Shown here in pieces: positions 1 through 64,000 of a DNA stretch of 64,000 nt; within the stretch, counting starts at the first letter, position 1, and the number at the start of each line of letters is the position of its first letter. The position numbers were made by a program, and so were the translations under genes. The DNA is from a virus (taxonomy: Duplodnaviria; Caudoviricetes), in IMG/VR virus record IMGVR_UViG_3300005805_000064, positions 1 to 64,000 of that record. One strand, given 5' to 3'. Under the pieces are notes generated by a model, which saw only the letters and a program-made list of their open reading frames with translations, was not told the DNA's origin and did no database searches.

Positions 1-590
1 CCACTAATCGAGCCTGCAGACGCCTCCGATCGATAAAGTACCTCCGGCACAACAAGGTGAGTCCCTAGCTCAGCCATTCTTGACCATAGATCAATATCTT
101 GAGCATAGTAAAACTCTTGTCTGTAACCACCTGCTTCAAAATAGGCAGATCTTTGCATCATTACTGAACCGTGAATTATCCCGTCTCCACTTGTGATTAG
201 TCCCTCGATCCCTTCTTTCGTTACATGACGCACATAGGTGGAGCAGAAACTACAATCTGTATTGCTTCTCAAGACATTTGCTTGTATTTCTAGTCTGTTC
301 GGCAACGAAATATCATTTGCATCTTGCCTAGCAATAAATTCTCCCTCAGCCAGTCTACATCCTTCAATCAGTGAAATTGTAAGCCCTTTATTATCTCGTG
401 AGACGAGTCTAATCCGACTGTCTGCGTTTGCTTTCTCTTGAATTATCTCTTGGGTCCGATCAGATGAACCATCATTTATAATGATAAATTCTAAATCCAC
501 CCCTTCTTGACTTAAAATTGAATTTATTGTCTGCAATACTCTATCCTCTGCATTCTTTACACCCATAACCACTGAAACTGTTGGAGCCAT
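1..590 (-). CDS. Family 2 glycosyltransferase (GT-A), 3' part beyond window start; missing from ORF track
   Basis: Manual translation from ATG at 590: MAPTVSVVMGVKNAEDRVLQTINSILSQEGVDLEFIIINDGSSD...GEFIARQDANDISLPNRL...HGSVMM...YYAQDIDLWSRM; open to position 1; purine-rich RBS upstream. Confidence 0.88.
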   Translation of the reverse strand, partial: MAPTVSVVMGVKNAEDRVLQTINSILSQEGVDLEFIIINDGSSDRTQEIIQEKANADSRIRLVSRDNKGLTISLIEGCRLAEGEFIARQDANDISLPNRLEIQANVLRSNTDCSFCSTYVRHVTKEGIEGLITSGDGIIHGSVMMQRSAYFEAGGYRQEFYYAQDIDLWSRMAELGTHLVVPEVLYRSEASAGSIS

Positions 591-638
591 TTTATTTATT
601 CCCTTTCGTAAATCTTACTGTTCCTAACTTTGTCTTCT

Positions 639-1907
639 CTAGGCATTATTCCACCCTGATAACTGGAAGCCACCTTCGCTGATAACGCTTGCGCATATCT
701 GACGCAACATACTTGCTGAACCAGTCGTGCCTGTGTTAGTAATCTCACAACGCAATGGTAGTGTGGCAGTTGTCATATATGTTGTGGTATTATCAGTTGT
801 GCCTGTATTTGGTGTATTAGCGTGATTGAATGTATGGCAAGTGATATACTGACCATTGATGATAAAGCCAACTCTTACGCTACCAACACCTAACCATTCA
901 ATATCACAGTACCAAATTTGTGTAAGTGCGACATCCAATGAGATACCGCTTGGTCCGGTTCCATCAAGAGGGTCACCATTCCAACTACTTTGTGGTATTC
1001 TATCTTCAACTATACTACCTGTACTGCTACTGCGTATGACCATGTTCAATGTTGCACCAGCGGCTTCAAAGAATACACCGTTGTCGGCATCAAAAAAACC
1101 AGTTCTCTGTGTTAGGTTTGGTTTAGGGCTATTGAAACAAAATGATGACAATACTAGTAAACTCTTGCCTGGCTGATATGGGAACACTCTAACTGTTTCA
1201 CGCAACACGCTATCGCCTGAAGTAGTACCTACATTACACATAAAGGAACTTGAGTTTGCTTCATAGACTACATTGGCAGTTCCTGTTAGACTTGAACTAT
1301 ATTGTTCGTGATCGTAATATCTATTTTGTGTATCAAACAATGTATATGGATTGCTTACACGCAATCTACCAAAAGCATCTGCTGTCTGACCACTAAATCC
1401 TGATATGATAACATTGGCATTGCTATCTAATGTTGCGTTCACGTTACCAGTGATTGGTAATGCGTTGCCAGTGATATCAATATTACCAAAACTACTTACA
1501 CCAACATTGCCTGACACAGTAGCGTTGACATTAGGCATAGTGCCTATGTTTACCGTACCATCTACTGTGATACTACCACCGCCATCTACAACAGTGACAT
1601 TACCTGTGATACCTGCGAGGTTACCGCTAAGTGTTGATGTGACTGTACCAGATACTACCCAAGGACTTGTGCCCTGTGTAACTTCAATGTTAGCGTTATC
1701 TATCGTTACAGGTAGTGTGTTACCAGTGATTGGTATGTTGCCGAAACTTGTGATACCGACATTTCCTACTGTAATGTTAGCATTAGCAATACTGATATCA
1801 GCATCGGTACGAACATAGACATTGCCCGTAGATTCGTCTAGGGCAAGTGCCTGCGTGATATTACGCAGGTACCATGGTGCTACTTCGGTTGGTTCTGGGA
1901 CGGCCAT
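639..1907 (-). CDS. Putative virion structural protein with Gly/Asn/Val low-complexity repeats; C-terminus may be truncated
   Basis: GNV/TGN repeats with an internal duplication (GNVGITSFGNIPITGN / GNVGVSSFGNIDITGN), then a globular beta-rich domain starting DAFGRLRVSNP; CATAAATA late-type motif upstream. Confidence 0.6.
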   Translation of the reverse strand: MAVPEPTEVAPWYLRNITQALALDESTGNVYVRTDADISIANANITVGNVGITSFGNIPITGNTLPVTIDNANIEVTQGTSPWVVSGTVTSTLSGNLAGITGNVTVVDGGGSITVDGTVNIGTMPNVNATVSGNVGVSSFGNIDITGNALPITGNVNATLDSNANVIISGFSGQTADAFGRLRVSNPYTLFDTQNRYYDHEQYSSSLTGTANVVYEANSSSFMCNVGTTSGDSVLRETVRVFPYQPGKSLLVLSSFCFNSPKPNLTQRTGFFDADNGVFFEAAGATLNMVIRSSSTGSIVEDRIPQSSWNGDPLDGTGPSGISLDVALTQIWYCDIEWLGVGSVRVGFIINGQYITCHTFNHANTPNTGTTDNTTTYMTTATLPLRCEITNTGTTGSASMLRQICASVISEGGFQLSGWNNA

Positions 1908-1944
1908 ATTACTCTCACATTATCAATATGAGAGTATTTATGCT

Positions 1945-2652
1945 TTATTTGATGTCTAAGGGGCGGTCCTTTACGGCTACTATGCAATAGTACTTCTCTT
2001 TGAACTCCTTGAGAGTACCATCTTCGTTAGTGACATTAGGAATACCTATTCCGAATTCAACCGCTTGATATACTTCAATTTTAAATCCGCATCTCTGCAA
2101 TAATGCTAGTAATTGAGTCTCACCTAGAATGCTATAGTGATTAGGATTGAACTCATGCTTTCTGTCACAATCTGGGGCAGGAACTTCGATGTAGATTCTT
2201 GATCCTTGCTTCAATACACGGTTATATTCCATGATGCTGAAGATAGGATATGGGCTATGCTCAAGTGCTTGACGTAAGAAGATGAAGTCTACGCTTTCAT
2301 CGTAATAGCCATCTTTCTGTGGAAGGAAACTGATATCGTACTTTTTGATAGCATGACCCTTATCCTGACAAATTTTGATGTCTCCGGGGCTTAATGTGAT
2401 GCCAGTCAAATCTGTGTAACCACGCTGCTTCATCTCGTCAAGGAAATAGCCAGGGCCGCATCCTATGTCAAGGATCTTTGCGTCCTTAGGAATATTGAGC
2501 GGGTCAATGTACTTTTCTACTACCTTAGTCGTTAGACCTTGGTGCATGTTGCTATTGCCCTCGTCATATATATGGGCAGTATAAAGCCATTCGTTGTAAA
2601 GTTTTAGTTTTACAAGATCAAGTGTTTGATTGATATCGATTAAGTCCTTCAT
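1945..2652 (-). CDS. Class I SAM-dependent methyltransferase
   Basis: ILDIGCGPG motif I, ESVDFIFLRQALEH, RVLKQG; start moved to MKDLID (ACAGGA RBS). Confidence 0.88.
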   Translation of the reverse strand: MKDLIDINQTLDLVKLKLYNEWLYTAHIYDEGNSNMHQGLTTKVVEKYIDPLNIPKDAKILDIGCGPGYFLDEMKQRGYTDLTGITLSPGDIKICQDKGHAIKKYDISFLPQKDGYYDESVDFIFLRQALEHSPYPIFSIMEYNRVLKQGSRIYIEVPAPDCDRKHEFNPNHYSILGETQLLALLQRCGFKIEVYQAVEFGIGIPNVTNEDGTLKEFKEKYYCIVAVKDRPLDIK

Positions 2653-2708
2653 ATAAATTCCTGTGAATAGTAACAATACTTATACAGGAGAAAGACTACT
2701 GATATTTT

Positions 2709-3071
2709 TTATTTAAATCCCTTGAAAGGCTTGATAGGACTTTGAGTATTTGTGCTAGGCAATTCGCGGCTTTTTAAATCACCTTTGTTCAAATCTTGAA
2801 AGGGTATGCCTGCTGCGTTAAATGCTATCTCAAGCATGTTTTGCTCTACTTCAGTATAAGGATGCGCTGTATTTTGCTTTGCCGCCCAGCTTTCGCCTTC
2901 AAGATTAGGTTTAGAAATCCCATCTGTTGATGCTACAGCCATCATGACACGGTTTAAATCGTATGTTCTATCATAGTTAGTATTGGTAAAAGTATTCAAG
3001 CCAATACTTGAGTAGTGATGTCTCTTGCTTGGTTTATTGATTTGTTCTGACACAAACTCTTTGGCGCGCAT
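2709..3071 (-). CDS. MRAKEF-family small protein (candidate internal head protein), paralog 1
   Basis: Starts MRAKEFVSE, ends SPIKPFKGFK; paralog of the adjacent gene. Confidence 0.6.
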   Translation of the reverse strand: MRAKEFVSEQINKPSKRHHYSSIGLNTFTNTNYDRTYDLNRVMMAVASTDGISKPNLEGESWAAKQNTAHPYTEVEQNMLEIAFNAAGIPFQDLNKGDLKSRELPSTNTQSPIKPFKGFK

Positions 3072-3472
3072 TATTTGTAACCTTTGAATGGTTTGATTGG
3101 AGAGCCTGTATATGTGTCGTCCATCTCTTCGCTACCGGGACTGCTTACCGATTTCTTGCCGTGCTTGTTTACTTTTGCTAATGCTTTATCAATAACTTTG
3201 CCCACATTAGGATCAAAACTACTTACTGTAGGATGTTTACCCCATGTACTTTCAGGACGAAACTCAGGTCTATCTTTATCTTGAACTCCGTCATCTTCGC
3301 CACCCTCGCCGCGCACTGCTGCGACTGCTACCCCAAAGCGATAAAGATCATAGAAGTTGCTGTTACTTATTTCAGGTATTACATAGGTATACGGCAAAGA
3401 CATGAATGCTACATCTAGACCATCATGTACATCGCTTAATTCTTGTTCTGTTAAAAATTCTTTGGCGCGCAT
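3071..3472 (-). CDS. MRAKEF-family small protein (candidate internal head protein), paralog 2
   Basis: Starts MRAKEFLTE, ends SPIKPFKGYK; stop overlaps next start (TAATG). Confidence 0.6.
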   Translation of the reverse strand: MRAKEFLTEQELSDVHDGLDVAFMSLPYTYVIPEISNSNFYDLYRFGVAVAAVRGEGGEDDGVQDKDRPEFRPESTWGKHPTVSSFDPNVGKVIDKALAKVNKHGKKSVSSPGSEEMDDTYTGSPIKPFKGYK

Positions 3473-3473
3473 T

Positions 3474-4001
3474 TTAATTTTCAGTAGTTATTTGCAATTC
3501 GTTTGTTTCTGTTATTAACCCAGCACCGCCTTCAGAGACCATACCTACTCCCAATCCTAGATCGCCGGTGAATGTGACCTGGTAGGACATAAAGTGATTG
3601 ATTGCTACATTTTGAATCGGAGAAACTAATAATCTGACATTTCCCCCTGCTACATCCATACCGTAAGTTGTTAACCAATTACCATTGTTCGTAATACCAT
3701 AGGTAGTAAATGTCACTCCTAATCCATCATTATTCAACGATGCACCTATTAATGCATTTTGACTATCGTTATTATCTTCTCTGTAACTATGAATTTGTAT
3801 GATAGCCTGGGTAAACTCATCCGCAGGATATTCAAATACTACTTGATCAGCACTATCATCAGGAGTCACTGCGTTGGTAATCTGTGTTGCGGTTTGTTGT
3901 AATAAAACAAAGTTATTGTTTATCTTTCCAAACGCGACTCTTAACGGATCACCTTCTCCGTCGTTGGGTAATGTTCCTATATTAACTAGTTGAATAGCCA
4001 T
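3474..4001 (-). CDS. Virion structural protein with T4 gp9/gp10-like N-terminal trimerisation motif
   Basis: N-terminus IGTLPNDGEGDPLRVAFGKINNNF, typical of T4-like baseplate/fibre proteins. Confidence 0.7.
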   Translation of the reverse strand: MAIQLVNIGTLPNDGEGDPLRVAFGKINNNFVLLQQTATQITNAVTPDDSADQVVFEYPADEFTQAIIQIHSYREDNNDSQNALIGASLNNDGLGVTFTTYGITNNGNWLTTYGMDVAGGNVRLLVSPIQNVAINHFMSYQVTFTGDLGLGVGMVSEGGAGLITETNELQITTEN

Positions 4002-4019
4002 GTCTTAGACTCCTAATTG

Positions 4020-4036
4020 TATTTATCGCATAAATA
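4020..4036. promoter_or_regulatory. Back-to-back TAAATA late-promoter-like motifs serving divergent genes
   Basis: GATAAATA on minus (4020-4027) and CATAAATA on plus (4029-4036) in a 40-nt divergent intergenic gap. Confidence 0.55.
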
Positions 4037-4041
4037 TCATT

Positions 4042-4488
4042 ATGTGGATAATCAACTGGTTGCCAGAATTTGTCGTCCATCTCATATTCTTAGCAGGTGT
4101 CATTGGCACTATTGCGGGTTTCGTATTAGGTTTCATACCCTTTGTAAGCAAGTACAAACTACCCATACAGATCATTAGCCTTATAGTATTGACTCTAGGC
4201 GTATATCTAGAGGGCGGATTAGCAGAGAAAGCCAAATGGGAAATGCGTGTCAAGGAGATGGAAGTAAAGGTCGCAGAGGCCGAAGCCAAATCGGCTGTTG
4301 TCAATACAGAGATCGTTGAGAAAGTCATCACAGAAAAGCAATACATCAAGGTCAAGGGCGATAAAGTAATCGAATATATAGATAGAGAAGTCAAAGTGTT
4401 TGACAACACTTGTACTGTGCCCGAGATTGCCATCAAAGCGCACAACATGGCTGCTAAAAACGAGGCACCAGTCGAGGATAAGAAATGA
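4042..4488 (+). CDS. i-spanin (Rz-like, inner-membrane subunit)
   Basis: Hydrophobic N-terminal TM segments, then a coiled coil (KAKWEMRVKEMEVKVAEAEAK); overlaps the lipoprotein gene by ATGA. Confidence 0.75.
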   Translation: MWIINWLPEFVVHLIFLAGVIGTIAGFVLGFIPFVSKYKLPIQIISLIVLTLGVYLEGGLAEKAKWEMRVKEMEVKVAEAEAKSAVVNTEIVEKVITEKQYIKVKGDKVIEYIDREVKVFDNTCTVPEIAIKAHNMAAKNEAPVEDKK

Positions 4489-4769
4489 GTAAAAAACTAC
4501 TACTATTTTGCGCAGTCCTCTCTACTTTTCTATTGACTGGTTGTTCGACCACAGTTCCAGTCAAACAGAAATTTCCAGAAGCCCCTGCTGTATTGATGGA
4601 AAAATGTGATCCATTGTCTACTATAGATCAACCCACTATAGTTTTTAGTGAATTTTTAAAAACTGTGACTAATAATTATACCAAGCATCATAGTTGCAGT
4701 AAGATAGTAGAAGCCTGGCAACAGTGGTATACTGAGCAGAAAAAAATAAGTGACGAACTTAACAAATAA
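4485..4769 (+). CDS. o-spanin (Rz1-like outer-membrane lipoprotein)
   Basis: Signal peptide with lipobox LLTG-C, Pro-rich stretch, extra Cys residues; directly follows the i-spanin. Confidence 0.8.
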   Translation: MSKKLLLFCAVLSTFLLTGCSTTVPVKQKFPEAPAVLMEKCDPLSTIDQPTIVFSEFLKTVTNNYTKHHSCSKIVEAWQQWYTEQKKISDELNK

Positions 4770-5856
4770 AGAATTTCTTTACTTCGTTAGCGATATACTC
4801 AACTTCCCCGTCACTCAATTCAGGATAGATAGGTAAACTCAACAAGCCTTTAGTCAGCATCACGCTTGTGCTTAACATGTCGGGCTTATTTTTGATTTTA
4901 CTAGCGATGGGCAACTCGCTCAATGCTTTAGGATAATGCACCTTGACATCGATTCCCCTGCTAGTCAGATAGACTAGTAACTCATCACGCTTATCGGTAT
5001 AGATCACAAATTTCTGATCGGCATGTATGATGTGATCTCTGCTCAAGCATCTAACATCTGTGTTCTTGAATTCATCTAGGTAATAATGCCTGATTTCTTT
5101 CCTGCGCCACTGCCACTTCTCTAGATACTTCGTCCTGACTAATAGATGTGCGCAGTCTAATTCGCTCATGCGACTATTAGTGCCGGGCATGTCATGTTCT
5201 GATTTACCGTTGCTACGATAACTATATGCGAAATCATATAGGCTGCGATTGTTTGTGACGATTGCACCGCCGTTACCAGTGCTAGGTAAATTCTTTGTAG
5301 GATCAAAACTGATTGCCATGCCTTCACCTATATTGTCGGCTACAAGCCAATGCTGTGCGCCGTCTACTATGTCATTTGCTAAATTAGGGGTAGTGAATCT
5401 ATGTGGATTAGCACCATACAGGCCTACACTACAGGTATGCTTAGTAAAATCATCTAGTGTCTGTTCAGGTAAACGCATCAATCCATTCTTATCTGTATCG
5501 ACCAACTCTACTTCATATCCTGCGTTTAAGAATGCATTGAGCGTGGCTACATATGTGATGTTTGGAACACGAATGATAGGGTCATATCTGTCTTTGGCCA
5601 GTTCATCATTCATCATATCATCATGATCCATCCTGGACCATTTGGCTATTATCTCAAGTGCTTGTGTGCCGCTATGTACTGTTACCGCGAAATTTACTTT
5701 GGTTTTCATAGCAAGCCAAGTCTCAAAGGCTGCGGTATAAGGCCCGTTCATGTAGACACCTGTCTGCATGACCTTATCTGTTATGTCTAACAGTTCTTCT
5801 TTAAGGTTTCTGTACTGTCTTGCTAAGCCAAAATGGGCTATTGTTGAGCCACTCAT
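4759..5856 (-). CDS. DegT/DnrJ/EryC1/StrS PLP-dependent sugar aminotransferase
   Basis: HSGTQAL, VDGAQH, ISFDPTKNL..GNGG (Schiff-base Lys), NSRMSEL, LSLPIYP. Confidence 0.92.
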   Translation of the reverse strand: MSGSTIAHFGLARQYRNLKEELLDITDKVMQTGVYMNGPYTAAFETWLAMKTKVNFAVTVHSGTQALEIIAKWSRMDHDDMMNDELAKDRYDPIIRVPNITYVATLNAFLNAGYEVELVDTDKNGLMRLPEQTLDDFTKHTCSVGLYGANPHRFTTPNLANDIVDGAQHWLVADNIGEGMAISFDPTKNLPSTGNGGAIVTNNRSLYDFAYSYRSNGKSEHDMPGTNSRMSELDCAHLLVRTKYLEKWQWRRKEIRHYYLDEFKNTDVRCLSRDHIIHADQKFVIYTDKRDELLVYLTSRGIDVKVHYPKALSELPIASKIKNKPDMLSTSVMLTKGLLSLPIYPELSDGEVEYIANEVKKFFIC

Positions 5857-6781
5857 AATATCTCTGGAAACCTTCTTCTACATCGACTTTAGGATTGAAG
5901 TTAAAATCTCTACGGGCAGCATCTATGTTTAATGCGCCGCGGCTAGGGAAGTCTGCATCCTTGTCACGGACATTGATGGATCCTTTACCTGCGATCTTTA
6001 CTGCTAACTCAGCTGCTTCTAATAAGGTGCGGCTATGGCTCTTTGTGATGTTGTATGTTTTATTGTTAGTGTTTTCACTTAGTGTCGCAGCAACGATACC
6101 TTCTGCGGCATCGTCAACATAGGTGAAGTCGAGGGTCTCGCCGGCTCCATTAACATTAAGCACACCTCCGCGCATTGCTGTAAGCATGAACTTCGCAATA
6201 ACTCTATCTTCAACATCAAGTGGCCCGTATACAGCACTAGGGCGAATGATAGTATGGTTAAAACAATTTCGGCGCGAGTAATCTTTGACAAGCCATTCTC
6301 CTGCTAGTTTCATGATGCCATATTGTCCTTGCGGGTTACAGATAGCATCCTCTGTAACATCGTCAGTAAAGTCTCCATAGACCATACTTGAACTGATGTA
6401 TAAAAATTTCTTGACACAACCTAGTTTGCTTTCTTCTAATAAATTCAGCAAACCTTCGCTCATAACTTTAGCACCATAGGGCGGGTTGGCGTTGACAACT
6501 TTCTGTCGTGGGAAACTTGCCATGTGTATGACTATATCAGGTTGAAATCTGTTGAATATAGTATGCATCATGTATCTATCGCTGATATCCCACTTGACAT
6601 GCTCCGTGATACCTGTTTTCTTTTTACGCTCTTCCATGAGATAATTCACTTCATCTTGTGGAATTATTCCATAGTTAGTTTCTGTATCAACAACCATGAC
6701 CCGATGCTTTAAATCTTTTAATTTGCGTACTACATTATGTCCTATAAGACCATAGCCGCCTGTCACTAATATATCACTCAT
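5801..6781 (-). CDS. NAD-dependent nucleotide-sugar epimerase/dehydratase (extended SDR)
   Basis: LVTGGYGLIG, ISSSMVYG, YGIMK (YxxxK), DFTYVDD. Confidence 0.93.
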   Translation of the reverse strand: MSDILVTGGYGLIGHNVVRKLKDLKHRVMVVDTETNYGIIPQDEVNYLMEERKKKTGITEHVKWDISDRYMMHTIFNRFQPDIVIHMASFPRQKVVNANPPYGAKVMSEGLLNLLEESKLGCVKKFLYISSSMVYGDFTDDVTEDAICNPQGQYGIMKLAGEWLVKDYSRRNCFNHTIIRPSAVYGPLDVEDRVIAKFMLTAMRGGVLNVNGAGETLDFTYVDDAAEGIVAATLSENTNNKTYNITKSHSRTLLEAAELAVKIAGKGSINVRDKDADFPSRGALNIDAARRDFNFNPKVDVEEGFQRYYEWLNNSPFWLSKTVQKP

Positions 6782-7013
6782 ATTTCAATTTCCAATATGT
6801 CAAATCCGCGCCGTCAAGATAGGCGATAATATCGTAACGGTAACCATAATGCGCGGGATCTAATGTTCTGCGCCACATAGGAGTTTGTACACTTTTTTCC
6901 ATGATCCATTTGCCTTGATCTGTCTGTTGCCATTTCCATATAGGTTCAGCAACAAAAAGGTCTGGATCTTCTACATCTCCCATACTAATACTATGTACTA
7001 CTACTTCTTGCAT
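6774..7013 (-). CDS. Hypothetical phage protein
   Basis: 79-aa ORF tightly packed in the operon. Confidence 0.7.
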   Translation of the reverse strand: MQEVVVHSISMGDVEDPDLFVAEPIWKWQQTDQGKWIMEKSVQTPMWRRTLDPAHYGYRYDIIAYLDGADLTYWKLKYE

Positions 7014-7014
7014 A

Positions 7015-7863
7015 TTATACTGCCATCTTAGCCTTTATGCTATCATGGCTCTGATAGTTTTGCAACTTGATATCTTCCATAGTAAAACTGTCGATGTCTT
7101 TCTTTTCTGGATTCAACCAAAGTGTGGGTTGTGGATACGCCTCTCGGCGTAACTGTTCGTTCACTTGTTCGATATGATCTTTATAGATGTGGGTATCGCC
7201 TGTTGATATTATTAGTTCGCCTACACCTAGATCACATACTTGTGCAAGCATATGTGTGAGCAATGCATAACTTGCGATATTGAATGGTAAACCTAAAAAG
7301 ACATCGACACTACGCTGATACATATGGCAACTAAGTTTATTGTCTTTGCTTACATAATATTGACTCATGACATGGCAAGGCGGTAATGCCATGTCATCAA
7401 GTTCTCCTACATTCCATGCGCTTATGATATGTCTACGGCTGTGTGGATCATTCTTCAATGATTCAACGACTTTGCGCACTTGGTCAACAGGAAGTCCCCA
7501 TCGAGGACTTTCCCATTTACGCCATTGAACACCGTATACTTTACCTAGATCGCCCTCGAACTTAGCCTTAGGCTTCCAGTAACTTGCTAACGCATTTGGC
7601 GTCCAGATCGTGACAGTACCTTCTTTCGTGCCATGCGTGATCTCCGCGAGGCGTCTCTCATCCCTCGAACCTTCAAGAAACCAAAGTAACTCACCGACAC
7701 AAGCCTTCCAAGCCAACTTCTTTGTAGTGATTGCCGGAAAACTGGAACCAAGATCAAAACGCAACTGACGACCAAAAACACTAATAGTGCCCACGCCAGT
7801 TCGATCATCCCTTGATTCCCCATTTTTTAAAATATCTTCTAATAGGTCGTGATAGACTTTCAT
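7015..7863 (-). CDS. thyA: Thymidylate synthase
   Basis: DRTGVGT, MALPPCH catalytic Cys, YQRSVDVFLGLPFNIASY, GDTHIY. Confidence 0.97.
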   Translation of the reverse strand: MKVYHDLLEDILKNGESRDDRTGVGTISVFGRQLRFDLGSSFPAITTKKLAWKACVGELLWFLEGSRDERRLAEITHGTKEGTVTIWTPNALASYWKPKAKFEGDLGKVYGVQWRKWESPRWGLPVDQVRKVVESLKNDPHSRRHIISAWNVGELDDMALPPCHVMSQYYVSKDNKLSCHMYQRSVDVFLGLPFNIASYALLTHMLAQVCDLGVGELIISTGDTHIYKDHIEQVNEQLRREAYPQPTLWLNPEKKDIDSFTMEDIKLQNYQSHDSIKAKMAV

Positions 7864-8159
7864 TTGAATTTTCTAAGTAACTTATCGGTTTCTGGTTGTA
7901 CTGTTTCTGCTATGCTTTCAATGTTTAAAACAAATTCTACTCCTGAAATAAGATCATCATACTCCGCTAATTTGCGGCTTACAGCCTCTTCTATTTGATG
8001 AGGCTCTAATCCTTGACTAAGGAAACGCTTAATATTGATAGTCTGCTGCCTTTTCCCAGAGAGTTTAATCACAAGTTTTGAAATAAACTCTATGGGAATC
8101 TTTTGCTTGTCAACATCATCAATAATATGCTCCCATTGTTTGATAAAGTCTGGGGACAT
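7860..8159 (-). CDS. Hypothetical phage protein
   Basis: 99-aa ORF coupled to thyA (ATGA overlap). Confidence 0.7.
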   Translation of the reverse strand: MSPDFIKQWEHIIDDVDKQKIPIEFISKLVIKLSGKRQQTINIKRFLSQGLEPHQIEEAVSRKLAEYDDLISGVEFVLNIESIAETVQPETDKLLRKFK

Positions 8160-8172
8160 GATTTATATGATC

Positions 8173-8874
8173 TTATGCAGTTGTCTTTGTTTTAGTTTTC
8201 TTTGTTGCTGTGGTTGCAGGTTTAGCCTTGACTACCTTCTCAGCCTTAGCCTTGACTGGATCTAGTGCTGCCGCTTCTTTCAGCAAACGCTGTGCTTCAG
8301 CCATCAAGCCTTTCGCTTCACGATCCATGCGCTCTGCCTGCTGACGCAAGTTAGTTGCCAAGCCGCTATCATCAAGTGCTGCATTTGCTGCTGCGCGTAG
8401 TGCTGCATCTGAACCTGCTGGAGCCGGGCGCTGATCACCGCGTAGTCTCTTTGCTACCTGAAGTGGATCCTGTAAGCCCATGCTCTGATCCATCTCGGCT
8501 AACTTACGCACTGCCTGTTCGCCTTGCTTCATCTCATCAAGGATCTTGTTGAGTTCATCAAGTTTGATCTGAACGCCAGGTTGTGGAGTCATGACAACAA
8601 GTTCTGTGCGAACCTTCTTGAGCATACCTTCACCGTGCAACTTCTGTAGAATGATGCTACCGTCTTTAGCATGAGTGCGATTCAATGCTAATGCGAGGTC
8701 TTCACTATTCTGTCCTATGTCGCTTTCAATGCAAGCCATAAGTGGATCATGAATGTTCTGACCTAGTACCTCTGTATAAACAACCAATGCCATGTGTGGC
8801 TCGCCGGGTACTTCACGGAATACTACCGCTACTTTACGATCACCATGCTTTCCTATATGTCTTAAAAACGCCAT
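8173..8874 (-). CDS. Hypothetical phage protein with C-terminal coiled coil and basic tail
   Basis: Start moved to MAFLRH (GAGGAG RBS); Ala/Lys-rich C-terminus. Confidence 0.75.
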   Translation of the reverse strand: MAFLRHIGKHGDRKVAVVFREVPGEPHMALVVYTEVLGQNIHDPLMACIESDIGQNSEDLALALNRTHAKDGSIILQKLHGEGMLKKVRTELVVMTPQPGVQIKLDELNKILDEMKQGEQAVRKLAEMDQSMGLQDPLQVAKRLRGDQRPAPAGSDAALRAAANAALDDSGLATNLRQQAERMDREAKGLMAEAQRLLKEAAALDPVKAKAEKVVKAKPATTATKKTKTKTTA

Positions 8875-8929
8875 ATGTATTCTCCTCAATTGTGAAGTAT
8901 TTAACTAGTACATTCGTACTTGAATTATT

Positions 8930-9172
8930 TTAAGACCATGTGAGTTCGTAAAGAACAGCCTCTTGTGGATCTTCAAAATAGATTGTTGCTATGTTATCAA
9001 AAATACTAGCACGAAAAGTATTCAAGCCTATATAATATCTACCATGCAGCCTCTCTAATACCCAAAGTTTAGCCTCATCGGATAAGGGAGTGGTAGTAGC
9101 AGTAAAATGTTTTGGGCAAAAACTTACTTCTCTTGCCTTGTTCCAAGTATCAATATTGATGGTCAAGTTCAT
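8930..9172 (-). CDS. Hypothetical phage protein
   Basis: 80-aa ORF in operon orientation. Confidence 0.65.
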   Translation of the reverse strand: MNLTINIDTWNKAREVSFCPKHFTATTTPLSDEAKLWVLERLHGRYYIGLNTFRASIFDNIATIYFEDPQEAVLYELTWS

Positions 9173-9578
9173 CTTTGGTCAACTCTACTAGCATCTTGTA
9201 TTGGTTATATGCATTGACTACAGCAGGTGCATCAGTTGCTTTTGGTGCGATCTCAAGCCACACTTGATCTCTAGTCATTTCCGGATGAACAAATCCTTGA
9301 AAATTATTATTCAGCCTAGGCTGATGGATCTTACCATGCTCATACAGTCTATAAGCCAAGTCTTTTACTTCATCAAGATCAAATTCACTCAACTCATAAT
9401 TACCGGGTTTGGTCGCCCATTTATTGCCATCATTGTGATATTGTTCTACTACCCGCATGAGTCCATCCATGTCCTTAAAGGCAGTGCGTGTGATGATGAC
9501 CAAAACATCATCCTCGGACACTTCACCCGCCATGATGGATTTCAAGCAACCACCAAAACTTGTACCGACTAGCATCAT
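9150..9578 (-). CDS. Hypothetical phage protein
   Basis: 142-aa ORF with overlapping starts/stops with neighbours. Confidence 0.7.
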   Translation of the reverse strand: MMLVGTSFGGCLKSIMAGEVSEDDVLVIITRTAFKDMDGLMRVVEQYHNDGNKWATKPGNYELSEFDLDEVKDLAYRLYEHGKIHQPRLNNNFQGFVHPEMTRDQVWLEIAPKATDAPAVVNAYNQYKMLVELTKDELDHQY

Positions 9579-9946
9579 ACGATCATCTTTCTTTCTTGCT
9601 TGACATAATCGCTGTAAATTTTGTTACCATTTTCACGGATCCATTCAACGATTGGTTGTGGATCTTCGGCAAAGATTTTACGAACCTCGCGCTCAGACAT
9701 AGTAGTACTGAAACTATAAATCTCATAACTACGCTGGCTGTTTGCTCTAGCCCTCATGATCAACAATTGTAGTGGAATAGGATTTGGTCTTTTACCGATA
9801 GACTCTTCTTTCAATGTCTTCCAGACTTTTTCCTTCTCATAATTTTCTACCTCAAGCATAGCATCATCAATGCTAAAGATAGACTCAAGACCCAACATGT
9901 CCCAGACTACAAGAAAAGATTTATCTTTCTTTTTTCTTGAGAGCAT
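9575..9946 (-). CDS. Hypothetical phage protein
   Basis: 123-aa ORF, ATGA coupling. Confidence 0.7.
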   Translation of the reverse strand: MLSRKKKDKSFLVVWDMLGLESIFSIDDAMLEVENYEKEKVWKTLKEESIGKRPNPIPLQLLIMRARANSQRSYEIYSFSTTMSEREVRKIFAEDPQPIVEWIRENGNKIYSDYVKQERKMIV

Positions 9947-10175
9947 ATACTATCTCCAATTTCTCTAATGCATCATTGATAGTTGGGTCATCATCTGCCA
10001 TGAATACCGCTTCTTTTAGATTAGCCCAACGCCTAGTTAGTTCTGCTTCTTTTTTATATACAGGATCTTCATACATGAGAGTTCGGTTTACATCGCCACC
10101 TCGGCGACTGTAAACCGTTTTACCACCATCTGGACTTTCGTAGATGGTTATCTCTTCAATGTTTTTTATGATCAT
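9921..10175 (-). CDS. Hypothetical phage protein (IYESPDGGKTVY motif)
   Basis: Start moved to MIIKNIEE to avoid a long overlap with the vWA gene. Confidence 0.65.
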   Translation of the reverse strand: MIIKNIEEITIYESPDGGKTVYSRRGGDVNRTLMYEDPVYKKEAELTRRWANLKEAVFMADDDPTINDALEKLEIVYALKKKER

Positions 10176-11466
10176 CGTACAATGCGAAAGTGCCGAACGG
10201 TGGGTTCGGGTTCGGATCGCCATGAATGATCCATGTCGTATCACAATAGTTAGCATCGCCCCAACTGCCGAAGGGGTAGCCATCTGTGAACACGATCAAG
10301 CGAGTGGGCACTCGACCCTCTTTCTTGAGATAGTTGAAGATGCAATCGAAATCAGTACCGCCGCCACCGACAAGCTCATACTGATCAACAGTATCAAGAT
10401 TCTCGCTAGTGAAAGTCTTGGGGTTATAGACCTCAGTATCGAAACATGCGATATTGATGCGATAGCCATCGAATGCGCTCATCATTCCAGCAACCTCGCT
10501 GATGAATGCCTTGCCTTGGGCATCAGAGATTGAACCCGACAAGTCGATGAAAACATCAACATCGATCTCCTCGCCGGGAGTCATTGCAGGCATGATCGCA
10601 TCCATGTGCCAGCCCCTGCGACTCGGGCGCATGAAACTAAAGTCAGTCTTGATCGCACTGGTCAGATTAGTCTGAATCAGTTCACGCCAGGGCATGACAG
10701 GGTTAGTAACATCTTTGATAAGACGCTCGACACCTTTGGGCAGACTGCCTGCTTCTGCGCTACTTGCGGCATTGAGAATAGCCTGCTTGATCTCTTGCTT
10801 AAGAGCCTCACGCTCTTCATCACTCATCTTCGGGCGCTTGCCTTTACCCTTACTTTCAGGGCCGTCACCCTCGCCATCACTCTCGCCTTCGCCATCACCG
10901 TCACCATCGAGGTGATCATCAAGCAACTGATTGACCAGATCATCCATGCTGATCTTTTGAACATTCTTCATAAGATCGTCATAGATTTCTTCACTAGCCT
11001 TGCCATCATACTTTGCCTCGTACAAGCAAGGCACCGTAGTGATGAACTGGCCCACTTTGTGACGCTTCAAGTCAGCATTCACCGCATAGTCGTTTGCCAC
11101 ATTAAAGATTTGCGGGTCACGCTCACCTCGGCGACCAAAGTGATCATAGACAACATGCAACACTTCATGCGCTACAAGAAACTCAACCTCTTTAGGCTTC
11201 AGCAACATGATGAAGCGGCTGTTGTAATAGAATTTACGGCCGTCAGTCGCGGCAGTAGCACACCAGTCATCGGCGTTGATCAACACCAGGCGTGTAGCAA
11301 GATTGCCAAAGAAACTATGACGCAACAACAGACCGATACGGGCAGTCACCAATCGTTCACGGGCTTCACGATCAACCTTGGGGTCAGTGGGCCCGATCAA
11401 GTTGTCGAACTTCTTATTACGCTTAGACTTTTTAGCACCTTTAGTGCCGGGAATTACATCTGACAT
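10156..11466 (-). CDS. Putative metallopeptidase-like (HExxH) + vWA domain protein, MoxR partner
   Basis: VAHEVLH, acidic Gly-rich linker, MIDAS motif IDLSGSI, GGGGTDF, VFTDGY; AGGAG RBS before MSDVIP. Confidence 0.88.
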   Translation of the reverse strand: MSDVIPGTKGAKKSKRNKKFDNLIGPTDPKVDREARERLVTARIGLLLRHSFFGNLATRLVLINADDWCATAATDGRKFYYNSRFIMLLKPKEVEFLVAHEVLHVVYDHFGRRGERDPQIFNVANDYAVNADLKRHKVGQFITTVPCLYEAKYDGKASEEIYDDLMKNVQKISMDDLVNQLLDDHLDGDGDGEGESDGEGDGPESKGKGKRPKMSDEEREALKQEIKQAILNAASSAEAGSLPKGVERLIKDVTNPVMPWRELIQTNLTSAIKTDFSFMRPSRRGWHMDAIMPAMTPGEEIDVDVFIDLSGSISDAQGKAFISEVAGMMSAFDGYRINIACFDTEVYNPKTFTSENLDTVDQYELVGGGGTDFDCIFNYLKKEGRVPTRLIVFTDGYPFGSWGDANYCDTTWIIHGDPNPNPPFGTFALYDDHKKH

Positions 11467-11495
11467 ATGCACACTCCTATCAATCATATGTATAT

Positions 11496-11524
11496 ATTAT
11501 ACAGAAATACAGGGATAGAGTCAA
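11496..11524 (-). promoter_or_regulatory. Sigma70-type early promoter
   Basis: TTGACT-17 nt-TATAAT. Confidence 0.85.
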
Positions 11525-11530
11525 GCCTGC

Positions 11531-11556
11531 TAAGTTGTTGTTTTTAAACAACATTT
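11531..11556. repeat. 26-nt dyad element, copy 1
   Basis: TAAGTTGTTGTTTTTAAACAACATTT, identical to 14072-14097; contains TGTTGTTT-N2-AAACAACA. Confidence 0.85.
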
Positions 11557-12150
11557 TCAAGCGGCATCGTACCAACGGATATACAAGATTCCTACATGGT
11601 TTTTTTCTTTAGGAAAATACCCATGGCCTAGATTCATATTGTGCCCAAATAACTTGTTAGATTCCACTGTGGTCCTGACTCCTATATTCCAGAATTCTGG
11701 ACCTTCTGGTGTGGGACTTACCATGAATTCACTATTGACTTCATGCCTCGTCAAACTTAGCATAGTAAACCATAACTTCAACGGGTCTTGTATGTGTTCT
11801 ATGAGATTGAAATCTTTATGCCAACCATATGCCTTCATACCAGGCAGGGGATGAGGATCTACTATCGTCATGAGATTGAACAATATGGGCACTTTGACAC
11901 CTTGCTGAATCAATCTATTTTCTAGTAGTTCTATCAATATCCTAGTAGTGTCAGGTAGATTATCTTTAAAAATAGAATTGTCACGATATCTGTTAGATGA
12001 CGCTTCCCCGTTTCCAGTAGAAACATTTCCGTCTATATCAACTGAGAGTCCAAGATCGATGCATTGATTAGTTGGATAAAGCATTCGTTCATGAAGAACC
12101 TGATCTAAAAAATCGGGTTCATAAAACCAATTATACTTTGTCTGACTCAT
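11557..12150 (-). CDS. Hypothetical protein, possibly 2OG-Fe(II) oxygenase-like
   Basis: GWHKD (HxD) and distal LGHG His; weak. Confidence 0.45.
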   Translation of the reverse strand: MSQTKYNWFYEPDFLDQVLHERMLYPTNQCIDLGLSVDIDGNVSTGNGEASSNRYRDNSIFKDNLPDTTRILIELLENRLIQQGVKVPILFNLMTIVDPHPLPGMKAYGWHKDFNLIEHIQDPLKLWFTMLSLTRHEVNSEFMVSPTPEGPEFWNIGVRTTVESNKLFGHNMNLGHGYFPKEKNHVGILYIRWYDAA

Positions 12151-12158
12151 AAAAGGTA

Positions 12159-12211
12159 CCTGCCCAATAGATGCTATCGACTCTCACATTACTTAGCATC
12201 TATCGGGCAGG
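12159..12211 (-). terminator. Long hairpin after the MoxR gene (terminator or regulatory)
   Basis: CCTGCCC.ATAGATGCTA ... TAGCATCTAT.GGGCAGG arms; followed by TACCTTTT on the minus strand. Confidence 0.65.
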
Positions 12212-12227
12212 ATTTAAACTAAACTAA

Positions 12228-13322
12228 TTAGTTACCAGCCTCGACAATGTACTTGCCGTACTTCTTGTGGAACTCGTCAAAGTTCTTCAACTGACTGGGT
12301 TCGATCGGCAACTTGAAAGTCTTGAGTGCGATCTTAGCACCCATAACAACCAACTCAGTCTCAAAGTTAGCCATCATGTAGTTGAAGAAATTGTCAGCCA
12401 TCTGATGGAACTTCTTGCTATCGACCTTGTTCTCAACAGCATCACGCAATTCGTAGCACATTGAAGTAGTCAACGAATACATAGCCGAGATTTCTTTGAC
12501 ATTCAGTTCCTTGACCTTGCCTGACAAGATATCACTGGGGTTAGGCATCTTGCTAGAAATCTTGCGGTGAGCCATAAACTTGACTGCAAGACCCTCGCCT
12601 ACTGCCGCAGACACAAGATTGAACATAGTGTCAGTATCAGTATCCTCTTCATCATCAAGAATTTGCGATACGAATGTCCAACTACGCGGGGTAGCGAATG
12701 CTCGGCTAGACGATTTGTTATCGAAATCGTATAGATCCTGTTTCGCAAACGACAAGTAACCTACAACGTCAGTATGAATGCCTGAGTTGACGGCCCAAGT
12801 CTGCCAACTTGCGAAATCGGCTCGCATTTCAATATGCAAGAAACGATTAGCGAGGGGCATCGGCATGCGATAAGTCACACCCTTGTCACTCTCGCGGTTA
12901 CCTGCCGCGACAATCACAACATTGTCGGGAAGAACATACTTGCCTACACGGCCGTTCAACACCAACTGATAACCTGCAGCCTGAACAGCGGGCGGTGCCG
13001 AGTTCATTTCATCGAGGAACAACACGATGATCGGATACTGATCAGCAAGTGCCTGATCGGGAAGATCGATGGGGGGAGCCCACTCCATGCGACCTGTATC
13101 TTTGTTGTAGTAGGGGATACCGCGCAAGTCAGTCGGCTCCATCTGCGCCATGCGCAGATCGATCATGAGTCCGCCTAGTTCGTTAGTGATGTCCTGAACG
13201 ACTTCACTCTTGCCGATACCGGGAGGGCCCCAGAGAAAGATCGGGCGCTTTGCCTTGAATGCCTTGAGAATTGCCTTGCGAGCCTGGACCGAAGTGACGG
13301 TCAAATTATCAGAAATAGCCAT
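12228..13322 (-). CDS. MoxR-like AAA+ ATPase
   Basis: Walker A GPPGIGKS, Walker B LFLDEMN, VAAGN sensor, LANRF arginine finger. Confidence 0.92.
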   Translation of the reverse strand: MAISDNLTVTSVQARKAILKAFKAKRPIFLWGPPGIGKSEVVQDITNELGGLMIDLRMAQMEPTDLRGIPYYNKDTGRMEWAPPIDLPDQALADQYPIIVLFLDEMNSAPPAVQAAGYQLVLNGRVGKYVLPDNVVIVAAGNRESDKGVTYRMPMPLANRFLHIEMRADFASWQTWAVNSGIHTDVVGYLSFAKQDLYDFDNKSSSRAFATPRSWTFVSQILDDEEDTDTDTMFNLVSAAVGEGLAVKFMAHRKISSKMPNPSDILSGKVKELNVKEISAMYSLTTSMCYELRDAVENKVDSKKFHQMADNFFNYMMANFETELVVMGAKIALKTFKLPIEPSQLKNFDEFHKKYGKYIVEAGN

Positions 13323-13355
13323 GTGAGAGTCTCCTATAAAAAACGATATGTATGA

Positions 13356-13384
13356 AGTATAGTACCTTCAAACGCTAATGTCAA
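13356..13384 (-). promoter_or_regulatory. Sigma70-type early promoter
   Basis: TTGACA-17 nt-TATACT. Confidence 0.85.
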
Positions 13385-13635
13385 GCCTGATATCGCTCAT
13401 ATGAACGAATCGGGCAACGATTGTAGTAGGTGCGCTTTTTGTAGTCTACAGACTCGCCCTTGCTACGCAGGGTATCGATGAACAATCCGAGGTCGCAATC
13501 TTCCTCAAGGTACACCGTGTCACCATTCTGATACGAAAATTGGGTGATCTTATCGGCGATGCCCAATTCGATGAGCAGGCTGCGTTTGACAGCACCCCAA
13601 CCATGACCCGGATCCTCGTAAAACTTAATCTTCAT
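13381..13635 (-). CDS. Hypothetical early protein (DPGHGW motif)
   Basis: 84 aa; own promoter and GGAG RBS. Confidence 0.75.
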   Translation of the reverse strand: MKIKFYEDPGHGWGAVKRSLLIELGIADKITQFSYQNGDTVYLEEDCDLGLFIDTLRSKGESVDYKKRTYYNRCPIRSYERYQA

Positions 13636-13664
13636 GTCACACTCCGTGAATCGACTATATGTGT

Positions 13665-13693
13665 ATTATGAACCCAAATCGTCCCAATGTCAA
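13665..13693 (-). promoter_or_regulatory. Sigma70-type early promoter
   Basis: TTGACA-17 nt-CATAAT. Confidence 0.8.
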
Positions 13694-13696
13694 GCC

Positions 13697-13993
13697 TTAC
13701 AGAGCCTGACGGATTCGGGACATGATGTACTGCTCACGACCTTGCAAGGTCGGGGGAAATCCTATGCTGGTCAGTAACTTCTGTACTCGGGGGCAGATAT
13801 AGCCCTTGCTCTCAAGAATCTTGAGGGGCGGTTCGCCTGCATCAAGACGGCTAAAGTATTCCTCGACCGTGAAATTTTTACAGAGGAATGTAAGAAACGA
13901 ACCACGACCACCACGCTTGAAACGGGCAACAAACTTGCCACCGTAAACAGCATACTCGCCGGGGGTAAACTCACTCTTTACAAACTTTGTCAT
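13697..13993 (-). CDS. Hypothetical early protein
   Basis: 98 aa; own promoter and GGAG RBS. Confidence 0.75.
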   Translation of the reverse strand: MTKFVKSEFTPGEYAVYGGKFVARFKRGGRGSFLTFLCKNFTVEEYFSRLDAGEPPLKILESKGYICPRVQKLLTSIGFPPTLQGREQYIMSRIRQAL

Positions 13994-14024
13994 ATCAGAC
14001 TCCGTATCTCAACTCTATATACGT

Positions 14025-14053
14025 ATTCTACGCCCAATCTGACCCAAAGTCAA
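14025..14053 (-). promoter_or_regulatory. Sigma70-type early promoter
   Basis: TTGACT-17 nt-TAGAAT. Confidence 0.82.
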
Positions 14054-14071
14054 GCCTTTTCTGAGGCTCTG

Positions 14072-14097
14072 TAAGTTGTTGTTTTTAAACAACATTT
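14072..14097. repeat. 26-nt dyad element, copy 2
   Basis: Identical to 11531-11556. Confidence 0.85.
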
Positions 14098-14356
14098 ATT
14101 CCGACAATTTTGCTATGATTATCATCTTTTCTAGATAATCTATCGCATTTTCTAGGTTTTCGCGGGGTTCATCTACAAGGCTAAACTTGTGCGACTGTCT
14201 AGCCCTGACTTCGGCGCTGCTCAAGGTAGAGACCATTTTCTCGATATTGTGCAGGTACTTGAACAAGTCTTTGTTGAAACTGATAGTGGCTAACTGTAGT
14301 CTTAAATCATCTACTACCCTTCGTGCCTCTAATGCAGTCTCAAACCTGCGCCGCAT
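14096..14356 (-). CDS. Hypothetical helical protein
   Basis: Start moved to MRRRFE, 1 nt after the upstream stop (TGA-T-ATG). Confidence 0.6.
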   Translation of the reverse strand: MRRRFETALEARRVVDDLRLQLATISFNKDLFKYLHNIEKMVSTLSSAEVRARQSHKFSLVDEPRENLENAIDYLEKMIIIAKLSE

Positions 14357-14357
14357 A

Positions 14358-15215
14358 TCACTTGAGCCCCATCTCCTGTCGGATCTTGGTTGCGCTGATG
14401 CTGTGAATTGCGTCATCGAAAACCTCTTGCTCAATCTTGTAACCTACATCACGCCCATATGTGATGTTCACGATATTGGGAACTACTTGTATAGTATACA
14501 TGCCTTGATAGAGAGGGTCAAGATCCCTTTTTATTCTGTCGGTAACTTGTTCGATAGCAAATGGGTTACTACCCTGCCAGCCTTGACAGTCACGGATCAT
14601 GATGCACACTTGACCCGTTTTTGCTAATGCTCTTTCGAACAATGCACGATGTCCTTTGTGCCATGGTTGCCAGCGACCTAACATCTGTACAGTTTCTTTC
14701 TGCCAGTTAAACACAGGTCTGCGCTGATTGTTCAATATCCTAGTACCGATATATGGCACCCAGAAATCTGCGTTCTGTTCATTGATACGGAAGTCGTAGA
14801 CGGTGGGCGGAACAAACGCTTTGTTAGTATCTTCAAACCTACCCTCATCTATAGTATCCACCCATATCACCCAGTCTGCTTTGAAATTATTGCGCATCTC
14901 TGGTAGTGGTGCTACGAAATCACAGATAACGAAATCACCTGTAGAACTCATAGCGAAATCAAACATGCGAATACTTTGACGAATGCGACCTTCTTTGCTG
15001 AAGTCCCAATCGTTAAATCTCTTGCGCACATCATCAGCATTGAACCAATCTACTTTTGCTGACCAATATGTAGGTGCTACTTCACGGTGTGCCATCGCTT
15101 CCCATGGCATATGCTGTAGTGTGCTATATTCTTCCAAATACTTTTTCAATCTCTCTGCGAGATATGTCTTACCTGATCCAGGTAAACCCATGATCAAAAT
15201 TCTTTTCGCTGCCAT
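14358..15215 (-). CDS. cysC: Adenylylsulfate kinase-like domain fused to an HxGH nucleotidyltransferase domain
   Basis: MGLPGSGKT P-loop, NADDVR, DFSKEGRIRQ, DFVAP; C-terminal GRWQPWHKGH and ISATKIR. Confidence 0.8.
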   Translation of the reverse strand: MAAKRILIMGLPGSGKTYLAERLKKYLEEYSTLQHMPWEAMAHREVAPTYWSAKVDWFNADDVRKRFNDWDFSKEGRIRQSIRMFDFAMSSTGDFVICDFVAPLPEMRNNFKADWVIWVDTIDEGRFEDTNKAFVPPTVYDFRINEQNADFWVPYIGTRILNNQRRPVFNWQKETVQMLGRWQPWHKGHRALFERALAKTGQVCIMIRDCQGWQGSNPFAIEQVTDRIKRDLDPLYQGMYTIQVVPNIVNITYGRDVGYKIEQEVFDDAIHSISATKIRQEMGLK

Positions 15216-15225
15216 ATAATCCTTT

Positions 15226-16629
15226 CTATATTTTCCCGTTAGTTTTTAATTTAGGGGGTATGCCTGCACGACTTATTTTATTACCAAACTTCTTTGCGTC
15301 TTTTTTCATAGTATCCGGTTGAACATCTACAGTCAATGCTGTCTTAAATCTAGGATCATTCTTTTCTTTTTCGCTAGGTATATATCCACTTGCACTTTCT
15401 ATCATCATCTTAGATTTTTTAGTTTTCTTATCAAATACTGAAACTATTTGCCCTCTTACTTTAGCGACAAGCGTATTATCATCTTCGCCATAACTGTATG
15501 CTACTTGATCTCTAAAATACCTATTTAAATCATTCATCCATGCGTCTATAAGTGTGGGAAGATCGACATACTTTTGCTTGTAATCATCTTTGCTGCGTCT
15601 ACCTTCACCTACATTGTAGGTAGGATCAGTTTTAATACCTTTCTTAGGTTCATGTCCTTTAGGATCGATATCAGTTACATCTAATCCAGTTTTATGTAAT
15701 GCATCAATATATTGATGTTCTAAATCTTCGTCACCAAACGATAAAATAGTGCTTGGTGGTCCTTTGCCAAAATCATGTTTTCCTAAACCCTTTAAATCAC
15801 TAATATGTTGACCTAACTTATACCAGTCATATACATCACTAACATCTACCCTAACTGTTCCCATTGGCATAGTCGGCGGGAACTCTGGACCTCTTGGCTT
15901 TGCATTTGGATGATAATCTTCTAGGCTTAGTTCTTCGCTACGCAATTCACTCTTTAGATCCCATAACTTTTGAATAAGACCTTGCTTGCGCAATGCTTTG
16001 AATGCTAGATTTTCTGGACCGAACTCACCTGTCTTTTCAAGACCTGCTCTGCGATAACGTTTGACGATATCAAGTGCTTTATCTACACGCTTGAGGCTTC
16101 TTGTCTTGATCGCTAATTCTATGAACTCACCTAACTTCTCGTACTTTGCTCTTGTAGCAGATTGATCAAAATTTGCTCTGCGCTTGACTGGCATCTTGAT
16201 CCAGTCTTTCTTTAGTACGCTATATTCGCCGAGGCTATGATGTGGCTGATTGCTGTCTTGCACATATAGTTCTACAGGAACTCCGTGAACTTTGATATCG
16301 TGCGTGTCATTGTATATGGTCTTCTTAGCGTTGAACAATTCTCTATAGACTTCATCGTCGGGCAACTTGTCGAAATCGACTAGTAGATGCAAGTCTAGAT
16401 CACTGTGCGGAGTATATGAGTAGGCCGCATTGCTTCCGCTTATAGTGATATCTTCTACTTTGAGGCTGCTCAAGCCTAAATAAGTCATGAAATCCTTTGC
16501 GATATCCATGAGCCTTTCATGTACCTCGGGGTCTAAACTACCCTTATCGGTCCATAACGCAGGGTTAAGTTTGTCGTGAAACTTAACAGCATCGGCTAAG
16601 TTAAAACTCTCAAGTTCTTTGATATCCAT
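15226..16629 (-). CDS. Pol-beta-superfamily nucleotidyltransferase domain plus appended modules
   Basis: ISGSNAAYSYTPHSDLDLHL (GS...DxD) and VELYVQD; C-terminal half is a string of unrelated short modules. Confidence 0.7.
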   Translation of the reverse strand: MDIKELESFNLADAVKFHDKLNPALWTDKGSLDPEVHERLMDIAKDFMTYLGLSSLKVEDITISGSNAAYSYTPHSDLDLHLLVDFDKLPDDEVYRELFNAKKTIYNDTHDIKVHGVPVELYVQDSNQPHHSLGEYSVLKKDWIKMPVKRRANFDQSATRAKYEKLGEFIELAIKTRSLKRVDKALDIVKRYRRAGLEKTGEFGPENLAFKALRKQGLIQKLWDLKSELRSEELSLEDYHPNAKPRGPEFPPTMPMGTVRVDVSDVYDWYKLGQHISDLKGLGKHDFGKGPPSTILSFGDEDLEHQYIDALHKTGLDVTDIDPKGHEPKKGIKTDPTYNVGEGRRSKDDYKQKYVDLPTLIDAWMNDLNRYFRDQVAYSYGEDDNTLVAKVRGQIVSVFDKKTKKSKMMIESASGYIPSEKEKNDPRFKTALTVDVQPDTMKKDAKKFGNKISRAGIPPKLKTNGKI

Positions 16630-16648
16630 GCTAGTATTTAGTTGTAGA

Positions 16649-17275
16649 TCATTTATAGAAATCTTCGAAATCTATCATAAACGATCCACCCGCACCGTAA
16701 CTATCACCTGAAAAATTATAGGGCTCAAAGCAAGTCCAGGGCATGATAATCAGATAACCCATTCTCTCTTTGGTAACTTTTTCTACATAGTGATGGGAAT
16801 AGTGAGAATTTAACCAAAAGGCCCCGCTGTATTTTTTCACAGGAGCCTGATAAGTTATATTATTCTGTTTATCTATGAAGGTAGTGCCCTGCTCACAGTC
16901 TTGCATGTGCAATACTCCGCTCAAGAAAAACACTTTAGGATCTTCGTGCAACCCTTGCTGCCAGCCTATTTCATCTTTAAATACTGCTATATTGACTTTT
17001 GTATTGTCTAAAACTGTTTTAGGAACTATGGGCCAAGTATGAAAAAAATTTTTATGTGAGAATAATAATGGTACTATTTTATGATAAATTAAATTCTCAA
17101 AATATGATCTCACCTGCTCCGTGACTTCTCCGGAGTCCAAGTATCTATTTTTTCCTTCATCCGTAGCGTACCCGGGTTTTGCCTCAAAACCGGATGATTG
17201 GTGAATATCAAAAGCCAAATCATAACATTCTACGACTGGATGAATAAGTTCGGTTACTAGTCTAAGTTTTTCCAT
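16649..17275 (-). CDS. Putative 2OG-Fe(II) oxygenase
   Basis: GLHED (HxD), SGVLHM, GTTF, SHHYVE, ERMG pattern of a DSBH fold. Confidence 0.6.
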   Translation of the reverse strand: MEKLRLVTELIHPVVECYDLAFDIHQSSGFEAKPGYATDEGKNRYLDSGEVTEQVRSYFENLIYHKIVPLLFSHKNFFHTWPIVPKTVLDNTKVNIAVFKDEIGWQQGLHEDPKVFFLSGVLHMQDCEQGTTFIDKQNNITYQAPVKKYSGAFWLNSHYSHHYVEKVTKERMGYLIIMPWTCFEPYNFSGDSYGAGGSFMIDFEDFYK

Positions 17276-17280
17276 GCAAA

Positions 17281-17288
17281 TATTTATA
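17281..17288 (-). promoter_or_regulatory. T4-type late promoter TATAAATA
   Basis: Exact TATAAATA 5 nt before the ATG at 17275. Confidence 0.65.
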
Positions 17289-17290
17289 AA

Positions 17291-17316
17291 AGAAAAGGCT
17301 CCGAAGAGCCTTTTCT
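17291..17316 (-). terminator. Intrinsic terminator ending the tmRNA transcript
   Basis: AGAAAAGGCTC-TTCG-GAGCCTTTTCT (C-UUCG-G tetraloop), followed by T-rich sequence. Confidence 0.88.
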
Positions 17317-17317
17317 G

Positions 17318-17591
17318 ACTATTGGTTTATAAGGCGTCACCCCCATCTAGCCTTGTTTAGGCGGCTAGAGCGTAAACATCATCGTTTGCGTTTACTTTGT
17401 TTTGCTAGAATTACGTTCTTCGCCTTCCGGATCGTCTGCTCCGCTACTCTTTGCCCTGTCGAAACCAGGTCCGGCCCATCAAATAATCTCTCAGCCGACC
17501 CTAGGGTATTCTACGGAGAGAGACCATTTGGTGGACCGGGCGGGAATCGAACCCGCGTCCAGAACACTTTTCTCTTCACTTCTTACGATCA
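17318..17591 (-). ncRNA. ssrA: Circularly permuted (two-piece) tmRNA, tag (A)ANDDVYALAA
   Basis: Minus-strand order: acceptor piece ending GGACGCGGGTTCGATTCCCGCCCGGTCCACCA (3' end 17529), 51-nt intervening segment, coding piece starting GGGCCGGACCTGGTTTCGACAGGG (17477), tag ORF 17389-17357. 7-bp acceptor stem with G3.U70 and A73. Outer boundaries approximate. Confidence 0.93.
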
Positions 17592-17918
17592 TAAATCCTT
17601 ACAAGTTCGTTCTTTATATATCTTTCCATCTTCGGTCATAATCTCTTTCCAGTCAGTACACACTTTACCTTTTGTAACCTGCTCTTCTTTTTCTTTAGCC
17701 TGAGCATCTGCGATCACCGCACCTATGATCACACCACCCACCAATGGTACTACCCAATCATTATGACGATGTACTATGATAGGAGCATGCCTATGTATGT
17801 GATGTATATGACGATGACCATGACCGTGAAAATGACGATGGCCATTGATATGAACCTGATGTGCAAATGCCGGTGCTGCTATAACTAAACTAATGAGTCC
17901 TGCTAAAAGTGCTTTCAT
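17589..17918 (-). CDS. His-rich exported/membrane protein
   Basis: Signal peptide ending AFA, 14 His in 33 residues, hydrophobic GGVIIGAVIA segment, C-terminal Cys pair. Confidence 0.7.
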   Translation of the reverse strand: MKALLAGLISLVIAAPAFAHQVHINGHRHFHGHGHRHIHHIHRHAPIIVHRHNDWVVPLVGGVIIGAVIADAQAKEKEEQVTKGKVCTDWKEIMTEDGKIYKERTCKDL

Positions 17919-17942
17919 AACATTGCTCCTTTATATTATCTA

Positions 17943-19211
17943 TCACTTTTCAAATTCTATTAAACTATCTGATATTACATATTGATTATTGTTTTTTCTA
18001 AACACCCATATGGGTTCAATAAAGACGCTATTCTTATCTGTATTTACTATCGCGTGAGGCCTAGCCTGCATACGCATACCGATCTTACCGATATAATTAG
18101 CGCCTATGCTTACTAGATGATCTACCATATCATCACAAAGATTCAGTCTAGTTCCCTTGCTGATCCTCGGTTCGATTATATTGATCATCATGTATGCATT
18201 ATCTTTTAACGCACTAAAGACCTTTTCGTTGACAGGGAAAAAGAAATCATTTTTCCAACTATCGAAAGATTGATATCTGTGCCAACTTTGTGTAGAACTG
18301 TGTTCTTTGGCATAGCGTTCAGTCTCAAAGTAAGGAGGACTTGTAAAATAAAAATCGAAAGTGTTTTCATATTTTTTCCAATCAAGGTCTTCACTAGGAA
18401 GATTATATATTACTACTTTCTTGCTACCTATGCAAATGAAATGATCACCGTTATCTTGTAATACAGCAGCGTCATAACCTAGCATGTTCTCATACTCTAA
18501 GCATTGATCCTTGTATGACTCATAGACTTCAGGATTAGGATCACAACCTACATACAACTCAGTACCATATGTAGCATAGAAGCCTGCTAATCTATCGCCC
18601 CAACCACAACTAGTATCTAACACTTTTCGTGCTTTATGTTTCTCATATAATGCCTTTGCGACACTAGGCTTGAATTGTGTAGCAGTATATGTACCTATAC
18701 GAAATGCACTACGAAATGCGCTGGCATCGATATCGCTATTTCCTAACGCTCCTTCTCGCCAGAAGTGCCAATTCATCTTCTCTAATTTTTCACGACTGTG
18801 CCATATGTCCCATGGACTATCGACAAGATTGCTACCGCACTTCATGCGATTAGTTTGTTGGAAGTAATTGCTGACGCTATTGTAGACATGAGACTTGTCG
18901 ATCACGCCCAGTGGCTTATCAGCATACTTGTACTTGTAATCGAATTTCTCTAATACAGTATCAAAGTGTTTATACTCACCTAGCATACTTGTCTTACAGA
19001 ACCGTTCGAACAAATCTACAAACTCGTTATAAGATATCTGCCTAGATGGAAAAGGAATATTGTTTGCTATGATGTATTCTGCGAGGTTCTCTTTGATCAT
19101 ATCCTTGTCATGGGATTGTATGAACTGTAGCCAGTCTTTGTTAGGCACATAGGGTATGCCACGACTATCGCTATGAAATTGAAAGAACTTCTGAATATTT
19201 GGATCGATCAT
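17943..19211 (-). CDS. Amino-DNA methyltransferase (N4-C/N6-A type)
   Basis: Motif I variant VLDTSCGWGDRL and motif IV FTSPPYF. Confidence 0.82.
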   Translation of the reverse strand: MIDPNIQKFFQFHSDSRGIPYVPNKDWLQFIQSHDKDMIKENLAEYIIANNIPFPSRQISYNEFVDLFERFCKTSMLGEYKHFDTVLEKFDYKYKYADKPLGVIDKSHVYNSVSNYFQQTNRMKCGSNLVDSPWDIWHSREKLEKMNWHFWREGALGNSDIDASAFRSAFRIGTYTATQFKPSVAKALYEKHKARKVLDTSCGWGDRLAGFYATYGTELYVGCDPNPEVYESYKDQCLEYENMLGYDAAVLQDNGDHFICIGSKKVVIYNLPSEDLDWKKYENTFDFYFTSPPYFETERYAKEHSSTQSWHRYQSFDSWKNDFFFPVNEKVFSALKDNAYMMINIIEPRISKGTRLNLCDDMVDHLVSIGANYIGKIGMRMQARPHAIVNTDKNSVFIEPIWVFRKNNNQYVISDSLIEFEK

Positions 19212-19248
19212 CAGTTGATTATAACAGATGATTTGGATATTGTAAAGT

Positions 19249-19318
19249 CGCTTCGGCTTGGATTCGAACCTTGTCCATAGTCTTATCGATCTGTACTTCC
19301 CACAGTACTGACCGAAGC
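19249..19318 (-). other. tRNA-like element (degenerate, no assignable anticodon)
   Basis: 7-bp acceptor stem GCTTCGG/CCGAAGC, D-stem GTAC/GTAC, GGTTCGAATCC T-loop; T-stem has 2 mismatches, anticodon arm short and unpaired, no CCA. Confidence 0.55.
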
Positions 19319-19322
19319 TTTT

Positions 19323-19402
19323 TTCTGGTTTGTCTCTGTAGTTCCGGAAACTACTTGACCCTCAAACTAAGCCATCGCTGTGCGACAAACACTACACCAG
19401 AA
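19323..19402 (-). ncRNA. Putative structured ncRNA of unknown family
   Basis: Outer stems TTCTGG/CCAGAA and GTTTGTC/GACAAAC, inner hairpin GTAGTT-TCCGG-AACTAC; TATAAATA just upstream. Confidence 0.45.
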
Positions 19403-19420
19403 GGTTGTGCGGCTGAATGT

Positions 19421-19428
19421 TATTTATA
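19421..19428 (-). promoter_or_regulatory. T4-type late promoter TATAAATA upstream of the structured RNA
   Basis: Exact TATAAATA overlapping the ugd stop codon. Confidence 0.6.
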
Positions 19429-20602
19429 CTTTGCGTGTGTTTCCGTAATGAATGATTTTGTCGCTTGTGCGCTCAATCATTCTCCACGGGTCTATGACAG
19501 TTGCATTCTCGGGAAAAGTGATATTACGGACATAATCGTCCCAATATCCTATCAGATAAACATCTGTCCAGTCTGTTTTTAAATCTGTGTCGCCGGTATG
19601 CTCATCATAGTAGTTGACATTGCCCATCTTACCCTCTATATAATGACCGACTAACATGCTTGCGCTACCGTTAGTATAATGCACTCCGGGCTTATATGCT
19701 TTGCCTACTATAGTGATGTTCTTACCATATTTCAAGCAAGTCTCAGCCATGCGTTCTGCTTGCACTTCTCTGGCTCGCATGATGCTATCGAACAGATCAT
19801 ATCCCAGATTCAACCGCTGTGCTAGATAACGCAATGCTATATTGTCACGAGGATGACATGCGCCACCGTCTCCCATACCTGCTTTCATATATGCAGGTCC
19901 CATGATTCGTTGCGTAGAGTTTTTCAATGCATTGGTTACCACATCGGTATCGATATTCTCATTGGTTTCTGCAACATCTTGTATCATATTGACTAATGCT
20001 AATTTAGTTGATATGAATGTATTATAGAAAATCTTGATAGCCTCTGCTTCGTCCCATGTACCTACCTCATAGCGTGTTCCTTCAGTTACAAAAGTTTTGT
20101 AGAAATCAATCAATTCTCTAGCATCACCTGTTGTGTCGCCGTCTTTAGTTCCTATGATAATCATCTCAGGGTTTATCATGTCTTGTTTTATTGTACCCAT
20201 TGCGATCAAATATGGATTATATAAAAACCTAGCATTGATGATATATGGCTGTAACAGTCTACGAACTGTGCCCGGCAATACTGTACTAATGAGAACCACT
20301 AGTTGGCTTTGATTAACATATCTGTTAACTTCTATTAATATGTTTGTGACGATACTATAATCAAAATCTTTGCTAAACAAATGGCTAGTAGGTAATTCTC
20401 CGCCATATATAGGATCATGCGGCGTAGGCGCTGCTATGAATATAATGTCTCTATCCTTGACGCATTCTTCTATAGAATTAGCCATGGGAAATATTGGCGT
20501 TCTAGGTTCTATATCATAACCCAACACATCGTGATGTTGCGCCATGACCTCGGCGCAATCTTGGCCTAATTTGCCTACGCCTATCATCGAAATTTTTTTC
20601 AT
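19424..20602 (-). CDS. ugd: UDP-glucose/GDP-mannose dehydrogenase family
   Basis: IGVGKLG, STVLPGT, AEAIKIFYN, GDGGACHPRD catalytic Cys. Confidence 0.9.
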   Translation of the reverse strand: MKKISMIGVGKLGQDCAEVMAQHHDVLGYDIEPRTPIFPMANSIEECVKDRDIIFIAAPTPHDPIYGGELPTSHLFSKDFDYSIVTNILIEVNRYVNQSQLVVLISTVLPGTVRRLLQPYIINARFLYNPYLIAMGTIKQDMINPEMIIIGTKDGDTTGDARELIDFYKTFVTEGTRYEVGTWDEAEAIKIFYNTFISTKLALVNMIQDVAETNENIDTDVVTNALKNSTQRIMGPAYMKAGMGDGGACHPRDNIALRYLAQRLNLGYDLFDSIMRAREVQAERMAETCLKYGKNITIVGKAYKPGVHYTNGSASMLVGHYIEGKMGNVNYYDEHTGDTDLKTDWTDVYLIGYWDDYVRNITFPENATVIDPWRMIERTSDKIIHYGNTRKV

Positions 20603-20603
20603 G

Positions 20604-20978
20604 TCATTTGATCGGTAATTCGCTCAATCCATGTTCTCGGTCAAGATATTTCATTTCAATCTTTACAGGATCCCAATCTTTCAATGCTTCTACAACATGA
20701 TAAGGATCTAAAGGACCGCAAGTATAAACATCCAGTTGCATCAATGCAGGTTCTGATTCATCCCAGACATGCAATGCTATATGACTTGTTTCTATAATGC
20801 TAACGCAAGTTATTCCACGATTACCTTTCACATCGAGGTATTTTGCAAAGGGACCCATCAATAACTTCATCCCTATTTTATCGATAAGATTGCTCACCCA
20901 TATTTTAACACCTGCTTCAGTCATTGGAGGATTCTTTACCTCTGCGCGGATGATCAAGTGCTTGTGATATATTGCCAT
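20604..20978 (-). CDS. speD: S-adenosylmethionine decarboxylase proenzyme
   Basis: IIETSHIALHVW self-cleavage motif, LDVYTCG. Confidence 0.88.
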   Translation of the reverse strand: MAIYHKHLIIRAEVKNPPMTEAGVKIWVSNLIDKIGMKLLMGPFAKYLDVKGNRGITCVSIIETSHIALHVWDESEPALMQLDVYTCGPLDPYHVVEALKDWDPVKIEMKYLDREHGLSELPIK

Positions 20979-20989
20979 TTTAAATTACC

Positions 20990-23900
20990 TCATGTATATT
21001 TTTTTCTGTAATAATCTTGTAGCCAAGACCATTCGTAAGATTTCTTCAATTCTTCGATATCGCCCATGACTGTATCGTAATATTCTACGGCATCTTTACT
21101 ACCCTGTATACAACTTTCGGCATAGAGGCCTTCTGCTACTGTAGTCCATATATTTAATCGTTCGCTAGCGATGTCACTATAATCGCTCTTGAGTTTGATC
21201 ACTTCTCTGAACGCTGTGCGCCAAGTGCTATAAGGGTCAGTATTGAAGTTAGCGACCCCCGATAGTATATCAACAGATTCATGGGGATCATCTAATGTGA
21301 AGTCAAGACCTACGCCAGTGTTATTCAATGTCAACTTCTTGTTATATGCGATCATGGCTTGGTGACCATATACAAGCCCGTTTAACGGGTTCTTGGCTGT
21401 GAAGATGTAATGCTTGGGTATCTGCAATCTATCTGGTTGCCAGTTGAAATCGAACTTCTCATCGATCTTGAGTTTAGCGAATACTGTAAACATCCAGGGT
21501 GTACTGCTTGCTTGTGCTGCGGCATGATATGCTGCTACACGACCATTCACACCATCTACTCTCACTACCTTGTTAGGCAGATGTTTAGTGATCTTCAACA
21601 AATGTTGATAGTTCTCTTCTGCGCAACTTTCACCATTGCTCAAGAAAACGATATCTAATGGTTTTGATTTAGCGACCCTCTTCGCTTTAGTTATATAAGG
21701 ATAATCATATAATTCGTTATCCACATATAGTTTCGCTTCTTTTGGTAGTGCAAGAACTGTGCCACCTGTGGTCAATATCTCAATATTCTTAGTATGATCT
21801 GCCCATAAACACACAGGTTCATCATAGTTCACCGTTATGTCCTTGTTGTCTGCTGTCTTAAAGATAGCATACGGGAAGTCATAATCTGTCTTGACCGCAT
21901 CGATATTAGTGTCATGGTCTAACACGAACTCGGGCGCAGGTAATCTCTTTGTCCTGATATGATTGTTATAATTGATCTTATCATAATCTTCTAACAGATT
22001 CATGTCATCGATCAAACTCTTTAATTTGTTGACATCGACTAAGAATGTGTCGCCGAACTTCTGCTTGTCGCTAGGGAACACATGTAGATTCTCTTTAGCG
22101 AATGGATCGCAGATATATGTCATATCGAAATTCTGATAATCGCACACAGAACTGCATACCCAGATATAATTTTCTTTGTTGGGTTTTACCTTCAACGATA
22201 TGTCGCGCAATGTCTCAAGGTAACTCTTTCTATATGGCACTACATGTACAGTCTTACCCGTAGACTTAGATAATAATTGCTCTTTGATCTTGTCTGTTTC
22301 ATTATTACCATGATCTATAAGATAGATATCGTACAAGCAATTCGTTGCCTTAGCAGCACGGTTCTTGACAAAGTTAAGATTGCTTAGATGCTCTATGATC
22401 TTGATGTACTTGGTGTCTTCAGGAAATGTGTCTTTGTTCAGCAAGTATGTGGTTCCCCAATGGCTCCACTGTGTGCCAAATATATGAACCATCTTCAATT
22501 GCCAAGGGTTAGGATAATACTTGAAGTCAAAGTTACTGTAATCAAGTTCGCTGTTCAATATCCATGCTAACTGTGTAGTGCTTCTATTCAAGCAACGATA
22601 GATCGTGTCTACCCAACTATTGAGATAGCGTGTCTTTTGTATGTTAGGGAATCTTTCTTGCAACTTCTCAAATCTTTCTTTAGCCTCGGCATTGCCGCGG
22701 TCGATCATGAAGATATCTGGCTGTATGAACAAGTCGGCTAGATATTCGTTCTCTGCTTTGACATCGCCCGTGACGAAATTATACTGAGTGAAGCCTTGCT
22801 TATATAGTTTGCTGTTGACGAAATATGTTTGTGTCTCTTTCGCTTCAGGGCTACCGAATACATGAACGAATCTTGCCTGTTCAATATTTGGACGCCAACT
22901 GAAATTGAAATTGCTGTAATTAATGTTCTTGTTCAACGCCCAGAACAATTCATCTGTGTGTTCATCTATCAAGTCTTCAAGTGTGGTCTGTATATAATAC
23001 TTAGGAATCTCTACGAACTCACTACGGTGTTTCTTTGTCACACGCTGTAGTTTGATGATCTCACCGTTGTTCTTTTTAGTTTTGTATATAGGGCCATCTG
23101 TATCATCGAACAATGTGCCGAACTGATAGATATATGGCGGGCTACCGGGATTAGGTCTCCAACTGAAATCAAAGTCATCAGTATTGATATTTTCTGGTAT
23201 GACCCAATTGGTCATATCGCTCACTACTTCTGCCGTGATATCATGTATGTACTTTTTCTCAGTAGCATTCTTGACATGATACTCTAATGTTGGTTCTACT
23301 TCGCCACTGTTCCACTGATTGCCGAACACATAGATATAGGGAGGACTAGTAGGATCAGGTCTCCAACTATAGTCAAAATCACTTCTGACTTTGATCAACT
23401 CACGCCACTTGTTGTAATCAGGTAATACATGCGCAGTTTGCGGCATATACTTACGCTGTGTAGCACCCTTGACATGATATTCTAATGTAGGTTCTATCTC
23501 AGCACTATTCCACTGATTACCGAACACATAGATATAAGGCTCGTCATGTGGATCAGGTACCCAACTATAATCGAAACTTGTGCGATCTACAGGTATGATC
23601 TCTGTGAATCGATCATAGTTCTGTGCTAACTGTGCTACGAATGAATTGTCATACTTGTAATCAGTAGCGCCGCTGACCCTGTACAATATAGTAGGCATCT
23701 TTTCTGCTGGATACTGAGTGTTACCGAAAGCATAGATATAAGGTTGTTCTTTGGGGTTCGGTCTCCAACTAAAGTCAAAACTTTCTTCAACGATAGGATG
23801 CAATATCTTATAGTTATTCTTGTTAGGCAATACGGTAGCAACAATGTCCTCTATATACTTGTATTCAGTAGCGCCGGGCACATGATATTCTAATGTAGGT

Positions 23901-26900
23901 TCTACGCTGGCTAAGTTCCATTGATTACCAAACACATAGATATATGGCGGAGCCTTAGGATCAGGCACCCAACCAAAATCAAAATCTGATTTGTCTACTG
24001 GTATCTTTTCTACCCAGTGTGTCATGTTAGTTGCTAACTTGGCTTTGACATCATCGACATACTTGATCTCAGTAGCATTCTCTACGACATAACGAACAGT
24101 AGGCATGACTTCGCCGGGATACTGAGTATTACCGAACACATAAATGAATGGATCATCGTATGGGTCAGGACGCCAGCTAAAGTCGAACTCACTTTCTACT
24201 ATAGGTATCAATATCTCAAACTTACTTTTGTCTTGTGCGACCTTAGCGATGATATCATGCACATACTTTATCTCAGTGGCACCAGGCACATGATATTCAA
24301 CTGTAGGTTCTTTCTCTGCTCTATTCCATTGATTACCGAACACATAGATATATGGTGGTGCTTCGGGATGCGGTACCCAACTGAAATCAAAACTATCAGG
24401 TTCTAATCTTATCTTTACTTTAAAATTCTTAGTATCAACTAATGTCTTTGCTTGTATGCCTTTGATATATTTCTTTTGAGTAGCATTATGTGTATGATAT
24501 ACAGGACCTCCTACATCATTCCATATCGTAGCAAACTCATAGTCATATGGCTCTTCTGTATTATCAGGATGCCAACTAAAATCAAAACTATCAACATCTA
24601 TGTTGCTAGGAATAGTCCAGTTAGTCTTATCAGATAGTTTGATAGCATATTGAACATCGACATATTTTGTCTCAGTAGCACCTTCGACAACATATCTAGG
24701 ACCATTAGTCTTTTGATGTTGCGTACCAAACTCATATATGAACGCAGGTTCAGTATCGTCTGGATGCCAACTAAAATCAAACTGTGAAACATCTAAACCT
24801 TCAGGTATCACATAATTTTTGATATCAGGCAGTCTAACTGCTCTCTGACTATCAATATACTTGACTTCTGTGGCTCCTTCAACCGTATATGTAGGTCCGC
24901 CTGTCTTCTGCCATTGTGTACCGAACTGATAGATATATGGCGGGCTACCCGGATCGGGCAACCATTCGAAATCGAATTTATCTAAATCTATATTATTGTC
25001 ATATCTCCATTTAGTCATGTCAGCAAATGTCTTTGCTACAACTTCGTTCACATATTTTAATTCCGTAGCACCCGGCACTACATATTTTACTGTGGGCATG
25101 ATCTCAGCACTATACTGCTCATTGCCGAACACATAGATATATGGCTGTTCTGTATTATCAGGATGCCAACTATAATCAAAACTTTTGATTTTTATATCAC
25201 ATAACTGCCAATATATAGATGTAGGTTTAGCGATTGCCTTATCGCTGTACATGTATTTGATCTCACTAGCACCTTCTACAACATATCTAGGACCGCCGTT
25301 CTTTTGATGCTGTGTGTTGAACTCGTAGATATAAGGTTGATCATGTGGATTAGGAATCCAACTAAAATCAAACTTGCTATCATCAATATTATCAGGTACT
25401 ATCCAATTTGTTTTATTCTGTGCTAACTTAGCAACGATATCTGTGATATATTTTTCTTTTATAGCACCAGGCATACGATATTCAATCGTAGGCATTTGTC
25501 TAGCATCATGATGCTGATTACCAAAGATGTAAATGTAAGGTTCTTCGGTATTATCGGGATGCCAACTGTAATCAAAATCTTCTATCTCATGATCTATTAA
25601 AATATTGAAATTGTTTTGATCAGGCAATCTTTTAGCGATTATACCCTCGACAATCTTGACTTCAGTTGCACCAGGAACGACATATCTTGGTCCACCGTTC
25701 TTTTGATGCTGCGTGCCAAACTCATATATGTAGTCAGGCTCCAATGGGTCGGGCCTCCATGTAAAATCAAAACTATTTTTGTCTACATTAGCAGGTATAT
25801 CCCATCGATCATATTCCGGCAATACAACTACATCATCAGTCATGTACTTTATCTCGGTAGCACCGGGCACAACATATTCAACTGTTGCTTTATACTTGTT
25901 ACTGATATACTTGTTACCCCAACGATAGATGTAAGGAGGATCATTGGGATTTGGTATCCAACTAAAATCAAACTTATTTTCGTCAATTGGCTGAGTGATT
26001 ATCCAATTGGTTTTATCTATATCTAATGTTGCTACGATGTCTGCGACATACTTGATTTCAACTGCGCCCGGTACTACATACTGTATAGTAGGCATTTCTT
26101 CTGCTTTGTATTGGTTGTTACCAAAAATATAGATATATGGTTGTTCACTGTTATCAGGGTGCCAACTATAGTCGAAATCTTTTATCTTTATATTTTGATT
26201 CACAAGCCAATTTGTTATGGTGGGCAACGCTCTTGCCTGTTGACTATCAATATATTTGATTTCAGATGCGCCGGGGACAACATATCTAGGACCACCTGTT
26301 CTCTGCCACTGCGTGCCGAACTCATAGATATAAGGAGGGTCTTTAGGATGGGGTACCCAGCCAAAGTCAAACGCGGATATATCGATATTTTCATTAACAT
26401 GCCAACATTCAGGCTTAATTCCTATCTTAGCCTTGATAGTGTCGATATATTTGTATTCACTGGCGCCTTCTACAACATATTGTAGCGTCGGCATAATCTC
26501 ACCTGAATAGTGCTGATTGCCAAACACATAGATATAAGGCTGTTCACTACTATCAGGATGCCAACTATAATCGAAATCTTCTACAGGAAAATCTGTAACA
26601 ACAGTGAATCTATCTTTTTGCGGCATATGCTTCACGGATTGTGAATCAATATACTTGATCTCACTAGCACCTTCTATGATATATCTTGGTCCATTTGTCT
26701 TTTGATGTTGCGTGCCAAACTCATAGATATAAGGTGGGTCGTTCGGATTAGGCTCCCAACTATAATCAAAGGTCTCATCATCGACACTAGAAGGTACTGA
26801 CCAGTTCGTCATGCATGGCTTACGGACTACACGGTCGTTCATGTATTTGTACTGAGTGGCGCCCTCTACTTTATAGGCTACGCTTACTTTGTCTCTTGGA

Positions 26901-27736
26901 TCATTATGCTGATTACCCCATGCATATATGTAAGGCGGTGCACCTGGATCTGGTCGCCATGTGTAATCCATGCCTGTGCAATCTTCATATATCTCAAATA
27001 ACTCAGGCTTTGACTTTAATCTTGCATACCATGCGTTGTCAATATACTTTCTTTCAATCGCGCCTTCTACATGATATTCAATAGTAGGCATCTCTTCAGC
27101 ACGGTAATGCTGGTTACCCCATACATAGATATAAGGCGGATGTGTGGGGTCCGGGACCCAGGCCCAGTCAAAACTATTATCATCTACATCATGTATTATT
27201 TTGTAATTATTTTTATTAGGTTTTAATTCTACAAATTTCTCCATGTACTTGTAGTCTGTAGCCCCGGGCACACGATATTCTATAGCAGGCTTGTGCGTAG
27301 CAGGAAAATATCTACAACCCCAGGCATAGATATAGGGAGGATCGGTTGGGTCCGGGTACCAACTGAAATCAAACAACTTCTCATCGACATCATAATTTAA
27401 TACCCAATTGTCAGACTTGCTCTCAGTCCTTAACAGTTGAGGAACATCTTGTCTGTATATTATATTACCGCCAGACTCTTTAGCACATAGCCAAGTACCG
27501 CTATCTTTATTATGCTGGCTGGGCCATACATTATCATGCTCGCCGGTCCATACTTGGTCGTCTGGTAAAAATTCAAAATCGAAATCCCAATCGAAACCTG
27601 TATAGTCGCAGAACTCGTTGACTATCCAAAAATGTTCAGTCGTTGCTAGTAATCTTGCTTCTTCTAAATTTTTAGCAGGCTGTTCTAATGGATGAACATT
27701 GGGTTTTTTGCCGAAGTAGAATACATCTCTTAACAT
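20990..27736 (-). CDS. 2248-aa protein: 22 tandem ~66-aa repeats plus degenerate GT-A-like modules
   Basis: Repeat consensus FD(F/Y)SWxP(D/N)PxxPPYIYxFGxQ...YxVxGATExKY; C-terminal module DIVFLSNGE...RVDGVNGRVAAYHAAA...WRTAFREVIKL resembles 48564-49517. Confidence 0.85.
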   Translation of the reverse strand: MLRDVFYFGKKPNVHPLEQPAKNLEEARLLATTEHFWIVNEFCDYTGFDWDFDFEFLPDDQVWTGEHDNVWPSQHNKDSGTWLCAKESGGNIIYRQDVPQLLRTESKSDNWVLNYDVDEKLFDFSWYPDPTDPPYIYAWGCRYFPATHKPAIEYRVPGATDYKYMEKFVELKPNKNNYKIIHDVDDNSFDWAWVPDPTHPPYIYVWGNQHYRAEEMPTIEYHVEGAIERKYIDNAWYARLKSKPELFEIYEDCTGMDYTWRPDPGAPPYIYAWGNQHNDPRDKVSVAYKVEGATQYKYMNDRVVRKPCMTNWSVPSSVDDETFDYSWEPNPNDPPYIYEFGTQHQKTNGPRYIIEGASEIKYIDSQSVKHMPQKDRFTVVTDFPVEDFDYSWHPDSSEQPYIYVFGNQHYSGEIMPTLQYVVEGASEYKYIDTIKAKIGIKPECWHVNENIDISAFDFGWVPHPKDPPYIYEFGTQWQRTGGPRYVVPGASEIKYIDSQQARALPTITNWLVNQNIKIKDFDYSWHPDNSEQPYIYIFGNNQYKAEEMPTIQYVVPGAVEIKYVADIVATLDIDKTNWIITQPIDENKFDFSWIPNPNDPPYIYRWGNKYISNKYKATVEYVVPGATEIKYMTDDVVVLPEYDRWDIPANVDKNSFDFTWRPDPLEPDYIYEFGTQHQKNGGPRYVVPGATEVKIVEGIIAKRLPDQNNFNILIDHEIEDFDYSWHPDNTEEPYIYIFGNQHHDARQMPTIEYRMPGAIKEKYITDIVAKLAQNKTNWIVPDNIDDSKFDFSWIPNPHDQPYIYEFNTQHQKNGGPRYVVEGASEIKYMYSDKAIAKPTSIYWQLCDIKIKSFDYSWHPDNTEQPYIYVFGNEQYSAEIMPTVKYVVPGATELKYVNEVVAKTFADMTKWRYDNNIDLDKFDFEWLPDPGSPPYIYQFGTQWQKTGGPTYTVEGATEVKYIDSQRAVRLPDIKNYVIPEGLDVSQFDFSWHPDDTEPAFIYEFGTQHQKTNGPRYVVEGATETKYVDVQYAIKLSDKTNWTIPSNIDVDSFDFSWHPDNTEEPYDYEFATIWNDVGGPVYHTHNATQKKYIKGIQAKTLVDTKNFKVKIRLEPDSFDFSWVPHPEAPPYIYVFGNQWNRAEKEPTVEYHVPGATEIKYVHDIIAKVAQDKSKFEILIPIVESEFDFSWRPDPYDDPFIYVFGNTQYPGEVMPTVRYVVENATEIKYVDDVKAKLATNMTHWVEKIPVDKSDFDFGWVPDPKAPPYIYVFGNQWNLASVEPTLEYHVPGATEYKYIEDIVATVLPNKNNYKILHPIVEESFDFSWRPNPKEQPYIYAFGNTQYPAEKMPTILYRVSGATDYKYDNSFVAQLAQNYDRFTEIIPVDRTSFDYSWVPDPHDEPYIYVFGNQWNSAEIEPTLEYHVKGATQRKYMPQTAHVLPDYNKWRELIKVRSDFDYSWRPDPTSPPYIYVFGNQWNSGEVEPTLEYHVKNATEKKYIHDITAEVVSDMTNWVIPENINTDDFDFSWRPNPGSPPYIYQFGTLFDDTDGPIYKTKKNNGEIIKLQRVTKKHRSEFVEIPKYYIQTTLEDLIDEHTDELFWALNKNINYSNFNFSWRPNIEQARFVHVFGSPEAKETQTYFVNSKLYKQGFTQYNFVTGDVKAENEYLADLFIQPDIFMIDRGNAEAKERFEKLQERFPNIQKTRYLNSWVDTIYRCLNRSTTQLAWILNSELDYSNFDFKYYPNPWQLKMVHIFGTQWSHWGTTYLLNKDTFPEDTKYIKIIEHLSNLNFVKNRAAKATNCLYDIYLIDHGNNETDKIKEQLLSKSTGKTVHVVPYRKSYLETLRDISLKVKPNKENYIWVCSSVCDYQNFDMTYICDPFAKENLHVFPSDKQKFGDTFLVDVNKLKSLIDDMNLLEDYDKINYNNHIRTKRLPAPEFVLDHDTNIDAVKTDYDFPYAIFKTADNKDITVNYDEPVCLWADHTKNIEILTTGGTVLALPKEAKLYVDNELYDYPYITKAKRVAKSKPLDIVFLSNGESCAEENYQHLLKITKHLPNKVVRVDGVNGRVAAYHAAAQASSTPWMFTVFAKLKIDEKFDFNWQPDRLQIPKHYIFTAKNPLNGLVYGHQAMIAYNKKLTLNNTGVGLDFTLDDPHESVDILSGVANFNTDPYSTWRTAFREVIKLKSDYSDIASERLNIWTTVAEGLYAESCIQGSKDAVEYYDTVMGDIEELKKSYEWSWLQDYYRKKYT
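23070..27410 (-). repeat. In-frame tandem repeat array (22 units, about 190-205 nt each)
   Basis: Counted by hand from FDxxW-x-P anchors; long (GNQ...PT) and short (GTQ-H/W-Q...GP) subtypes interleaved. Confidence 0.88.
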
Positions 27737-27749
27737 GCATTTACTTATT

Positions 27750-28397
27750 TCATAATTTTATTTGGAAATAATTATTTGCACATTCATGTAATGAATTATT
27801 TTGTATAAACTTAGTTAAAAAAGATGCAAGTAGCATGTTTTCATATGGACTAAAATGATTCGGGCTTGAATCACAATTAACCCAATTTTTGCGGGACTTG
27901 ATACCTAGTCTTCTACTTAATGAAAATAGATCCGGTTTAAACTTTGTACCATTTAATTCTGACGATATTATTTCAGTATCCTTAAAACAAAACAAGTGTA
28001 TCACATTTTTATCAGCAACAATGTTGTTTAGTTCGTTAAACCATTGCAGCATAGCCCATTGATTCACTTTTTCATTGTAAACATGTTTAAGATAAAACTC
28101 TCTTATTTCATTTTTTAAAGAGATACTTTCATCTGATCCAAAATAGGTTCGTTTGTCCCCTAACATCCTAGATTGTTCAGTATGACAAAATACGAATAAG
28201 TCTGTATTATTGAACTTTGTTCTGTGCTGATTTTTATATTGTATTAAATCTAATCTGCTAGGCCACCAAGAACAACCAGGAAAACCTTCTCCTGTTAATT
28301 CATATCCTAGATTGTTGGCTAGAATCAAGGGCCAATGCTCAGTCGGGCTAGTTCTATTAAAACAAAAACTATCACCGGTTATATAGATATATTTCAA
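27750..28397 (-). CDS. SGNH/GDSL-like hydrolase or acyltransferase
   Basis: ITGDSFC block I; DSSPNH block V. Confidence 0.65.
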   Translation of the reverse strand: MKYIYITGDSFCFNRTSPTEHWPLILANNLGYELTGEGFPGCSWWPSRLDLIQYKNQHRTKFNNTDLFVFCHTEQSRMLGDKRTYFGSDESISLKNEIREFYLKHVYNEKVNQWAMLQWFNELNNIVADKNVIHLFCFKDTEIISSELNGTKFKPDLFSLSRRLGIKSRKNWVNCDSSPNHFSPYENMLLASFLTKFIQNNSLHECANNYFQIKL

Positions 28398-29875
28398 CTT
28401 ACTACCTTTAAATCGTACAATTTTTCAAATCTGTCAGCGTCACTACGATCATTGACCATTGGCTCGCCGCGTATATTCAATGATGTATTGAGCAACATTG
28501 GACAGCCTGTTTTCTTATACCATTTTTCTAAGAGTTGTCGTATCCCAGATCGATCTTCTGGAACAGTCTGTACACGGCTAGTCCCGTCATGATGAACAAT
28601 AGCGGGATAAAGGTCAGGACGCTTGCAAGTAGCGATGACCTGCATATACCTACTATCATTCCAATTAACAGGCATATCGAAATATTGATGTACATACTCC
28701 TCAAGAATGACTGGAGCAAAGGGTCTAAATTTTTGTCTTCGTTTGATTTCATTGACTTTATCCTTTATCTCGGGTCCTCGAGGATCAGCCAATAAACTAC
28801 GGTTGCCTAATGCGCGAGGCCCGAATTCTGCTCTTCCGCTAGCAACACCTACCATCTTGTTCTTCTTAAGTTCTTTGATAACTTTATCTACGGGATATGG
28901 ACCTGCTATCTCATGACCTAAGAATGCGTCAGTCCAATTTATCTTTCTGCCATAACCCAATGCTGCTGCACCTAGGCTGTTACCTGCATCGCCCGGGTTA
29001 GGCATGATCCATATATCTTTAAAATATTTACCTAGCAATCGATTAGCGAGGCAGTTTAGTGCCACACCACCGCCATAAACTAAGTTTTTGCTGCTACCTA
29101 ATCTAAATGCTTTATGCATGACCTTCTCTATCAAAGTCTCGCACACTAACTGTGCGCTGCTTGCTATGTCCATGTCATCTGCTTTAGTTAAAAAATTATT
29201 AGGTTCGAGCCCTATGTGTAGGTTGTGTCTAAAATCTAACTCAAATAAATCAGACATATAATGACTGACGATTCTGTTGGCATGGCTAGGTTTACCATAT
29301 GCAGCCATTCCCATTAGGATATATTCTTCTTCGTTAGGTTTTAATCCAACACGCTGTGTCATGGCACTATAAAATAGACCTATACTATTAGGATACTTCT
29401 TGCTCCACAACTTAGTATAGTGCGCAGTACCATTCTTGTCATAACATGCATCCCATATGCTGATGCAATCCATCTCACCTATAGCATCGATGATGACTAC
29501 AGTGGCATGATCAAAGGGACTAGTCTGAAATCCTGCTGCGGCATGTGACTTATGATGAACATGAGTCTGTATAGGTCTGTCCCCTAACAGATCACATAGT
29601 TCAGAACCTATGATTCTCTTGACACTTAGCGGGCTTATAGTTTGTCCAGCGCGCCATTGCCTATAAGCCTTTAACCATGGTTTCTCATAATAGTTCAGTT
29701 TATAGGTCTCACCTGCATAGGATAATGCATCCTTGATGAGTCCTTCACAAAGGTTCTCGTCATGCTTCTTTTTGCTATATCTCTCGCTATGTCCGGCAAA
29801 CAGTATATTGCCATCGTCTGAGATAACGCTCAAAGCAGCATCATGAAATCCCGCGCTTATACCTATATGATTCAT
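28394..29875 (-). CDS. Carbamoyltransferase (NodU/CmcH/TobZ family)
   Basis: GFHDAA, HHKSHAAAG, IDAIGE, GGGVALNC, PGDAG, GRAEFGPRALGNRS, HHDGTSRVQTV, LLNTSLN; start moved to MNHIGIS. Confidence 0.95.
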   Translation of the reverse strand: MNHIGISAGFHDAALSVISDDGNILFAGHSERYSKKKHDENLCEGLIKDALSYAGETYKLNYYEKPWLKAYRQWRAGQTISPLSVKRIIGSELCDLLGDRPIQTHVHHKSHAAAGFQTSPFDHATVVIIDAIGEMDCISIWDACYDKNGTAHYTKLWSKKYPNSIGLFYSAMTQRVGLKPNEEEYILMGMAAYGKPSHANRIVSHYMSDLFELDFRHNLHIGLEPNNFLTKADDMDIASSAQLVCETLIEKVMHKAFRLGSSKNLVYGGGVALNCLANRLLGKYFKDIWIMPNPGDAGNSLGAAALGYGRKINWTDAFLGHEIAGPYPVDKVIKELKKNKMVGVASGRAEFGPRALGNRSLLADPRGPEIKDKVNEIKRRQKFRPFAPVILEEYVHQYFDMPVNWNDSRYMQVIATCKRPDLYPAIVHHDGTSRVQTVPEDRSGIRQLLEKWYKKTGCPMLLNTSLNIRGEPMVNDRSDADRFEKLYDLKVVS

Positions 29876-30753
29876 TGACAAACTACACCTTCTATTTGAT
29901 CTGCCCAATATTTATGATGGTTGATACCGGGATGTGATCTATCTCTAGCCAAATCTAAATTTGTTTCTATATCTTCAGGACTAGTCCACTCCGGCAAAAG
30001 AGTAATATGTTCGAATTTCATTAATTTCATCATTTGATAAGTGGGCCTATCCCAGGATGATATGAATGTTTTTATGTCTTTAAGTTTAGACAAATAATCT
30101 AGATTATATATGTCGTCCTTCATTCTTCTTATTAATTCTGGTTCGGGAGTATATTTGAAGTATGACTTTGTTTGTATGTTATAATCCTCTAAATCTTTTT
30201 CTTGTTGCATTAACAAATTACATAACTTTATAGACTGGTTATTAATCTTATTAATAGCACACAGTTGTCTTCCATACGAAGGCATCAAAAATACCGCTCG
30301 GTCTATTTTCATATGTCTACTGATTATTGAAAAAACATCGCAAGTTGCTTTTATACTGCTTCCGGAAATTCCGAAATTATATGAGTTTAAATTATGTTTT
30401 TTTGAAAGAAGCTTATGCCACAATTTATCAGACGGTAACCCTACCCCAAAGGTATAACTACAACCAAACGCTGCTAATTCTAAATGACTATTTTGATTTA
30501 TTTCGATATCTCTAAAACCTAATGAGTTCAGCACATAATCAAAGTCACCATGTTTCCAGTTTTCTGCATTATCTTTTTCTGCTACTGTCCACATAGGTAC
30601 CTGCTTTTTTAATTCACCATTTGCTAATATTAAATCAGGTCTGGCTGTAACCGGAGTATAATTAGAGAGATAATTTAAACTACACCCGTGTAGGTTTAAT
30701 TGCAGCAATTCAGTTTGATTCTCAAATCCTACATTCAGTCTTTTTAATGCCAT
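29872..30753 (-). CDS. SGNH-like protein
   Basis: NSLGFRD, AFGCSYTFG, GISGSS, ARDRSHPG. Confidence 0.72.
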   Translation of the reverse strand: MALKRLNVGFENQTELLQLNLHGCSLNYLSNYTPVTARPDLILANGELKKQVPMWTVAEKDNAENWKHGDFDYVLNSLGFRDIEINQNSHLELAAFGCSYTFGVGLPSDKLWHKLLSKKHNLNSYNFGISGSSIKATCDVFSIISRHMKIDRAVFLMPSYGRQLCAINKINNQSIKLCNLLMQQEKDLEDYNIQTKSYFKYTPEPELIRRMKDDIYNLDYLSKLKDIKTFISSWDRPTYQMMKLMKFEHITLLPEWTSPEDIETNLDLARDRSHPGINHHKYWADQIEGVVCQ

Positions 30754-30759
30754 GTGTAT

Positions 30760-30861
30760 TCAATAAATGAATGGGTCGCGCTTTTTTAATTCTTTCAATC
30801 GTTTTTTATAACGATATTCCATGATTATCTTATAATAAATTCGTTTTATAAAATTAAACAT
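30760..30861 (-). CDS. 33-aa basic/aromatic peptide MFNFIKRIYYKIIMEYRYKKRLKELKKRDPFIY (below ORF-track cutoff)
   Basis: Fills the 109-nt gap almost exactly; ATG 1 nt after the upstream stop (GGTGAATAATATG); stop 6 nt before the next ATG. Confidence 0.75.
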   Translation of the reverse strand: MFNFIKRIYYKIIMEYRYKKRLKELKKRDPFIY

Positions 30862-30862
30862 A

Positions 30863-32044
30863 TTATTCACCTTTTTTAATTAACTTCTCGTCTACAGTTT
30901 TTGTCACATACAACTTATCTATGGCTGAGATAGATCCACAAGTTTCTACGCAATACAATAGTCTTCCCTCTTCTACTGTTTTTGCTTTCCAACCATCTAG
31001 AAAGAAAGGACCAAAATAAGGACCCATCAATATTTCATATATAGAGTTTTTTCTCAGATCAAGTTTATCTTTGCCCATCTCTTGCACTTTTTTATTGAAC
31101 TGCCAACGACTATAGGTGCTACTAAATTGCCCGAACACTCCACCTAAGAAACAACATGGCAGCAAATGTCCAGTAGCCGACACATATATTTCCTGTACAT
31201 ATTGATCTAATGATTTGCAGCGAATGCCGGAACTCTTTGCTAAATTTCTACTAAATTCAGTTAACTCAGGTACCGGTTCTACCATAGCATGTTTAAAATC
31301 AATCTTATAATCAGATGGAATATTAGACCTTTCACCTGTAAAGTTTACAGGATATATAGTATAATCAAAAGTTCCATCTCGTTTATATACATTCATTCCT
31401 TGCTGCTTTCCCTGATACTCACCGAACCCCATTGGTCTTTTCTCTGCAAAATGAAACCCTAATTTAGACGCTAATTGTCTAGCCTCTTCTACCTGATGTT
31501 GATTATGTTCGAATACCAAGAATTCCCATATACCGAAAGCACCTGTTTTGGCATATGCTTCCATGTTCGCAAATAATCTATCCCACTTAACACCGCGTCT
31601 GTATATATGGTTTGTATCTTCTAAACCATCCACACTGAATACTACTGCCGGCTGATAAAATGCATGACTTAAGTTTTTCTCTCTAGGAACACTAGCAAAA
31701 AATTTTCCTACTTCTGACCAATATTCTGGATTGCGCATACCGCCATTAGTTCGTACTTGTTGTGCGATATATTTTTTACTGTTAGATTGAAAATATTCTA
31801 ATATAGGTATTAAATCTAATGCCATACCTGGATCGCCGACATTACCGCAAAAGTTAATACCTATGATATTTTCTACGAACTTTTTAGGAAAGAAATTTTT
31901 TATATCATCTATAGTAAGTTCTGTGATTTCTAGATTAGGACTTACTGGACCTCCTGCAAGATTTCTGCTACATGCAGGACAACTAGCATTGCATCTTGAT
32001 GTAAGTTCTATGTGAAGCCTACCTATATTATTAATATTATACAT
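30863..32044 (-). CDS. Radical SAM enzyme with C-terminal SPASM/twitch domain
   Basis: CNASCPAC near the N-terminus; LLPCCFLG...CVETC at the C-terminus. Confidence 0.92.
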   Translation of the reverse strand: MYNINNIGRLHIELTSRCNASCPACSRNLAGGPVSPNLEITELTIDDIKNFFPKKFVENIIGINFCGNVGDPGMALDLIPILEYFQSNSKKYIAQQVRTNGGMRNPEYWSEVGKFFASVPREKNLSHAFYQPAVVFSVDGLEDTNHIYRRGVKWDRLFANMEAYAKTGAFGIWEFLVFEHNQHQVEEARQLASKLGFHFAEKRPMGFGEYQGKQQGMNVYKRDGTFDYTIYPVNFTGERSNIPSDYKIDFKHAMVEPVPELTEFSRNLAKSSGIRCKSLDQYVQEIYVSATGHLLPCCFLGGVFGQFSSTYSRWQFNKKVQEMGKDKLDLRKNSIYEILMGPYFGPFFLDGWKAKTVEEGRLLYCVETCGSISAIDKLYVTKTVDEKLIKKGE

Positions 32045-33293
32045 CAGTTTTTCCTATAATACTTTCCATCATGTTGGCGACTTTTTTAAAACGATTTTTC
32101 CAATCATCTTTTCTTCTCACATCTAAATCATTTAAAAATTGATAAAGATTATATACCTGCTCTTTATTCACTTCACTAGACTGCATCTTTGCTCGGATAC
32201 CGTATACAGTATCCTGATATGATAACATATTGTTGTCTTTAATAACATCGATAAACTTGTCTAAATCTTCTAGAAATAAATCTCCGAAATGATAAACATC
32301 AAAGCAATTAGGAACCACAACCGTATTCCAATGAAAAGTGATATGCTTGATTTTTTTCCATTCTTTTACTTTTTCGGCGAGCAGATAAAAACTAGGCATT
32401 GACAAGGCAGTGATAGTCGAATGTATTTGAACCTCAACACCCGCAGTATCTAGCATCGTCAGAATGTTCTTTTCAGCCCACTCCATATTCAATCCATATC
32501 TAACATATTCTAAATCAGGTCCCCAGCAGTCTATGCTGCATACTACCATCATACTTTTTATTTTCTTCTCATAAATTAATTTTCGCACCTTATCGATTTT
32601 TGATTTGAACTTACCGGGCTCATGATTTAAATTGCTAAAAATATGCCAGTTTAATTCTGGACAAGGATGCTTGTCAAAAAAATCTAAGCACATGTCAAAC
32701 TCTTCTTGATAGAAAGGTTCACCACCTAGCATTTTAAACATCACTAATTTACTACCATGTTCTGCCATATATTCAAAAAATTTATCTCTATAGGTAGTGT
32801 AGTTTTTTCTATCATCGTTTAGCCATTCGCTATAATTTGTATTAAATTTGCTAGGACCATATTTTTTCACTTCATGTTCGATTTGACTGCTAAATGTAGG
32901 TCTACAATATACACAAGATTGGTTGCACAGATTACTGAAATATACTTCAAGTATTGTAGGGGTAACTTTGATCGCATTGGGATCTGTTTCTAATTCAGGC
33001 GGAAGGATAGTAGTGTCTTTGTTTGTAAATGCGGTTCTATCGCTTAACCCACCTGCCATTTCGATGTCTCTACAATATTCACACCCATTACCAGGCCATT
33101 CTCCTTTAAGCATCTTGGCTCTATCTAGCATCTTTCCGGGTAAATTATGAAAGTCTTTAATCGTGTCGGCATCAAATTTATAGTGTTTGCATCTGTGACA
33201 ACTGGCTGTTGTACCGGTATTTAAATAGATTGAACTCCATGCCCACTTATACTGACATGCTGCATTGTTTTGTATAGGAAATATTTTACTCAT
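32037..33293 (-). CDS. Radical SAM enzyme, N-terminal twitch-like domain (CxxKW type)
   Basis: CQYKW...ASCHRC...CEYC; CNQSCVYC; GGEP. Confidence 0.92.
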   Translation of the reverse strand: MSKIFPIQNNAACQYKWAWSSIYLNTGTTASCHRCKHYKFDADTIKDFHNLPGKMLDRAKMLKGEWPGNGCEYCRDIEMAGGLSDRTAFTNKDTTILPPELETDPNAIKVTPTILEVYFSNLCNQSCVYCRPTFSSQIEHEVKKYGPSKFNTNYSEWLNDDRKNYTTYRDKFFEYMAEHGSKLVMFKMLGGEPFYQEEFDMCLDFFDKHPCPELNWHIFSNLNHEPGKFKSKIDKVRKLIYEKKIKSMMVVCSIDCWGPDLEYVRYGLNMEWAEKNILTMLDTAGVEVQIHSTITALSMPSFYLLAEKVKEWKKIKHITFHWNTVVVPNCFDVYHFGDLFLEDLDKFIDVIKDNNMLSYQDTVYGIRAKMQSSEVNKEQVYNLYQFLNDLDVRRKDDWKNRFKKVANMMESIIGKTDV

Positions 33294-34045
33294 TTATATT
33301 TGTCCATGATAGGTCTGATGATATTTTGATAATACACTTCGTGTCCTTTTTCATTAGTATGATTGTCTACGCATTTATAAATGTTTTTGTTAGCCCAATC
33401 ATTATTGGTCCCGCTGTAATCATAACTTTGAATATCTAGAAATTGGTGTTTGATTATGCCGGTATCGTTTTGCAAATGTTTTATGATATCTGGGTCATAC
33501 CAATACATAGGCATGGAAAACTCAAAAGAAAATCCTCTAAGTTCACAGTATTGTTTGGCTGCTAGAAGAGACATCAATCCTATGTTTCTTCCTATCTCAT
33601 CCTGATATAAATGCATTATATACATCTTTTTAGCCAAAAAATATTGCTCAAGGTGCGGATCCATCTTTCCCTGCCATGCGGGATCCCAATTATGCGACAA
33701 TACCCATGAGTGCAGTTCTCCCCTATTTCCTGATGCTTCTAACCTATCAGGACTAGTACCTGCAAAAAGCACTAGTGTTTTTAATTTAGAATGATTGTCC
33801 TTTATTCCGAAATTCATTAAGTCGCGGAACATAGCCGGATTAGAATGCCCGCATCTAGCAAGATTTATGACAGGTATGTTATATTCTTTACTTAGCAAAC
33901 TTGCCCAGCAATATTCACTCGGAAAATTATCAGGAGTTCGTTGTCCTACTACCTGCTTAGTGTCAGGATCGATATAAAAAACACGATCTTGGCATCCATG
34001 ACCATATGTATAACTATCTCCAAAAACTACAATACGCTCTATCAT
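33290..34045 (-). CDS. SGNH-like protein
   Basis: VFGDSYTYG, NLARCGHSN, DNHTNEKGH. Confidence 0.75.
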   Translation of the reverse strand: MIERIVVFGDSYTYGHGCQDRVFYIDPDTKQVVGQRTPDNFPSEYCWASLLSKEYNIPVINLARCGHSNPAMFRDLMNFGIKDNHSKLKTLVLFAGTSPDRLEASGNRGELHSWVLSHNWDPAWQGKMDPHLEQYFLAKKMYIMHLYQDEIGRNIGLMSLLAAKQYCELRGFSFEFSMPMYWYDPDIIKHLQNDTGIIKHQFLDIQSYDYSGTNNDWANKNIYKCVDNHTNEKGHEVYYQNIIRPIMDKYK

Positions 34046-34046
34046 T

Positions 34047-35300
34047 TTATTTCAAACCTATATATTTTGCTAAATTATCGGGCTTATTTCTGCGTACAGT
34101 ATATTGCTCAAAAAAGATATCGCTATCTCTGCGCATCTCGGCTTGATTTTCTCTGATAAACCCTTCATCTAAGAACTTGATCAATCTATTGCAATGTTCA
34201 AATTCTACGGGCAATAAATCATCTTTGATGCTATCATAGAATTTCTGATATTTATTGATGTAAAAATCACGCTCTTGTCTAGTCAAACAAGCGAATCCTT
34301 GAAACTCGGGCTTGTCTACCATATTGATAGAGATATATGGTTTGATCTTGGTGCGGCTTCTGATATCTATGATATCTCTGTACATCTGATCTAGGCTCTG
34401 TAATGCTATGGCGCTGACTGTAGTGCTGATGCTAAACTCTTTGACTGTGCTATTACCCAGTCGTTCTATATTAGTCAACCATTCACTATAAACCATTCCC
34501 TCTCGTATGAATTCAGCCGTTTCACCTGCACTTTCATTACTGATATTCATGCGCAGGTTATTCAAGCCTTTTATCTTATCAAAGAACCTATCCATGACTA
34601 CTGGCTTCTGACATAGGTTACTATGTATGACAGTTTCTATGTTAGGATTAACCCTTGTCATCATAGCGAACAACTTGAATACTTCTTCATGCATCAATGG
34701 CTCACCGCCGCTGACACGAATGCTTTCAAGACCTTCCATGACTGTCTCAAACCAACTCCAAAATAGTTCCATATGTGGAGGCTTGATCATCTCTTCTAGT
34801 TCAGCCATATCTTTCTGATAGTGCCTGCGATCATCAGTCTTGATATCAGTATACACACCGTTGACTCGTATATCATTGATCCAACTTGTGCTAAATTGCG
34901 GGCTGCAATAACTACATGCTAGATTACATGTGTTGTTAAACGCTAACTCTAACGCTTTTGGTTTGAATATGTAATTTGGATTCTTGTAATCTTCTGCTGT
35001 GAGATGATCCTTGAAACTGAGGCTCTTGCGTGTTCTATCGCTAGTCAATCCCAAATTCTCATATCGCCAGCAACTATCACATGCAGGAGGCTGCTCTCCT
35101 GCTAACATGCGCTTTTGTTGCTCACGCTTCTCTGCTGGATTATAGAATGTGTCTACTGTATCACCGACTTGGAGGAAGGGAGTATAATGGCAACTAGCGA
35201 TCTTGCCGCTATAGACCCATATACTTGCTTCATGGAACTTTGCTAGACAAAATGTAGGGCTAGTCTCATTCCTAATTTTTATTAACTTATTCAGTTCCAT
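34047..35300 (-). CDS. Radical SAM enzyme, N-terminal twitch-like domain (CxxKW type)
   Basis: CLAKF...ASCHY...CDSCW; CNLACSYC; GGEP. Confidence 0.92.
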   Translation of the reverse strand: MELNKLIKIRNETSPTFCLAKFHEASIWVYSGKIASCHYTPFLQVGDTVDTFYNPAEKREQQKRMLAGEQPPACDSCWRYENLGLTSDRTRKSLSFKDHLTAEDYKNPNYIFKPKALELAFNNTCNLACSYCSPQFSTSWINDIRVNGVYTDIKTDDRRHYQKDMAELEEMIKPPHMELFWSWFETVMEGLESIRVSGGEPLMHEEVFKLFAMMTRVNPNIETVIHSNLCQKPVVMDRFFDKIKGLNNLRMNISNESAGETAEFIREGMVYSEWLTNIERLGNSTVKEFSISTTVSAIALQSLDQMYRDIIDIRSRTKIKPYISINMVDKPEFQGFACLTRQERDFYINKYQKFYDSIKDDLLPVEFEHCNRLIKFLDEGFIRENQAEMRRDSDIFFEQYTVRRNKPDNLAKYIGLK

Positions 35301-36610
35301 CAGTAGTCAAACTCATCATTTAAATTATTCTTAGTCATGTAATCTTGCATGTTTTTATGCTCAGGGAAAACAGCAAAGAAGTTTTCTTTTCTAATACTAT
35401 CTAGTTTTCTGGTAATCCTACTAAAGAACTTCAGACTTTCATGTAAATTTGGTTCTCTGTTGACATCGCTGTACATAAAATTAATAGCATTTTCATATCT
35501 ACTTATTGCGCTGGAATGTACGCTGTATCTTTTCAACCATTCGATGTGACTTAAAAACAGTAATTCTATCTCACGCTTTTTCCATTCCGGAATGTTTTTC
35601 AAGCAGTAATAAGGAGGGGTATCTAATGGGTTGATCATAATATTGTCATGACCTATTAATCCCAATTCTACCCATTCTTTATGAAAGTCTACGAGGTTGT
35701 GGGAGTTCGGCCAACTCAATGTATACGATATATTAAATTGAACATGCGGCACTAATGCTAGCATGGACAGTCTATTACTGACCACCGTAGGCCAATCAGT
35801 GCCGCTACGCCAGTACTCTCCCCTGCTATGGCTTCCATCAAGGCTAGCGTTGACACTGACATTTTTAAATTTTTTCCAATATTCGATAACATTATCATAA
35901 TTCTTTAACTTCAACAAACTAAAGTTAGTGTTATATCTAATCTCAATGTCTGTATTACCTATCTCAATCAACTTGTTCAATACTTCATAATGTTCTTTTT
36001 GCATCAGTGGTTCACCACCTGCAAAATATATGATCTCAGCCGTGCTTAGATGGGGTATTATTTCTTCTAATGCTTGTACTTCAGTCGAACCTGGATATTG
36101 AAAACCATCATCAATTTCTAGTTTTTCAGTTCGATTATATAACTTTCTGTGGTCGCTGACCCAACTAGTGCTGTAATGAGGGGCGCAGCTGCGGCACTTC
36201 AAGTTGCAAAGGTTGTTGAACCGTACATCAATATAATATAGTTTATGTTCATCTACGGTGCCGTCGCTCTTAGTGCTAGCCACTATCTCTTGTATAGCAG
36301 GATTCTCTTCAAAAAATCTTTTATTGTAAGAATTATAAAAAGCGTCCCCTAATTCAGCGCGGTTATTACAAATACTACAGTTAGGATGTTGTTCACCTTT
36401 TAAAAATTGTAATCTCAAAGTTTTAGTATTCTCGTTATTCCATATCTCTTTCAATGTGTTTTGTTTTAGACTACCTAGTTCTGCTTTCCAATCGTATACA
36501 CAACAAGGTTTTACATCTCCCGGCGGACCTACATATTGATGAACCCATGGAAATATACAAAAAGTTTTGCTGGATTTTGCCATTTCTAAAGGATTAAAAT
36601 TATTTTCCAT
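35300..36610 (-). CDS. Radical SAM enzyme, N-terminal twitch-like domain (CxxPW type)
   Basis: CIFPW...KPCC...CSIC; CNLKCRSC; GGEP. Confidence 0.92.
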   Translation of the reverse strand: MENNFNPLEMAKSSKTFCIFPWVHQYVGPPGDVKPCCVYDWKAELGSLKQNTLKEIWNNENTKTLRLQFLKGEQHPNCSICNNRAELGDAFYNSYNKRFFEENPAIQEIVASTKSDGTVDEHKLYYIDVRFNNLCNLKCRSCAPHYSTSWVSDHRKLYNRTEKLEIDDGFQYPGSTEVQALEEIIPHLSTAEIIYFAGGEPLMQKEHYEVLNKLIEIGNTDIEIRYNTNFSLLKLKNYDNVIEYWKKFKNVSVNASLDGSHSRGEYWRSGTDWPTVVSNRLSMLALVPHVQFNISYTLSWPNSHNLVDFHKEWVELGLIGHDNIMINPLDTPPYYCLKNIPEWKKREIELLFLSHIEWLKRYSVHSSAISRYENAINFMYSDVNREPNLHESLKFFSRITRKLDSIRKENFFAVFPEHKNMQDYMTKNNLNDEFDY

Positions 36611-37895
36611 ACTTTATTAAATCCACATATAATTCGGGAAATATCTGCATGAAACTTTCATTTCTCAATAGATCAAGTTGCGTTGTCTTTTCAAAAAATC
36701 TAGGTATCATATGACTTTCATCTGCACTGTTCATCAAAGTAATCGCACTTTGCCAATGTTCCATATATACCGGATAATCAAAATTTCTAGGTTGTGTCTT
36801 TTCAAGCCATTCGATGTGATTTTTAATCTTTTCTGTAACTCGTTTTTTAGTCTCTGATGGTAATACGGTAGTTCTTATATACTCAGGAAAATGCAACACA
36901 TTAAGATTAAATCCAAATGTATCTCCTGTATGCTTTTTAAATAAATCATTCTCGCAAATATATCTATGTAGGTCTATAGCAGCCTCACAGTTTAACAAAC
37001 TATATACCGCACTGATGCCAAAATCTATGGTAGGTATGTATTCTTTACAAGTCTTTATCCAATCTAATGCTAATTGCCAATCAAATCCTTTTCTAATATA
37101 TTCACCTTTAGCACCCATAGCGTCTATGCTACCTATTATAAAAACATTTTCAAAATGTTTTAGTAGTTCAAACGCATTATAGTTTTTTAACTTGTATGTG
37201 CTTAGGTTAGTATTATATCTGATTTTTACTTTTGTTTGCCCCATCTCTATCAAAAGTTTTAAGAATTCATAATGCTCTTCTTGCATCATAGGTTCTCCAC
37301 CACTGAAATGTATTTCAGTGTATGGATCTACCATGCCTACTAAATTAACTAAATCATCTTTCATATGTGCGATTTGATCATTGGTGATCAATGTAGGCAC
37401 TGGATTTCCTAATTTAATCGCATCAGCCGCCCAACTAGTGCTAAGTCCTGGACCACAACTACGACACTTAAAATTACAAAGATTGTTAAAGATTAGGTCT
37501 ATCGTGGCTAATTTTATGTCACCTACACTACCGTCTGGTAAAGTAGTACTATGTATATCTTCAAATTTATTATGGTATTTTTGATTTGTATAGTCAGGCC
37601 AGTGCTGATACCTTTCATTAAACCGTTGACGCATACTAACTATACCGCTATCCTCTTCTTTCCAACAACGAAAACATGCGCTAGGTCTTTTACCTTCTAA
37701 AAATTGTTTTCTAAGATCATTCCATTTTTCGTTATGAAAAATATTTTTAAGTTTATCTTCTTTCCAATTACCTAATTTATGAGGAGTCTGATGGCTATAA
37801 TAGCAACAAGGCATCACTTTACCATCTGGTTCAGTGTGTATCTGCAACCACGGCACACTACAAAAATTTTTAGGATATTGATTATCTTGATTCAT
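36600..37895 (-). CDS. Radical SAM enzyme, N-terminal twitch-like domain (CxxPW type)
   Basis: CSVPW...MPCC...CFRCW; CNFKCRSC; GGEP. Confidence 0.92.
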   Translation of the reverse strand: MNQDNQYPKNFCSVPWLQIHTEPDGKVMPCCYYSHQTPHKLGNWKEDKLKNIFHNEKWNDLRKQFLEGKRPSACFRCWKEEDSGIVSMRQRFNERYQHWPDYTNQKYHNKFEDIHSTTLPDGSVGDIKLATIDLIFNNLCNFKCRSCGPGLSTSWAADAIKLGNPVPTLITNDQIAHMKDDLVNLVGMVDPYTEIHFSGGEPMMQEEHYEFLKLLIEMGQTKVKIRYNTNLSTYKLKNYNAFELLKHFENVFIIGSIDAMGAKGEYIRKGFDWQLALDWIKTCKEYIPTIDFGISAVYSLLNCEAAIDLHRYICENDLFKKHTGDTFGFNLNVLHFPEYIRTTVLPSETKKRVTEKIKNHIEWLEKTQPRNFDYPVYMEHWQSAITLMNSADESHMIPRFFEKTTQLDLLRNESFMQIFPELYVDLIKYGK

Positions 37896-38989
37896 ATTAA
37901 TTTTATAATCTCGGTCAATACTTTTTCATGATTAGTATTTCTAGTTTGATCTATAGCAGTAAATAATTTCTGTGCGAGGGGAAACAATTCGGACTTATCT
38001 TCTCCGGTCATTAACTGCGTCTTGAATTTGTCTTGTATCTCTAAAAATTTAGGATCATTAGTAGGCAATATATTATCAAACACTCGCTTTAAAATGATTT
38101 GCTTACTCTTCAACGGAATTACATCTACGCTTTGTTCTTCTGGATAAACTAATTTATTCATATGTACGCTGTCTAGATTTGGATATGAAGTATATATCCA
38201 GTTATACCAATCTGCAAACCACAATGCATTCATCCATGTAAGAGCATATTGAAAGTTAATCTTAAATCTATGATCTTGTAGTTGGTAGTAGCGGTCTATA
38301 TTATCCTTGACTTCTGCCCATTTACCATTAGATCGGATGTATTCAAATATATCATCCGTGCCGTCTATACTGAATCCTAATCCAACAAATCTAAATATCC
38401 TCGAATACTCTTGCAATTTAGGTTTATACATAGTACCATTAGTAAGCATTGAAATCGCAGTAGTACTAGCATAAGGTTGTTCAGATAACCAATCTAAAAA
38501 TTCAAATATCAAAGGATTGATTAGTGGTTCCCCACCTAATATATTAATATTAATATATGGATAAGTGTTTTGTTTCAGTGCTGTTTTTATAAATTCTAAT
38601 TTACTAGGTCCCTGTTCACTTATAATTCTGTATAATTTTTGAGAGTTTTTACTTTCATTAGCGATTTGAGTGCTATATCTAGGACTACAGTAAGTACATC
38701 TTAAATTACATAGATTATCAAAAGATACAGTTATTCTTAGTTCGTCATCTCGTATAGTGTCTTCTGCTTCTTTTCTTTGGCTGAATGGATTACCATTTTT
38801 TTCAAGATCGATGCAGTACTTGCAATTTGTTTCAATATCCATTTTAGATAATTGATCATAATATTCGTCTACAGTAGTAGCATCAATATTAGTTTTAAAA
38901 TAGCAACAGGGGCGGTAGGGCTTTTCATCATTGCTAATGAAAAGCCACTGCTTGTGTGCCTTGCAATTTTTATATGGGGTTAAATCCAT
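37892..38989 (-). CDS. Radical SAM enzyme, short divergent N-terminal twitch-like domain
   Basis: CKAHKQW...RPCC...CKYC; CNLRCTYC; GGEP. Confidence 0.9.
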   Translation of the reverse strand: MDLTPYKNCKAHKQWLFISNDEKPYRPCCYFKTNIDATTVDEYYDQLSKMDIETNCKYCIDLEKNGNPFSQRKEAEDTIRDDELRITVSFDNLCNLRCTYCSPRYSTQIANESKNSQKLYRIISEQGPSKLEFIKTALKQNTYPYININILGGEPLINPLIFEFLDWLSEQPYASTTAISMLTNGTMYKPKLQEYSRIFRFVGLGFSIDGTDDIFEYIRSNGKWAEVKDNIDRYYQLQDHRFKINFQYALTWMNALWFADWYNWIYTSYPNLDSVHMNKLVYPEEQSVDVIPLKSKQIILKRVFDNILPTNDPKFLEIQDKFKTQLMTGEDKSELFPLAQKLFTAIDQTRNTNHEKVLTEIIKLI

Positions 38990-40269
38990 CCATTAAGTTC
39001 CTTGAATACTTCACTAAAATTTCGTTCTCTACGCTTATCGTATTCTGTTGTGAATTTTCTAAACTGGTCTGTGCGCCAATCTCTTTCTACATCATTCATA
39101 GTAGTCTTGCGAGCCTTCCAGAAATCATAGACCATAGCCCATGTCTCTTTTTCTACGCTCTTGATGAGACTATCATTTTCTTTCATGAAGTTATTTGTAT
39201 CTTCAAAATAACTATCGGCACTATCAGGTAATATGCGCAAATCAAACTGCTTAGGATCGACTAGCCGTGCGCAGTTGAACATGATGTCGATACCATCTTT
39301 TCTAAACTCAATGACCTTCTTGATGAATGTCTTAAAGTTGAACACACTCAACAATCCAAATGTGACCATGATTCTGATAGGTACATGGAATGTAGTGCTG
39401 ACTTTGCGAACAGTATCTTCCCACTGTGCTACATCAAGCCCGTCGCGGATATACTCTGCTTGTGGACCCCATGTATCCATGCTAGTATATACTTCAAGAC
39501 CTTTGATAGTCTTAGCATTCAACAATGTCGTTGCCTTCTCAAAGAACATCTTTAAGTTCTTTTCAGGTACACACAAGTTAGTGTTGATCACTAGTGTTAA
39601 GTTAGGGTTATGGTTCTGTGCTACGAAATCAAGCAACTTCATGAAGTTGCGTGTGGCAAGTGGTTCGCCACCTGTGATTCTAAGATAGCGCAAATCTTTA
39701 TACGCATCAGGTAACCACTTCCAGAATGCATCGATATAAGGGTTATCATCTTCTGGTAGCATGTCGTGCATCTTGTCTTTATGCACAGTCGGGTCTTCGA
39801 TAGGATAACTACCGAACTTGCGTACTTCATGCTCCCATCGTGAACTCTGTCCCGGGCTGCAATAACTGCAAGCAAAGTTACAAGTGTTTGCGAAACTGAT
39901 CTCTAAGTAACTAGGATTGATAGGCTTGTCATATGGCGCGTTGAGTATCTCTGCTCTGCGCTCAATAGCCCATGGTTCGTTGGTGAATCGTTTTCTATCG
40001 CTGATGACATCAGGATTGATCGCTTCCATGTCAAAGCAATAATAACATTCTTTTGGCTTCTCGCCGTTCAACATCTGTCTACGCTGTTCGATCTTATGAC
40101 CAGTGTTGTGTAGTGCTGAAGGATCTTTGTCAGTCTCTTCACGCTTCCAACGATGTATGGGTGGGTGATAGCAACTATGGTTCTCACCCATGCCAAAATG
40201 CATAGTGACCATTAGCCACTTTGCTGCACAAAAACTATCTTTAATCTTGATTGGAATCTCTACACTCAT
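38980..40269 (-). CDS. Radical SAM enzyme, N-terminal twitch-like domain (CxxKW type)
   Basis: CAAKW...SCYHP...CYYCF; CNFACSYC; GGEP. Confidence 0.92.
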   Translation of the reverse strand: MSVEIPIKIKDSFCAAKWLMVTMHFGMGENHSCYHPPIHRWKREETDKDPSALHNTGHKIEQRRQMLNGEKPKECYYCFDMEAINPDVISDRKRFTNEPWAIERRAEILNAPYDKPINPSYLEISFANTCNFACSYCSPGQSSRWEHEVRKFGSYPIEDPTVHKDKMHDMLPEDDNPYIDAFWKWLPDAYKDLRYLRITGGEPLATRNFMKLLDFVAQNHNPNLTLVINTNLCVPEKNLKMFFEKATTLLNAKTIKGLEVYTSMDTWGPQAEYIRDGLDVAQWEDTVRKVSTTFHVPIRIMVTFGLLSVFNFKTFIKKVIEFRKDGIDIMFNCARLVDPKQFDLRILPDSADSYFEDTNNFMKENDSLIKSVEKETWAMVYDFWKARKTTMNDVERDWRTDQFRKFTTEYDKRRERNFSEVFKELNGWI

Positions 40270-41444
40270 AATATTTCACCTAATTCTGGTATGTAATCTT
40301 TATAACTTAAGTTTCTTGCTTTGTCTACTGCGTTGATAAACTGGCTTGCTTTCGTTAATAGTTTAGGATCATGCTCGACCTGCAACTTAGCATACAATTC
40401 ATTACGCTGCCAGTCATGTAATTTATCAACATAATAATCCTTGACTTTCTGTTTGTAACTCTCTGGTAATGCAGCGAGGCTCAGATAGTCTGGATACAAT
40501 ACATAATTGTGATGCGGAATCTTGTTGTAATTTTTCTCTAACCAAGTATTTAATGTATCCAATGTCAGTATGTTTAATATGCTCACAGTCTGTGTGACAT
40601 GCCAATATACATTGCTTACTTTGTTTAATTTCTCAATGCTAGTAACTGTCTCATCCCACTGTGTAGGATATCTGATATAATAGTTTCTAATATCATAATC
40701 GTCTATACTTGCGTTGACTGTTACCTTCATGAATGACTTCCACAATTCTATCAGATTGTCAGGAATATCCATCATGTTTAGGCTATATACAAGATGCACT
40801 TTTTTGCTTGTGCCGTTATTGATTAGATTTTCTAAGTAGCGATAATGTGCTTTGATCAATGTTGGCTCGCCACCATTGATATAAATCTCTTCTACGCCTT
40901 CGCTATATTTCGTCAACTCGTCATAGAACTCAGGATCTTCGAACCATTTAAAGTTCTCTACAGGTCTAAGTTTGAACCAGGGTAGTTCTCGGGCTATCTT
41001 CTTTTCATCTGGATACCACTTACTGCTGCTGTAACTATTGCAAGTCAAACAGGCATTATTACATACATTGCCTAATCTTAATTCAATATAACGATAATTA
41101 GGACGCTTGATGTATGCTGTCTTTTCTAATTCTTCTATGATATGTGCCCAACGCTCATTCTCATATTGTCTTTTACTTTTTAAACCTTTATCTTCATCGC
41201 TCCAGCATCCTTCACATTCTACTGGGCGTTTGCCATCTATCATGGCTTGACGCACTTCTATAAACTTCTTGCTATTGATGATATCATTTAAACTGCTATC
41301 ATCTAATAGTGCGAGGCTTTCAGTATTGTCTTTCTTTGCCCAACTGATAGCGTTATTGTGGTTGCTGCGGCAGCACAGGCTACACCCACCGTTTGGGTGG
41401 GTAGCAAGATGCATCCAAGGCAATACACATAATGTATTAGACAT
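40266..41444 (-). CDS. Radical SAM enzyme, N-terminal twitch-like domain (CxxPW type)
   Basis: CVLPW...LCC...CEGCW; CNNACLTC; GGEP; start moved to MSNTLC. Confidence 0.92.
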   Translation of the reverse strand: MSNTLCVLPWMHLATHPNGGCSLCCRSNHNNAISWAKKDNTESLALLDDSSLNDIINSKKFIEVRQAMIDGKRPVECEGCWSDEDKGLKSKRQYENERWAHIIEELEKTAYIKRPNYRYIELRLGNVCNNACLTCNSYSSSKWYPDEKKIARELPWFKLRPVENFKWFEDPEFYDELTKYSEGVEEIYINGGEPTLIKAHYRYLENLINNGTSKKVHLVYSLNMMDIPDNLIELWKSFMKVTVNASIDDYDIRNYYIRYPTQWDETVTSIEKLNKVSNVYWHVTQTVSILNILTLDTLNTWLEKNYNKIPHHNYVLYPDYLSLAALPESYKQKVKDYYVDKLHDWQRNELYAKLQVEHDPKLLTKASQFINAVDKARNLSYKDYIPELGEIL

Positions 41445-42120
41445 ATTTGATTGATATCTCAGAAGGCGGATTTTCAAATCCTTTTAATTGCGCTACGATT
41501 TTCCCATTGAATTTATCATCATGATTAATAATGTGATCATATAGGTTAGTTAAAGCCTGACCATATAATACGGGATCATTATAGATAAAAAATGGACATA
41601 CTGCGCTAAAGGTGACTTTTTTAGTTCTTGACCTTGCCATGCTAGTCATTAAATGTGTAGCAAATGATTTTCCTGCAGGATATCCCACACCTGCACCAAA
41701 ATGATTTCTTTCATATTCAAAGGCCATACTTGAACTCATGAATACTACCTTGCTGCCTTCTGTCAGATTGTTATATAATACTGAAATTATTAAATGCGGT
41801 AGTATGACATGAGCAGTCATAGTTTGACTATATCTACTGACTACAGGCTCCGAAAACAATTGATCTACTGTGTCCGGGTATCCAGCACCGTTTTGGTTAA
41901 ATAAAATCAAGTCTATACTAGGCATATCTATTGTAATTTGTTGAACAATAGATTTAGTATTTTCAGTGTTATTATAATCTATAACCCTGTCATCAGTATT
42001 TCCGGTATTATGATCACGGTGTGATAATACAATCACACGATGTCCGTTTGCTCTGGCTTTTTTAACAAAATCGTTTCCGAATTTTCCCGGGGTGCCGCCA
42101 CCTAAAACAACTATATTCAT
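41437..42120 (-). CDS. Short-chain dehydrogenase/reductase
   Basis: VLGGGTPGKFG, ILFNQNG, FMSSS, YPAGK (YxxxK). Confidence 0.75.
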   Translation of the reverse strand: MNIVVLGGGTPGKFGNDFVKKARANGHRVIVLSHRDHNTGNTDDRVIDYNNTENTKSIVQQITIDMPSIDLILFNQNGAGYPDTVDQLFSEPVVSRYSQTMTAHVILPHLIISVLYNNLTEGSKVVFMSSSMAFEYERNHFGAGVGYPAGKSFATHLMTSMARSRTKKVTFSAVCPFFIYNDPVLYGQALTNLYDHIINHDDKFNGKIVAQLKGFENPPSEISIKYV

Positions 42121-43514
42121 ATATTATCCCACCATTGTAGTAATTTTGCATTTCTGCTATAGATATCACGCAATGTCAACTTAGCATCGCGGATTTGTTC
42201 TAATCTGTGTACCCATCCTTTACCATTCTTTGCTGCTTGCCTGAATGTATCGGGCCATTCTTCTTCGTGCGTCTTTCTAGTGTTCTTCAATGCTTCTAAG
42301 TTTGCGATCAATGTGCCATGACGCCATTCGTCTGCTCTAGGTCTGATATATTCAAGTATATCGTCACATACTTCATTCAATACTTCTCTAGGCCAACTAG
42401 TCGGGCTCCACATGATATCAGGATGGAATGCGAATGTGATCTTTGTCTCAATCTTGACACCTAGTTCATTGCTCAAATCAAACAAGTCTTTTAGTGAGAA
42501 CATGCCCGGTGCTGTGATAGTCAAATCAAGAACCATCTTTTGTCTTCCGCCGGGTAATTCACATCCACGCTTGAAATTCTCAAGCCATTTATCCCACTTG
42601 ATACCTGTGCGTATATACTCAACGATATCACCAGTGCCGTCGATGCTTGCGCACATCATCCAGTCTTTGAAGTGCGGTAGATAATCATATAGATTCTTAG
42701 TTCCAAATTGAACACGGCTCAAGTTACTGTTATATCTTAGATAGCAATTCTTTGCGCTACCATTGCGTAGCATCTCTTCTAATGTCCACCAATGCACATC
42801 GTACATCAATGGCTCACCACCTACCCAATACATTTCTTCAACTATGCCGCGACTGACAGCATCACGGAACTCTGGTTCTACTACTTCTGTCTGAAACTTC
42901 TCCATAGCATTCTTGATTTCTGGTACCATGAATGGTTGATGCTTAGGAGTCCACATATTGTGAATCTTCTTTTCAGTTTCCCATGTTGAACTTAATTGCT
43001 CACCACACATGCGGCACTTGAAATTGCATAGATTGCTGAAACGATAATCGAATGATATAGGTTCCATAGTAGTGTAGCCTGTGTCATCTGTCTTATCAAA
43101 TGCTTCTTGTATCTTATGTTTGAACAATGTGCCTGTGAACCAACCACGATAACTATGACCTTCCATCAATAGATTCTTATTGCATACATCACACTGTGGA
43201 ATCTCTTCTCCGCGCATGAGTTTGACACGGATATCACGCATGTATTCACTGTTCCAATGTTCTTTTAATGACAATGGTTTATACTTATCTACGGATGTCT
43301 CGCTATCCTTTGTCTTGCCATAGCGTTCATCATTGCTGCTGTCGATATATTGTTTTTGGAAACTATGTTCTTCTCTGCTTGCGCAACATAGTCTGCGTTC
43401 GCTTTGAGGGCTTATATAGGTATGCGTCCATGGAGCCATGCAAAAGACTTTATTTTGACTGTCTTTTGCAGGCTTCGCATCATCTCCCCATATAGGAATT
43501 ATTTTGTTGTCCAT
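42117..43514 (-). CDS. Radical SAM enzyme, N-terminal twitch-like domain (CxxPW type)
   Basis: CMAPW...LCC...CDVC; CNFKCRMC; GGEP. Confidence 0.92.
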   Translation of the reverse strand: MDNKIIPIWGDDAKPAKDSQNKVFCMAPWTHTYISPQSERRLCCASREEHSFQKQYIDSSNDERYGKTKDSETSVDKYKPLSLKEHWNSEYMRDIRVKLMRGEEIPQCDVCNKNLLMEGHSYRGWFTGTLFKHKIQEAFDKTDDTGYTTMEPISFDYRFSNLCNFKCRMCGEQLSSTWETEKKIHNMWTPKHQPFMVPEIKNAMEKFQTEVVEPEFRDAVSRGIVEEMYWVGGEPLMYDVHWWTLEEMLRNGSAKNCYLRYNSNLSRVQFGTKNLYDYLPHFKDWMMCASIDGTGDIVEYIRTGIKWDKWLENFKRGCELPGGRQKMVLDLTITAPGMFSLKDLFDLSNELGVKIETKITFAFHPDIMWSPTSWPREVLNEVCDDILEYIRPRADEWRHGTLIANLEALKNTRKTHEEEWPDTFRQAAKNGKGWVHRLEQIRDAKLTLRDIYSRNAKLLQWWDNI

Positions 43515-44239
43515 TGTAGTTCTCGTAGTTTAGGTAATACTAAATGATTTACTATAGATTGGTGCCCTTCAATAGTAGGATGAGTAGTCTGATCGTACTG
43601 ATTAATATCTAACACATATTGATCTATACCATATGCTTTGCCATTTCTTTTATATGCGACAATTTCACAGTTAATAGGAAATTCTGAAAAATCAATGTCG
43701 TCAGCAGTAGCATTATTATGCAACCCCAGCAAAAACAGAAATTTGTTATTACCTGTTTTAAATGCTTCTGATAGCAAGTTCGTTTGAAAAGATAAAAATC
43801 TAGCATTATCTTGCCAAGAGGTATTTACCTCATGAGGCCATATATCTGCAATCCATCGATAGTGTGTCTTAAAACCTGACAAAACATATTTTCTTCCATA
43901 TATCTCATGAGTTTTTAACGGCATATCTTCGGTTGATTCTAGATACTTGAATAGATCGTATGCTTTAAAAAAATCATAACCGTGCGTCCCGGAAGTAATA
44001 TCCAAATCTTCTCTTCTTATATGGGTAGATTGAAATATTATCAGACAATTTTCAAAAGTTATTTTTTCATAAGCCCAAATAGCATAAAAATTGTTTAGTA
44101 TAGTTTTATTAGATGCCCCGGGAACAGTGAACTTCACTAATGATTTGCCTAACAAATTAGATAGGTAATCAGCCCAACTCAATTTGTAGTCAGTAAAACT
44201 ATCACCTATCGCAACAATAGTGTCTCTAATCAATCTCAT
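43499..44239 (-). CDS. SGNH-like protein
   Basis: AIGDSFT, PGASN, DQTTHPTIEGH. Confidence 0.75.
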   Translation of the reverse strand: MRLIRDTIVAIGDSFTDYKLSWADYLSNLLGKSLVKFTVPGASNKTILNNFYAIWAYEKITFENCLIIFQSTHIRREDLDITSGTHGYDFFKAYDLFKYLESTEDMPLKTHEIYGRKYVLSGFKTHYRWIADIWPHEVNTSWQDNARFLSFQTNLLSEAFKTGNNKFLFLLGLHNNATADDIDFSEFPINCEIVAYKRNGKAYGIDQYVLDINQYDQTTHPTIEGHQSIVNHLVLPKLRELQWTTK

Positions 44240-45462
44240 AAATTAATACCTGAATTTGAATATAGACTTAAATCCGTACTGTACATCTCTTTATAATTTT
44301 TACCCCAGTTATCTTTATTATATCCATATTGCGACATTAAATCTGCCCATTCCGGAAAAACATCTAGGAAAGATTCGCGCCGCCTGATATCAAATTTCAT
44401 CAAATGATTTATTGCTATAGGCATGAGATTAGTCCAATCTTTACTGAACATATAATTAATCATACCATCGACATCACCTTTATCATGCCACACTCTAGTT
44501 TTCATTTCTTGCAAATATTTCGCTGCCTTTTCTTTTTCATGTTGTGGTAATACATGCAGCGTATATTCTTTAGAATACACTACCGTATTATTGTACATTC
44601 CTTTAGGATCTATCGCATATAATTCTTCTAACAAATCACCCCATTTATATAATATGGGCCAAGCAATAGTAGTGATGTAAGTTCTTTTTATAGGTAAATC
44701 GGCATCTCTGACTAATTTAATATTCTGTATAATGTCATTCCAATCAGTACCGTAGCGCCAATAACCATGACCGGGGCCCGCAGCATCGACACTCATTCTA
44801 AAATCTATTTCATCAAAATGTTTCCATTTATCAAAAATATGTTGACCTTTAAAAGTCAACTGACTTACATTAGAATAATAATTTAATTTAGGTTTGTATC
44901 CATTCTTAATAAAGAAATCAAGCAACTCCCAATGTTGCCAATGCAATAATGGTTCGCCGCCGCTAAATGTTATTCTTCGTATTGTGTGAGCATGTTTTTT
45001 AACTTGATCTAAAACAAAACCCTCATATGGACCCGGTGTTCTGTGTACTTCATATGTATGATTATCTTTTTCTTCATACATCTTGTTTTCATGTGCTATT
45101 CGTGAACTTACATGATCGTAGCAAATTCTGCACTTTGAGTTACACAAATTAGAAAATCTAACCTCTACATGATGTATTTCATCTTTATAATATACATCCT
45201 CTTCAAAATGATTTACTTTGTCTTTGCGTTCACTGCCTAAACCCATATCTTCAAGATAATAACAGGCATTGCAGCGGCTAGGACGCTCATCTCTTAGATG
45301 TTGCTCTCTTAATTCTTTTAAGAAAGGGTCGGCACGGTATTCATCTATAGTGATGGTGTCTTTATTTGTTGTTATGAAAGGACATATACCTACGGTTCCT
45401 GCCATAGAATAATGTATTGCCCCGAAAGGCATAGGGCAACGATTTTTATATTCTGTAGTCAT
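44236..45462 (-). CDS. Radical SAM enzyme, N-terminal twitch-like domain (CxxPF variant)
   Basis: CPMPF...ICP...CNACY; CNSKCRIC; GGEP. Confidence 0.92.
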   Translation of the reverse strand: MTTEYKNRCPMPFGAIHYSMAGTVGICPFITTNKDTITIDEYRADPFLKELREQHLRDERPSRCNACYYLEDMGLGSERKDKVNHFEEDVYYKDEIHHVEVRFSNLCNSKCRICYDHVSSRIAHENKMYEEKDNHTYEVHRTPGPYEGFVLDQVKKHAHTIRRITFSGGEPLLHWQHWELLDFFIKNGYKPKLNYYSNVSQLTFKGQHIFDKWKHFDEIDFRMSVDAAGPGHGYWRYGTDWNDIIQNIKLVRDADLPIKRTYITTIAWPILYKWGDLLEELYAIDPKGMYNNTVVYSKEYTLHVLPQHEKEKAAKYLQEMKTRVWHDKGDVDGMINYMFSKDWTNLMPIAINHLMKFDIRRRESFLDVFPEWADLMSQYGYNKDNWGKNYKEMYSTDLSLYSNSGINL

Positions 45463-46991
45463 TATAGATCAGGATTTACGAACACTTCCTTGCTAGGATC
45501 TTCAGGTGGATGTTCTGGTACTAAGTCCATTCCTTCACGATAATTACCTGTTATGATCTCTGCGCTAGTAGGTACTTCAGTGTCGATGCTATCAAACCAG
45601 GCTACGAATTCTTCTGGGAAAGTCTCACGGAAGTTCTTAGCACGGCGCACATCATACTGACTATAGAATTGCTTGAAGTCACGCTTGTTCTGCTCAGGGT
45701 CCTTGACATTCTTGTGTGGAGTCTTGATGACGTCAAGATAATCGATCAAACGCTGAGTCTGCTCACGCTCAATAGCAGTCAATAATGGTTCACCGTTACT
45801 AGTCTTCTCATTCAAGTGTATATAATGGTTCAACCACTTCTGCAACTTGTCGCTATACTTCTGACGAATATCCATTGGCAACATCGCGCAACTCTGGAAA
45901 CTTGGGAAACGCAAGATATTCAAACTCATTGTTGGATATGTTGAGTCGTGCTTGCGCTTGAAGTTCATGATCTCTGTCATGAATTCTGTGATGCTTGACA
46001 AGCACAAACTATTGATAGTCATCATGATATGTGTGCGCTTGACATTACCTTCAGTATGCAATCTTTCAAGATTGCGCAACCATATATCCCAATTAAATCC
46101 ATCACGGATGTATTCAGCATGTTTACCTACTGCTTCACAACTTGTATACACTTCAAGCCATGGCACATAGTGACTCAATTCTATGAAACGATCCATGATA
46201 TCATCTTTAGGTACGAGGTTGCTATTGATAGCATAACGCATGACCTTACCGTCTGGGCGATTCTTTACACGCTCTTGGTTAGCCTTGAACCATTCGAATA
46301 GTTTCCATACACCTGCAGCCATTAATGGCTCACCGCCTGTGATACGAATCTCTTCAAGGTTATCAGCGAGGCCGTTCTCTTGTTCCCACCAGCGCCAGAA
46401 CGCTTGTGTGTATGGGTTAACTTCATCCGGCAATGGCTTTGCGTGATCTGCCTTGTTGATGAAGTGACTACGGGCATCACCGTTGATGTTACGATATGGA
46501 CCAAACTTGACGATATCCTTTACCCATGTAGTGCTAAAACTTGGGTTGCAATATGAACATGCGAAATTACAAGTTCTGTCGAATGCGATCTCAAGTGTAC
46601 GCAACATAGTGTTTTCTTGCCAGTCTGCTTTAGCAGTCTGTGCGATATACTCTTCCTGGTGTACGGCAGTCTTGTATACACGGTCTGAGATAGAACCGCG
46701 ACCCAAGTCTTCGATCTTCCAGCAATACTCACATTCTTGAGGACGAGTGCCTTCCTGCATCATCTTACGCATCAATTTCTTATGCGGGGTGTTGTGAATA
46801 GCAGTTGGATTATCTTTTAATTCGTTAGCATCGATCTGGTGTCCCAATGGGTGGTGACAACTTGCTGTCTGGCCGTTACCCAACCAAATAGTAGCATTTA
46901 GCCACTTGGCTGCACAATAACTGTCACTAACGATGTCGATGACTCGTTTCTTATAATCTGCGTATGTTTCGTCTGGTCTTTTTCCTGCCAT
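45462..46991 (-). CDS. Radical SAM enzyme, N-terminal twitch-like domain (CxxKW type)
   Basis: CAAKW...SCHHP...CEYCW; CNFACSYC; GGEP. Confidence 0.92.
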   Translation of the reverse strand: MAGKRPDETYADYKKRVIDIVSDSYCAAKWLNATIWLGNGQTASCHHPLGHQIDANELKDNPTAIHNTPHKKLMRKMMQEGTRPQECEYCWKIEDLGRGSISDRVYKTAVHQEEYIAQTAKADWQENTMLRTLEIAFDRTCNFACSYCNPSFSTTWVKDIVKFGPYRNINGDARSHFINKADHAKPLPDEVNPYTQAFWRWWEQENGLADNLEEIRITGGEPLMAAGVWKLFEWFKANQERVKNRPDGKVMRYAINSNLVPKDDIMDRFIELSHYVPWLEVYTSCEAVGKHAEYIRDGFNWDIWLRNLERLHTEGNVKRTHIMMTINSLCLSSITEFMTEIMNFKRKHDSTYPTMSLNILRFPSFQSCAMLPMDIRQKYSDKLQKWLNHYIHLNEKTSNGEPLLTAIEREQTQRLIDYLDVIKTPHKNVKDPEQNKRDFKQFYSQYDVRRAKNFRETFPEEFVAWFDSIDTEVPTSAEIITGNYREGMDLVPEHPPEDPSKEVFVNPDL

Positions 46992-46998
46992 ATATTCC

Positions 46999-48564
46999 TC
47001 AATTTTGTGTATATTCTTTCACGCACTCTTTCCAGTAATTCTTAAACTCCGGGAAGGTGAGTAGGAAATTAGTGCCCCGTCTTTTATCGAACTCTTTAAT
47101 GAAAAGATAGAAATTCTTCTTATTTATTGACTTTTGATTTTGGGGCAAAGATTCCTTCATCACAGCCAAATCTCGCTTGACTTTGAGTATCTCGTAGGGC
47201 TTGAAACCCTCGAATGTCTCTAAGTAGTCATCTCCCTGCACATTGTCTTCCATGAACTTCAAACAACGCTCTACTTCTTGTATCTCTTTCTCGGTAGCAT
47301 TAGTCACGCTGAACCAAGGCGGGAAACGCAAGATAGGAATGTCAAAGAACACACGCTGGAACTTTTTCTGCGTGTAGACTTTGTGAACGATACCATGCTT
47401 CTTTTCTTCTTCCGTTTGCTCAGGACTGATAGTGAACTCAGTCTGCGCACGACCGCCGAACTCACGGCGTAGTTCCAATATCATCTCAAGGAACTTGTGT
47501 AAACTAGGTATGCTCAACAAGTTAAAGGTATTGATGAAACTCACAGTAGTGTACTTTGTCTCACGCAAGAAGGTTCTGATGTTGTTCAACATCCTATCAT
47601 ATTCTAGACCTGTGCGCATATACTCTGCTTGAGGGCCCACTCCGTCTAGTGACACGAATAGCCAGAAATGCTTGAAACCTTTATCTACATACCAATGATT
47701 ACCGCTGAACTCATTGAAGTTTTCCTTGTCTTCATATGTGCGCAACTCTTCGATAGCCTTGACTTTTTCTAGGAACTTATCAAATAGTTTCTGATCGGGT
47801 GGGCACATGTTGCTGGTTATGCTCAACTCAAGTTGTCCATGAGGATTCTTGTTGACATAATCAAGCACTTTGAATGTGTTCTTGTCCATTAATGGCTCGC
47901 CACCTGTCATACGGAACACACGCAACTTTCTATAGATAGTGGGCCACCATTTCCAGAAAGCCTCTACATAAGGATTTTCTTTCTGTGCTACTCTTATGGG
48001 CATCAAGCCCTTTTGCTCTAATGATGGTAGATCATTGTGAACATAATTGTCTAACACGAATCCGCCATACTTTCGTACTTCTTCTTCCCATGTCGTTGAC
48101 AAGTGTGGGCTGCAATACATGCATTTGAAATTACATGCTTGATTGAAATTGACTTCTACATATCGGGGAGTCACATCATAGTCCCAAGGATTACCCGTGA
48201 CTTCATCGAATGTAGGTGCGTTCCACCATTCGCTACTACGATAGTGACGATCACTTAGATGTCCTTTAGGATCATCGCTCTGCGCATCTTCTACACGCCA
48301 GCAATATGCACAGCCTTCGGGTCTTTTACCCTCAAGCATCATCTTGCGTTCGGCAATCTTTTGTGGTGTGTTGTGTAATGCGCTTGGTTGCTTTTCTAAT
48401 AATTCTACAGGTATCTTATGTGTAGGTGGATGATAGCAACTCTGTGTGAGTCCTTGCGGCAAGTGCAAACTCACTTGCTGCCATTTTGCTAGGCATAAAG
48501 AAGGACTGACCGCATTTAAGCGGTCTCGCATGTCCCTAGCAAATTGATCGTATTCGCCTGACAT
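46999..48564 (-). CDS. Radical SAM enzyme, N-terminal twitch-like domain (CxxKW type)
   Basis: CLAKW...SCYHP...CAYCW; CNFKCMYC; GGEP. Confidence 0.92.
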   Translation of the reverse strand: MSGEYDQFARDMRDRLNAVSPSLCLAKWQQVSLHLPQGLTQSCYHPPTHKIPVELLEKQPSALHNTPQKIAERKMMLEGKRPEGCAYCWRVEDAQSDDPKGHLSDRHYRSSEWWNAPTFDEVTGNPWDYDVTPRYVEVNFNQACNFKCMYCSPHLSTTWEEEVRKYGGFVLDNYVHNDLPSLEQKGLMPIRVAQKENPYVEAFWKWWPTIYRKLRVFRMTGGEPLMDKNTFKVLDYVNKNPHGQLELSITSNMCPPDQKLFDKFLEKVKAIEELRTYEDKENFNEFSGNHWYVDKGFKHFWLFVSLDGVGPQAEYMRTGLEYDRMLNNIRTFLRETKYTTVSFINTFNLLSIPSLHKFLEMILELRREFGGRAQTEFTISPEQTEEEKKHGIVHKVYTQKKFQRVFFDIPILRFPPWFSVTNATEKEIQEVERCLKFMEDNVQGDDYLETFEGFKPYEILKVKRDLAVMKESLPQNQKSINKKNFYLFIKEFDKRRGTNFLLTFPEFKNYWKECVKEYTQN

Positions 48565-49517
48565 TACCAGCCTTCGATCCTTCTGATCACATCCATCTCT
48601 GTCACAAGAGGACCAAGATTATGCTTATCAGCATTGTAATGCCTCTTGAAGAATTCGCTTTGCTCTGCCGATAATGTGCAGATAGGTAAACCTAATTTGA
48701 ACTTCAGTTGTTCGCCCACTTGTTCCATAGCGTCTTTGGGATCTTTGCCTTCTGCATATTCGTTCCACAATGCAGGATAGTTATCGAACCATTGAACATT
48801 GCTATGGTCCCAGTCACTTAGCATAGTGAGATATGTTCCCAATCGTGCGCCATACATAGCCCAATAACCGTTGTCAACATCTGCGCCTACATTCTGCCAT
48901 ATAGTGAGATTATTGAAGTTACGGCTTGCTACAGAATCTTTAAATTGCTCTACTGTCGGTACTGCGCCCTTGTTCAAGCACATCTTTACACCTTCACGGA
49001 AACCTGCACGCCATGCTTGAAACGGAGTGTAGTTAGGGTATGTAGTTGAATAGCAATCATACATAGCCCAATATAAACTGTCTTTGCTGTCTAGGCAGAA
49101 GTCTGCGATTCGTGATACATCACCTTCAGTCTGATGCTCATGTGTCTTCATCTCACGCACATAAGTCTTAGTCCAACTGCTCATGCCACCGTTACCATAA
49201 CGCAAGCCATTGATAGCATTCACTGCCTTCCAACGGAACTGTGCTAACTTATACTTAGGATCTTTATCTGTGAAATCGAATTGTATGTTGAAGAACTCAG
49301 GTTGCGGCATGTTGTCGCCGTCGATGAGAATAAAGCGTTCAGTATCGCTTGCCTCACCTGCTGCTTTATGCGCAGCATCACTACCTTTAACATTATCAAC
49401 ACGCTTTGCCCAAGGAACCATGTTCTGAATCTGCATCCAGAATTCTTCTTTTTGTGGTTCATCATAACTCAAGTAAATGCAGTCTAATTCTGCAACATCT
49501 ACGATATCATAACTCAT
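48564..49517 (-). CDS. GT-A-fold glycosyltransferase-like protein
   Basis: YLSYDEP, KGSDAAHKAA, FILIDGDN (DxD), AWRAGFREGVKM. Confidence 0.72.
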   Translation of the reverse strand: MSYDIVDVAELDCIYLSYDEPQKEEFWMQIQNMVPWAKRVDNVKGSDAAHKAAGEASDTERFILIDGDNMPQPEFFNIQFDFTDKDPKYKLAQFRWKAVNAINGLRYGNGGMSSWTKTYVREMKTHEHQTEGDVSRIADFCLDSKDSLYWAMYDCYSTTYPNYTPFQAWRAGFREGVKMCLNKGAVPTVEQFKDSVASRNFNNLTIWQNVGADVDNGYWAMYGARLGTYLTMLSDWDHSNVQWFDNYPALWNEYAEGKDPKDAMEQVGEQLKFKLGLPICTLSAEQSEFFKRHYNADKHNLGPLVTEMDVIRRIEGW

Positions 49518-49863
49518 GTGTATGTAACTTCCATTTTTGTTGATCTGTGTAGTCGCTATTTACTACAACGCTAATATCTGTTTTTGCAGTGGATTGACCT
49601 TCATCAGCAGGCTTTAATTTAGAAAATGTCATGCCAGGTACAATCTTCACTATTTTTCCTTCAATAACTCTAATATCATACCGCATCTCTGAAAAGGTAT
49701 TTTTGTCGATGATGATATAATTTCCTTCCGGCTTATCACAGGTGTAGAAATCTACACTACCATCATCTCTGTAGTAGAGTCTGAATTCGACGGGTTCCAC
49801 TATAGTTTCTTCAGCCACTAGATATTCTACCCCGTTTATCTCTATTACTTTAAGTCTTTCCAT
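49507..49863 (-). CDS. Hypothetical protein
   Basis: 118-aa ORF coupled within the GT cluster. Confidence 0.65.
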   Translation of the reverse strand: MERLKVIEINGVEYLVAEETIVEPVEFRLYYRDDGSVDFYTCDKPEGNYIIIDKNTFSEMRYDIRVIEGKIVKIVPGMTFSKLKPADEGQSTAKTDISVVVNSDYTDQQKWKLHTHEL

Positions 49864-50653
49864 ATGCGTTTTCTATTTTACTACAAAAGTCCTTCACATG
49901 ATAATGAAAAGGATACATTTGCGGTACTGTATTCACTCTTAGTGTATCGGGTAATATTTCATAAACCAATTCTTTTGTCCAATCTTCTGTTTTAAGATTG
50001 TTGATCATTTGTTTCATGTGCACCATGCTAAATTCCTTAAACAAGGGCATAGTAGTTTTTTCAACGCCTATCATGCTACATGCTATGGCATAAACCCAAT
50101 CGGTAGTTGCTTCTTCATCTACTTTACATTGTAGTAACTTTTTATATTCATCCCAATTTTCGAATATATTTCTCACCAACTTAAAAAAATGTTCAGCGGT
50201 TTCGCTTTTCTTAAAATAAGTTAACGCATTATAACAGTCAGGAAGATTGTTGTTATCTATGAACTTTCTATAATAGCGCACATCAGATATCCTCTGATTG
50301 TAACTTCTAATATGTGTGCTTACCACTACATCGAGTTGTGAGCAAACATCAAAATAATAATCTATAGGTCGCGGTATATACAAGTCTGCTTCAAGTTTTA
50401 TAGTATGATCATATGGGCTTGCTTCATAAACTTGCCAGTCATTTATTAGTTTCCATTTACTTTCTTTTGCTTGATCACCATATGGCAAGGCTATGACACT
50501 ATCAAAATATGTGCTAGCATCGATGTCGTCCGTTAATAAAGATATATGCATATGAGGCATAGTTTTCTTTATGCTTCTTGCTAATATTTCTGCACATTTG
50601 ATGTAATCAATGTCTACAGTATTTTGTGCTAAGATTACAAAACCTCTACTCAT
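49850..50653 (-). CDS. GT-A-fold glycosyltransferase-like protein
   Basis: LARSIKK, ASPYDHTIKLEADL (DxD-position variant EAD); paralog of the next gene. Confidence 0.7.
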   Translation of the reverse strand: MSRGFVILAQNTVDIDYIKCAEILARSIKKTMPHMHISLLTDDIDASTYFDSVIALPYGDQAKESKWKLINDWQVYEASPYDHTIKLEADLYIPRPIDYYFDVCSQLDVVVSTHIRSYNQRISDVRYYRKFIDNNNLPDCYNALTYFKKSETAEHFFKLVRNIFENWDEYKKLLQCKVDEEATTDWVYAIACSMIGVEKTTMPLFKEFSMVHMKQMINNLKTEDWTKELVYEILPDTLRVNTVPQMYPFHYHVKDFCSKIENAYGKT

Positions 50654-51462
50654 TTTGTCAACTCCACAAATATATCTTTGTTTATGACATGAAAATCCAT
50701 ATTTTTTAATGTGATGTATTCTTTTTTGATTTTACCTCTCATCCATTTATCATATATTACTGTGTACTCTGTGCAGAACACATCATCATTATTTTTATAT
50801 ACAAAAGTCTTAGGACCTATATGTGTTAAATTCCAAGGTATGATATCTGATCTGATATCAGCATGTCCATTAACTATCCTATGTGCTATAGTCAACCCGT
50901 AATCATTTCTATAGGTGTCGCATGAGAACTTATGTATATTACCGTAGTGTGGGTAATTCTCTTGAACCATCTTCAAGCACTGAAAAATATTCTCTACTCG
51001 TTTTGTCTTTTTGAATCCTACAACAGTAGCCCATAATGTAGGTATGGTCAGTTCGTTGCTAAAGTCTAAATGTTCTTTCTTATCATATTCGTTCATTAAA
51101 AAGTTGATAGATTCATGACAACAAAAATCATCCATGACATCAAAAACTTTCATCAGAGTGTCGCTATTGACAAGATAATCCACATCTAACAAAATAGTAT
51201 CGTCATATGGGCTCAGTTCATAACTACGGTAGCGTCCTTTATTTAACCAGACTCTTCCATGAAATGTGTTGTTGGGATCGCTGTCTATCGTATAGACATT
51301 ATCAAATTTATAGCCCGTAGTAGTCGCTAATGAATTCTTATCTGTAACTATGCTTACTGGAAGATTGAGAAAATGATTCACACGCTTGGCAGTAAACTCA
51401 GCCATGTGATAGTAATTGTATTCAGGACTATTGAACGCAAAAAGAAGAACACCTTTTGTCAT
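50650..51462 (-). CDS. GT-A-fold glycosyltransferase-like protein
   Basis: LSPYDDTILLDVDYL (DxD), YRNDYG. Confidence 0.75.
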   Translation of the reverse strand: MTKGVLLFAFNSPEYNYYHMAEFTAKRVNHFLNLPVSIVTDKNSLATTTGYKFDNVYTIDSDPNNTFHGRVWLNKGRYRSYELSPYDDTILLDVDYLVNSDTLMKVFDVMDDFCCHESINFLMNEYDKKEHLDFSNELTIPTLWATVVGFKKTKRVENIFQCLKMVQENYPHYGNIHKFSCDTYRNDYGLTIAHRIVNGHADIRSDIIPWNLTHIGPKTFVYKNNDDVFCTEYTVIYDKWMRGKIKKEYITLKNMDFHVINKDIFVELTK

Positions 51463-51764
51463 CGCTTGGTCTCGGTCTCTTTAAACTCTGTAAGATATGA
51501 TGACATGTTTTCTTGATAGACTGATTTGAGCCTATTCAACAACGATAGCCTGTCAACTTCGACTGGTCTGTTGTGCGTATCGATGAGTATCAGTTTTTCT
51601 GTGTCGAAACTCTGTAAAAGGGTTATTGTTTCTGCGTTAGCAGCCCATAATCCATTTTGATCGGCAACTAAAAATTTGTTTTTGTATTTTTCTCTAAGGT
51701 AATCTTTAGCAGAATTATGTGCGAATCTTGCTTTTGCTTCGGATAGAAGGCTTTGGATATCCAT
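51459..51764 (-). CDS. Hypothetical phage protein
   Basis: 101 aa; GGAG RBS; TATAAATA upstream. Confidence 0.7.
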   Translation of the reverse strand: MDIQSLLSEAKARFAHNSAKDYLREKYKNKFLVADQNGLWAANAETITLLQSFDTEKLILIDTHNRPVEVDRLSLLNRLKSVYQENMSSYLTEFKETETKR

Positions 51765-51782
51765 ATAAACTCCTCTTCCGAG

Positions 51783-51790
51783 TATTTATA
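51783..51790 (-). promoter_or_regulatory. T4-type late promoter TATAAATA heading the modification island
   Basis: Exact TATAAATA 18 nt upstream of the ATG at 51764. Confidence 0.65.
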
Positions 51791-51813
51791 TGGTGCTAGA
51801 CTATGCTAAAAAA

Positions 51814-52761
51814 TTAGGATACGACGTTAGCGCCGGTCAATGAGATAGTACCCCAAGTGTTTGCTATGTTAGTTGTTGACGGAGGAACTAATGTGCAAGT
51901 CACACTTGAACCGCTACCCAATGTACCATTACCACTAATCTTGTCAAAGATGCAATGTACTGTGACTACTGAACCGTTATCACCGTTTGAGCCTTGTACA
52001 CCGTTGGTTCTTGCTAGATATTGAATCTGAACAGTTGTAGTATATGGTGCTGTGCCTGAGTCTTGGTCAAATATTGTCGTGTTAGCAGTTCCTAGACCAA
52101 AATAACCTGAGTTAGTTGATACTGTTGCTGAACCAGAACCACCTGTCTTTGTGACGCCAGTGTATGATGTACCTGCGATAGTGCGTGAACCTGAGTTTTG
52201 ACCGCTTAGGTTTAATGTACCAGTTGCTGTTGCTAATGTATTCATAGCAGCATTGATACCTGCTTGAGTATTTGAGTGTGAAGCAGTAAACTTCAACTGT
52301 CCACCTGAATTAAAGAAGTAACGAGCAGCATCGCCGTTTGCGAATGTGCAAGTGAATGTGAAGTTAGCATAGTCAGTCCATGCAGCAGTAGTAGTCTGTG
52401 TGTTTGTTGAACTCGAACCTTGCGCCGCAGCATTACCTCTGCTTGCCCAGATTGATGTTAAGTTTGTAGGAATCGCTGCGATATATGTTACTAGACCACC
52501 TGCCACTGGGGCAGTGACGCTTGTGATGCTTGTACCTTGGTGTGCGGCTGCGCTTGCAGTGTTATTAACAAGACTAGCCCAACTTGAAGCAGCCACTGCT
52601 TGACCTGCTGATACGTTTGCAACAGCAGTCTGGCCATATCCTCCCTGACCACTACCCGTTGCCCAAACAGCATTTAGTGTATTAACAGTGCTGGTAGGGT
52701 TACCTCCAACCAAATTATTAAAGTCCGATGCTTCAATCAAATTAAATTGTGCGTAACTCAT
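51814..52761 (-). CDS. Virion structural protein (Thr/Gly/Ala-rich)
   Basis: Composition and position in the tail gene block; ARYFFNSGGQL; GATAAATA upstream. Confidence 0.7.
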   Translation of the reverse strand: MSYAQFNLIEASDFNNLVGGNPTSTVNTLNAVWATGSGQGGYGQTAVANVSAGQAVAASSWASLVNNTASAAAHQGTSITSVTAPVAGGLVTYIAAIPTNLTSIWASRGNAAAQGSSSTNTQTTTAAWTDYANFTFTCTFANGDAARYFFNSGGQLKFTASHSNTQAGINAAMNTLATATGTLNLSGQNSGSRTIAGTSYTGVTKTGGSGSATVSTNSGYFGLGTANTTIFDQDSGTAPYTTTVQIQYLARTNGVQGSNGDNGSVVTVHCIFDKISGNGTLGSGSSVTCTLVPPSTTNIANTWGTISLTGANVVS

Positions 52762-52793
52762 GTTTTAAAATTCCTATCAATCTATAGTTTTAT

Positions 52794-53744
52794 TTATCTT
52801 ATTATGACGATTGCTTCTACCTCGCCTGCTTGAGGCGTAAGTTTATCTTCTAGACTTCGTCCTATAGTGTTAAATGCTGTGGCCTCACCATTTTTAGCCG
52901 ATCTAGCGATACCGTTACCTGCACTTACTAAGCGGTCTCCCTTATTGACTGTCCCAATGACCTTGACTTTGACACGGCCTGAGACTGCTACCGGAGGGTG
53001 TGTAGTATCTGTACCGGCACCTGCATTCATAAGATATGCTGCTGTATCAGAAATCACACCAAATACATCTTCACTAAGTTCGTAACGAACGGCTCTAATT
53101 TCTTTCTCTCCGCCCAATTCAACTACTGTGCCCGGACTCAATTCTGTGTCCGACTCAAATCGTTCTGCTAAGTCAGCATAAGTTGCTTGTAATCTTGAAC
53201 CTGTTGTCAATGTCCAATTTCCTGTTATCGATCCCGGGGTCGAGGCGCCGCCTGTAGTTATGATAGCCGTTGAAACTGTTGTTGCATTGGCTACTGTACA
53301 GTTGATGTTACCTGCATTAACATTACCGCTAGCCGTTAATCCAACTGTAGTAATATTGCCGGATACTGCTAAATTTCCACCTGCTGATATATCTGCGCCT
53401 ACTGTCAAGTCCGTGCCTATACTCACATTACCGAAACTTGTTGTTCCTGTAGAACTTGTCGCAGTCAATGCTAGCCAATTGCTAGTGACTGTCTCGCCGT
53501 CGCTTGGGCAGACTAACAATGTATTTGTGTTAGTGTTGAACCATAACTGGCCGCGCAATGGATTTGGGGGAGGAGTCGTATCCGCGAAATTTTCTAAGAC
53601 ATGCACGAAATTGGTATCTAACACTTGTCCATAACCGGCATAGTTACGACCGGGCAGCCCCAATGAAGTGCTTGTAGTATTAATCTGTCCGTCAGCGATG
53701 GTTGTTAATACTTGTCCGTCGCTTTTAACAATCGTATATGCCAT
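52794..53744 (-). CDS. Tail/baseplate-associated protein with a C-terminal domain resembling peptidase G2/intramolecular chaperone
   Basis: N-terminal LPGRNYAGYG...ENFA..PPNPLRGQLWF; C-terminal YADLAERF...GTVV..GG.KE...VAVSGRVKVKV.G.VNKGDRLV. Confidence 0.7.
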   Translation of the reverse strand: MAYTIVKSDGQVLTTIADGQINTTSTSLGLPGRNYAGYGQVLDTNFVHVLENFADTTPPPNPLRGQLWFNTNTNTLLVCPSDGETVTSNWLALTATSSTGTTSFGNVSIGTDLTVGADISAGGNLAVSGNITTVGLTASGNVNAGNINCTVANATTVSTAIITTGGASTPGSITGNWTLTTGSRLQATYADLAERFESDTELSPGTVVELGGEKEIRAVRYELSEDVFGVISDTAAYLMNAGAGTDTTHPPVAVSGRVKVKVIGTVNKGDRLVSAGNGIARSAKNGEATAFNTIGRSLEDKLTPQAGEVEAIVIIR

Positions 53745-53773
53745 AGTTTAATATCCGCTAGTTTTATTTATCT

Positions 53774-54388
53774 TCACAAAGTTATCTGATTTGTGAGGCT
53801 CTGTATTCTCACTGTATAATCAATCTGTATCTGACGATTTAAGGACTTCTGCACGGGGTGAAAAATAACATGAGTCAATAATCTAGTGATTACATTACCG
53901 TCACTATCTGTACCGTAATTTGCGAGCAATCCTAATTCGTCAAATATAAAGTCGGAGTCAGTCTGTGTGCTGTTATCAAATGCCATCTGTCCTGAAGGCT
54001 CGCCGTAATCTAATAAGCACTGAACTAATATATCTGTATACAATCTACCTGAAGTATGATTGACTGTCATCTTATTTCTGGTAGGGTCTTGATTGAATAC
54101 GCTAGTATCGTCAACAATCTTTGCGTAGGTTTCGTTATAAAGAGCAGCATTTTGCCCAGTTGTGTTGGGCGGCAAGTAAGTAATAATACCTGTTTCGTCT
54201 ACGCTAGCACCACCGTTGCCGAAGGCCATCTGATAGATTTCACCGAATCCGCGATTGCTGAGTGTGTCAGCAAGAGCCTCGCTCATGTTTTCGTAGTTGA
54301 TGGCATTTTTCTTATCTACGAATACTTCCAAACTATTTGGATCGTAGATTTTCAAAAATCCCTCAATCTTATAAGATAGTGTTATCAT
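53774..54388 (-). CDS. Virion structural protein (tail block)
   Basis: 204 aa; MAFGNGG, FDELGL, VIFHPVQKSLNR; late motif upstream. Confidence 0.7.
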   Translation of the reverse strand: MITLSYKIEGFLKIYDPNSLEVFVDKKNAINYENMSEALADTLSNRGFGEIYQMAFGNGGASVDETGIITYLPPNTTGQNAALYNETYAKIVDDTSVFNQDPTRNKMTVNHTSGRLYTDILVQCLLDYGEPSGQMAFDNSTQTDSDFIFDELGLLANYGTDSDGNVITRLLTHVIFHPVQKSLNRQIQIDYTVRIQSLTNQITL

Positions 54389-54552
54389 TAATCGTCAGCC
54401 CTCTTTTGCACAAAAATTTCCTTTGTGTTAGGATCATAAATTTTTACATGTGACGACAGATAAACCCCATTATTTTCATTGGGCTTTTTCTGCTCGTTTT
54501 CCGGTTTTTTATCGTCAGATTCCAATTTTTTTCCTACAGAATTATTTATCAT
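54388..54552 (-). CDS. 54-aa small protein (below ORF-track cutoff)
   Basis: MINNSVGKKLESDDKKPENEQKKPNENNGVYLSSHVKIYDPNTKEIFVQKRADD; starts right after the giant gene's stop and its stop overlaps the next ATG (TAATG). Confidence 0.75.
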   Translation of the reverse strand: MINNSVGKKLESDDKKPENEQKKPNENNGVYLSSHVKIYDPNTKEIFVQKRADD

Positions 54553-57500
54553 TTAAGTCACATCCACTTTTAAGAAATCTGCGCCCGCTGTATCTGCGAT
54601 CTGTAACGGGTCACCCTGTGTCTCGTTATATATGCCCGGTATAGGGTTCCATACACTATTATAGTTAGGTTGTGTCATCTTGTTATATTCTAACAAACTA
54701 AACACGGTAGTGTACTTACCGATATATGGACTAATGATTGACCCCAATACACCGCGCTGAACATTGACGATATTGGCAGTCTCGTCCACATTCAAAATCT
54801 GCATGTATTCGCCGTTGACATATAGCAATTTACCTTCTAATGAAGTGATAGTTAGATTATCATTGTTGCTTATCCACGGACCATCTTGTATAGAAACAAA
54901 TGCCCCTTGACCGCTTGCGCTCAACAATAGATAGTCTTGATCGATCAATTGATTTTTGGTATTGTTGTACACTTTTACTTGTATAACATCTAATCTATTA
55001 GCATTTAATGGTATAGTGCGATATCCAAATACACTAGGTGGTGCTATAGATGTTTGAGTCACATTATTGGTTAACTTTGTCGCATCACCCACTTCTATGG
55101 CAGTCGCATACTCTCCTACATTCTCACGCAACCAAGTTCTAGTTTCTGTATTAGCACGATAGACATTTCCCTGACCCGCAACATCTACTATTTGTAGATA
55201 AGTCTGTTGATCAGGAGTTGATGATGGCATCATGCTAGTAATTATTACTTCGTCTCCTGGTAATATTTCTTCTAATATAGAAACATCATTTGCTTCGTGC
55301 AATCTTAACTTGCTACTTGCCACGCGCTGTCCTTTAACTGTGACCCATAGGCGATCAACATTGGTCTGCTCCCATTGAGTGACATTGACGTTCAAGCCTG
55401 ACTGAACAGACAATGTTTTCGCAACGCCGTTTCTAGTTTCACTGATGCTGAATTTGTCGTTTGCGCTATCGATCTCTATCACTTCCTTGATATAGTATTT
55501 GGTTCCAGCAACAAGTTCCGGGATGCTAATAGGTTGACCTAGATCGATTCCGGTTTCAGTAAAGTAGACAGGCGTTCCTTCTACTAAACCGGTAGCCTTG
55601 CCTACAAAGATATATTCATTGTCGCTTGATACGCCGGTCTTATTATACAATACATAATTCTGATTCAATGATACATAACCACCACTTATATAAGTATTGA
55701 TATCAGTTAAAGGTACTGATGCAGTATATGGAATATCTGCGATATATTCATATAGAGCAAACTCTGTAGCACTTAATACATTGATAGTGAACAACTGACC
55801 ATTCAACTGGACGGAGCCCAATACATCTTCTATTCTGACGACATCGTTATCACTTAAATTATGTGGTCTAGTAGTTGTCACTGTGACAGGTAATACAGTG
55901 TTATTAACATAGACTATAGGTGTTACTTGCTTACCTGTGTATGTGTTAGTGAACAAGTATTGTCTATCCGTATCATTAAATGTTGTAACTGCTATGGTCT
56001 GAGAACTAGTTACTGGTGCATTGAATACGAGTGTACCTGTAGTGTAGTTAACATTATATTCTGATGGAGTTTTTCTTAATCCATCAACTTCAACTATGGC
56101 ATTTTCTGGATTATCTCCGTCTAAACTGTTAGTTAATGTATAAGGTCCTACAGTACCATTACCTGTAAATTGCTGTGTCTCTGGAACTGTGTATCCATAT
56201 TGTACAGGTTCTGTTTCACCGAAGAATGAATATGAGATATAGTCTGTTAACTGATCGTACTGATCTGCGAACACGATTTTTGCTGTAATCTGATTATCAG
56301 CAGGCATAGCAGCATAATCTTGGGTGACGAATATAGCACTTCCTGAGGCGCTATCTACTGTCACTGGATTACCGAACTGATCTTTAATGGTGATAGTTGT
56401 CGCTGATAATACCTGATCGATATAATAACTAGTTAAAGGTACTATACCGCCGAATATAGTATCACTGAATGTAATTCTTTGATCCGATGCTAGTCCTGCT
56501 GCGCTAAAAATAGTTATAGAATTATTAATAGCATTAGTAGAAATCACATAATTTGCGAATCCTGATGTTAATTTTTGTCCGTTGTGATACACTGCCGGTT
56601 CTGTGTAGAATTCGCCATCGGTTCCTACTTGTACAATGCCGCCACCGTTATAATCTAGATTAGTGTAATTGCAGTCCAATGATATTTCATTAAATCCCGT
56701 AGATAGGTTGATCTCTATTGGATCATTATCCGTATTTGATTTGACTAATTGATTACCATTTCCTATCTCATACACATCTATGCGCAGTTGCTGACCTGAT
56801 GTCAATGGTGATAGTAAAGATACGATTTTGTCGTGCCAGTTAATTTCATAATCTACATTTTCATATAGCGACACACTTAAACCGTCTGTCAATAAGAACA
56901 CACTTAGTTGAGCCGGTGTTTGAACAGCACTGCTGAAATCATATTCATTTGATGGTTCTATGTCAAGTTCTAGTGAAACAACTTTGTAGCCAACATGTGC
57001 ATATTGATCTGCTGGCCAGTTAGTACCTGGTCTTGTGTTTACAGTCATCACTAGTTGATCTGATACGATGCCGGGTACCATTTCTTCTGGACCATAACCG
57101 AACATGAACGGATCACCTTGTACAGTATATTCTGTCTGTACTTCTTGGAACACATTAGTGGTTCCCCATACTACAGTCGGGGATGTGATGTCGCTAGTTT
57201 GTAATACTGTATTGTTATTACCTACTATAGTCCACTGATCTTTTTCAGCCACATATATAACGCTGTTTAAATTCTCTAATGTTCCACTGGTTACAGTTGT
57301 GAAGTTAATACCGTCAGTTGATCTCTTGATCACACCGTTGTTTCCTACTAATACCAAAATTCCATCAGCGAAATGTATGTCATTATATACGATATCAACT
57401 TGAGAAATAGTTGTCCAATTGGTGCTGTCTGAACTATATGCAATTATTTGATCTCCCACTGCATAAATCTTGTCAAACGCTGAAGTAACTGCATTGAATG

Positions 57501-60500
57501 CCTTATTGAACGGTGCAGTGACTAGCGTCCAAGATATACCATTTAGACTTCTAAATACGATGCCACCAGTAGGCCTTCTTCCTACTACAATATATCCATT
57601 AAAACCAGACGCTGTTACATAGGACACATCGTTTAAAATATTAGTTGCGGTTGCAGCAGGCAATCTTGCTTGCCAGTTAACTAGATCAGTGCTAGTCACA
57701 ATGTTAGGATTTACCGCGATCCACAAACCATCGTGGAATGTAACTGCATTAAATGATTGATTTGCGGCGATCATCTTTATCTTAAAGAAATCAACAACAT
57801 TTGACGGAGTTCCAAAAGGAACAAAGAATGTATCGGTTCTCCATGTCATTTGATCAGTGCTAGTAAACATTGGTATAGGACTGTTAGATGATGTCATCAC
57901 ATAACTATTACCTGCTTTAGTTATATCAGTTATCGATAATGTTTCGTCGGCTAACTTATATAATGACCAATCGTTTTGTATTTCTATATCCGCGATAACT
58001 CCAGAATAATTAGGTAAATTTGCAGGTGCGATATAATTAGTACCGTTAAATGTTATAGCAGGAATGTCAACGCCAGTTGCATTAAATGATGAGTTTATCA
58101 ACTGAGTATCGATAGGATATGATTGATCTGGATTAAACTTATTACCCTTGTAAGTAGTATTAGGATATGTCAATCCAGTGAACAACTGCGTGAGATCATT
58201 ACCAGCCATATTAATATATTGCTGCCATGCTCTAGTATTTGATGGGTCTGGTTTATACCATCCTTCTGCTCTATCTAATGCGTTTAATCTACCATCACCG
58301 GCTGACAATTCTTCCCATTTACCGAATACAAATTCACTGTCGTTATTAGAGACAACGCACAACCATACTCTGTTATTATATTTTACTATGCTTGGATTAA
58401 AGTAGAACGGTTCCGGCAATACCATAAATGATCCTGCCTTAGCCATAGTCATAGATCCTGAAGCGTTTGTCGTGATGTTCACTAGATTTGATACACTGCC
58501 GGGATCAGTAGTCAAACGAACAGTAGTGCTAGTTGGTTTATCATAGATATAATAAACTTGTCCTAAATTTATAGATGCTGAGAACATACTTCCAGTGAAT
58601 ACTACCGGATCATTTATATTAAAGTTTGATGAACTAGTGACTGTAATTCTATCATCGCTCGCGGTAGCCGCAGTAGCAGTAGTAGTAACATAACCAGTAT
58701 AAGCGAAGTCTAGCCCGCTGACCGGAGTCTGTAGTAGCGGGTCACTATATACTTCAAATGTATTGGCATTTATAACTTTCAGATAATAATCTGTCGTAGT
58801 TCCGATCGGTGTTCCTTCTGTTATAAGTTTAGTTATAGATCCGTTGCTTGTCACGGGTAATGACCAGCTATAAGTTCCGGCTTCTATAGGATTAATTCTA
58901 GATACAGTTAAAGTGAGGTCATTAGTAGGACTTGTACCGCCCAACCATTGACCTGAAATAGTGATAGTGTTATTTTGAGTAAATCCTAATCCACCGTCAC
59001 TGATCAACACATTATAACCACCTAATACATAACCGATATCAAATGTAGGATCTGCTATGATTTCTTGATTCATCTGCACAGAACCGGATTCGTCTGACAA
59101 TAATACAGTCGCTTGCCCAACGCCTGTCTGCGCAGCATTATTGCAAGTGAAGTTCGCTACATATACTTTACCAGTGCCTGTACCGGGTCCGGTTGCAGTA
59201 AATATCACATCCACTTCGTTAGATGCAGCGCCTACTAGAATGAAATTAGTGTCGCCCACTGTATCGATGATATATGTTTGACCTGTAACGAAAGATCCTG
59301 CTGATACTAATGTTGAACCTATGCTATCCCAGTTACCGTTACCTGTTTGTTTGATTTGATAATCTTTACCAAATGCAAGTTCACCTATATTTTGATATGC
59401 CTTGAAAGATGCGCTTCCGGATGCGGTCATTGATCCTGCGCCGGCAATCAGTGATATGGCACCTTGACCCTTTTGCTCTGATATAGTAAATGTAGAACTG
59501 TTTACCAAATGTCTAACATAATAATCTGTATCTAACTCTAGTCCACCGAATATCAATCCCGTATTAAATGTGAACGGCATACCTTCGTATAGACTGTCAG
59601 TAGTAAAACTAGAAGACAATGTTACTAGACCGGTGCTTGCCGTTATACCATTGATTGTTGTAGGTAAATATGGTTTGTTGAGTGTGTATACTCCTCCTCC
59701 TAAACTATCTTCAATATAAGTATTATTTTCTATTCCGGTACCAGTGATAACAGTACCAGGATATATGCTACCTATCAACGAATTTACAGTCATAGTAAAT
59801 CCATTGAATGTAGCGTTGAATGTAGCGTTACTAGAAGTGCTGATTACACAAGTAAACGGAATATTTTGTACATTGTAAGTGTAATATACATTGTCTGGCT
59901 CTAAATTACCTATACTATTATTAACTGTAAATGAGAACCCGTTGTATATTTGAGAATTATTACCAGTTAATGCTATAGTGTTGTCGGACAGTGTATGTTC
60001 TATTACCTTTGTGACTAAATTACCATAAGTTAACTTGGGTGCCGTGATATCAGCATAATTATTAGATGAAGGGTAGAATGTAAATTTCTGCCCGTCAACC
60101 TGTCCGGGACTTACAGGTAATGATATATTCATTGCCGCAATGCCGGTCGCAGTAGTTAAATCTACTGTCTGATTTTGATTAGTAATGAACGCATAATTTC
60201 CTGCGCCAGCTACTTGAGTTGAAGTTATAAATGTGCTTCCACCAGGAGCGGTGCTTATCGTGATAGTATTATTGACTCCTATCTCTTTGACATAATAAAC
60301 AGTCTTAGGAGATATACCTCCGAAGTTAAGAGCCGGACTATTGTTGATATACATAGTGTCAAATACTATAGGATCGTTAACTTCAAGCCCGTTAGTAGTC
60401 TCTACACCTATATTACCAAATGCATCAGTAGCATAAACTCTTGTGTAAGTTGAATCAGAATTTTCTGACATAGAGAATGATTCTAATCCAAAGACTGACA

Positions 60501-63500
60501 CAACATAATAAATCTTATTCTCTTCTATTCCACCGAAAACATCACCGGTGAATACTACTGGACAATTTAAATATAGTCCATTAGTACCCCCTGTGCCGAT
60601 CGCATTCAACGGCACTGTAACAGTATTATTTGTTGCGTTAGTGCCGGTGATAGTTCTAATTCCGGGATAAGATGTAGATATTCTAGCAGTATTGGTTACT
60701 TTAGCAGTAGAGCATTTCATATTTGATACGGTGCCGGATATTGCTAAAGGACTTCCTCCAGGAGTAGAACTTATACTGAAACTGGTTAAGTTTGCTACAT
60801 TACTGACATAATAAGTATTACCAGCAGTTATACCTGTTACAGATTGTGTAAATTTCACAGGCATGTTGACGGTCATACCTACTGTAGAACCAGATGGATA
60901 TTGATCACCTACACTGCTAACAAATGAAAGGTTGATATAATTATTTGATATGTTACCTACAGTTCTTTCTAATCCTGACCAATCTGATTGTACTTGATTA
61001 TTTGTCACGGATACTACAGGAAACACAGTGCCGCCTGCACTAGACAAAATGTTATTAATATCAGGTTGTGTTGCAGCCAATGATAATGTGGAACTTGTGC
61101 TGTCTAGATAATATCCAACGAATTCACTTGCATAAAATGCATTCGGTGTCCATTCAGTGATTTGTGAATTGTAACTAGTTCTATCAAACTTGATAGTGAT
61201 GTTATTTTCTCTTACTGGACTGCTTGATGTTATGGCTAATGCTCTTGCTACTATTTCAAAAATCTGTGTGCCTGTTCCTTGATTTATAAATTGAATTCTG
61301 TTTTTGTCTTCTATAGCATTCAAATAAGTATCATATAAAGCAACTATAGTAGATGGTGTTGAATCCAATACATTGATATAATAATATTGCTCATTAGCAA
61401 GACCGCCTATATTAGTAGTACCTTCTTTATATCTTACCATGTCTCCAGTCATAAATGTAGGAGCATCCAGATCGATAGTATGTAATAATATATTAACATT
61501 ACCACTATCGAATTCAAAAGACTCTGCACTTTCAATTCTGATTTCTGGGGTTACTGCATAACCTTCACCCGGATTAATTACTGTTATGCTAGAAACTTTG
61601 TCCAAGCTCATGGTGACTTCTAACTGAGCCTGTACTCTAGGTTCTGGATATATGCTAGTATCTATATAGGCCAACGCTCTTGGAGGATTAGTATAATTTT
61701 TACCTGTGTCTAATACAATCACTGCCGGCAGATCCATGTATACATTAGTCTTAGGTAAATGTATCGAAATCTGCGTTTGATTGAATCCTCTAGTCAAACC
61801 GGTAAGTTCGCCGGTAGCTCTATTAACTCTTGCATAAGCGATTTGCTCATCGCCTATTTTTATAATACCGTTGACTGGAAACCCTTGGGCATTGTCTACT
61901 ACAATAGATGTGCTTACTAATGTGACATATGATAATAATTTACCCATCAAGTAATTTGGTTGTCCAGTTAAAGCCACACCATAATTATTATACCATTCTT
62001 TATAATTTTCTTTTTGCCATACGGGGCTATCAGGTAAGAATTCATAATCAGTGTCTTGATTATTATACACCAATTGCGGGCTTACAAATTTATTGATAGT
62101 TACATCGTATTCAGATGGCACATCAAAATCAGTGATAGTGCCGGGATATATATCTTCACCGGTATAATCAAATAAGAACTCTTTTATGACCACATGATAT
62201 GGTTTAGTTTCATTGATGTACCCACTCAAGAACTCCTGATTGTCACTGATAAAGTTCTTTATTTCTTTAAGTTCACGAACTTTATGTGAAACATCTACTA
62301 ATGATGTTTTGTTTAACCAAGGCAAATAATTTTGATTTTCAATTGTTTCTTCTTGGATATATTCAAACATCAAAATCAAACTTTTATTTCTATGAATCAA
62401 CAACTCACTAGTATAAATTTGTTCGTTTAATGCTCTTATGATCCAGCGGGTAGGCTGGCTCGGGAACACATCATAACTGTCTGTGTCATAGAATGTACCG
62501 CCGAATCCAAATCCACCTGAATCATAATCATACAACTCATCCTTGAATCGTATAGTACCATTCTCAAGACCTATTCTTTCCCATGTACCTAAACCATCAT
62601 AGCGATATGTCTCGCTAACTCCTAGACCGTTCTTAGCGACTGTTACTATAGTACCTTGTACTGCATTTATAGTAGATAAATCTGCATACACTGGAACCTG
62701 CAACACCGAGCGAGTGTTGTCATCATAACCAGGTGCCCACCAGTTTATGTATTCCCAGAATTCTGCGGTATTGTAATATGTTCCGGATTCAAACAAGAAG
62801 TCAAATGATCGTATTTCTGCTATAGGATACAATCTCATTATAATATTTGCATACTGTAGATAGTTCTTTAATGCTGCGAATCTGTCATAAAAGAAACTCT
62901 GTCTTGGTCTTGCCAATACACCTGATTGCACTGCTTTAGGTAAGAACGGATCAGGTACAGAATTACCTGACTCATCAACTCCAGATAAACTATCTAAGAA
63001 TCTGTCATATAATGATTCTGGTTGTGTGACACCAAATGATCCCGGGACGCCCGGTAAGAAGTCATCAGCAAAATCGCTTCTGATCAAATCAAACTGTTCA
63101 TGCGCGGGGTTGTTTTCTTGTCCAGTAGTGAAGCCTACATGCAATACGCTGTCATTGGCATTGATGTATGACTTGCAATTATACAGTGCGAACACATTAG
63201 TTGACAATGGCGCTAGATAACTGATACCTGAACCTTGTGGATTGCTGATATAGTTTGCGATATTGATGTCTGCCAGGCTCTTATTAGGTGCTATGATACC
63301 TGTGTTTCTTGCCCAGAAATAATATACAGGTACTACCGTATTATTTGAATTCAAGGTTGTCTGTACTGTATAGGCTGCTACATTTTTAGGTATGCCGGGT
63401 CCCTGATATTCTACAGGAGGTACCGTGCTTGCTACCCATGTGCAAACTGCTATATCGCTACCCGGGAATAATTGACCCCAGTATCTTGCATTGTATTCGT

Positions 63501-64000
63501 TATCATTCTGATGATAGTTCAAGAACCTTATATTTGCTGTGTCAAACCATATCTTACCAACTTGATCTGCACCCCAAACTAAGTTTGGTGTCAATGCGGT
63601 AGTATTATTGTAGCCTGCAGGGTCGATATCGCTAACATAATCTATGTTCTGTCTGACTGCTCCTAATATTTTTCCCTGCAATGGATCAATATAGTCTAGA
63701 TTGATTAATGTGTTATTTGACTCCGCGCTAAAGATTTGCATATTTTCTACGCGGTTGATGTCTACTACAGGATTAGATTGTCTGAATACACTCCAATTTT
63801 GTTCGCCTGTATCATTTATATAAGTAACTACCTGACCATCGATCACAGTAGGTCTAAATCCAGGAGCACCTATAACGATTCTGTCTTCATTCCAATCTAT
63901 AGCATATCCATAAGTTGGTTGTGCCCCGTATACTAAGTCCTTAGCATTGACGCTTTGACCATAAGTATAATTACCTATATTATTCAATGACTCATTGTAG
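54553..64000 (-). CDS. Giant virion structural protein (baseplate wedge/fibre-like), N-terminus beyond window end
   Basis: >3144-aa frame open to the window edge; repeated PVVFTG..FGG....YYV modules, a beta-propeller-like segment, YHVVIKEF motif. Confidence 0.8.
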   Translation of the reverse strand, partial: YNESLNNIGNYTYGQSVNAKDLVYGAQPTYGYAIDWNEDRIVIGAPGFRPTVIDGQVVTYINDTGEQNWSVFRQSNPVVDINRVENMQIFSAESNNTLINLDYIDPLQGKILGAVRQNIDYVSDIDPAGYNNTTALTPNLVWGADQVGKIWFDTANIRFLNYHQNDNEYNARYWGQLFPGSDIAVCTWVASTVPPVEYQGPGIPKNVAAYTVQTTLNSNNTVVPVYYFWARNTGIIAPNKSLADINIANYISNPQGSGISYLAPLSTNVFALYNCKSYINANDSVLHVGFTTGQENNPAHEQFDLIRSDFADDFLPGVPGSFGVTQPESLYDRFLDSLSGVDESGNSVPDPFLPKAVQSGVLARPRQSFFYDRFAALKNYLQYANIIMRLYPIAEIRSFDFLFESGTYYNTAEFWEYINWWAPGYDDNTRSVLQVPVYADLSTINAVQGTIVTVAKNGLGVSETYRYDGLGTWERIGLENGTIRFKDELYDYDSGGFGFGGTFYDTDSYDVFPSQPTRWIIRALNEQIYTSELLIHRNKSLILMFEYIQEETIENQNYLPWLNKTSLVDVSHKVRELKEIKNFISDNQEFLSGYINETKPYHVVIKEFLFDYTGEDIYPGTITDFDVPSEYDVTINKFVSPQLVYNNQDTDYEFLPDSPVWQKENYKEWYNNYGVALTGQPNYLMGKLLSYVTLVSTSIVVDNAQGFPVNGIIKIGDEQIAYARVNRATGELTGLTRGFNQTQISIHLPKTNVYMDLPAVIVLDTGKNYTNPPRALAYIDTSIYPEPRVQAQLEVTMSLDKVSSITVINPGEGYAVTPEIRIESAESFEFDSGNVNILLHTIDLDAPTFMTGDMVRYKEGTTNIGGLANEQYYYINVLDSTPSTIVALYDTYLNAIEDKNRIQFINQGTGTQIFEIVARALAITSSSPVRENNITIKFDRTSYNSQITEWTPNAFYASEFVGYYLDSTSSTLSLAATQPDINNILSSAGGTVFPVVSVTNNQVQSDWSGLERTVGNISNNYINLSFVSSVGDQYPSGSTVGMTVNMPVKFTQSVTGITAGNTYYVSNVANLTSFSISSTPGGSPLAISGTVSNMKCSTAKVTNTARISTSYPGIRTITGTNATNNTVTVPLNAIGTGGTNGLYLNCPVVFTGDVFGGIEENKIYYVVSVFGLESFSMSENSDSTYTRVYATDAFGNIGVETTNGLEVNDPIVFDTMYINNSPALNFGGISPKTVYYVKEIGVNNTITISTAPGGSTFITSTQVAGAGNYAFITNQNQTVDLTTATGIAAMNISLPVSPGQVDGQKFTFYPSSNNYADITAPKLTYGNLVTKVIEHTLSDNTIALTGNNSQIYNGFSFTVNNSIGNLEPDNVYYTYNVQNIPFTCVISTSSNATFNATFNGFTMTVNSLIGSIYPGTVITGTGIENNTYIEDSLGGGVYTLNKPYLPTTINGITASTGLVTLSSSFTTDSLYEGMPFTFNTGLIFGGLELDTDYYVRHLVNSSTFTISEQKGQGAISLIAGAGSMTASGSASFKAYQNIGELAFGKDYQIKQTGNGNWDSIGSTLVSAGSFVTGQTYIIDTVGDTNFILVGAASNEVDVIFTATGPGTGTGKVYVANFTCNNAAQTGVGQATVLLSDESGSVQMNQEIIADPTFDIGYVLGGYNVLISDGGLGFTQNNTITISGQWLGGTSPTNDLTLTVSRINPIEAGTYSWSLPVTSNGSITKLITEGTPIGTTTDYYLKVINANTFEVYSDPLLQTPVSGLDFAYTGYVTTTATAATASDDRITVTSSSNFNINDPVVFTGSMFSASINLGQVYYIYDKPTSTTVRLTTDPGSVSNLVNITTNASGSMTMAKAGSFMVLPEPFYFNPSIVKYNNRVWLCVVSNNDSEFVFGKWEELSAGDGRLNALDRAEGWYKPDPSNTRAWQQYINMAGNDLTQLFTGLTYPNTTYKGNKFNPDQSYPIDTQLINSSFNATGVDIPAITFNGTNYIAPANLPNYSGVIADIEIQNDWSLYKLADETLSITDITKAGNSYVMTSSNSPIPMFTSTDQMTWRTDTFFVPFGTPSNVVDFFKIKMIAANQSFNAVTFHDGLWIAVNPNIVTSTDLVNWQARLPAATATNILNDVSYVTASGFNGYIVVGRRPTGGIVFRSLNGISWTLVTAPFNKAFNAVTSAFDKIYAVGDQIIAYSSDSTNWTTISQVDIVYNDIHFADGILVLVGNNGVIKRSTDGINFTTVTSGTLENLNSVIYVAEKDQWTIVGNNNTVLQTSDITSPTVVWGTTNVFQEVQTEYTVQGDPFMFGYGPEEMVPGIVSDQLVMTVNTRPGTNWPADQYAHVGYKVVSLELDIEPSNEYDFSSAVQTPAQLSVFLLTDGLSVSLYENVDYEINWHDKIVSLLSPLTSGQQLRIDVYEIGNGNQLVKSNTDNDPIEINLSTGFNEISLDCNYTNLDYNGGGIVQVGTDGEFYTEPAVYHNGQKLTSGFANYVISTNAINNSITIFSAAGLASDQRITFSDTIFGGIVPLTSYYIDQVLSATTITIKDQFGNPVTVDSASGSAIFVTQDYAAMPADNQITAKIVFADQYDQLTDYISYSFFGETEPVQYGYTVPETQQFTGNGTVGPYTLTNSLDGDNPENAIVEVDGLRKTPSEYNVNYTTGTLVFNAPVTSSQTIAVTTFNDTDRQYLFTNTYTGKQVTPIVYVNNTVLPVTVTTTRPHNLSDNDVVRIEDVLGSVQLNGQLFTINVLSATEFALYEYIADIPYTASVPLTDINTYISGGYVSLNQNYVLYNKTGVSSDNEYIFVGKATGLVEGTPVYFTETGIDLGQPISIPELVAGTKYYIKEVIEIDSANDKFSISETRNGVAKTLSVQSGLNVNVTQWEQTNVDRLWVTVKGQRVASSKLRLHEANDVSILEEILPGDEVIITSMMPSSTPDQQTYLQIVDVAGQGNVYRANTETRTWLRENVGEYATAIEVGDATKLTNNVTQTSIAPPSVFGYRTIPLNANRLDVIQVKVYNNTKNQLIDQDYLLLSASGQGAFVSIQDGPWISNNDNLTITSLEGKLLYVNGEYMQILNVDETANIVNVQRGVLGSIISPYIGKYTTVFSLLEYNKMTQPNYNSVWNPIPGIYNETQGDPLQIADTAGADFLKVDVT

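Follow-up and report, generated by a model that had tools for sequence, protein, structure and literature searches.

Introduction

The locus examined here raises the question of whether a virus carries a working two-piece tmRNA gene of its own and, if it does, where this gene came from and how its RNA would be made and used. The window, i.e., the whole 64,000-nt stretch of DNA analysed in this study, comprises bases 1-64000 of an 85,267-nt IMG/VR virus record. An earlier note, made from the letters of the DNA, had described a circularly permuted, minimal tmRNA in it. Phage tmRNAs known in 2014 were one-piece molecules (Hudson et al. 2014, PMC4131195). Buchholz et al. (2022) then screened 18,146 phage genomes and obtained 133 unique tmRNAs, 53 of them two-piece by ARAGORN (PMC9004378). 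The same study described the two-piece ssrA of Methylophilales phage Melnitz, catalogued pelagimyophages among the phages with two-piece tmRNAs, and listed in its supplementary table permuted forms from Stenotrophomonas phages Moby, Mendera and YB07, the 385-kb Xanthomonas phage XacN1 and Caulobacter phage Ccr29 (PMC9004378). A tmRNA database paper of 2025 holds 79 bacteriophage sequences (PMC11915505). The two-piece tmRNA of phages is a known kind, jumbo phage XacN1 included, and the present gene is a further, uncultured example. As argued below, it is very probably a working ssrA gene of the phage, circularly permuted and betaproteobacterial in its architecture, and it resides in a Rak2/Atu_ph07-like jumbo myovirus.

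A complete permuted tmRNA gene of the betaproteobacterial type

ARAGORN reported a permuted tmRNA at 17266-17621 on the minus strand with the tag ANDDVYALAA*, and this was the sole RNA gene that it called in the 64-kb window and in the entire 85-kb record. Two Rfam families matched the same place on the minus strand: beta_tmRNA (RF01850) at 17291-17653, with 137.7 bits against a cut-off of 84 (E = 6e-42), the match running end to end over model positions 1-331; and tmRNA_permuted (RF04321) at 17357-17590, with 140.3 bits against a cut-off of 47 (E = 2e-27), over model positions 1-213. Such E-values exclude a chance resemblance to tmRNA. All of the features listed by the earlier note were located where it had placed them, and the reading works on the minus strand only. 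Standard tools detect such permuted phage genes outright. The parts of the gene are as follows.

17529..17590, minus strand: tmRNA acceptor piece, 62 nt, with the 5' strands of the inter-piece helices, the T-arm (GCGGG/UUCGAUU/CCCGC), CCGGUCC, A73 and an encoded CCA (Rfam RF04321 and RF01850 alignments, ARAGORN, pattern anchoring)
17478..17528, minus strand: intervening segment, 51 nt, presumably removed on maturation (pattern anchoring, fold)
17291..17477, minus strand: tmRNA coding piece, with GGGCCGG, the D-loop analogue, the 3' strands of the inter-piece helices, the pk1-region hairpin, the tag frame, the stop-codon hairpin and the terminator
17404-17423, minus strand: pk1-region hairpin, inside the coding piece
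17357..17389, minus strand: tag reading frame, from the GCA resume codon to UAA, encoding ANDDVYALAA (ARAGORN, Rfam alignment)
17347..17368, minus strand: CUAGCC/GGCUAG hairpin with the UAA stop in its loop (fold; aligned to the beta_tmRNA consensus)
17291..17316, minus strand: intrinsic terminator with a UUCG loop (fold; stem kept by compensatory changes in the related contig L012)

The gene order is that of RF04321 members: the T-arm and the 3' strand of the acceptor with the CCA position come first, followed by the intervening segment and then by the 5' strand of the acceptor with the coding part. The order of acceptor piece, 51-nt spacer and coding piece had been recognized in the earlier note, and the spacer measures exactly 51 nt (17528-17478). 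The tRNA-like domain is of the alanine type, with a 7-bp acceptor stem containing G3.U70, followed by A73, a T-arm and the D-loop analogue GGUUUCGAC. The proposed GGGCCGG/CCGGTCC stem pairs throughout (G1-C72, G2-C71, G3.U70, C4-G69, C5-G68, G6-C67 and G7-C66). The tag frame (17389-17357) opens with a GCA alanine resume codon, ends on an in-frame UAA and encodes a hydrophobic C-terminal degron; the tag ANDDVYALAA is as first read, and its stop does lie in the loop of the CTAGCC/GGCTAG hairpin. The UUCG terminator, which the earlier note had placed ~50 nt after the stop, was found at 17316-17291, about 43 nt past it. When the precursor is folded by minimum free energy, the T-arm, the stop-codon hairpin and the terminator all form, as does the acceptor stem, on which the hairpin of the spacer stacks.

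The full-length match to RF01850 includes the lineage-specific 3' part of that family, namely the stop-codon hairpin, the GGGG..CCUU element and the terminator. This bears on the description of the RNA as minimal, with most of pk2-pk4 absent. The short 3' part is real, but it is the normal beta_tmRNA form with no further reduction: bacterial members have an equally short 3' part lacking pk2-pk4, as judged from the Rfam model and the sampled bacterial copies, and the term "minimal" is overstated because the RNA aligns to the entire model.

Likeness to the betaproteobacterial two-piece tmRNA (RF01850) thus extends to the inter-piece helices, the pk1 region, the AND... tag, the stop codon in a hairpin, the GGGG..CCUU element and the terminator. 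The nearest bacterial copies (Accumulibacter-like, L047 and L053) also share the GCGGG T-stem and the encoded CCA with the window. Compared with betaproteobacterial copies, however, the window has the acceptor GGGCCGG instead of GGGGGUG, a spacer of 51 nt instead of 2-42 nt, and a purine-rich strand in place of a local hairpin of the acceptor piece, and the similarity amounts to about 67-78% over 110-150 nt.

Conservation and covariation of the RNA

An alignment of 50 distinct sequences (20 metagenomic viral, 6 cultured phage and 24 bacterial), anchored independently of the covariance models, was used to examine how the RNA has changed. Acceptor pairs 1-3 are invariant in the 50 sequences, save for two cells of one mis-registered row (L006). 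A73 belongs to the search pattern that selected the homologues, so that its constancy is not an independent observation. Acceptor pairs 4-6 alternate between G-C, C-G, U-A and A-U while remaining 98-100% canonical, and compensatory substitutions, with 96-100% canonical pairing, occur in acceptor pairs 4-7, in the T stem and in both inter-piece helices. All T-stem pairs are canonical (100%) and alternate between G-C and A-U or between C-G and G-C. The alanine identity set is fixed, while the remaining acceptor stem is freely rewritten among close relatives.

The two pieces had been proposed to pair with each other, and the comparison bears this out: GUUCUG/CAGGGC and GAUCG/CGAUC both appear in the Rfam alignment and covary across the 50 homologues. 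The terminal inter-piece helix is GAUCG/CGAUC here, UGCUG/CAGCA, CGCUG/CAGCG or UGUUG/CAACA in other phages, and GGUUG/CAACC in bacteria (96-100% canonical). The P2a helix is 96-100% canonical as well, with several pair types per position. These two covariation-backed helices join the two pieces as they do in RF04321 members. One modelled middle inter-piece helix (GAAG/CGGA) is non-canonical in the window, which has purine-rich strands instead.

Within the coding piece, the stem of the pk1-region hairpin differs in a compensatory manner between the window (AGAA/UUCU), L012 (CUGA/UCAG) and bacteria (CGGA/UCCG), and the terminator stem also changes in compensatory fashion. The pk1 hairpin GCGAAGAA/UUCUAGC covaries and the other pk1 stem has 2-3 bp; the tools used model no pseudoknots. 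Among the 30+ viral copies, the tag frame is intact in all and the resume context is conserved; most copies keep AND at the start and [YF]A[LIMV]AA at the end, and the middle of the tag varies. Taken as a whole, these features are what selection for alanylation, two-piece assembly and tagging would be expected to leave in an RNA.

The same observations bear on the possibility that the RNA is a decoy, titrating host SmpB or competing with host tmRNA and thereby damping host trans-translation. A pure decoy would need no resume context, tag frame, stop-codon hairpin or ALAA end, and yet this full mRNA-like domain is kept across divergent phage copies. The idea draws on mycobacteriophage DS6A, for whose form, consisting of the tRNA-like domain only, such a role has been proposed; a phage form of this kind is reported to inhibit tmRNA. 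The acceptor stem of the present gene is also unusual, and no smpB was found in the 85-kb record, an uninformative result since the record covers about 22% of the genome. A decoy seems very unlikely to us, and a functional ssrA remains the preferred reading.

The gene resides in a jumbo phage

CheckV estimates the record to be about 22% complete, which at 85,267 nt implies a genome of several hundred kb, the CheckV estimate being about 390 kb. The minus strand carries 59 of the 63 ORFs, among them ORFs of 2248 and 6288 aa. A virion structural protein is encoded at 639-1907 (phrog_1645, 1e-84), and a baseplate module at 73-85 kb of the record encodes a baseplate wedge (phrog_10646, 7e-254), a hub/lysozyme protein and more virion proteins. 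The best cultured relatives of the wedge protein, ~33% identical, are those of Rak2/GAP32-type and Atu_ph07/Phosso-type jumbo myoviruses. The source is an uncultured Rak2/Atu_ph07-like jumbo myovirus, which adds one more such phage to those with a ribosome-rescue RNA of their own. The 79-kb contig L012 has the same gene order around the tmRNA, and synteny of the locus is also seen in L160, L162 and L166. The type of the tmRNA and the COG2908 motif described below weakly hint at a betaproteobacterial host.

The attribution of the tmRNA to the phage, already made in the earlier note, is upheld by structural genes on both sides, by the single direction of the genes and by the synteny in related phage contigs. 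The flanking structural genes in particular show that it is phage-encoded, not a host gene at a prophage junction. A host origin could also take the form of an attP core or of a recent, decaying capture of ssrA or a fragment of it; integration at ssrA is common, 3' fragments of this gene are frequent in phages (PMC9004378), and the record is an incomplete linear contig. The gene is, however, complete, and the compensatory changes described above argue against decay. The relationships of its sequence, considered next, speak against a host origin as well.

Two further observations concern the phage context. The 6288-aa ORF (54553-73419, minus strand, partly past the window) lies between a radical-SAM operon and the baseplate genes. 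In a related viral contig (L019, 600-5470), 15 tRNA genes adjoin a tmRNA of the same type with the tag ANDDVYAMAA, whereas the 85-kb record has zero tRNA genes.

Relationship to viral and bacterial tmRNAs

The exact 32-nt T-arm-plus-acceptor sequence is present in 27 IMG/VR contigs, which were themselves picked by this GGGCCGG-stem 32-mer. ARAGORN called a permuted tmRNA in 26 of the 27, the remaining one (L010) being permuted by pattern anchoring, and all 11 of these contigs that were scanned with Rfam gave the beta_tmRNA type. A search of about 185,000 bacterial and archaeal species genomes gave no occurrence of this 32-mer, and the GGGCCGG start of the coding piece is absent from 802 genomes (401 + 401, from the class and the order around one bacterium with a permuted tmRNA). 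When bacterial tmRNA 3' ends were sampled by a looser pattern, the acceptor was of the GGGG type in 120 of 120; C4-G69 and C5-G68 of the window depart from the GGGG start of every sampled bacterial tmRNA. Roughly 25 of those sampled are permuted (Azonexus, Dechloromonas, Thauera, Accumulibacter and others) and have GGGGGUG/CACCUCC stems, spacers of 2-42 nt and tags of the form ANDE[QR]FA[ILVM]AA. Bacterial members score 235-313 bits with RF01850, as against 138 bits for the window.

A maximum-likelihood tree, from which the T-arm and acceptor columns were left out, contains a branch that separates every one of the 24 bacterial copies from every phage copy (88/99 support, rough values from a short alignment). 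A recent host capture would be expected to fall inside the sampled bacterial (Rhodocyclaceae-type) cluster, and the window copy does not. The phage genes stand apart from the sampled bacterial ones. With the absence of its 32-mer and of its coding-piece start from the bacterial genomes searched, and with this split, hardly any credence can be given to host ssrA as the source of the gene, and we return to a phage-borne ssrA.

The closest tmRNAs of all were those of same-locus contigs reached via the leader motif. The tmRNA of L162 is 81% identical overall and 90% identical outside the tRNA-like domain, and the tags of L160 and L166 are identical to that of the window. These same-locus relatives (L156, L160, L162, L164 and L166) carry GGGGAUG/CAUCUCC with the T-loop UGCGAAU (UGCGAUU in L166). 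A virus-only deep clade defined by the GGGCCGG acceptor had been considered and was rejected on this account. Judged by these comparisons, the GGGCCGG stem appears to be a labile module and not a clade marker, of a type unseen in the searched bacteria.

A putative late transcription unit

The earlier note had found no separate promoter and had suggested processing from the upstream mRNA. A consensus scan of the region upstream likewise yielded no sigma70-type promoter facing the tmRNA. A -10-like TATAAA, which Rfam aligns to the bacterial promoter region, was considered as part of a sigma70 promoter of the gene itself and was discarded; it reads TACAAG in L012 and is not conserved. The surrounding features are the following.

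19421..19428, minus strand: TATAAATA box, candidate start of the unit that ends at the tmRNA terminator (match to the T4 late-promoter consensus)
19250..19414, minus strand: structured leader, made up of the COG2908 RNA (19414-19370), a variable hairpin and a 69-nt tRNA-sized element (19318-19250) (Rfam, comparison)
17943..19211, minus strand: 422-aa ORF between the leader RNA and the small ORF, absent from L012
17589..17918, minus strand: gene of a 109-aa His-rich small protein, its TGA stop overlapping the first tmRNA helix; conserved in L012
17281..17288, minus strand: TATAAATA box between the tmRNA terminator, which it follows directly, and the next gene (16649-17275) (motif scan)
51783-51790, minus strand: TATAAATA box heading the 32-kb radical-SAM operon (motif scan)

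The sequence TATAAATA is the consensus of T4 late promoters. It is rarer than expected (3 in 64 kb vs about 8), and all three occurrences are intergenic and on the coding (minus) strand, with two of the three bracketing the unit from the leader to the tmRNA terminator. By analogy, it would be a T4-type late promoter of the phage. Since one box stands 6 nt before the COG2908 match (19414-19370, 71.9 bits) and another follows right after the terminator, the region from 19428 to 17291 is read as one putative transcription unit, comprising the leader RNA, the 422-aa ORF, the 109-aa ORF, the tmRNA and its terminator. L012 shares the box, the leader, the small ORF and the tmRNA without the 422-aa ORF. 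That the nearest promoter-like box lies 1.8 kb upstream and that the stop of an ORF overlaps the RNA support processing from a longer transcript, and the suggestion of the earlier note is plausible. The window copy seemingly depends on such processing.

The 109-aa ORF is a real gene, as L012 keeps a version that is 75% identical over 65 residues and that likewise lies immediately 5' of the tmRNA. Its product has a signal-peptide-like N-terminus, a His-rich stretch HRHFHGHGHRHIHHIHRH, a hydrophobic helix and a conserved, Cys-containing C-terminus; searches against Pfam and PHROG gave no match. It could be a metal-binding envelope protein.

The leader is part of a conserved unit of ~185 nt that directly follows TATAAATA in the window (19250-19428, minus strand), in L012 (12390-12571, minus strand) and in L156-L167. 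It consists of the COG2908 match, a hairpin whose stem differs in a compensatory way among contigs, an A-rich linker and a nearly invariant 69-nt element. The latter has a 7-bp GCUUCGG/CCGAAGC closing stem, a 4-bp D-arm-like hairpin, the T-loop-like motif GGUUCGAAUCC and no anticodon stem. Between the window and L012, the leader units are about 93% identical and the tmRNAs about 75%. The COG2908 motif is listed as cis-regulatory in Rfam, and no discussion of it was found in the literature searched. A sensitive Rfam search for known RNAs in the leader gave COG2908 alone, leaving the tRNA-sized element unmatched, and ARAGORN calls no tRNA there; the fold energy of the leader is no better than that of shuffled sequence (z-score 0.06), i.e., it carries no thermodynamic signal. 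Fourteen viral contigs have the leader unit, and a permuted tmRNA follows 0.4-2.8 kb downstream in 7 of the 14. The unit may be a stand-alone phage RNA gene rather than a leader.

The intervening segment

The 51-nt spacer of the window folds into an 11-bp hairpin stacked on the acceptor stem. It is the shortest among the 27 viral contigs with the GGGCCGG stem, where spacers range from 51 to 279 nt, and the only ORF found in it has 8 codons and lacks a Shine-Dalgarno sequence.

Protein-coding sequence was noticed inside the tmRNA spacer of L012 (11900-11990, minus strand) and of L006, L007, L009, L010, L013-L017, L156, L160, L162, L164 and L166. The spacers of some relatives contain Shine-Dalgarno-preceded ORFs of 23-24 aa for hydrophobic peptides ending in FAI(V/I)LL, and those of others contain ORFs of 31, 37, 64 and 84 aa. 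In the L160/L162 group, the spacer frame is conserved at the protein level (PRNLFYTEREW.R.VGWG), with synonymous-type changes.

Discussion

The course of expression, processing, charging and tagging that the sequence predicts is as follows. The RNA would lie at the 3' end of a longer phage transcript, probably a late one, from which host tRNA-processing enzymes would release it: RNase P would cut at the GGG with which the coding piece opens, and trimming from the 3' side would stop at the encoded CCA. The 51-nt hairpin spacer would be discarded, and the acceptor stem and two more helices would keep the acceptor piece (62 nt) and the coding piece (roughly 185 nt) together. Host AlaRS would charge the RNA via G3.U70 and A73. 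Together with host SmpB and EF-Tu, the RNA would then enter stalled ribosomes, add ANDDVYALAA and free them, the tagged products passing to host ClpXP-type proteases. The likely benefit would be that ribosome-rescue capacity is maintained through a long jumbo-phage infection. The earlier note had put forward a more specific role, as a substitute for a host ssrA that defence nucleases have cut; this is speculative.

A working tmRNA might instead serve mainly to retarget proteolysis through a phage-specific tag or through its timing, e.g., by recycling host proteins, rather than serve general rescue. This was suggested for phage Melnitz (PMC9004378), and it would suit the variable middle of the tag among phage copies and the apparent position of the gene in a late transcription unit. 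The C-terminal degron is nevertheless the ordinary proteobacterial YALAA, and the sequence holds nothing that separates this role from plain rescue. We regard it as very unlikely and favour ribosome rescue by a functional phage ssrA.

The observations can also be drawn together into a broader picture, which is possible but rather doubtful and is offered tentatively: the two-piece tmRNAs of phages may form a long-standing, virus-maintained lineage and not a set of repeated host captures; this lineage may evolve in modules, with exchange of the acceptor and T-loop and with the spacer as a slot for small genes; and the RNA may be cut from the 3' end of a late mRNA that begins with the conserved 185-nt structured leader (COG2908 motif plus tRNA-sized element). 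The acceptor/T-loop module is GGGCCGG with UUCGAUU here and GGGGAUG with UGCGAAU in L162, which is otherwise 90% identical. If true, this picture would tie ribosome rescue to the late phase of infection. Of greater interest than the gene as such are the apparent modular exchange of the acceptor, the spacers with genes in them in relatives, and the conserved leader. The group also provides a convenient natural series in which to ask what a tmRNA must offer to AlaRS, RNase P and SmpB.

Among previously known phage tmRNAs, the one-piece ones (mycobacteriophage cluster C, e.g., Bxz1, and Bacillus phage G; PMC4131195) are likewise phage ssrA genes without smpB nearby, but they are standard in order and have pseudoknots, whereas that of the window is permuted. 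The Melnitz copy is of the alphaproteobacterial type and is associated with a glutamine riboswitch (PMC9004378), whereas the window copy is of the beta type and apparently lacks a promoter of its own. Searches of cultured phages by blastn gave no match over more than about 23% of the length of the tmRNA gene. Permuted genes were confirmed in Moby, XacN1, BUDD, X1, JGB6 and Bordetella phage PHB04. These have in common with the window an encoded CCA and a stem-closed intervening segment, theirs being 71-127 nt long. They also have the same T-arm (GCGGG stem, UUCGAUU loop), save for PHB04 with its UUCAAUU T-loop, and XacN1 and BUDD/X1 share C4-G69 with the window. In the GenBank records of JGB6 (L150), BUDD (L151), X1 (L155), XacN1 (L153) and PHB04 (L154), the tmRNA is unannotated or overlaid by a "hypothetical protein" CDS; among Stenotrophomonas phage records, some annotate the permuted tmRNA and others do not.

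Follow-up and report, generated by a model that had tools for sequence, protein, structure and literature searches.

The 64,000-nucleotide window analysed here (positions 1 to 64,000 of IMG/VR record IMGVR_UViG_3300005805_000064) comes from an uncultured freshwater giant phage that commits 32 kb to one late-promoted operon. This island, at 19424-51790 on the minus strand, is a tightly packed run of genes with a T4-type late-promoter motif at either end. Every gene of 19424-51764, a 33-aa ORF at 30760-30861 included, has this orientation, and the gaps or overlaps between them never exceed 13 nt. An exact TATAAATA at 51783-51790 (minus strand) heads the operon 19 nt 5' of the first start codon. 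The next TATAAATA (19421-19428, minus strand) forms the downstream boundary, where it overlaps the stop codon of a dehydrogenase gene; after it comes a COG2908 RNA motif (19370-19414). On the coding strand of the 85-kb contig there are 15 copies of the shorter late-type motif ATAAATA, 12 of them intergenic, against two on the opposite strand. Taken together, these motifs suggest late expression of the island. The original prediction of a biosynthetic operon, co-oriented, headed by an exact late promoter and placed behind the baseplate/fibre block, is borne out by the gene run and its head motif.

Directly upstream lie two small fibre-like structural genes, I315 and J316 (51814-53744, minus strand), each with its own GATAAATA. 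The product of I315 is rich in Ser, Thr, Gly and Asn, that of J316 has virion structural matches in PHROG, and the pair is always linked upstream of the operon; both are candidate acceptors. Beyond them follow the 3' portion (54553-64000, minus strand) of a 6288-aa fibre/structural ORF that extends to contig position 73419, and a baseplate-wedge homolog at contig 73421-76804. This fibre/baseplate region is homologous to ORF361 and ORF362 of the cultured Ralstonia phage RsoM2USA, where ORF361 has been identified as a virion protein by mass spectrometry.

The operon opens with A101 (51459-51764), a conserved 101-aa protein that is syntenic in at least 16 loci and has no Pfam or PHROG match. It is followed by two GT8/glycogenin-like glycosyltransferase paralogs, B270 (50650-51462), whose DxD is invariant in the alignment (D93, D95), and C267 (49850-50653), which carries ExD. 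B270 aligns to the C267 family with an hhalign probability of 99.6, and the C267 family profile matches PDB glycogenin-1 chains across the N-terminal 100 residues (E 6e-5); C267 also has a weak match to PHROG 1903. After D118 (49507-49863), a small conserved protein that is syntenic in relatives and finds no family match in Pfam/PHROG searches, comes E317 (48564-49517), a GT-A fold glycosyltransferase-like enzyme with an invariant DGDN. Its predicted structure (AF2 pLDDT 87) has the PBCV-1 capsid glycosyltransferase 2p6w as best Foldseek match (E 2e-4) and in VIA aligns to B4GALNT1 with Z 9.4 and rmsd 3.0 over 143 residues, while its sequence is 41% identical to RsoM2USA ORF350. The three GT-A proteins proposed earlier can therefore be specified as two glycogenin-like paralogs plus E317 with its invariant DGD.

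The largest part of the island is an array of radical SAM enzymes. The CX3CX2C motif is present in 12 proteins between 30863 and 48564, the number first counted. Pfam Radical_SAM matches 11 of the 12, with scores at or slightly under the gathering score, and NCBIfam NF033640 (N_Twi_rSAM, cut-off 170 bits) is likewise passed by 11, in the range of 176-362 bits. In this family the radical SAM core is preceded, on its N-terminal side, by an auxiliary-cluster twitch/SPASM domain. In operon order, its members are R1 (46999-48564; 292.7 bits, orthogroup R1 with support 99), which shows four N-terminal Cys, CX3CX2C and GGEP; R2 (45462-46991; 298.1 bits); the long-branched R3 (44236-45462; 251.4 bits); R4 (42117-43514; 313.5 bits), a core orthogroup with clade support 100, in which Pfam places SPASM at residues 25-112 and Radical_SAM at 158-316; R5 (40266-41477; 337.3 bits), also a core orthogroup; R6 (38980-40269; 293.2 bits); R7 (37892-38989), barely above the cut-off at 176.1 bits; R8 (36600-37895; 359.3 bits), with Pfam SPASM at residues 12-78 (E 1.5e-12); R9 (35300-36610; 361.8 bits), a core orthogroup with 4911 metagenomic homologs at E<1e-10; R10 (34047-35300; 244.4 bits), sister to R2 in the tree; and R11 (32037-33293; 202.9 bits), the one protein with no Pfam match. 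The twelfth protein, R12x (30863-32044), is a radical SAM of another type, whose CX3CX2C lies at residue 18 and whose C-terminus is rich in Cys; it reaches only 31 bits with NF033640 and matches PHROG 21308 at E 1e-14.

All 11 N_Twi paralogs are intact in their SAM cluster motif, their GGEP SAM-binding motif and their 4-Cys N-terminal auxiliary-cluster domain. They are 15-35% identical among themselves, and the tree places each in an orthogroup conserved across phages; judged by these sequences, the paralogs are ancient. An analogy to the sugar-modifying enzymes BtrN and NeoN that had been drawn for them loses force. The resemblance is one of fold class only, as the island enzymes form a different subfamily with permuted domain order, carrying the twitch domain N-terminally.

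Interspersed with and following the array are the remaining tailoring enzymes. The predicted short-chain dehydrogenase/reductase (SDR) at 41437-42120 is supported by Pfam adh_short (E 9.7e-8). Four SGNH proteins had also been proposed, and this holds at motif level only: all four show a GDS/GCS block I and a C-terminal D..H, and Pfam recovers two of them, both below threshold (E 0.004-0.006). These are protein a (43499-44239; IGDSFTD ... THPTIEGH; Lipase_GDSL, E 0.0037) and protein b (33290-34045; FGDSYTYG ... DNHTNEKGH; GDSL families, E 0.006). The other two, F293 (29872-30753; FGCSYTFG ... DRSHPGINHH), which has no Pfam or NCBIfam match, and G215 (27750-28397; ITGDSFCF ... DSSPNH), are recognised by motifs only, and homologs of F293 adjoin bacterial radical SAM clusters. 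The NodU/TobZ-type carbamoyltransferase (28394-29908) is as predicted, with Carbam_trans_C at E 8e-50 and Carbam_trans_N at E 6e-36; its true start probably lies about 10 codons within the ORF. Toward the operon end, the proposed speD and ugd are likewise found as a speD-like S-adenosylmethionine decarboxylase (20604-20978; AdoMet_dc E 2.4e-13, TIGR03330 44 bits and below cut-off) and, as last gene, a nucleotide-sugar (UDP-glucose type) 6-dehydrogenase at 19424-20602 (Pfam central and N domains, E 8e-18 and 2e-15; TIGR03026 E 1e-44). No transmembrane segment was found in any island protein.

The near-invariant 33-aa microprotein encoded at 30760-30861, which ends in RDPFIY, was found in 72 related loci with the consensus MxWLKNLYxRIxLEIRYRKKLKELRKRDPFIYK. 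It tracks the carbamoyltransferase as its companion rather than a radical SAM, and in 32 of 70 loci the two genes overlap, its stop running into the carbamoyltransferase start. Neither this gene nor the ATAAATA motif at 29909-29915, directly ahead of the carbamoyltransferase, had appeared in the earlier reading.

Could such a set of enzymes produce a soluble small molecule, aminoglycoside-like or carbamoylated and saxitoxin-like, that is made in the infected cell and acts on the host, competitors or grazers? Radical SAMs, an SDR, an aminotransferase nearby, GDSL proteins and a carbamoyltransferase with its small partner make up a palette like that of secondary-metabolite tailoring, as in sxtI-J-K-L, and every island enzyme is soluble. 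Yet there is neither a scaffold-forming enzyme (inosose synthase, PKS, NRPS) nor an exporter, the linkage to fibre genes and late promoters is constant, and three GT-A transferases together with a giant multi-GT protein point to a polymer or conjugate. We consider such a product improbable.

A carbamoyltransferase next to glycosyltransferases also brings to mind DNA hypermodification, in which both would decorate hydroxymethylated bases, as in 5hmC carbamoylation or T4 glucosylation. A phage carbamoyltransferase acting on 5hmC provides the precedent (PMC8670742), and a thymidylate synthase family protein is encoded in the window at 7015-7863. This ThyA is canonical, however, with PFNIASY and PPCH motifs; such a gene is single in the complete relatives G001 and G004 and absent in G005, all of which keep the island, and no hydroxymethylase was found in related complete genomes. 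Furthermore, the carbamoyltransferases that modify DNA in PMC8670742 are accompanied by hydroxymethylase, dCMP deaminase and MazG-like genes, and those with flanking glycosyltransferases lay on unmodified contigs. DNA is thus a very improbable target.

The predicted 2248-aa repeat protein (20990-27736) contains 22-23 tandem beta-repeats of 64-68 aa each (about 67) at residues ~120-1560, rich in Tyr, Trp and Phe, followed by three GT-A-like modules without DxD. Its last 999 aa are modelled with AF2 pLDDT 88 and match chondroitin polymerase K4CP, LH3, mimivirus R699 and multi-GT proteins of giant viruses in Foldseek. In module 3, a paralog of E317, FAK replaces DGD. Lacking DxD, the GT-like modules may be inactive.

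SPASM/twitch radical SAM enzymes include many peptide maturases. The island enzymes might act as RiPP-like maturases of the aromatic-rich repeats or the fibres, introducing crosslinks, epimerisations or other changes before the glycosyltransferases add sugars; weak NCBIfam matches to PapB, YhhB, DynA and similar families, and the presence of a conserved 33-aa peptide, can be read in this way. But the number of radical SAMs does not track the number of repeats (pairs of 14/11, 11/7, 17/9 and 13/17), lineages with 0-1 repeat keep about 5 radical SAMs, and the minimal island of RsoM2USA has a single radical SAM and lacks a repeat protein. Nor does Pfam find a PqqD/RRE domain in the island, the bacterial homolog clusters lack a repeat protein, and the 33-aa peptide follows the carbamoyltransferase. 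The earlier suggestion of crosslinking is weakened by the copy numbers in particular, and we regard protein-directed radical chemistry as improbable.

The gene order of the island is kept in more than 100 IMG/VR jumbo-phage contigs, in the recurrent form J316-I315-A101-GT8-GT8-D118-E317-[radical SAMs]-(SGNH)-carbamoyltransferase-giant protein, at 35-88% identity across many of them. Related complete genomes hold 11-17 NF033640 members above the cut-off each, and many radical SAM paralogs of some relatives lie dispersed outside the island. The island always adjoins baseplate/fibre genes, its neighbours being baseplate, sheath and virion proteins, and this holds for RsoM2USA as well. Such conserved linkage speaks against a scatter of unconnected homologs.

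Bacterial homologs of the N_Twi enzymes reside in glycan loci, where they are accompanied by carbamoyltransferase, UGD, epimerase, GT and GDSL genes. One of these comprises UGD, epimerase, carbamoyltransferase, SxtJ, DUF5989, a UbiA+GT4+GDSL fusion, a sulfotransferase and an ABC transporter; another has PMT_2 and GT2 genes. The glycan-directed role suggested at the outset fits these contexts. Since one bacterial member belongs to an ACP/ketosynthase lipid-type cluster, the family is not exclusively glycan-linked, and because, to our knowledge, it has no characterised member, a sugar substrate for the radical SAMs is read from gene context only.

GT8 enzymes are typically LPS-core transferases that act peripherally and lack transmembrane segments. 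The host envelope had been named as a possible target, and LPS core, O-antigen or capsule precursors might be altered at the cytoplasmic face so that the infected-cell surface changes, for example blocking superinfection or keeping progeny from being trapped on debris. The bacterial homologs belong to envelope-glycan loci that include exporters, and GT8, UGD and radical SAM cassettes similar to the island were noted in the structural region of pelagimyophages, within a 'host recognition cluster', and read in this sense (PMC7029224). The island, in contrast, encodes no membrane protein, polyprenyl-phosphate transferase, flippase, polymerase or exporter; it is headed by the late-type motif that also precedes the structural genes, a poor timing for superinfection exclusion, and its linkage to fibre genes is constant in distant relatives with presumably different hosts. 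Envelope remodelling is therefore possible, though rather unlikely.

We give about an even chance to the island being a cytoplasmic, late-expressed line for glycan assembly and radical editing whose most likely targets are virion fibres or the repeat protein itself. The island has a nucleotide-sugar dehydrogenase and three GT-A type transferases whose metal-binding acidic motifs are intact. Chloroviruses, mimiviruses and mycobacteriophages, which encode the glycosylation of their own capsids or fibrils, would be analogues (for virion glycosylation in the last, Freeman et al. 2023, as cited in PMC12619734). The acceptor would most likely be the virion, either through the adjacent co-regulated fibre proteins or through the giant protein if it is a virion appendage; with its DxD-less modules and variable beta-repeats, the latter might serve as scaffold, glycan-binding part or carrier, not as a canonical transferase. 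The GT8-like enzymes and E317 would move UDP-sugars onto this cytoplasmic acceptor. Each radical SAM paralog could then abstract hydrogen at its own sugar position or residue, leading to epimerisation, oxidation, deoxygenation, decarboxylation or C-C/C-methyl chemistry, with keto intermediates reduced by the SDR and O-carbamoyl or O-acyl groups added or trimmed by the carbamoyltransferase and SGNH enzymes. UDP-sugars would come from the dehydrogenase and further from a downstream pair outside the island, a DegT-family aminotransferase (4759-5856, minus strand) and an SDR/NAD-dependent epimerase/dehydratase (5801-6781, minus strand). This pair (Pfam E 9e-48 and 4e-41) is a probable supplier of sugar nucleotides, and its homologs co-occur with the bacterial N_Twi radical SAM loci.

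The window forms the opening 64 kb of an 85,267-bp viral contig, and all of its genes lie on the minus strand. A single run of 28 ORFs extends from 51764 down to 19424, with overlaps of 1-41 nt or gaps of at most 13 nt, a limit that holds only if a 33-codon ORF at 30760-30861 is included. As the original prediction had it, an exact late-type motif heads this run: TATAAATA is found at 51783-51790 on the minus strand, 19 nt ahead of the operon start. A second copy (19421-19428, minus strand) overlaps the stop codon of the last gene and marks the operon end, and one extra ATAAATA (29909-29915, minus strand) lies just before the carbamoyltransferase gene.

T4-type late units carry a TATAAATA-like element around position -10 of late genes and have no -35 element. 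In the window, exact TATAAATA is observed three times against 7.9 expected, each time on the coding strand and at a gene boundary. Of the relaxed form NATAAATA, the contig has 15 copies on its coding strand and two on the opposite strand; 12 of the 15 are intergenic, though intergenic DNA makes up only a few percent of the contig. Most intergenic copies lie 6-30 nt ahead of start codons (two are 155 and 210 nt upstream), and the genes that they precede include baseplate and fibre genes. The motif is no chance feature. Its placement at gene boundaries, those of structural genes included, argues that the island bears the late-class signature common to structural genes; late transcription itself is predicted. 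A scan for sigma-70 promoters and terminators between 19 and 39 kb stayed at or below shuffle expectation. Sequencing runs with near-identical DNA come from lake and freshwater metagenomes of about 12 studies and are all of DNA.

Two further regulatory signals lie outside the operon. Just downstream of the second TATAAATA at 19421-19428, and upstream of an unannotated 422-aa gene (17943-19211), there is a COG2908 RNA motif (19370-19414, minus strand; RF02939, 71.9 bits versus a gathering score of 58.7, E 1e-19), a candidate cis-regulatory RNA inside a phage. At 10100-14400 on the minus strand, four genes have near-identical sigma-70-like promoters (GGCTTGAC(A/T)...TATAAT-like); they include a CobS-like ATPase (12228-13322) and its partner (10156-11487). 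These promoters suggest an early-gene block, contrasting with the NATAAATA late genes.

Within the island, twelve proteins encoded between 30863 and 48564 carry CX3CX2C, the motif for a SAM-binding [4Fe-4S] cluster, which bears out the predicted number of radical SAM genes. Pfam PF04055 matches 11 of the 12, nine of them over the gathering score. Eleven proteins, named R1 to R11 here, match the full 398-position NCBIfam model NF033640 (N_Twi_rSAM) at 176-362 bits, with a curated cut-off of 170 bits. The twelfth, R12x (30863-32044), reaches 31 bits and is a non-member; with its N-terminal CX3CX2C and C-terminal cysteines it represents a different radical SAM type. In all eleven N_Twi proteins, four or more cysteines in the pattern C-x17-18-C(C)-x~40-C-x2-C stand N-terminal to CX3CX2C, and GGEP, a SAM-binding motif, follows it. 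Pfam SPASM is detected before Radical_SAM, at residues ~12-112, in R4, R5, R8 and R9.

This domain order bears on the analogy to BtrN and NeoN that had been drawn at first. The resemblance to these enzymes and to BlsE, a lead from general knowledge, holds as far as a radical SAM core, an auxiliary Fe-S cluster domain and a carbohydrate-pathway context are concerned. It does not extend to the architecture: in BtrN, anSME and the peptide maturases the order is opposite to that of the N_Twi proteins, the auxiliary domain of BtrN, NeoN and BlsE being C-terminal and that of the island enzymes N-terminal. There is no significant sequence relationship and no pathway partner in common; R10 has a weak NCBIfam match to BlsE (E 5e-4). 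With the NF033640 subfamily, on the other hand, the eleven proteins share a score over the curated cut-off, the four-cysteine N-terminal domain, CX3CX2C and GGEP. What differs here is their number: eleven copies in one operon and 11-17 per related genome.

The island paralogs are only 15-35% identical to each other. A FastTree phylogeny with local supports only, built from these paralogs and homologs from 11 phage loci, 23 bacterial loci and the cultured Ralstonia jumbo phage RsoM2USA, resolves orthogroups for R1, R2, R4, R5, R6, R8, R9, R10 and R11. Each of them is kept across phages, with orthologs diverged to ~40% identity. Low paralog identity combined with cross-phage orthogroups points to old, individually maintained enzymes and no recent tandem copies. 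R1, R2, R6, R10 and R11 fall together with the RsoM2USA enzyme into a phage-only clade of 26 rows (support 100), while R4, R5, R8 and R9 interleave with sequences from Bacteroidota and Bdellovibrionota. Searching with one paralog alone retrieves 4911 metagenomic family members at E<1e-10. NF033640 is a "subfamily" model for which we know of no characterised member and no reaction, and our literature search found no paper analysing such radical SAM arrays; the 'moraphage' paper deals with another phage lineage, and radical SAM enzymes do not come up in it (PMC12619734).

The synteny check proposed along with the original prediction shows that the linkage of the block is conserved. The order J316-I315-A101-B270-C267-(D118)-E317-[N_Twi radical SAMs]-(SGNH)-microprotein-carbamoyltransferase-(SGNH)-giant protein is found again, at 35-88% identity, in dozens of IMG/VR contigs measuring 35-364 kb, and also on phage contigs binned into MAGs. 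Here J316 and I315 are fibre-like genes (51814-53744), A101 and D118 encode small conserved proteins, and B270 (50650-51462), C267 (49850-50653) and E317 (48564-49517) are glycosyltransferase-like. The ancestral core appears to be R1-R2-R9-R5-R4, to which the lineage of the window appears to have added R3, R6, R7, R8, R10, R11, R12x, the SDR and extra SGNH genes. Members of NF033640 over the cut-off number 14 in G001, a 352-kb genome that is 100% complete, 11 in G004 (354 kb), 17 in G005 (320 kb, around ten of them outside the island), and 13 and 15 in two partial genomes. G004 (locus L073) and G005 (locus L084) both have N_Twi genes outside the island as well, the extra copies of G005 being spread over 39-320 kb of its genome: the paralog family has expanded genome-wide in this phage lineage.

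The only cultured relative found is RsoM2USA. It has homologs of J316, B270, C267, E317 (41%), R1 (34%) and the third C-terminal module of the giant protein, all annotated 'hypothetical' and located directly after the baseplate wedge, a 2541-aa virion protein detected by mass spectrometry, and the sheath. This amounts to a minimal version of the island (ORF348-355), in which E317 is joined by two GT8-like genes, a single radical SAM (ORF349) and one E317-like gene; ORF350, ORF352 and ORF353 are the predicted GTs. When 35 kb of the window were compared with INPHARED phages by megablast, no match came up. On the contig itself, a baseplate-wedge homolog (73421-76804) precedes one continuous ORF of 6288 aa (54553 to contig position 73419, minus strand), in which Thr, Asn, Ser and Gly are abundant and which is distantly similar to ORF361, the 2541-aa virion protein of RsoM2USA.

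Can the chemistry be read from the neighbouring enzymes? The C267 profile matches glycogenin-1 (GT8, E 6e-5) over 100 residues only, B270 is a paralog of C267 (hhalign probability 99.6), and an acidic DxD or ExD is invariant in both families. Pfam Glyco_transf_8 matches neither protein, and the B270 profile has no match in the PDB. For E317, AF2 predicts a GT-A domain (pLDDT 87). Foldseek returns GT-A matches at probability 1.0, with the PBCV-1 capsid glycosyltransferase A64R on top (E 2e-4), and VIA-align ranks B4GALNT1 first (Z 9.4, rmsd 3.0, 143 residues), with many GT-A enzymes behind it; for nucleotidyltransferases that share the fold, Z is ~8. Its DGDN is invariant in 24 homologs. Judged by the model, E317 has the GT-A fold and DxD that serve as the criterion for nucleotide-sugar transferases, and this activity is predicted. 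PDB sequence and profile searches returned nothing meaningful for the giant C-terminus, E317, B270 and I315, and Pfam, PHROG and NCBIfam returned nothing for A101, D118, the SGNH-like F293 and G215, I315 and the 33-aa protein.

The island also encodes, on the minus strand, an SDR (41437-42120, Pfam) and, according to Pfam and NCBIfam, a speD-like gene (20604-20978) and a nucleotide-sugar 6-dehydrogenase (19424-20602). Outside the island, a DegT aminotransferase (4759-5856) and an NAD-dependent epimerase/dehydratase (5801-6781), again on the minus strand, plausibly complete a supply line of the type UDP-GlcA to 4-keto/4-amino-pentose, a pathway assignment that leans on established ArnA/ArnB-type chemistry. 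Among these sugar-nucleotide genes downstream of the island there are also a canonical thymidylate synthase (7015-7863, minus strand; 360 bits, PFNIASY) and a class I SAM methyltransferase (1945-2676, minus strand).

Five lines converge on a carbohydrate role. Three predicted transferases with intact acidic motifs and the sugar-nucleotide enzymes argue for carbohydrate chemistry on a cytoplasmic acceptor, as does the absence of any predicted membrane segment in the island proteins, and bacterial relatives of the same radical SAM family are found in glycan loci. Late-type promoters and the constant linkage with fibre and baseplate genes point the same way, as does the low probability of DNA modification, discussed below. 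The explanation that we hold with moderate confidence is that the island assembles and edits a glycan late in infection and that the virion is decorated with the product. Either the neighbouring fibre proteins or the giant repeat protein would serve as cytoplasmic acceptor, and each radical SAM paralog would tailor the product by C-H activation at a specific position or residue. We infer the sugar substrate from the glycan context, and the virion target in a further step.

Remodelling of the host envelope is an unlikely alternative. No membrane segment is needed for GT8 enzymes to act on lipid-linked cores; the island has no lipid-carrier transferase, flippase or exporter, unlike the bacterial loci. 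Envelope remodelling is also the published interpretation of similar cassettes in pelagimyophages: the host recognition cluster (HRC) of pelagimyophages and cyanomyophages, described at annotation level only, was ascribed to host O-chain modification (Zaragoza-Solas et al. 2020, PMC7029224). The HRC is variable and lies within or beside structural genes in T4-like myophages of aquatic habitats; the present island likewise stands beside a baseplate wedge and fibre homologs and contains GT8-like, sugar-nucleotide and radical SAM cassettes. It differs in belonging to an XacN1/RsoM2USA-like freshwater lineage of ~350 kb with a conserved core order, and in its additional carbamoyltransferase-microprotein pair and giant repeat protein.

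The proposed decoration of the virion has precedents of its own. In chlorovirus PBCV-1 (A64R and partners), the mimivirus fibril clusters and the mycobacteriophage capsid and tail, soluble GT-A and sugar-nucleotide enzymes encoded by the virus work on structural proteins within the cytoplasm. E317 resembles A64R, and the giant protein resembles mimivirus R699 and multi-GT proteins of giant viruses, in fold only (~10% identity). To our knowledge, no radical SAM enzyme, carbamoyltransferase or repeat mega-protein is part of these chlorovirus, mimivirus and mycobacteriophage systems.

The giant protein (20990-27736, minus strand, 2248 residues) has at residues ~120-1560 a unit of 64-68 aa that is repeated 22-23 times in tandem, its motif being FDFSWxPDPxxPPYIYxFGNQ...PTxEYxVPGATExKY. 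In an AF2 model of the last 999 residues (pLDDT 88), the unit is a small four-stranded beta module, and three alpha/beta modules follow. In Foldseek this C-terminal portion aligns with enzymes that have GT-A domains in tandem (chondroitin polymerase K4CP, LH3, mimivirus R699, heparosan synthase) and with multi-GT proteins of giant viruses; an Atlas search with it gives a weak GT2 lead and otherwise viral hypothetical clusters. E317 has a paralog in module 3 (29% identity, E 6e-6), which shows FAK at the position of DGD in E317 and in the RsoM2USA counterpart ORF348, and modules 1 and 2 have no DxD at the equivalent strand. A bifunctional GT-A polymerase of the K4CP, heparosan synthase or LARGE1 type was thus rejected: the tandem GT-A arrangement is present, but the catalytic DxD is absent from all three modules. 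Even so, conservation of the modules is strong: dozens of residues are invariant in 42 homologs.

Homologs range in size from 534 aa (0-1 repeat) to 2599 aa (28 repeats), a variation that seems more typical of exposed appendages than of enzymes. The repeats could themselves be the substrate, with the radical SAM enzymes modifying the giant protein. We consider this improbable: repeat number is unrelated to radical SAM number, some lineages have radical SAMs and no repeats, and the RRE is absent, Pfam scans at E<=0.01 giving no PqqD-like RiPP recognition element. Nor was a precursor peptide found that tracks a radical SAM; the sole conserved small ORF tracks the carbamoyltransferase.

The gene at 28394-29908 encodes a NodU/TobZ-type carbamoyltransferase (Pfam E 8e-50 and 6e-36), with Carbam_trans_C (YrdC-like) at 169 bits versus a cut-off of 27 and Carbam_trans_N (Kae1-like) at 125 versus 24. 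It is not NodU itself, for which the equivalog model scores 127 against a cut-off of 1000. Carbamoyltransferases also act in DNA hypermodification, and there the phage 5hmC enzymes co-occur with dCMP hydroxymethylase (an altered-specificity ThyA homolog), dCMP deaminase and MazG-like genes (PMC8670742). The island enzyme differs from this published gene context (PMC8670742): its neighbours are SGNH-like, GT and radical SAM genes, the ThyA is of the canonical kind, and complete relatives carry either a single ThyA gene or none. The 5hmC type was rejected on these grounds, and DNA hypermodification as the purpose of the island is highly improbable.

Close to the carbamoyltransferase lies the conserved small ORF, a microprotein of 33 codons ending in DPFIY (30760-30861, minus strand). 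It is present in 72 related loci at a mean column identity of 78%, versus 69% for the carbamoyltransferase, with E15, Y18, E24 and RDPFIY invariant. Its stop overlaps the carbamoyltransferase start in 32 of 70 loci, and elsewhere the sole intervening gene is SGNH-like. This positional tracking spoke against a RiPP precursor for R12x, and we read the microprotein as a companion of the carbamoyltransferase. A predicted complex of the two proteins scored 0.05, below the mark, and speaks neither for nor against a pairing. Another ORF of 33 aa, which follows a radical SAM array in Bacteroidales, shows no sequence relationship to the microprotein and was set aside. In nearly every repeat of the giant protein, the core P(P/D)(Y/F)IY resembles the DPFIY ending (30760-30777), a likeness that may be chance, mimicry or a shared binding motif.

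SGNH/GDSL hydrolases are recognised by block I, GDS(L) with the catalytic Ser, a Gly in block II, GxND in block III and DxxH in block V. All four of the predicted SGNH proteins (43499-44239, 33290-34045, F293 at 29872-30753 and G215 at 27750-28397) have block I, as GDS in three and GCS in one, and a C-terminal D..H. Only two have Pfam matches, both below threshold, and the other two have none in Pfam or NCBIfam. By their motifs the four would be SGNH-like and no more.

A related set is found in saxitoxin biosynthesis and in a module of bacterial glycan loci: sxtI (O-carbamoyltransferase), sxtJ, sxtK (DUF5989) and sxtL (GDSL). DUF5989/SxtK proteins combine an amphipathic segment at the N-terminus with a single TM helix and a C-terminal APF(I/V)Y motif. 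The island resembles this set in its tiny protein with a C-terminal PFIY before the carbamoyltransferase and in its GDSL/SGNH-like companions; it differs in that the 33-aa protein has no TM helix and no SxtJ homolog is seen. As a member of DUF5989 (PF19451) the microprotein was rejected, with no HMM match at E<=10 and an hhalign probability of 17%, and its likeness is limited to the position and the PFIY ending. A soluble metabolite as the product of the island appears quite unlikely.

Genuine DUF5989/SxtK genes (E 2e-25, ending APFIYSLF) do occur in bacterial N_Twi loci, upstream of SxtJ and carbamoyltransferase. On a Crocinitomicaceae chromosome, three radical SAMs of the family are accompanied by UGD, an epimerase, carbamoyltransferase, SxtJ, DUF5989, a UbiA+GT4+GDSL fusion, a sulfotransferase, a GDSL gene, PhyH and an ABC transporter, and five in a Bacteroidales genome adjoin PMT_2-type GT-C and GT2 genes. 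Across 79 loci, the recurring homologs are carbamoyltransferase, UGD, epimerase and SGNH. In Bacteriovoracales, a DUF5989/SxtK gene (locus L172, 9824-9973, plus strand; E 1e-21) lies directly upstream of an N_Twi radical SAM with no carbamoyltransferase adjacent. A Paenibacillus polysaccharolyticus locus (L209, 8044-17983) has its N_Twi gene in a cluster of ACP, radical SAM, SDR, KS, KS, GT2, thioesterase, FabA/ApeI-like, PPTase and ABC genes. By its gene content this would be a lipid or polyene-type context, unlike the glycan loci, and such an ACP/ketosynthase-cluster member calls for caution: the radical SAM family is not uniform.

Set against all characterised systems, the island differs in its eleven-fold radical SAM array, its carbamoyltransferase-microprotein pair and its DxD-less multi-GT repeat protein. 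A bolder version of the glycan explanation can be put forward tentatively: the N_Twi paralogs may be a new class of glycan-editing (or glycan-protein crosslinking) enzymes that jumbo phages deploy combinatorially, each operon drawing on anything from 5 to more than 13 separate orthogroups, all of them conserved. They would turn the ordinary sugars of fibres, or of a repeat appendage of variable length, into rare, hydrolase-resistant and carbamoylated forms. If so, this would be a phage system of 'radical glycan tailoring' that sets adsorption properties or protects the virion, and that Bacteroidota and Bdellovibrionota use for their own surface glycans.

If the glycan reading is right, no other virus is known with so large a concentration of radical SAM enzymes, and these belong to a subfamily without known reaction. 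Since the family has thousands of metagenomic members and recurs in glycan loci of Bacteroidota and Bdellovibrionota, one assigned reaction would annotate a large block of dark enzymology, and would probably reveal new carbohydrate radical chemistry. Virus-encoded glycosylation would extend from chloroviruses, mimiviruses and mycobacteriophages to abundant freshwater jumbo phages, and the investment of 10% of such genomes beside fibre genes would be explained. The minimal version in the cultured RsoM2USA makes the question experimentally tractable. The window also encodes a permuted two-piece tmRNA (17291-17653, minus strand) with the tag ANDDVYALAA, on which Rfam (tmRNA_permuted 140 bits, beta_tmRNA 138 bits) and ARAGORN agree; as it is of the betaproteobacterial type, it gives a hint of a host among the Betaproteobacteria, in line with the relationship to RsoM2USA.

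What the first reader, a model, noticed from the sequence alone, without database searches (positions are those of the whole stretch)
20990..27736. 2248-aa protein with 22 aromatic-rich tandem repeats derived from a glycosyltransferase-like module: scaffold or substrate of the island
Seen: 22 units of ~64-68 aa (FDFSWxPDPxxPPYIYxFGxQ..., two interleaved subtypes), one degenerate module at the N-terminus and about four GT-A-like modules at the C-terminus. The last module aligns by eye with 48564-49517 (RVDGVNGRVAAYHAAA vs RVDNVKGSDAAHKAA; WRTAFREVIKL vs WRAGFREGVKM), but its DxD position reads FAK, and the others read NSE and SSV. The repeat anchor resembles the FDFNWQPD segment of that module. 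Inference: a catalytically dead, amplified GT fragment acting as a multi-site scaffold or carbohydrate binder for the enzyme array, or a polyvalent substrate offering Trp/Tyr/His for radical SAM chemistry.
Basis: partly seen in the sequence, partly recalled or inferred. Interest (0 to 1): 0.82.

Follow-up and report, generated by a model that had tools for sequence, protein, structure and literature searches.

The report
Giant repeat protein from glycosyltransferase pieces
A jumbo phage encodes a 2,248-residue protein made of five glycosyltransferase-like modules that all lack the usual metal-binding motif, plus 22 tandem copies of one amplified piece of that fold; the family is very abundant in environmental phages and has no known function.

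Summary
ORF 20990-27736(-) is intact. It has a mini GT-A-like N-module, 22 tandem 64-68-aa beta repeats (14 long, 8 short) and a truncated module. These are followed by three full GT-A-fold domains (VIA-align Z 10-12).

The repeats are homologous to the segment after the 'DxD strand' of the protein's own modules. The last domain is homologous to the stand-alone GT at 48564-49517 and to Ralstonia phage RsoM2USA ORF348, both of which keep DGD.

All five modules lack DxD, but the terminal one is not decaying. It is 60-70% identical across more than 5,000 protein clusters, and Lys replaces the second Asp in 226 of 227 family members. That points to re-purposing rather than death.

Repeat number ranges from 3 to 30 in relatives and turns over fast. 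It does not track radical SAM gene number (rho -0.06, n=11). RsoM2USA has the radical SAM enzyme but no repeats, so the 'polyvalent radical SAM substrate' idea is disfavoured.

The tightest partner is an O-carbamoyltransferase, directly upstream in 48 of 53 loci.

Best reading (about 0.4): a re-purposed, metal-independent GT-A-derived glycan-binding or glycan-building platform in a late glycan island.

First-stage notes of this scan flagged the same family in other genomes.

The parts
20990..27736 (-). Whole gene, 2248 aa. No signal peptide or TM segment is evident at the N-terminus; pI 5.0.
27398..27736 (-). N-terminal mini GT-A-like module (aa 1-113). It starts MLRDVFYFGKKP, which is conserved in all full-length relatives; its 'DxD' position reads NEF.
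   Evidence: (Z 5-6 to GT-A folds)
23000..27397 (-). 22 tandem 64-68-aa beta repeats (aa 114-1579), core FD(F/Y)SWxPDPxxPPYIYxFG...Y...GATExKY...NW. 14 are long-type and 8 short-type.
22727..22975 (-). Truncated module C0 (aa 1588-1670), NFNFSWRPN...FVHVFG; its 'DxD' position reads NKN.
22346..22726 (-). GT-A-fold domain C1 (aa 1671-1797); its 'DxD' position reads NSE.
   Evidence: (Z about 10, MobA/IspD/GT-A)
21935..22336 (-). GT-A-fold domain C2 (aa 1801-1934); its 'DxD' position reads SSV.
   Evidence: Z about 10
21665..21934 (-). Beta-rich linker domain (aa 1935-2024); no fold assigned.
20993..21664 (-). Terminal GT-A-fold domain C3 plus helical tail (aa 2025-2248). It is homologous to 48564-49517 and to RsoM2USA ORF348.
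   Evidence: (Z 11-12)
21473..21481 (-). F2086-A2087-K2088 at the DxD position of C3. The Lys is fixed in 226 of 227 family members.
28394..29908 (-). O-carbamoyltransferase (Carbam_trans_N + Carbam_trans_C), the conserved upstream partner. Here it is separated from the giant gene by a 215-aa ORF (27750-28397).
48564..49517 (-). Stand-alone 317-aa paralogue of C3 with an intact DGDN motif.
30863..48564 (-). Array of 12 radical SAM genes, 11 of them above the NCBIfam N_Twi_rSAM cut-off, interspersed with 2 SGNH-like genes and 1 SDR gene.

Best explanation
SHOWN. The gene encodes a chain of GT-A-fold modules. One sub-domain, the ~65-aa segment that follows the 'DxD strand', has been amplified in tandem into an acidic, aromatic-rich all-beta array. 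The array sits between a conserved mini-module at the N-terminus and three conserved full GT-A domains at the C-terminus. The terminal domain descends from a stand-alone DxD glycosyltransferase, seen as a 233-aa gene beside one radical SAM gene and the 317-aa GT in Ralstonia jumbo phage RsoM2USA. In the giant family the DxD is replaced by F-A-K and the Lys is fixed.

INFERRED. The protein is not a decayed enzyme. It is a re-purposed, metal-independent GT-A derivative, with the Lys taking the place of the divalent cation at the diphosphate or anionic ligand site. It binds, and perhaps transfers, a sugar or glycan. The repeats form a multivalent rod that holds a long carbohydrate acceptor, or repeated sites on a glycoconjugate. 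The protein works as a complex with the O-carbamoyltransferase encoded immediately upstream, inside a late-gene island next to the tail and fibre genes. That island also supplies sugar-nucleotide enzymes, SGNH proteins, an SDR and the N-twitch radical SAM tailoring enzymes. Repeat number, which evolves quickly, would set the length or valency of what is held.
For: Architecture and fold: AF2 models have pLDDT 88.6 and 86.2. Three domains match GT-A and nucleotidyltransferase folds at Z 10-12, and the whole C-terminal region matches multi-GT-A proteins such as Mimivirus R699, K4CP and LH3.

Repeat origin: repeat profiles hit the post-DxD segment of modules C0, C1 and C3. Distant relatives keep the same ends but amplify a longer, 90-120-aa version of the module.

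Ancestry: synteny with RsoM2USA ORF353-348, where ORF348 keeps DGD.

Constraint: C3 is 60-70% identical across more than 5,489 clusters, and A2 has many invariant residues. Lys is present in 226 of 227 members, while 120 of 120 GT317 relatives and 35 of 35 bacterial or stand-alone relatives keep D[GA]D[NT].

Carbohydrate context: the carbamoyltransferase lies directly upstream in 48 of 53 loci, with a gap of 4-21 nt in about 38. UDP-Glc dehydrogenase, an epimerase and an aminotransferase are in the window. Bacterial relatives of the module sit beside GT2 and GT4 genes.

Not DNA-binding: the repeats are acidic, pI 4.8.
Against: No ligand, activity or partner was tested; everything about function is inference from sequence, predicted fold and gene order. 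No canonical GT-A catalytic signature is present in any module. The conserved aromatic residues of the repeats may simply be a hydrophobic core rather than sugar-binding platforms. I could not inspect model coordinates, so the rod shape and surface exposure are unverified. The target glycan or glycoconjugate is unknown. The fixed Lys could serve a structural role instead of a ligand-binding one.
Confidence: 0.4

Rival explanations
1. Pure pseudo-enzyme scaffold. All modules are catalytically and ligand-inert. The repeats are protein-protein docking sites that assemble the island's enzymes (radical SAM, SGNH, SDR, carbamoyltransferase) into a megacomplex.
For: All five modules lack DxD. Inactive GT-A domains that serve structural roles are known in LH3, ColGalT1 and CHPF, which are among the structural matches. 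The gene is always near radical SAM genes.
Against: Repeat number (3-30) does not track radical SAM number (rho -0.06, p 0.87, n=11). Repeats are not positionally orthologous between lineages and differ by 2x2 units even from a relative ~90% identical to the window protein, which argues against dedicated docking sites. The fixed Lys and the very high conservation of C3 suggest a ligand site.
Confidence: 0.17
2. Virion-associated fibre or decoration protein. The conserved N-terminus anchors it to the particle, the repeat rod projects outward, and the GT-A-derived C-terminal domains act as lectins.
For: The island abuts tail and fibre genes: a Peptidase_G2 IMC protein at 52794-53744, and a 3144-aa ORF sharing a segment with virion protein RsoM2USA ORF361. 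Variable repeat number is typical of fibres. The repeats are predicted to be all-beta.
Against: The C-terminal end is the most conserved part of the protein, the opposite of receptor-binding tips. The RsoM2USA virion proteomics list does not include ORF348, although only 10 abundant bands were analysed. The tight operon coupling is to an enzyme, the carbamoyltransferase.
Confidence: 0.15
3. Polyvalent substrate. The repeats present Trp, Tyr or His side chains that the radical SAM enzymes cross-link or otherwise modify, in the manner of a giant RiPP-like precursor.
For: Eleven N-twitch radical SAM paralogues lie nearby. The repeats are aromatic-rich with an invariant W and Y. A conserved 33-aa peptide ending in DPFIY, which resembles the repeat core, lies in the island.
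Against: The repeats are predicted as compact folded beta units (pLDDT above 90), whereas characterised radical SAM peptide maturases act on unstructured cores. There is no numerical relation with radical SAM genes. RsoM2USA has the orthologous radical SAM enzyme with no repeat protein. Distant relatives carry repeat units without PYIY. The rest of the island is sugar-type chemistry.
Confidence: 0.07
4. DNA-modifying enzyme. The GT-like modules glycosylate hypermodified bases of phage DNA.
For: A thymidylate-synthase-family gene (7015-7863) and a DNA-methyltransferase-like gene lie in the window. Phage GTs often act on DNA (cited in PMC12619734).
Against: The protein is acidic (repeats pI 4.8, C-terminal region 5.8). 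The gene lies in the late, tail-proximal region in both the window and RsoM2USA. No kinase or hydroxymethylase coupling to the gene was seen across the 80 loci.
Confidence: 0.05

Closest known systems
Unnamed phage and bacterial GT-A family represented by window 48564-49517, RsoM2USA ORF350 and ORF348, and genes of Bdellovibrionales and Rhodobacterales
   Same: The terminal domain is a sequence homologue (E 4e-10 and 1e-19). It shares the LSxxE, RVxGVxG, NxxNGLxYG and WRxxFRE motifs.
   Different: All 155 stand-alone members examined keep D[GA]D[NT]; the giant family has xxK. The stand-alone members have no repeats and no extra modules.
Multi-GT-A-domain proteins with inactive modules (human LH3 accessory domain, ColGalT1 N-terminal GT domain, CHPF in the CHSY3-CHPF complex) and bifunctional polymerases (E. 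coli K4CP, Pasteurella HS2, Mimivirus R699)
   Same: These are the best whole-model structural matches and share the arrangement of several tandem GT-A domains in one chain. Some of their domains lack catalytic motifs and serve structural roles (established knowledge of LH3 and ColGalT1).
   Different: None has a tandem array of an amplified GT-A sub-domain. All keep at least one DxD-bearing active domain, whereas here none of the five modules has DxD.
Metal-independent GT-A enzymes (for example GT14 C2GnT-L, where basic side chains replace the cation)
   Same: GT-A fold without DxD, with a conserved basic residue (Lys2088) at the metal site.
   Different: This is an analogy from recalled knowledge only. 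There is no sequence relation, the Lys position differs from that in C2GnT-L, and activity was not tested.
WbdD-WbdA O-antigen chain-length ruler (a coiled coil of variable length between enzyme modules)
   Same: Conserved enzyme-like ends separated by a spacer whose length varies between lineages, in a glycan-synthesis context.
   Different: The spacer here is a beta-repeat array, not a coiled coil. There is no homology and no evidence for chain-length control.

Membership tests
GT-A fold nucleotide-diphospho-sugar transferase superfamily | Rossmann-like alpha/beta/alpha GT-A fold | tested here: met
   Three domains score Z 10-12, rmsd 2.8-3.3 A over 120-143 residues, against B4GALNT1, WrtF, SunS, SpsA, IspD and MobA. 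The N-module scores Z 5-6.
GT-A fold nucleotide-diphospho-sugar transferase superfamily | DxD (or variant) metal-binding motif at the end of beta4 | tested here: not met
   The positions read NEF, NKN, NSE, SSV and FAK. Relatives keep DGD or DAD.
GT-A fold nucleotide-diphospho-sugar transferase superfamily | Sugar-transfer activity from an activated donor | not testable with these tools
   Needs biochemistry.
Stand-alone phage and bacterial GT family of 48564-49517 / RsoM2USA ORF348 | Significant sequence homology and shared motifs (LSxxE, RVxGVxG, NGLxYG, WRxxFRE) | tested here: met
   BLASTP E 4e-10; tblastn 1e-19; invariant columns in A4.
Stand-alone phage and bacterial GT family of 48564-49517 / RsoM2USA ORF348 | D[GA]D[NT] motif | tested here: not met
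   FAK in the window; xxK in 226 of 227 giant-family members.
RiPP-type precursor / radical SAM peptide substrate | Unstructured core peptide(s) whose occurrence depends on the maturase | tested here: not met
   The repeats are predicted folded (pLDDT above 90). There is no count correlation. The orthologous radical SAM enzyme in RsoM2USA exists without repeats.
RiPP-type precursor / radical SAM peptide substrate | Post-translational modification detectable on the protein | not testable with these tools
   Needs mass spectrometry.
Phage tail fibre / receptor-binding protein | Conserved N-terminal anchor with a variable distal (C-terminal) tip | tested here: not met
   The C-terminal 289 aa are the most conserved part, at 60-70% identity.
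Phage tail fibre / receptor-binding protein | Presence in virions | not testable with these tools
   No cultured member exists. The RsoM2USA proteomics covered only 10 bands.
Known repeat or domain families (Pfam, PHROGs, PDB, BFVD) | Match of the 66-aa repeat to a described domain | tested here: inconclusive
   No hit in Pfam or PHROGs. No PDB match by Foldseek or VIA-align for the repeat part, although that part was barely tested. BFVD matches only two uncharacterised homologues.

The most novel reading that the evidence does not exclude
The protein is a molecular ruler for a phage-made glycan. A polymer grows between the N-terminal module and the C-terminal GT-A-derived modules along the repeat rod. 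The co-translated carbamoyltransferase caps the chain when it reaches the far end. The repeat number (3-30) would then encode glycan length, and lineages would tune it by adding or deleting pairs of repeats.
Probability: 0.08. Interest if true: 0.9.

Novelty: new variant of a known kind. Interest (0 to 1): 0.62.

Why it matters
The family is among the commoner large proteins of an abundant lineage of uncultured 300-530-kb aquatic and soil phages. There are more than 5,000 clusters at 90% identity, yet it appears in no domain database and has no described function.

It shows an unusual evolutionary route. A small DxD glycosyltransferase lost its metal site, fixed a Lys there, gained extra modules and amplified a sub-domain of its own fold up to 30 times. 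In parallel, the neighbouring single radical SAM gene expanded to a dozen paralogues and a carbamoyltransferase joined the operon.

If the island builds a complex glycan on virions or in infected cells, it would be one of the largest glycan-tailoring investments known in a bacteriophage. That would be comparable to the glycosylation machinery of giant viruses. The repeat protein is the obvious handle for finding the product.

Tried and rejected
- Pfam, PHROGs and NCBIfam on the whole protein and on neighbours gave nothing for the giant protein, the 317-aa GT, the 215-, 293-, 267- and 270-aa ORFs or the 33-aa peptide.
- PDB sequence search found only a chance Shedu hit at E 0.003.
- Megablast against cultured phages found no match. 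tblastn found only RsoM2USA.
- ESM Atlas gave no usable hit for the repeats, and only unnamed viral clusters for the 317-aa GT.
- hhalign of the repeat alignment against a mixed C3/GT317 alignment was not significant (E 0.016, probability 3%), although it aligned the expected FDFxW segment. The homology claim therefore rests on the HMM hits to modules C0, C1 and C3.
- A search for forms longer than 3,935 aa, such as fusions, found none.
- The DPFIY peptide was not found in RsoM2USA (best E 0.09).
- Literature searches on jumbo phage plus radical SAM, GT and carbamoyltransferase, on N-terminal twitch radical SAM, and on virion glycosylation found no paper describing this family.
- I rejected a DNA-binding rod because of the acidic pI. 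I rejected 'one repeat per radical SAM enzyme' because the counts do not correlate.
- I could not cut the models into single domains or read coordinates. Rod geometry and residue exposure are therefore not established.


Full report
WHAT IS THERE

The window is the first 64 kb of an 85-kb IMG/VR virus record that CheckV rates at 22% complete. This implies a genome of roughly 390 kb. All long ORFs in the region are on the minus strand. ORF 20990-27736(-) translates without stops to 2248 aa. Pfam and PHROGs give no significant hit for it.

THE REPEATS

A motif scan finds 22 anchors FD(F/Y)SWxP(D/N)P spaced 64-68 aa apart, from aa 122 to aa 1522. In a MAFFT alignment of the 22 units the mean column identity is 54%, and D10, W13, P15, Y24 and Y41 are invariant. 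At DNA level the copies are 60-77% identical with 192-204-nt spacing. They are therefore old, diverged duplications, not a recent expansion or an assembly artefact.

Fourteen units are of a long type (FGNQxYxxExMPTxEY) and eight are of a short type (FGTQHQKxGGPRY). The two types alternate between units 4 and 13.

Over 978 repeats from 76 relatives, F9, D10, S12, W13, P15, Y24, Y41, K50, Y51 and W66 are 84-100% conserved. The repeat region is acidic, with pI 4.8.

THE MODULES

An AlphaFold2 model of aa 1590-2248, built on 64 sequences, has pLDDT 88.6 and pTM 0.76. VIA-align finds three GT-A / nucleotidyltransferase-fold domains at aa 1671-1797, 1801-1934 and 2025-2165. These score Z 10-12 against B4GALNT1, WrtF, SunS, SpsA, IspD, MobA and TarI. 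Foldseek ranks multi-GT-A proteins first for the whole model: Mimivirus R699, chondroitin polymerase K4CP and LH3 (E 4e-6 to 1e-5).

A second model covers aa 1-382 (pLDDT 86.2, pTM 0.68). Its aa 1-105 match GT-A folds only weakly (Z 5-6), although all of the top 50 hits are GT-A or nucleotidyltransferase folds. It is followed by four all-beta repeats of four short strands each, with pLDDT above 90. The repeat part has no match in PDB. In BFVD it matches only two uncharacterised homologues from uncultured phages.

At the position where GT-A enzymes carry DxD, the five modules read NEF, NKN, NSE, SSV and FAK.

ORIGIN OF THE REPEATS

The repeat HMM hits the protein's own modules, in each case the segment right after the 'DxD strand':
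- aa 1602-1638, iE 2e-7
- aa 1729-1770, iE 7e-8
- aa 2092-2113, iE 7e-6
- aa 51-80, iE 3e-3

A profile-profile comparison with a mixed C3/GT317 alignment was not significant, although it aligned the same segment.

More distant family members (P0212, P0262, P0257, P0245) keep the same N-terminal and C-terminal modules. They instead carry 8-13 tandem units of 90-120 aa, which look like a longer slice of the same module. The amplification of GT-A-derived units between conserved ends is therefore a family trait, achieved with different unit lengths in different lineages.

ANCESTRY

The only cultured phage with a relative is Ralstonia jumbo myovirus RsoM2USA. Its ORF353-352-350-349-348 are collinear with window genes 50650, 49850, 48564 (the 317-aa GT, 41% identical), one radical SAM gene, and the last module of the giant protein (29% identical, E 1e-19).

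All 11 N-twitch radical SAM genes of the window are paralogues of that single ORF349. ORF348 is a 233-aa stand-alone protein that keeps DGD. RsoM2USA has no repeats. In that phage the cassette lies next to the tail sheath gene (ORF359) and a proteomically confirmed virion protein (ORF361), according to PMC8504454. ORF361 shares a segment with the window's 3144-aa ORF.

IS THE TERMINAL MODULE DEAD?

The evidence argues that it is not:
- All 120 close relatives of the 317-aa GT have DGDN.
- All 35 bacterial or MAG-borne relatives have D[GA]D[NT]. These are mostly Bdellovibrionales and Rhodobacterales, and in two inspected loci they sit beside GT2 or GT4 genes.
- In the giant family, 226 of 227 sequences have Lys where the second Asp was. 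The tripeptides are FAK 207, NGK 7, NAK 6, WGK 3, PAK 2, FSK 1 and FAE 1.
- The last 289 aa are 60-70% identical across more than 5,489 clusters at 90% identity, with long runs of invariant residues.

A decaying pseudo-enzyme would not fix one replacement residue while the flanking positions vary. I read this as neo-functionalisation. A metal-independent ligand site is one possibility, by analogy with metal-independent GT-A enzymes; that analogy rests on my own knowledge and was not tested.

DYNAMICS AND LINKAGE

I fetched 80 viral loci. Full-length relatives start with M(L)RDVFYYGKKP and carry about 6 to 30 repeats; loci cut at a contig end show as few as 3. The window protein is not the extreme. 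No form longer than 3,935 aa was found.

Repeat order is collinear only with a relative ~90% identical to the window protein, and even that one has two extra pairs of repeats. With more distant relatives there is no one-to-one correspondence.

Radical SAM counts per record against repeat number are 9/9, 6/11, 11/23, 20/11, 2/21, 11/9, 7/12, 10/22, 17/13, 7/30 and 12/22. Spearman rho is -0.06 with p 0.87. Every record has radical SAM genes, usually adjacent to the giant gene.

The most constant neighbour is an O-carbamoyltransferase. It is upstream in 48 of 53 loci that have enough flank, and in about 38 of them it ends only 4-21 nt before the start codon of the giant gene. RsoM2USA has none in its cassette. 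The giant architecture, the loss of DxD and the carbamoyltransferase therefore appear together.

CONTEXT IN THE WINDOW

The surrounding genes include UDP-glucose dehydrogenase, AdoMet decarboxylase, a kinase/cytidylyltransferase-like protein, an epimerase, an aminotransferase, two SGNH-like proteins, an SDR and the radical SAM array. Upstream of these lie a Peptidase_G2 IMC-domain protein and the 3144-aa ORF. This is carbohydrate-type chemistry placed beside tail and fibre genes.

INTERPRETATION

The shown facts are the architecture, the ancestry, the fixed Lys, the copy-number dynamics and the carbamoyltransferase linkage. The functional reading is inference.

I rate as most likely (0.4) a re-purposed GT-A-derived glycan-binding or glycan-building platform. 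It would work with the carbamoyltransferase in a late glycan island, with the repeats forming a multivalent carbohydrate-holding rod.

The rivals are:
- an inert protein-docking scaffold (0.17)
- a virion fibre or decoration (0.15)
- a polyvalent radical SAM substrate (0.07)
- a DNA-modifying enzyme (0.05)

A glycan-length ruler is the most novel reading that the evidence does not exclude (0.08).

NOVELTY

No database family and no paper describes this protein. First-stage notes of this scan flagged the same family in several other genomes, but none had been followed up.

I class it as a new variant of a known kind, namely multi-GT-A proteins with non-canonical modules. What sets it apart is the tandem amplification of a fold sub-domain and a family-wide DxD-to-Lys switch.

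Noticed in passing
window 30763-30861 (-): A 33-aa basic ORF ending ...KRLKELKKRDPFIY lies between the last radical SAM gene and the 293-aa and carbamoyltransferase genes. It is conserved at 52-65% identity, with an invariant RDPFI(Y) tail, in five other phage records (L011, L073, G001, G003, G005). It was absent from two other large records and from RsoM2USA. No family match was found. Its C-terminus resembles the repeat core D/E-P-(Y/F)-I-Y.
   Followed up: partly
window 30863-48564 (-): Eleven of the twelve radical SAM ORFs exceed the cut-off of NCBIfam NF033640 (N_Twi_rSAM, twitch domain at the N-terminus). All are paralogues of the single RsoM2USA ORF349. Array size in relatives ranges from 2 to 20. 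None of 14 control bacterial or archaeal genomes has a member above the cut-off.
   Followed up: partly
window 17266-17621 (-): ARAGORN calls a permuted tmRNA with tag peptide ANDDVYALAA.
   Followed up: partly
P0212, P0262, P0257, P0245 (metagenomic proteins): These distant members of the same superfamily have the same N- and C-terminal modules. Their 8-13 tandem units are 90-120 aa long (DYTDFDFxWxP...HCFTM / LHVWPT...GGDTMYVN). This is an independent amplification of a longer slice of the module.
   Followed up: partly
L127 (Tateyamaria armeniaca) 3049-10727; L100 (Bacteriovoracaceae) 5371-9640: Bacterial DxD-bearing relatives of the 317-aa GT lie next to GT4 or GT2 genes. In Tateyamaria they sit between two caspase-like (Peptidase_C14) proteins with Sel1/TPR or peptidoglycan-binding domains.
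   Followed up: no
window 49850-50653 and 50650-51462 (-): Two paralogous ~270-aa ORFs without any family match are conserved with RsoM2USA ORF352 and ORF353. They belong to the ancestral cassette together with the GT, the radical SAM gene and the GT-like gene.
   Followed up: no
window 54553-63987 (-): A 3144-aa ORF runs to the window end. It shares a ~106-aa segment (33% identity) with RsoM2USA ORF361, a 2541-aa protein confirmed in virions.
   Followed up: no
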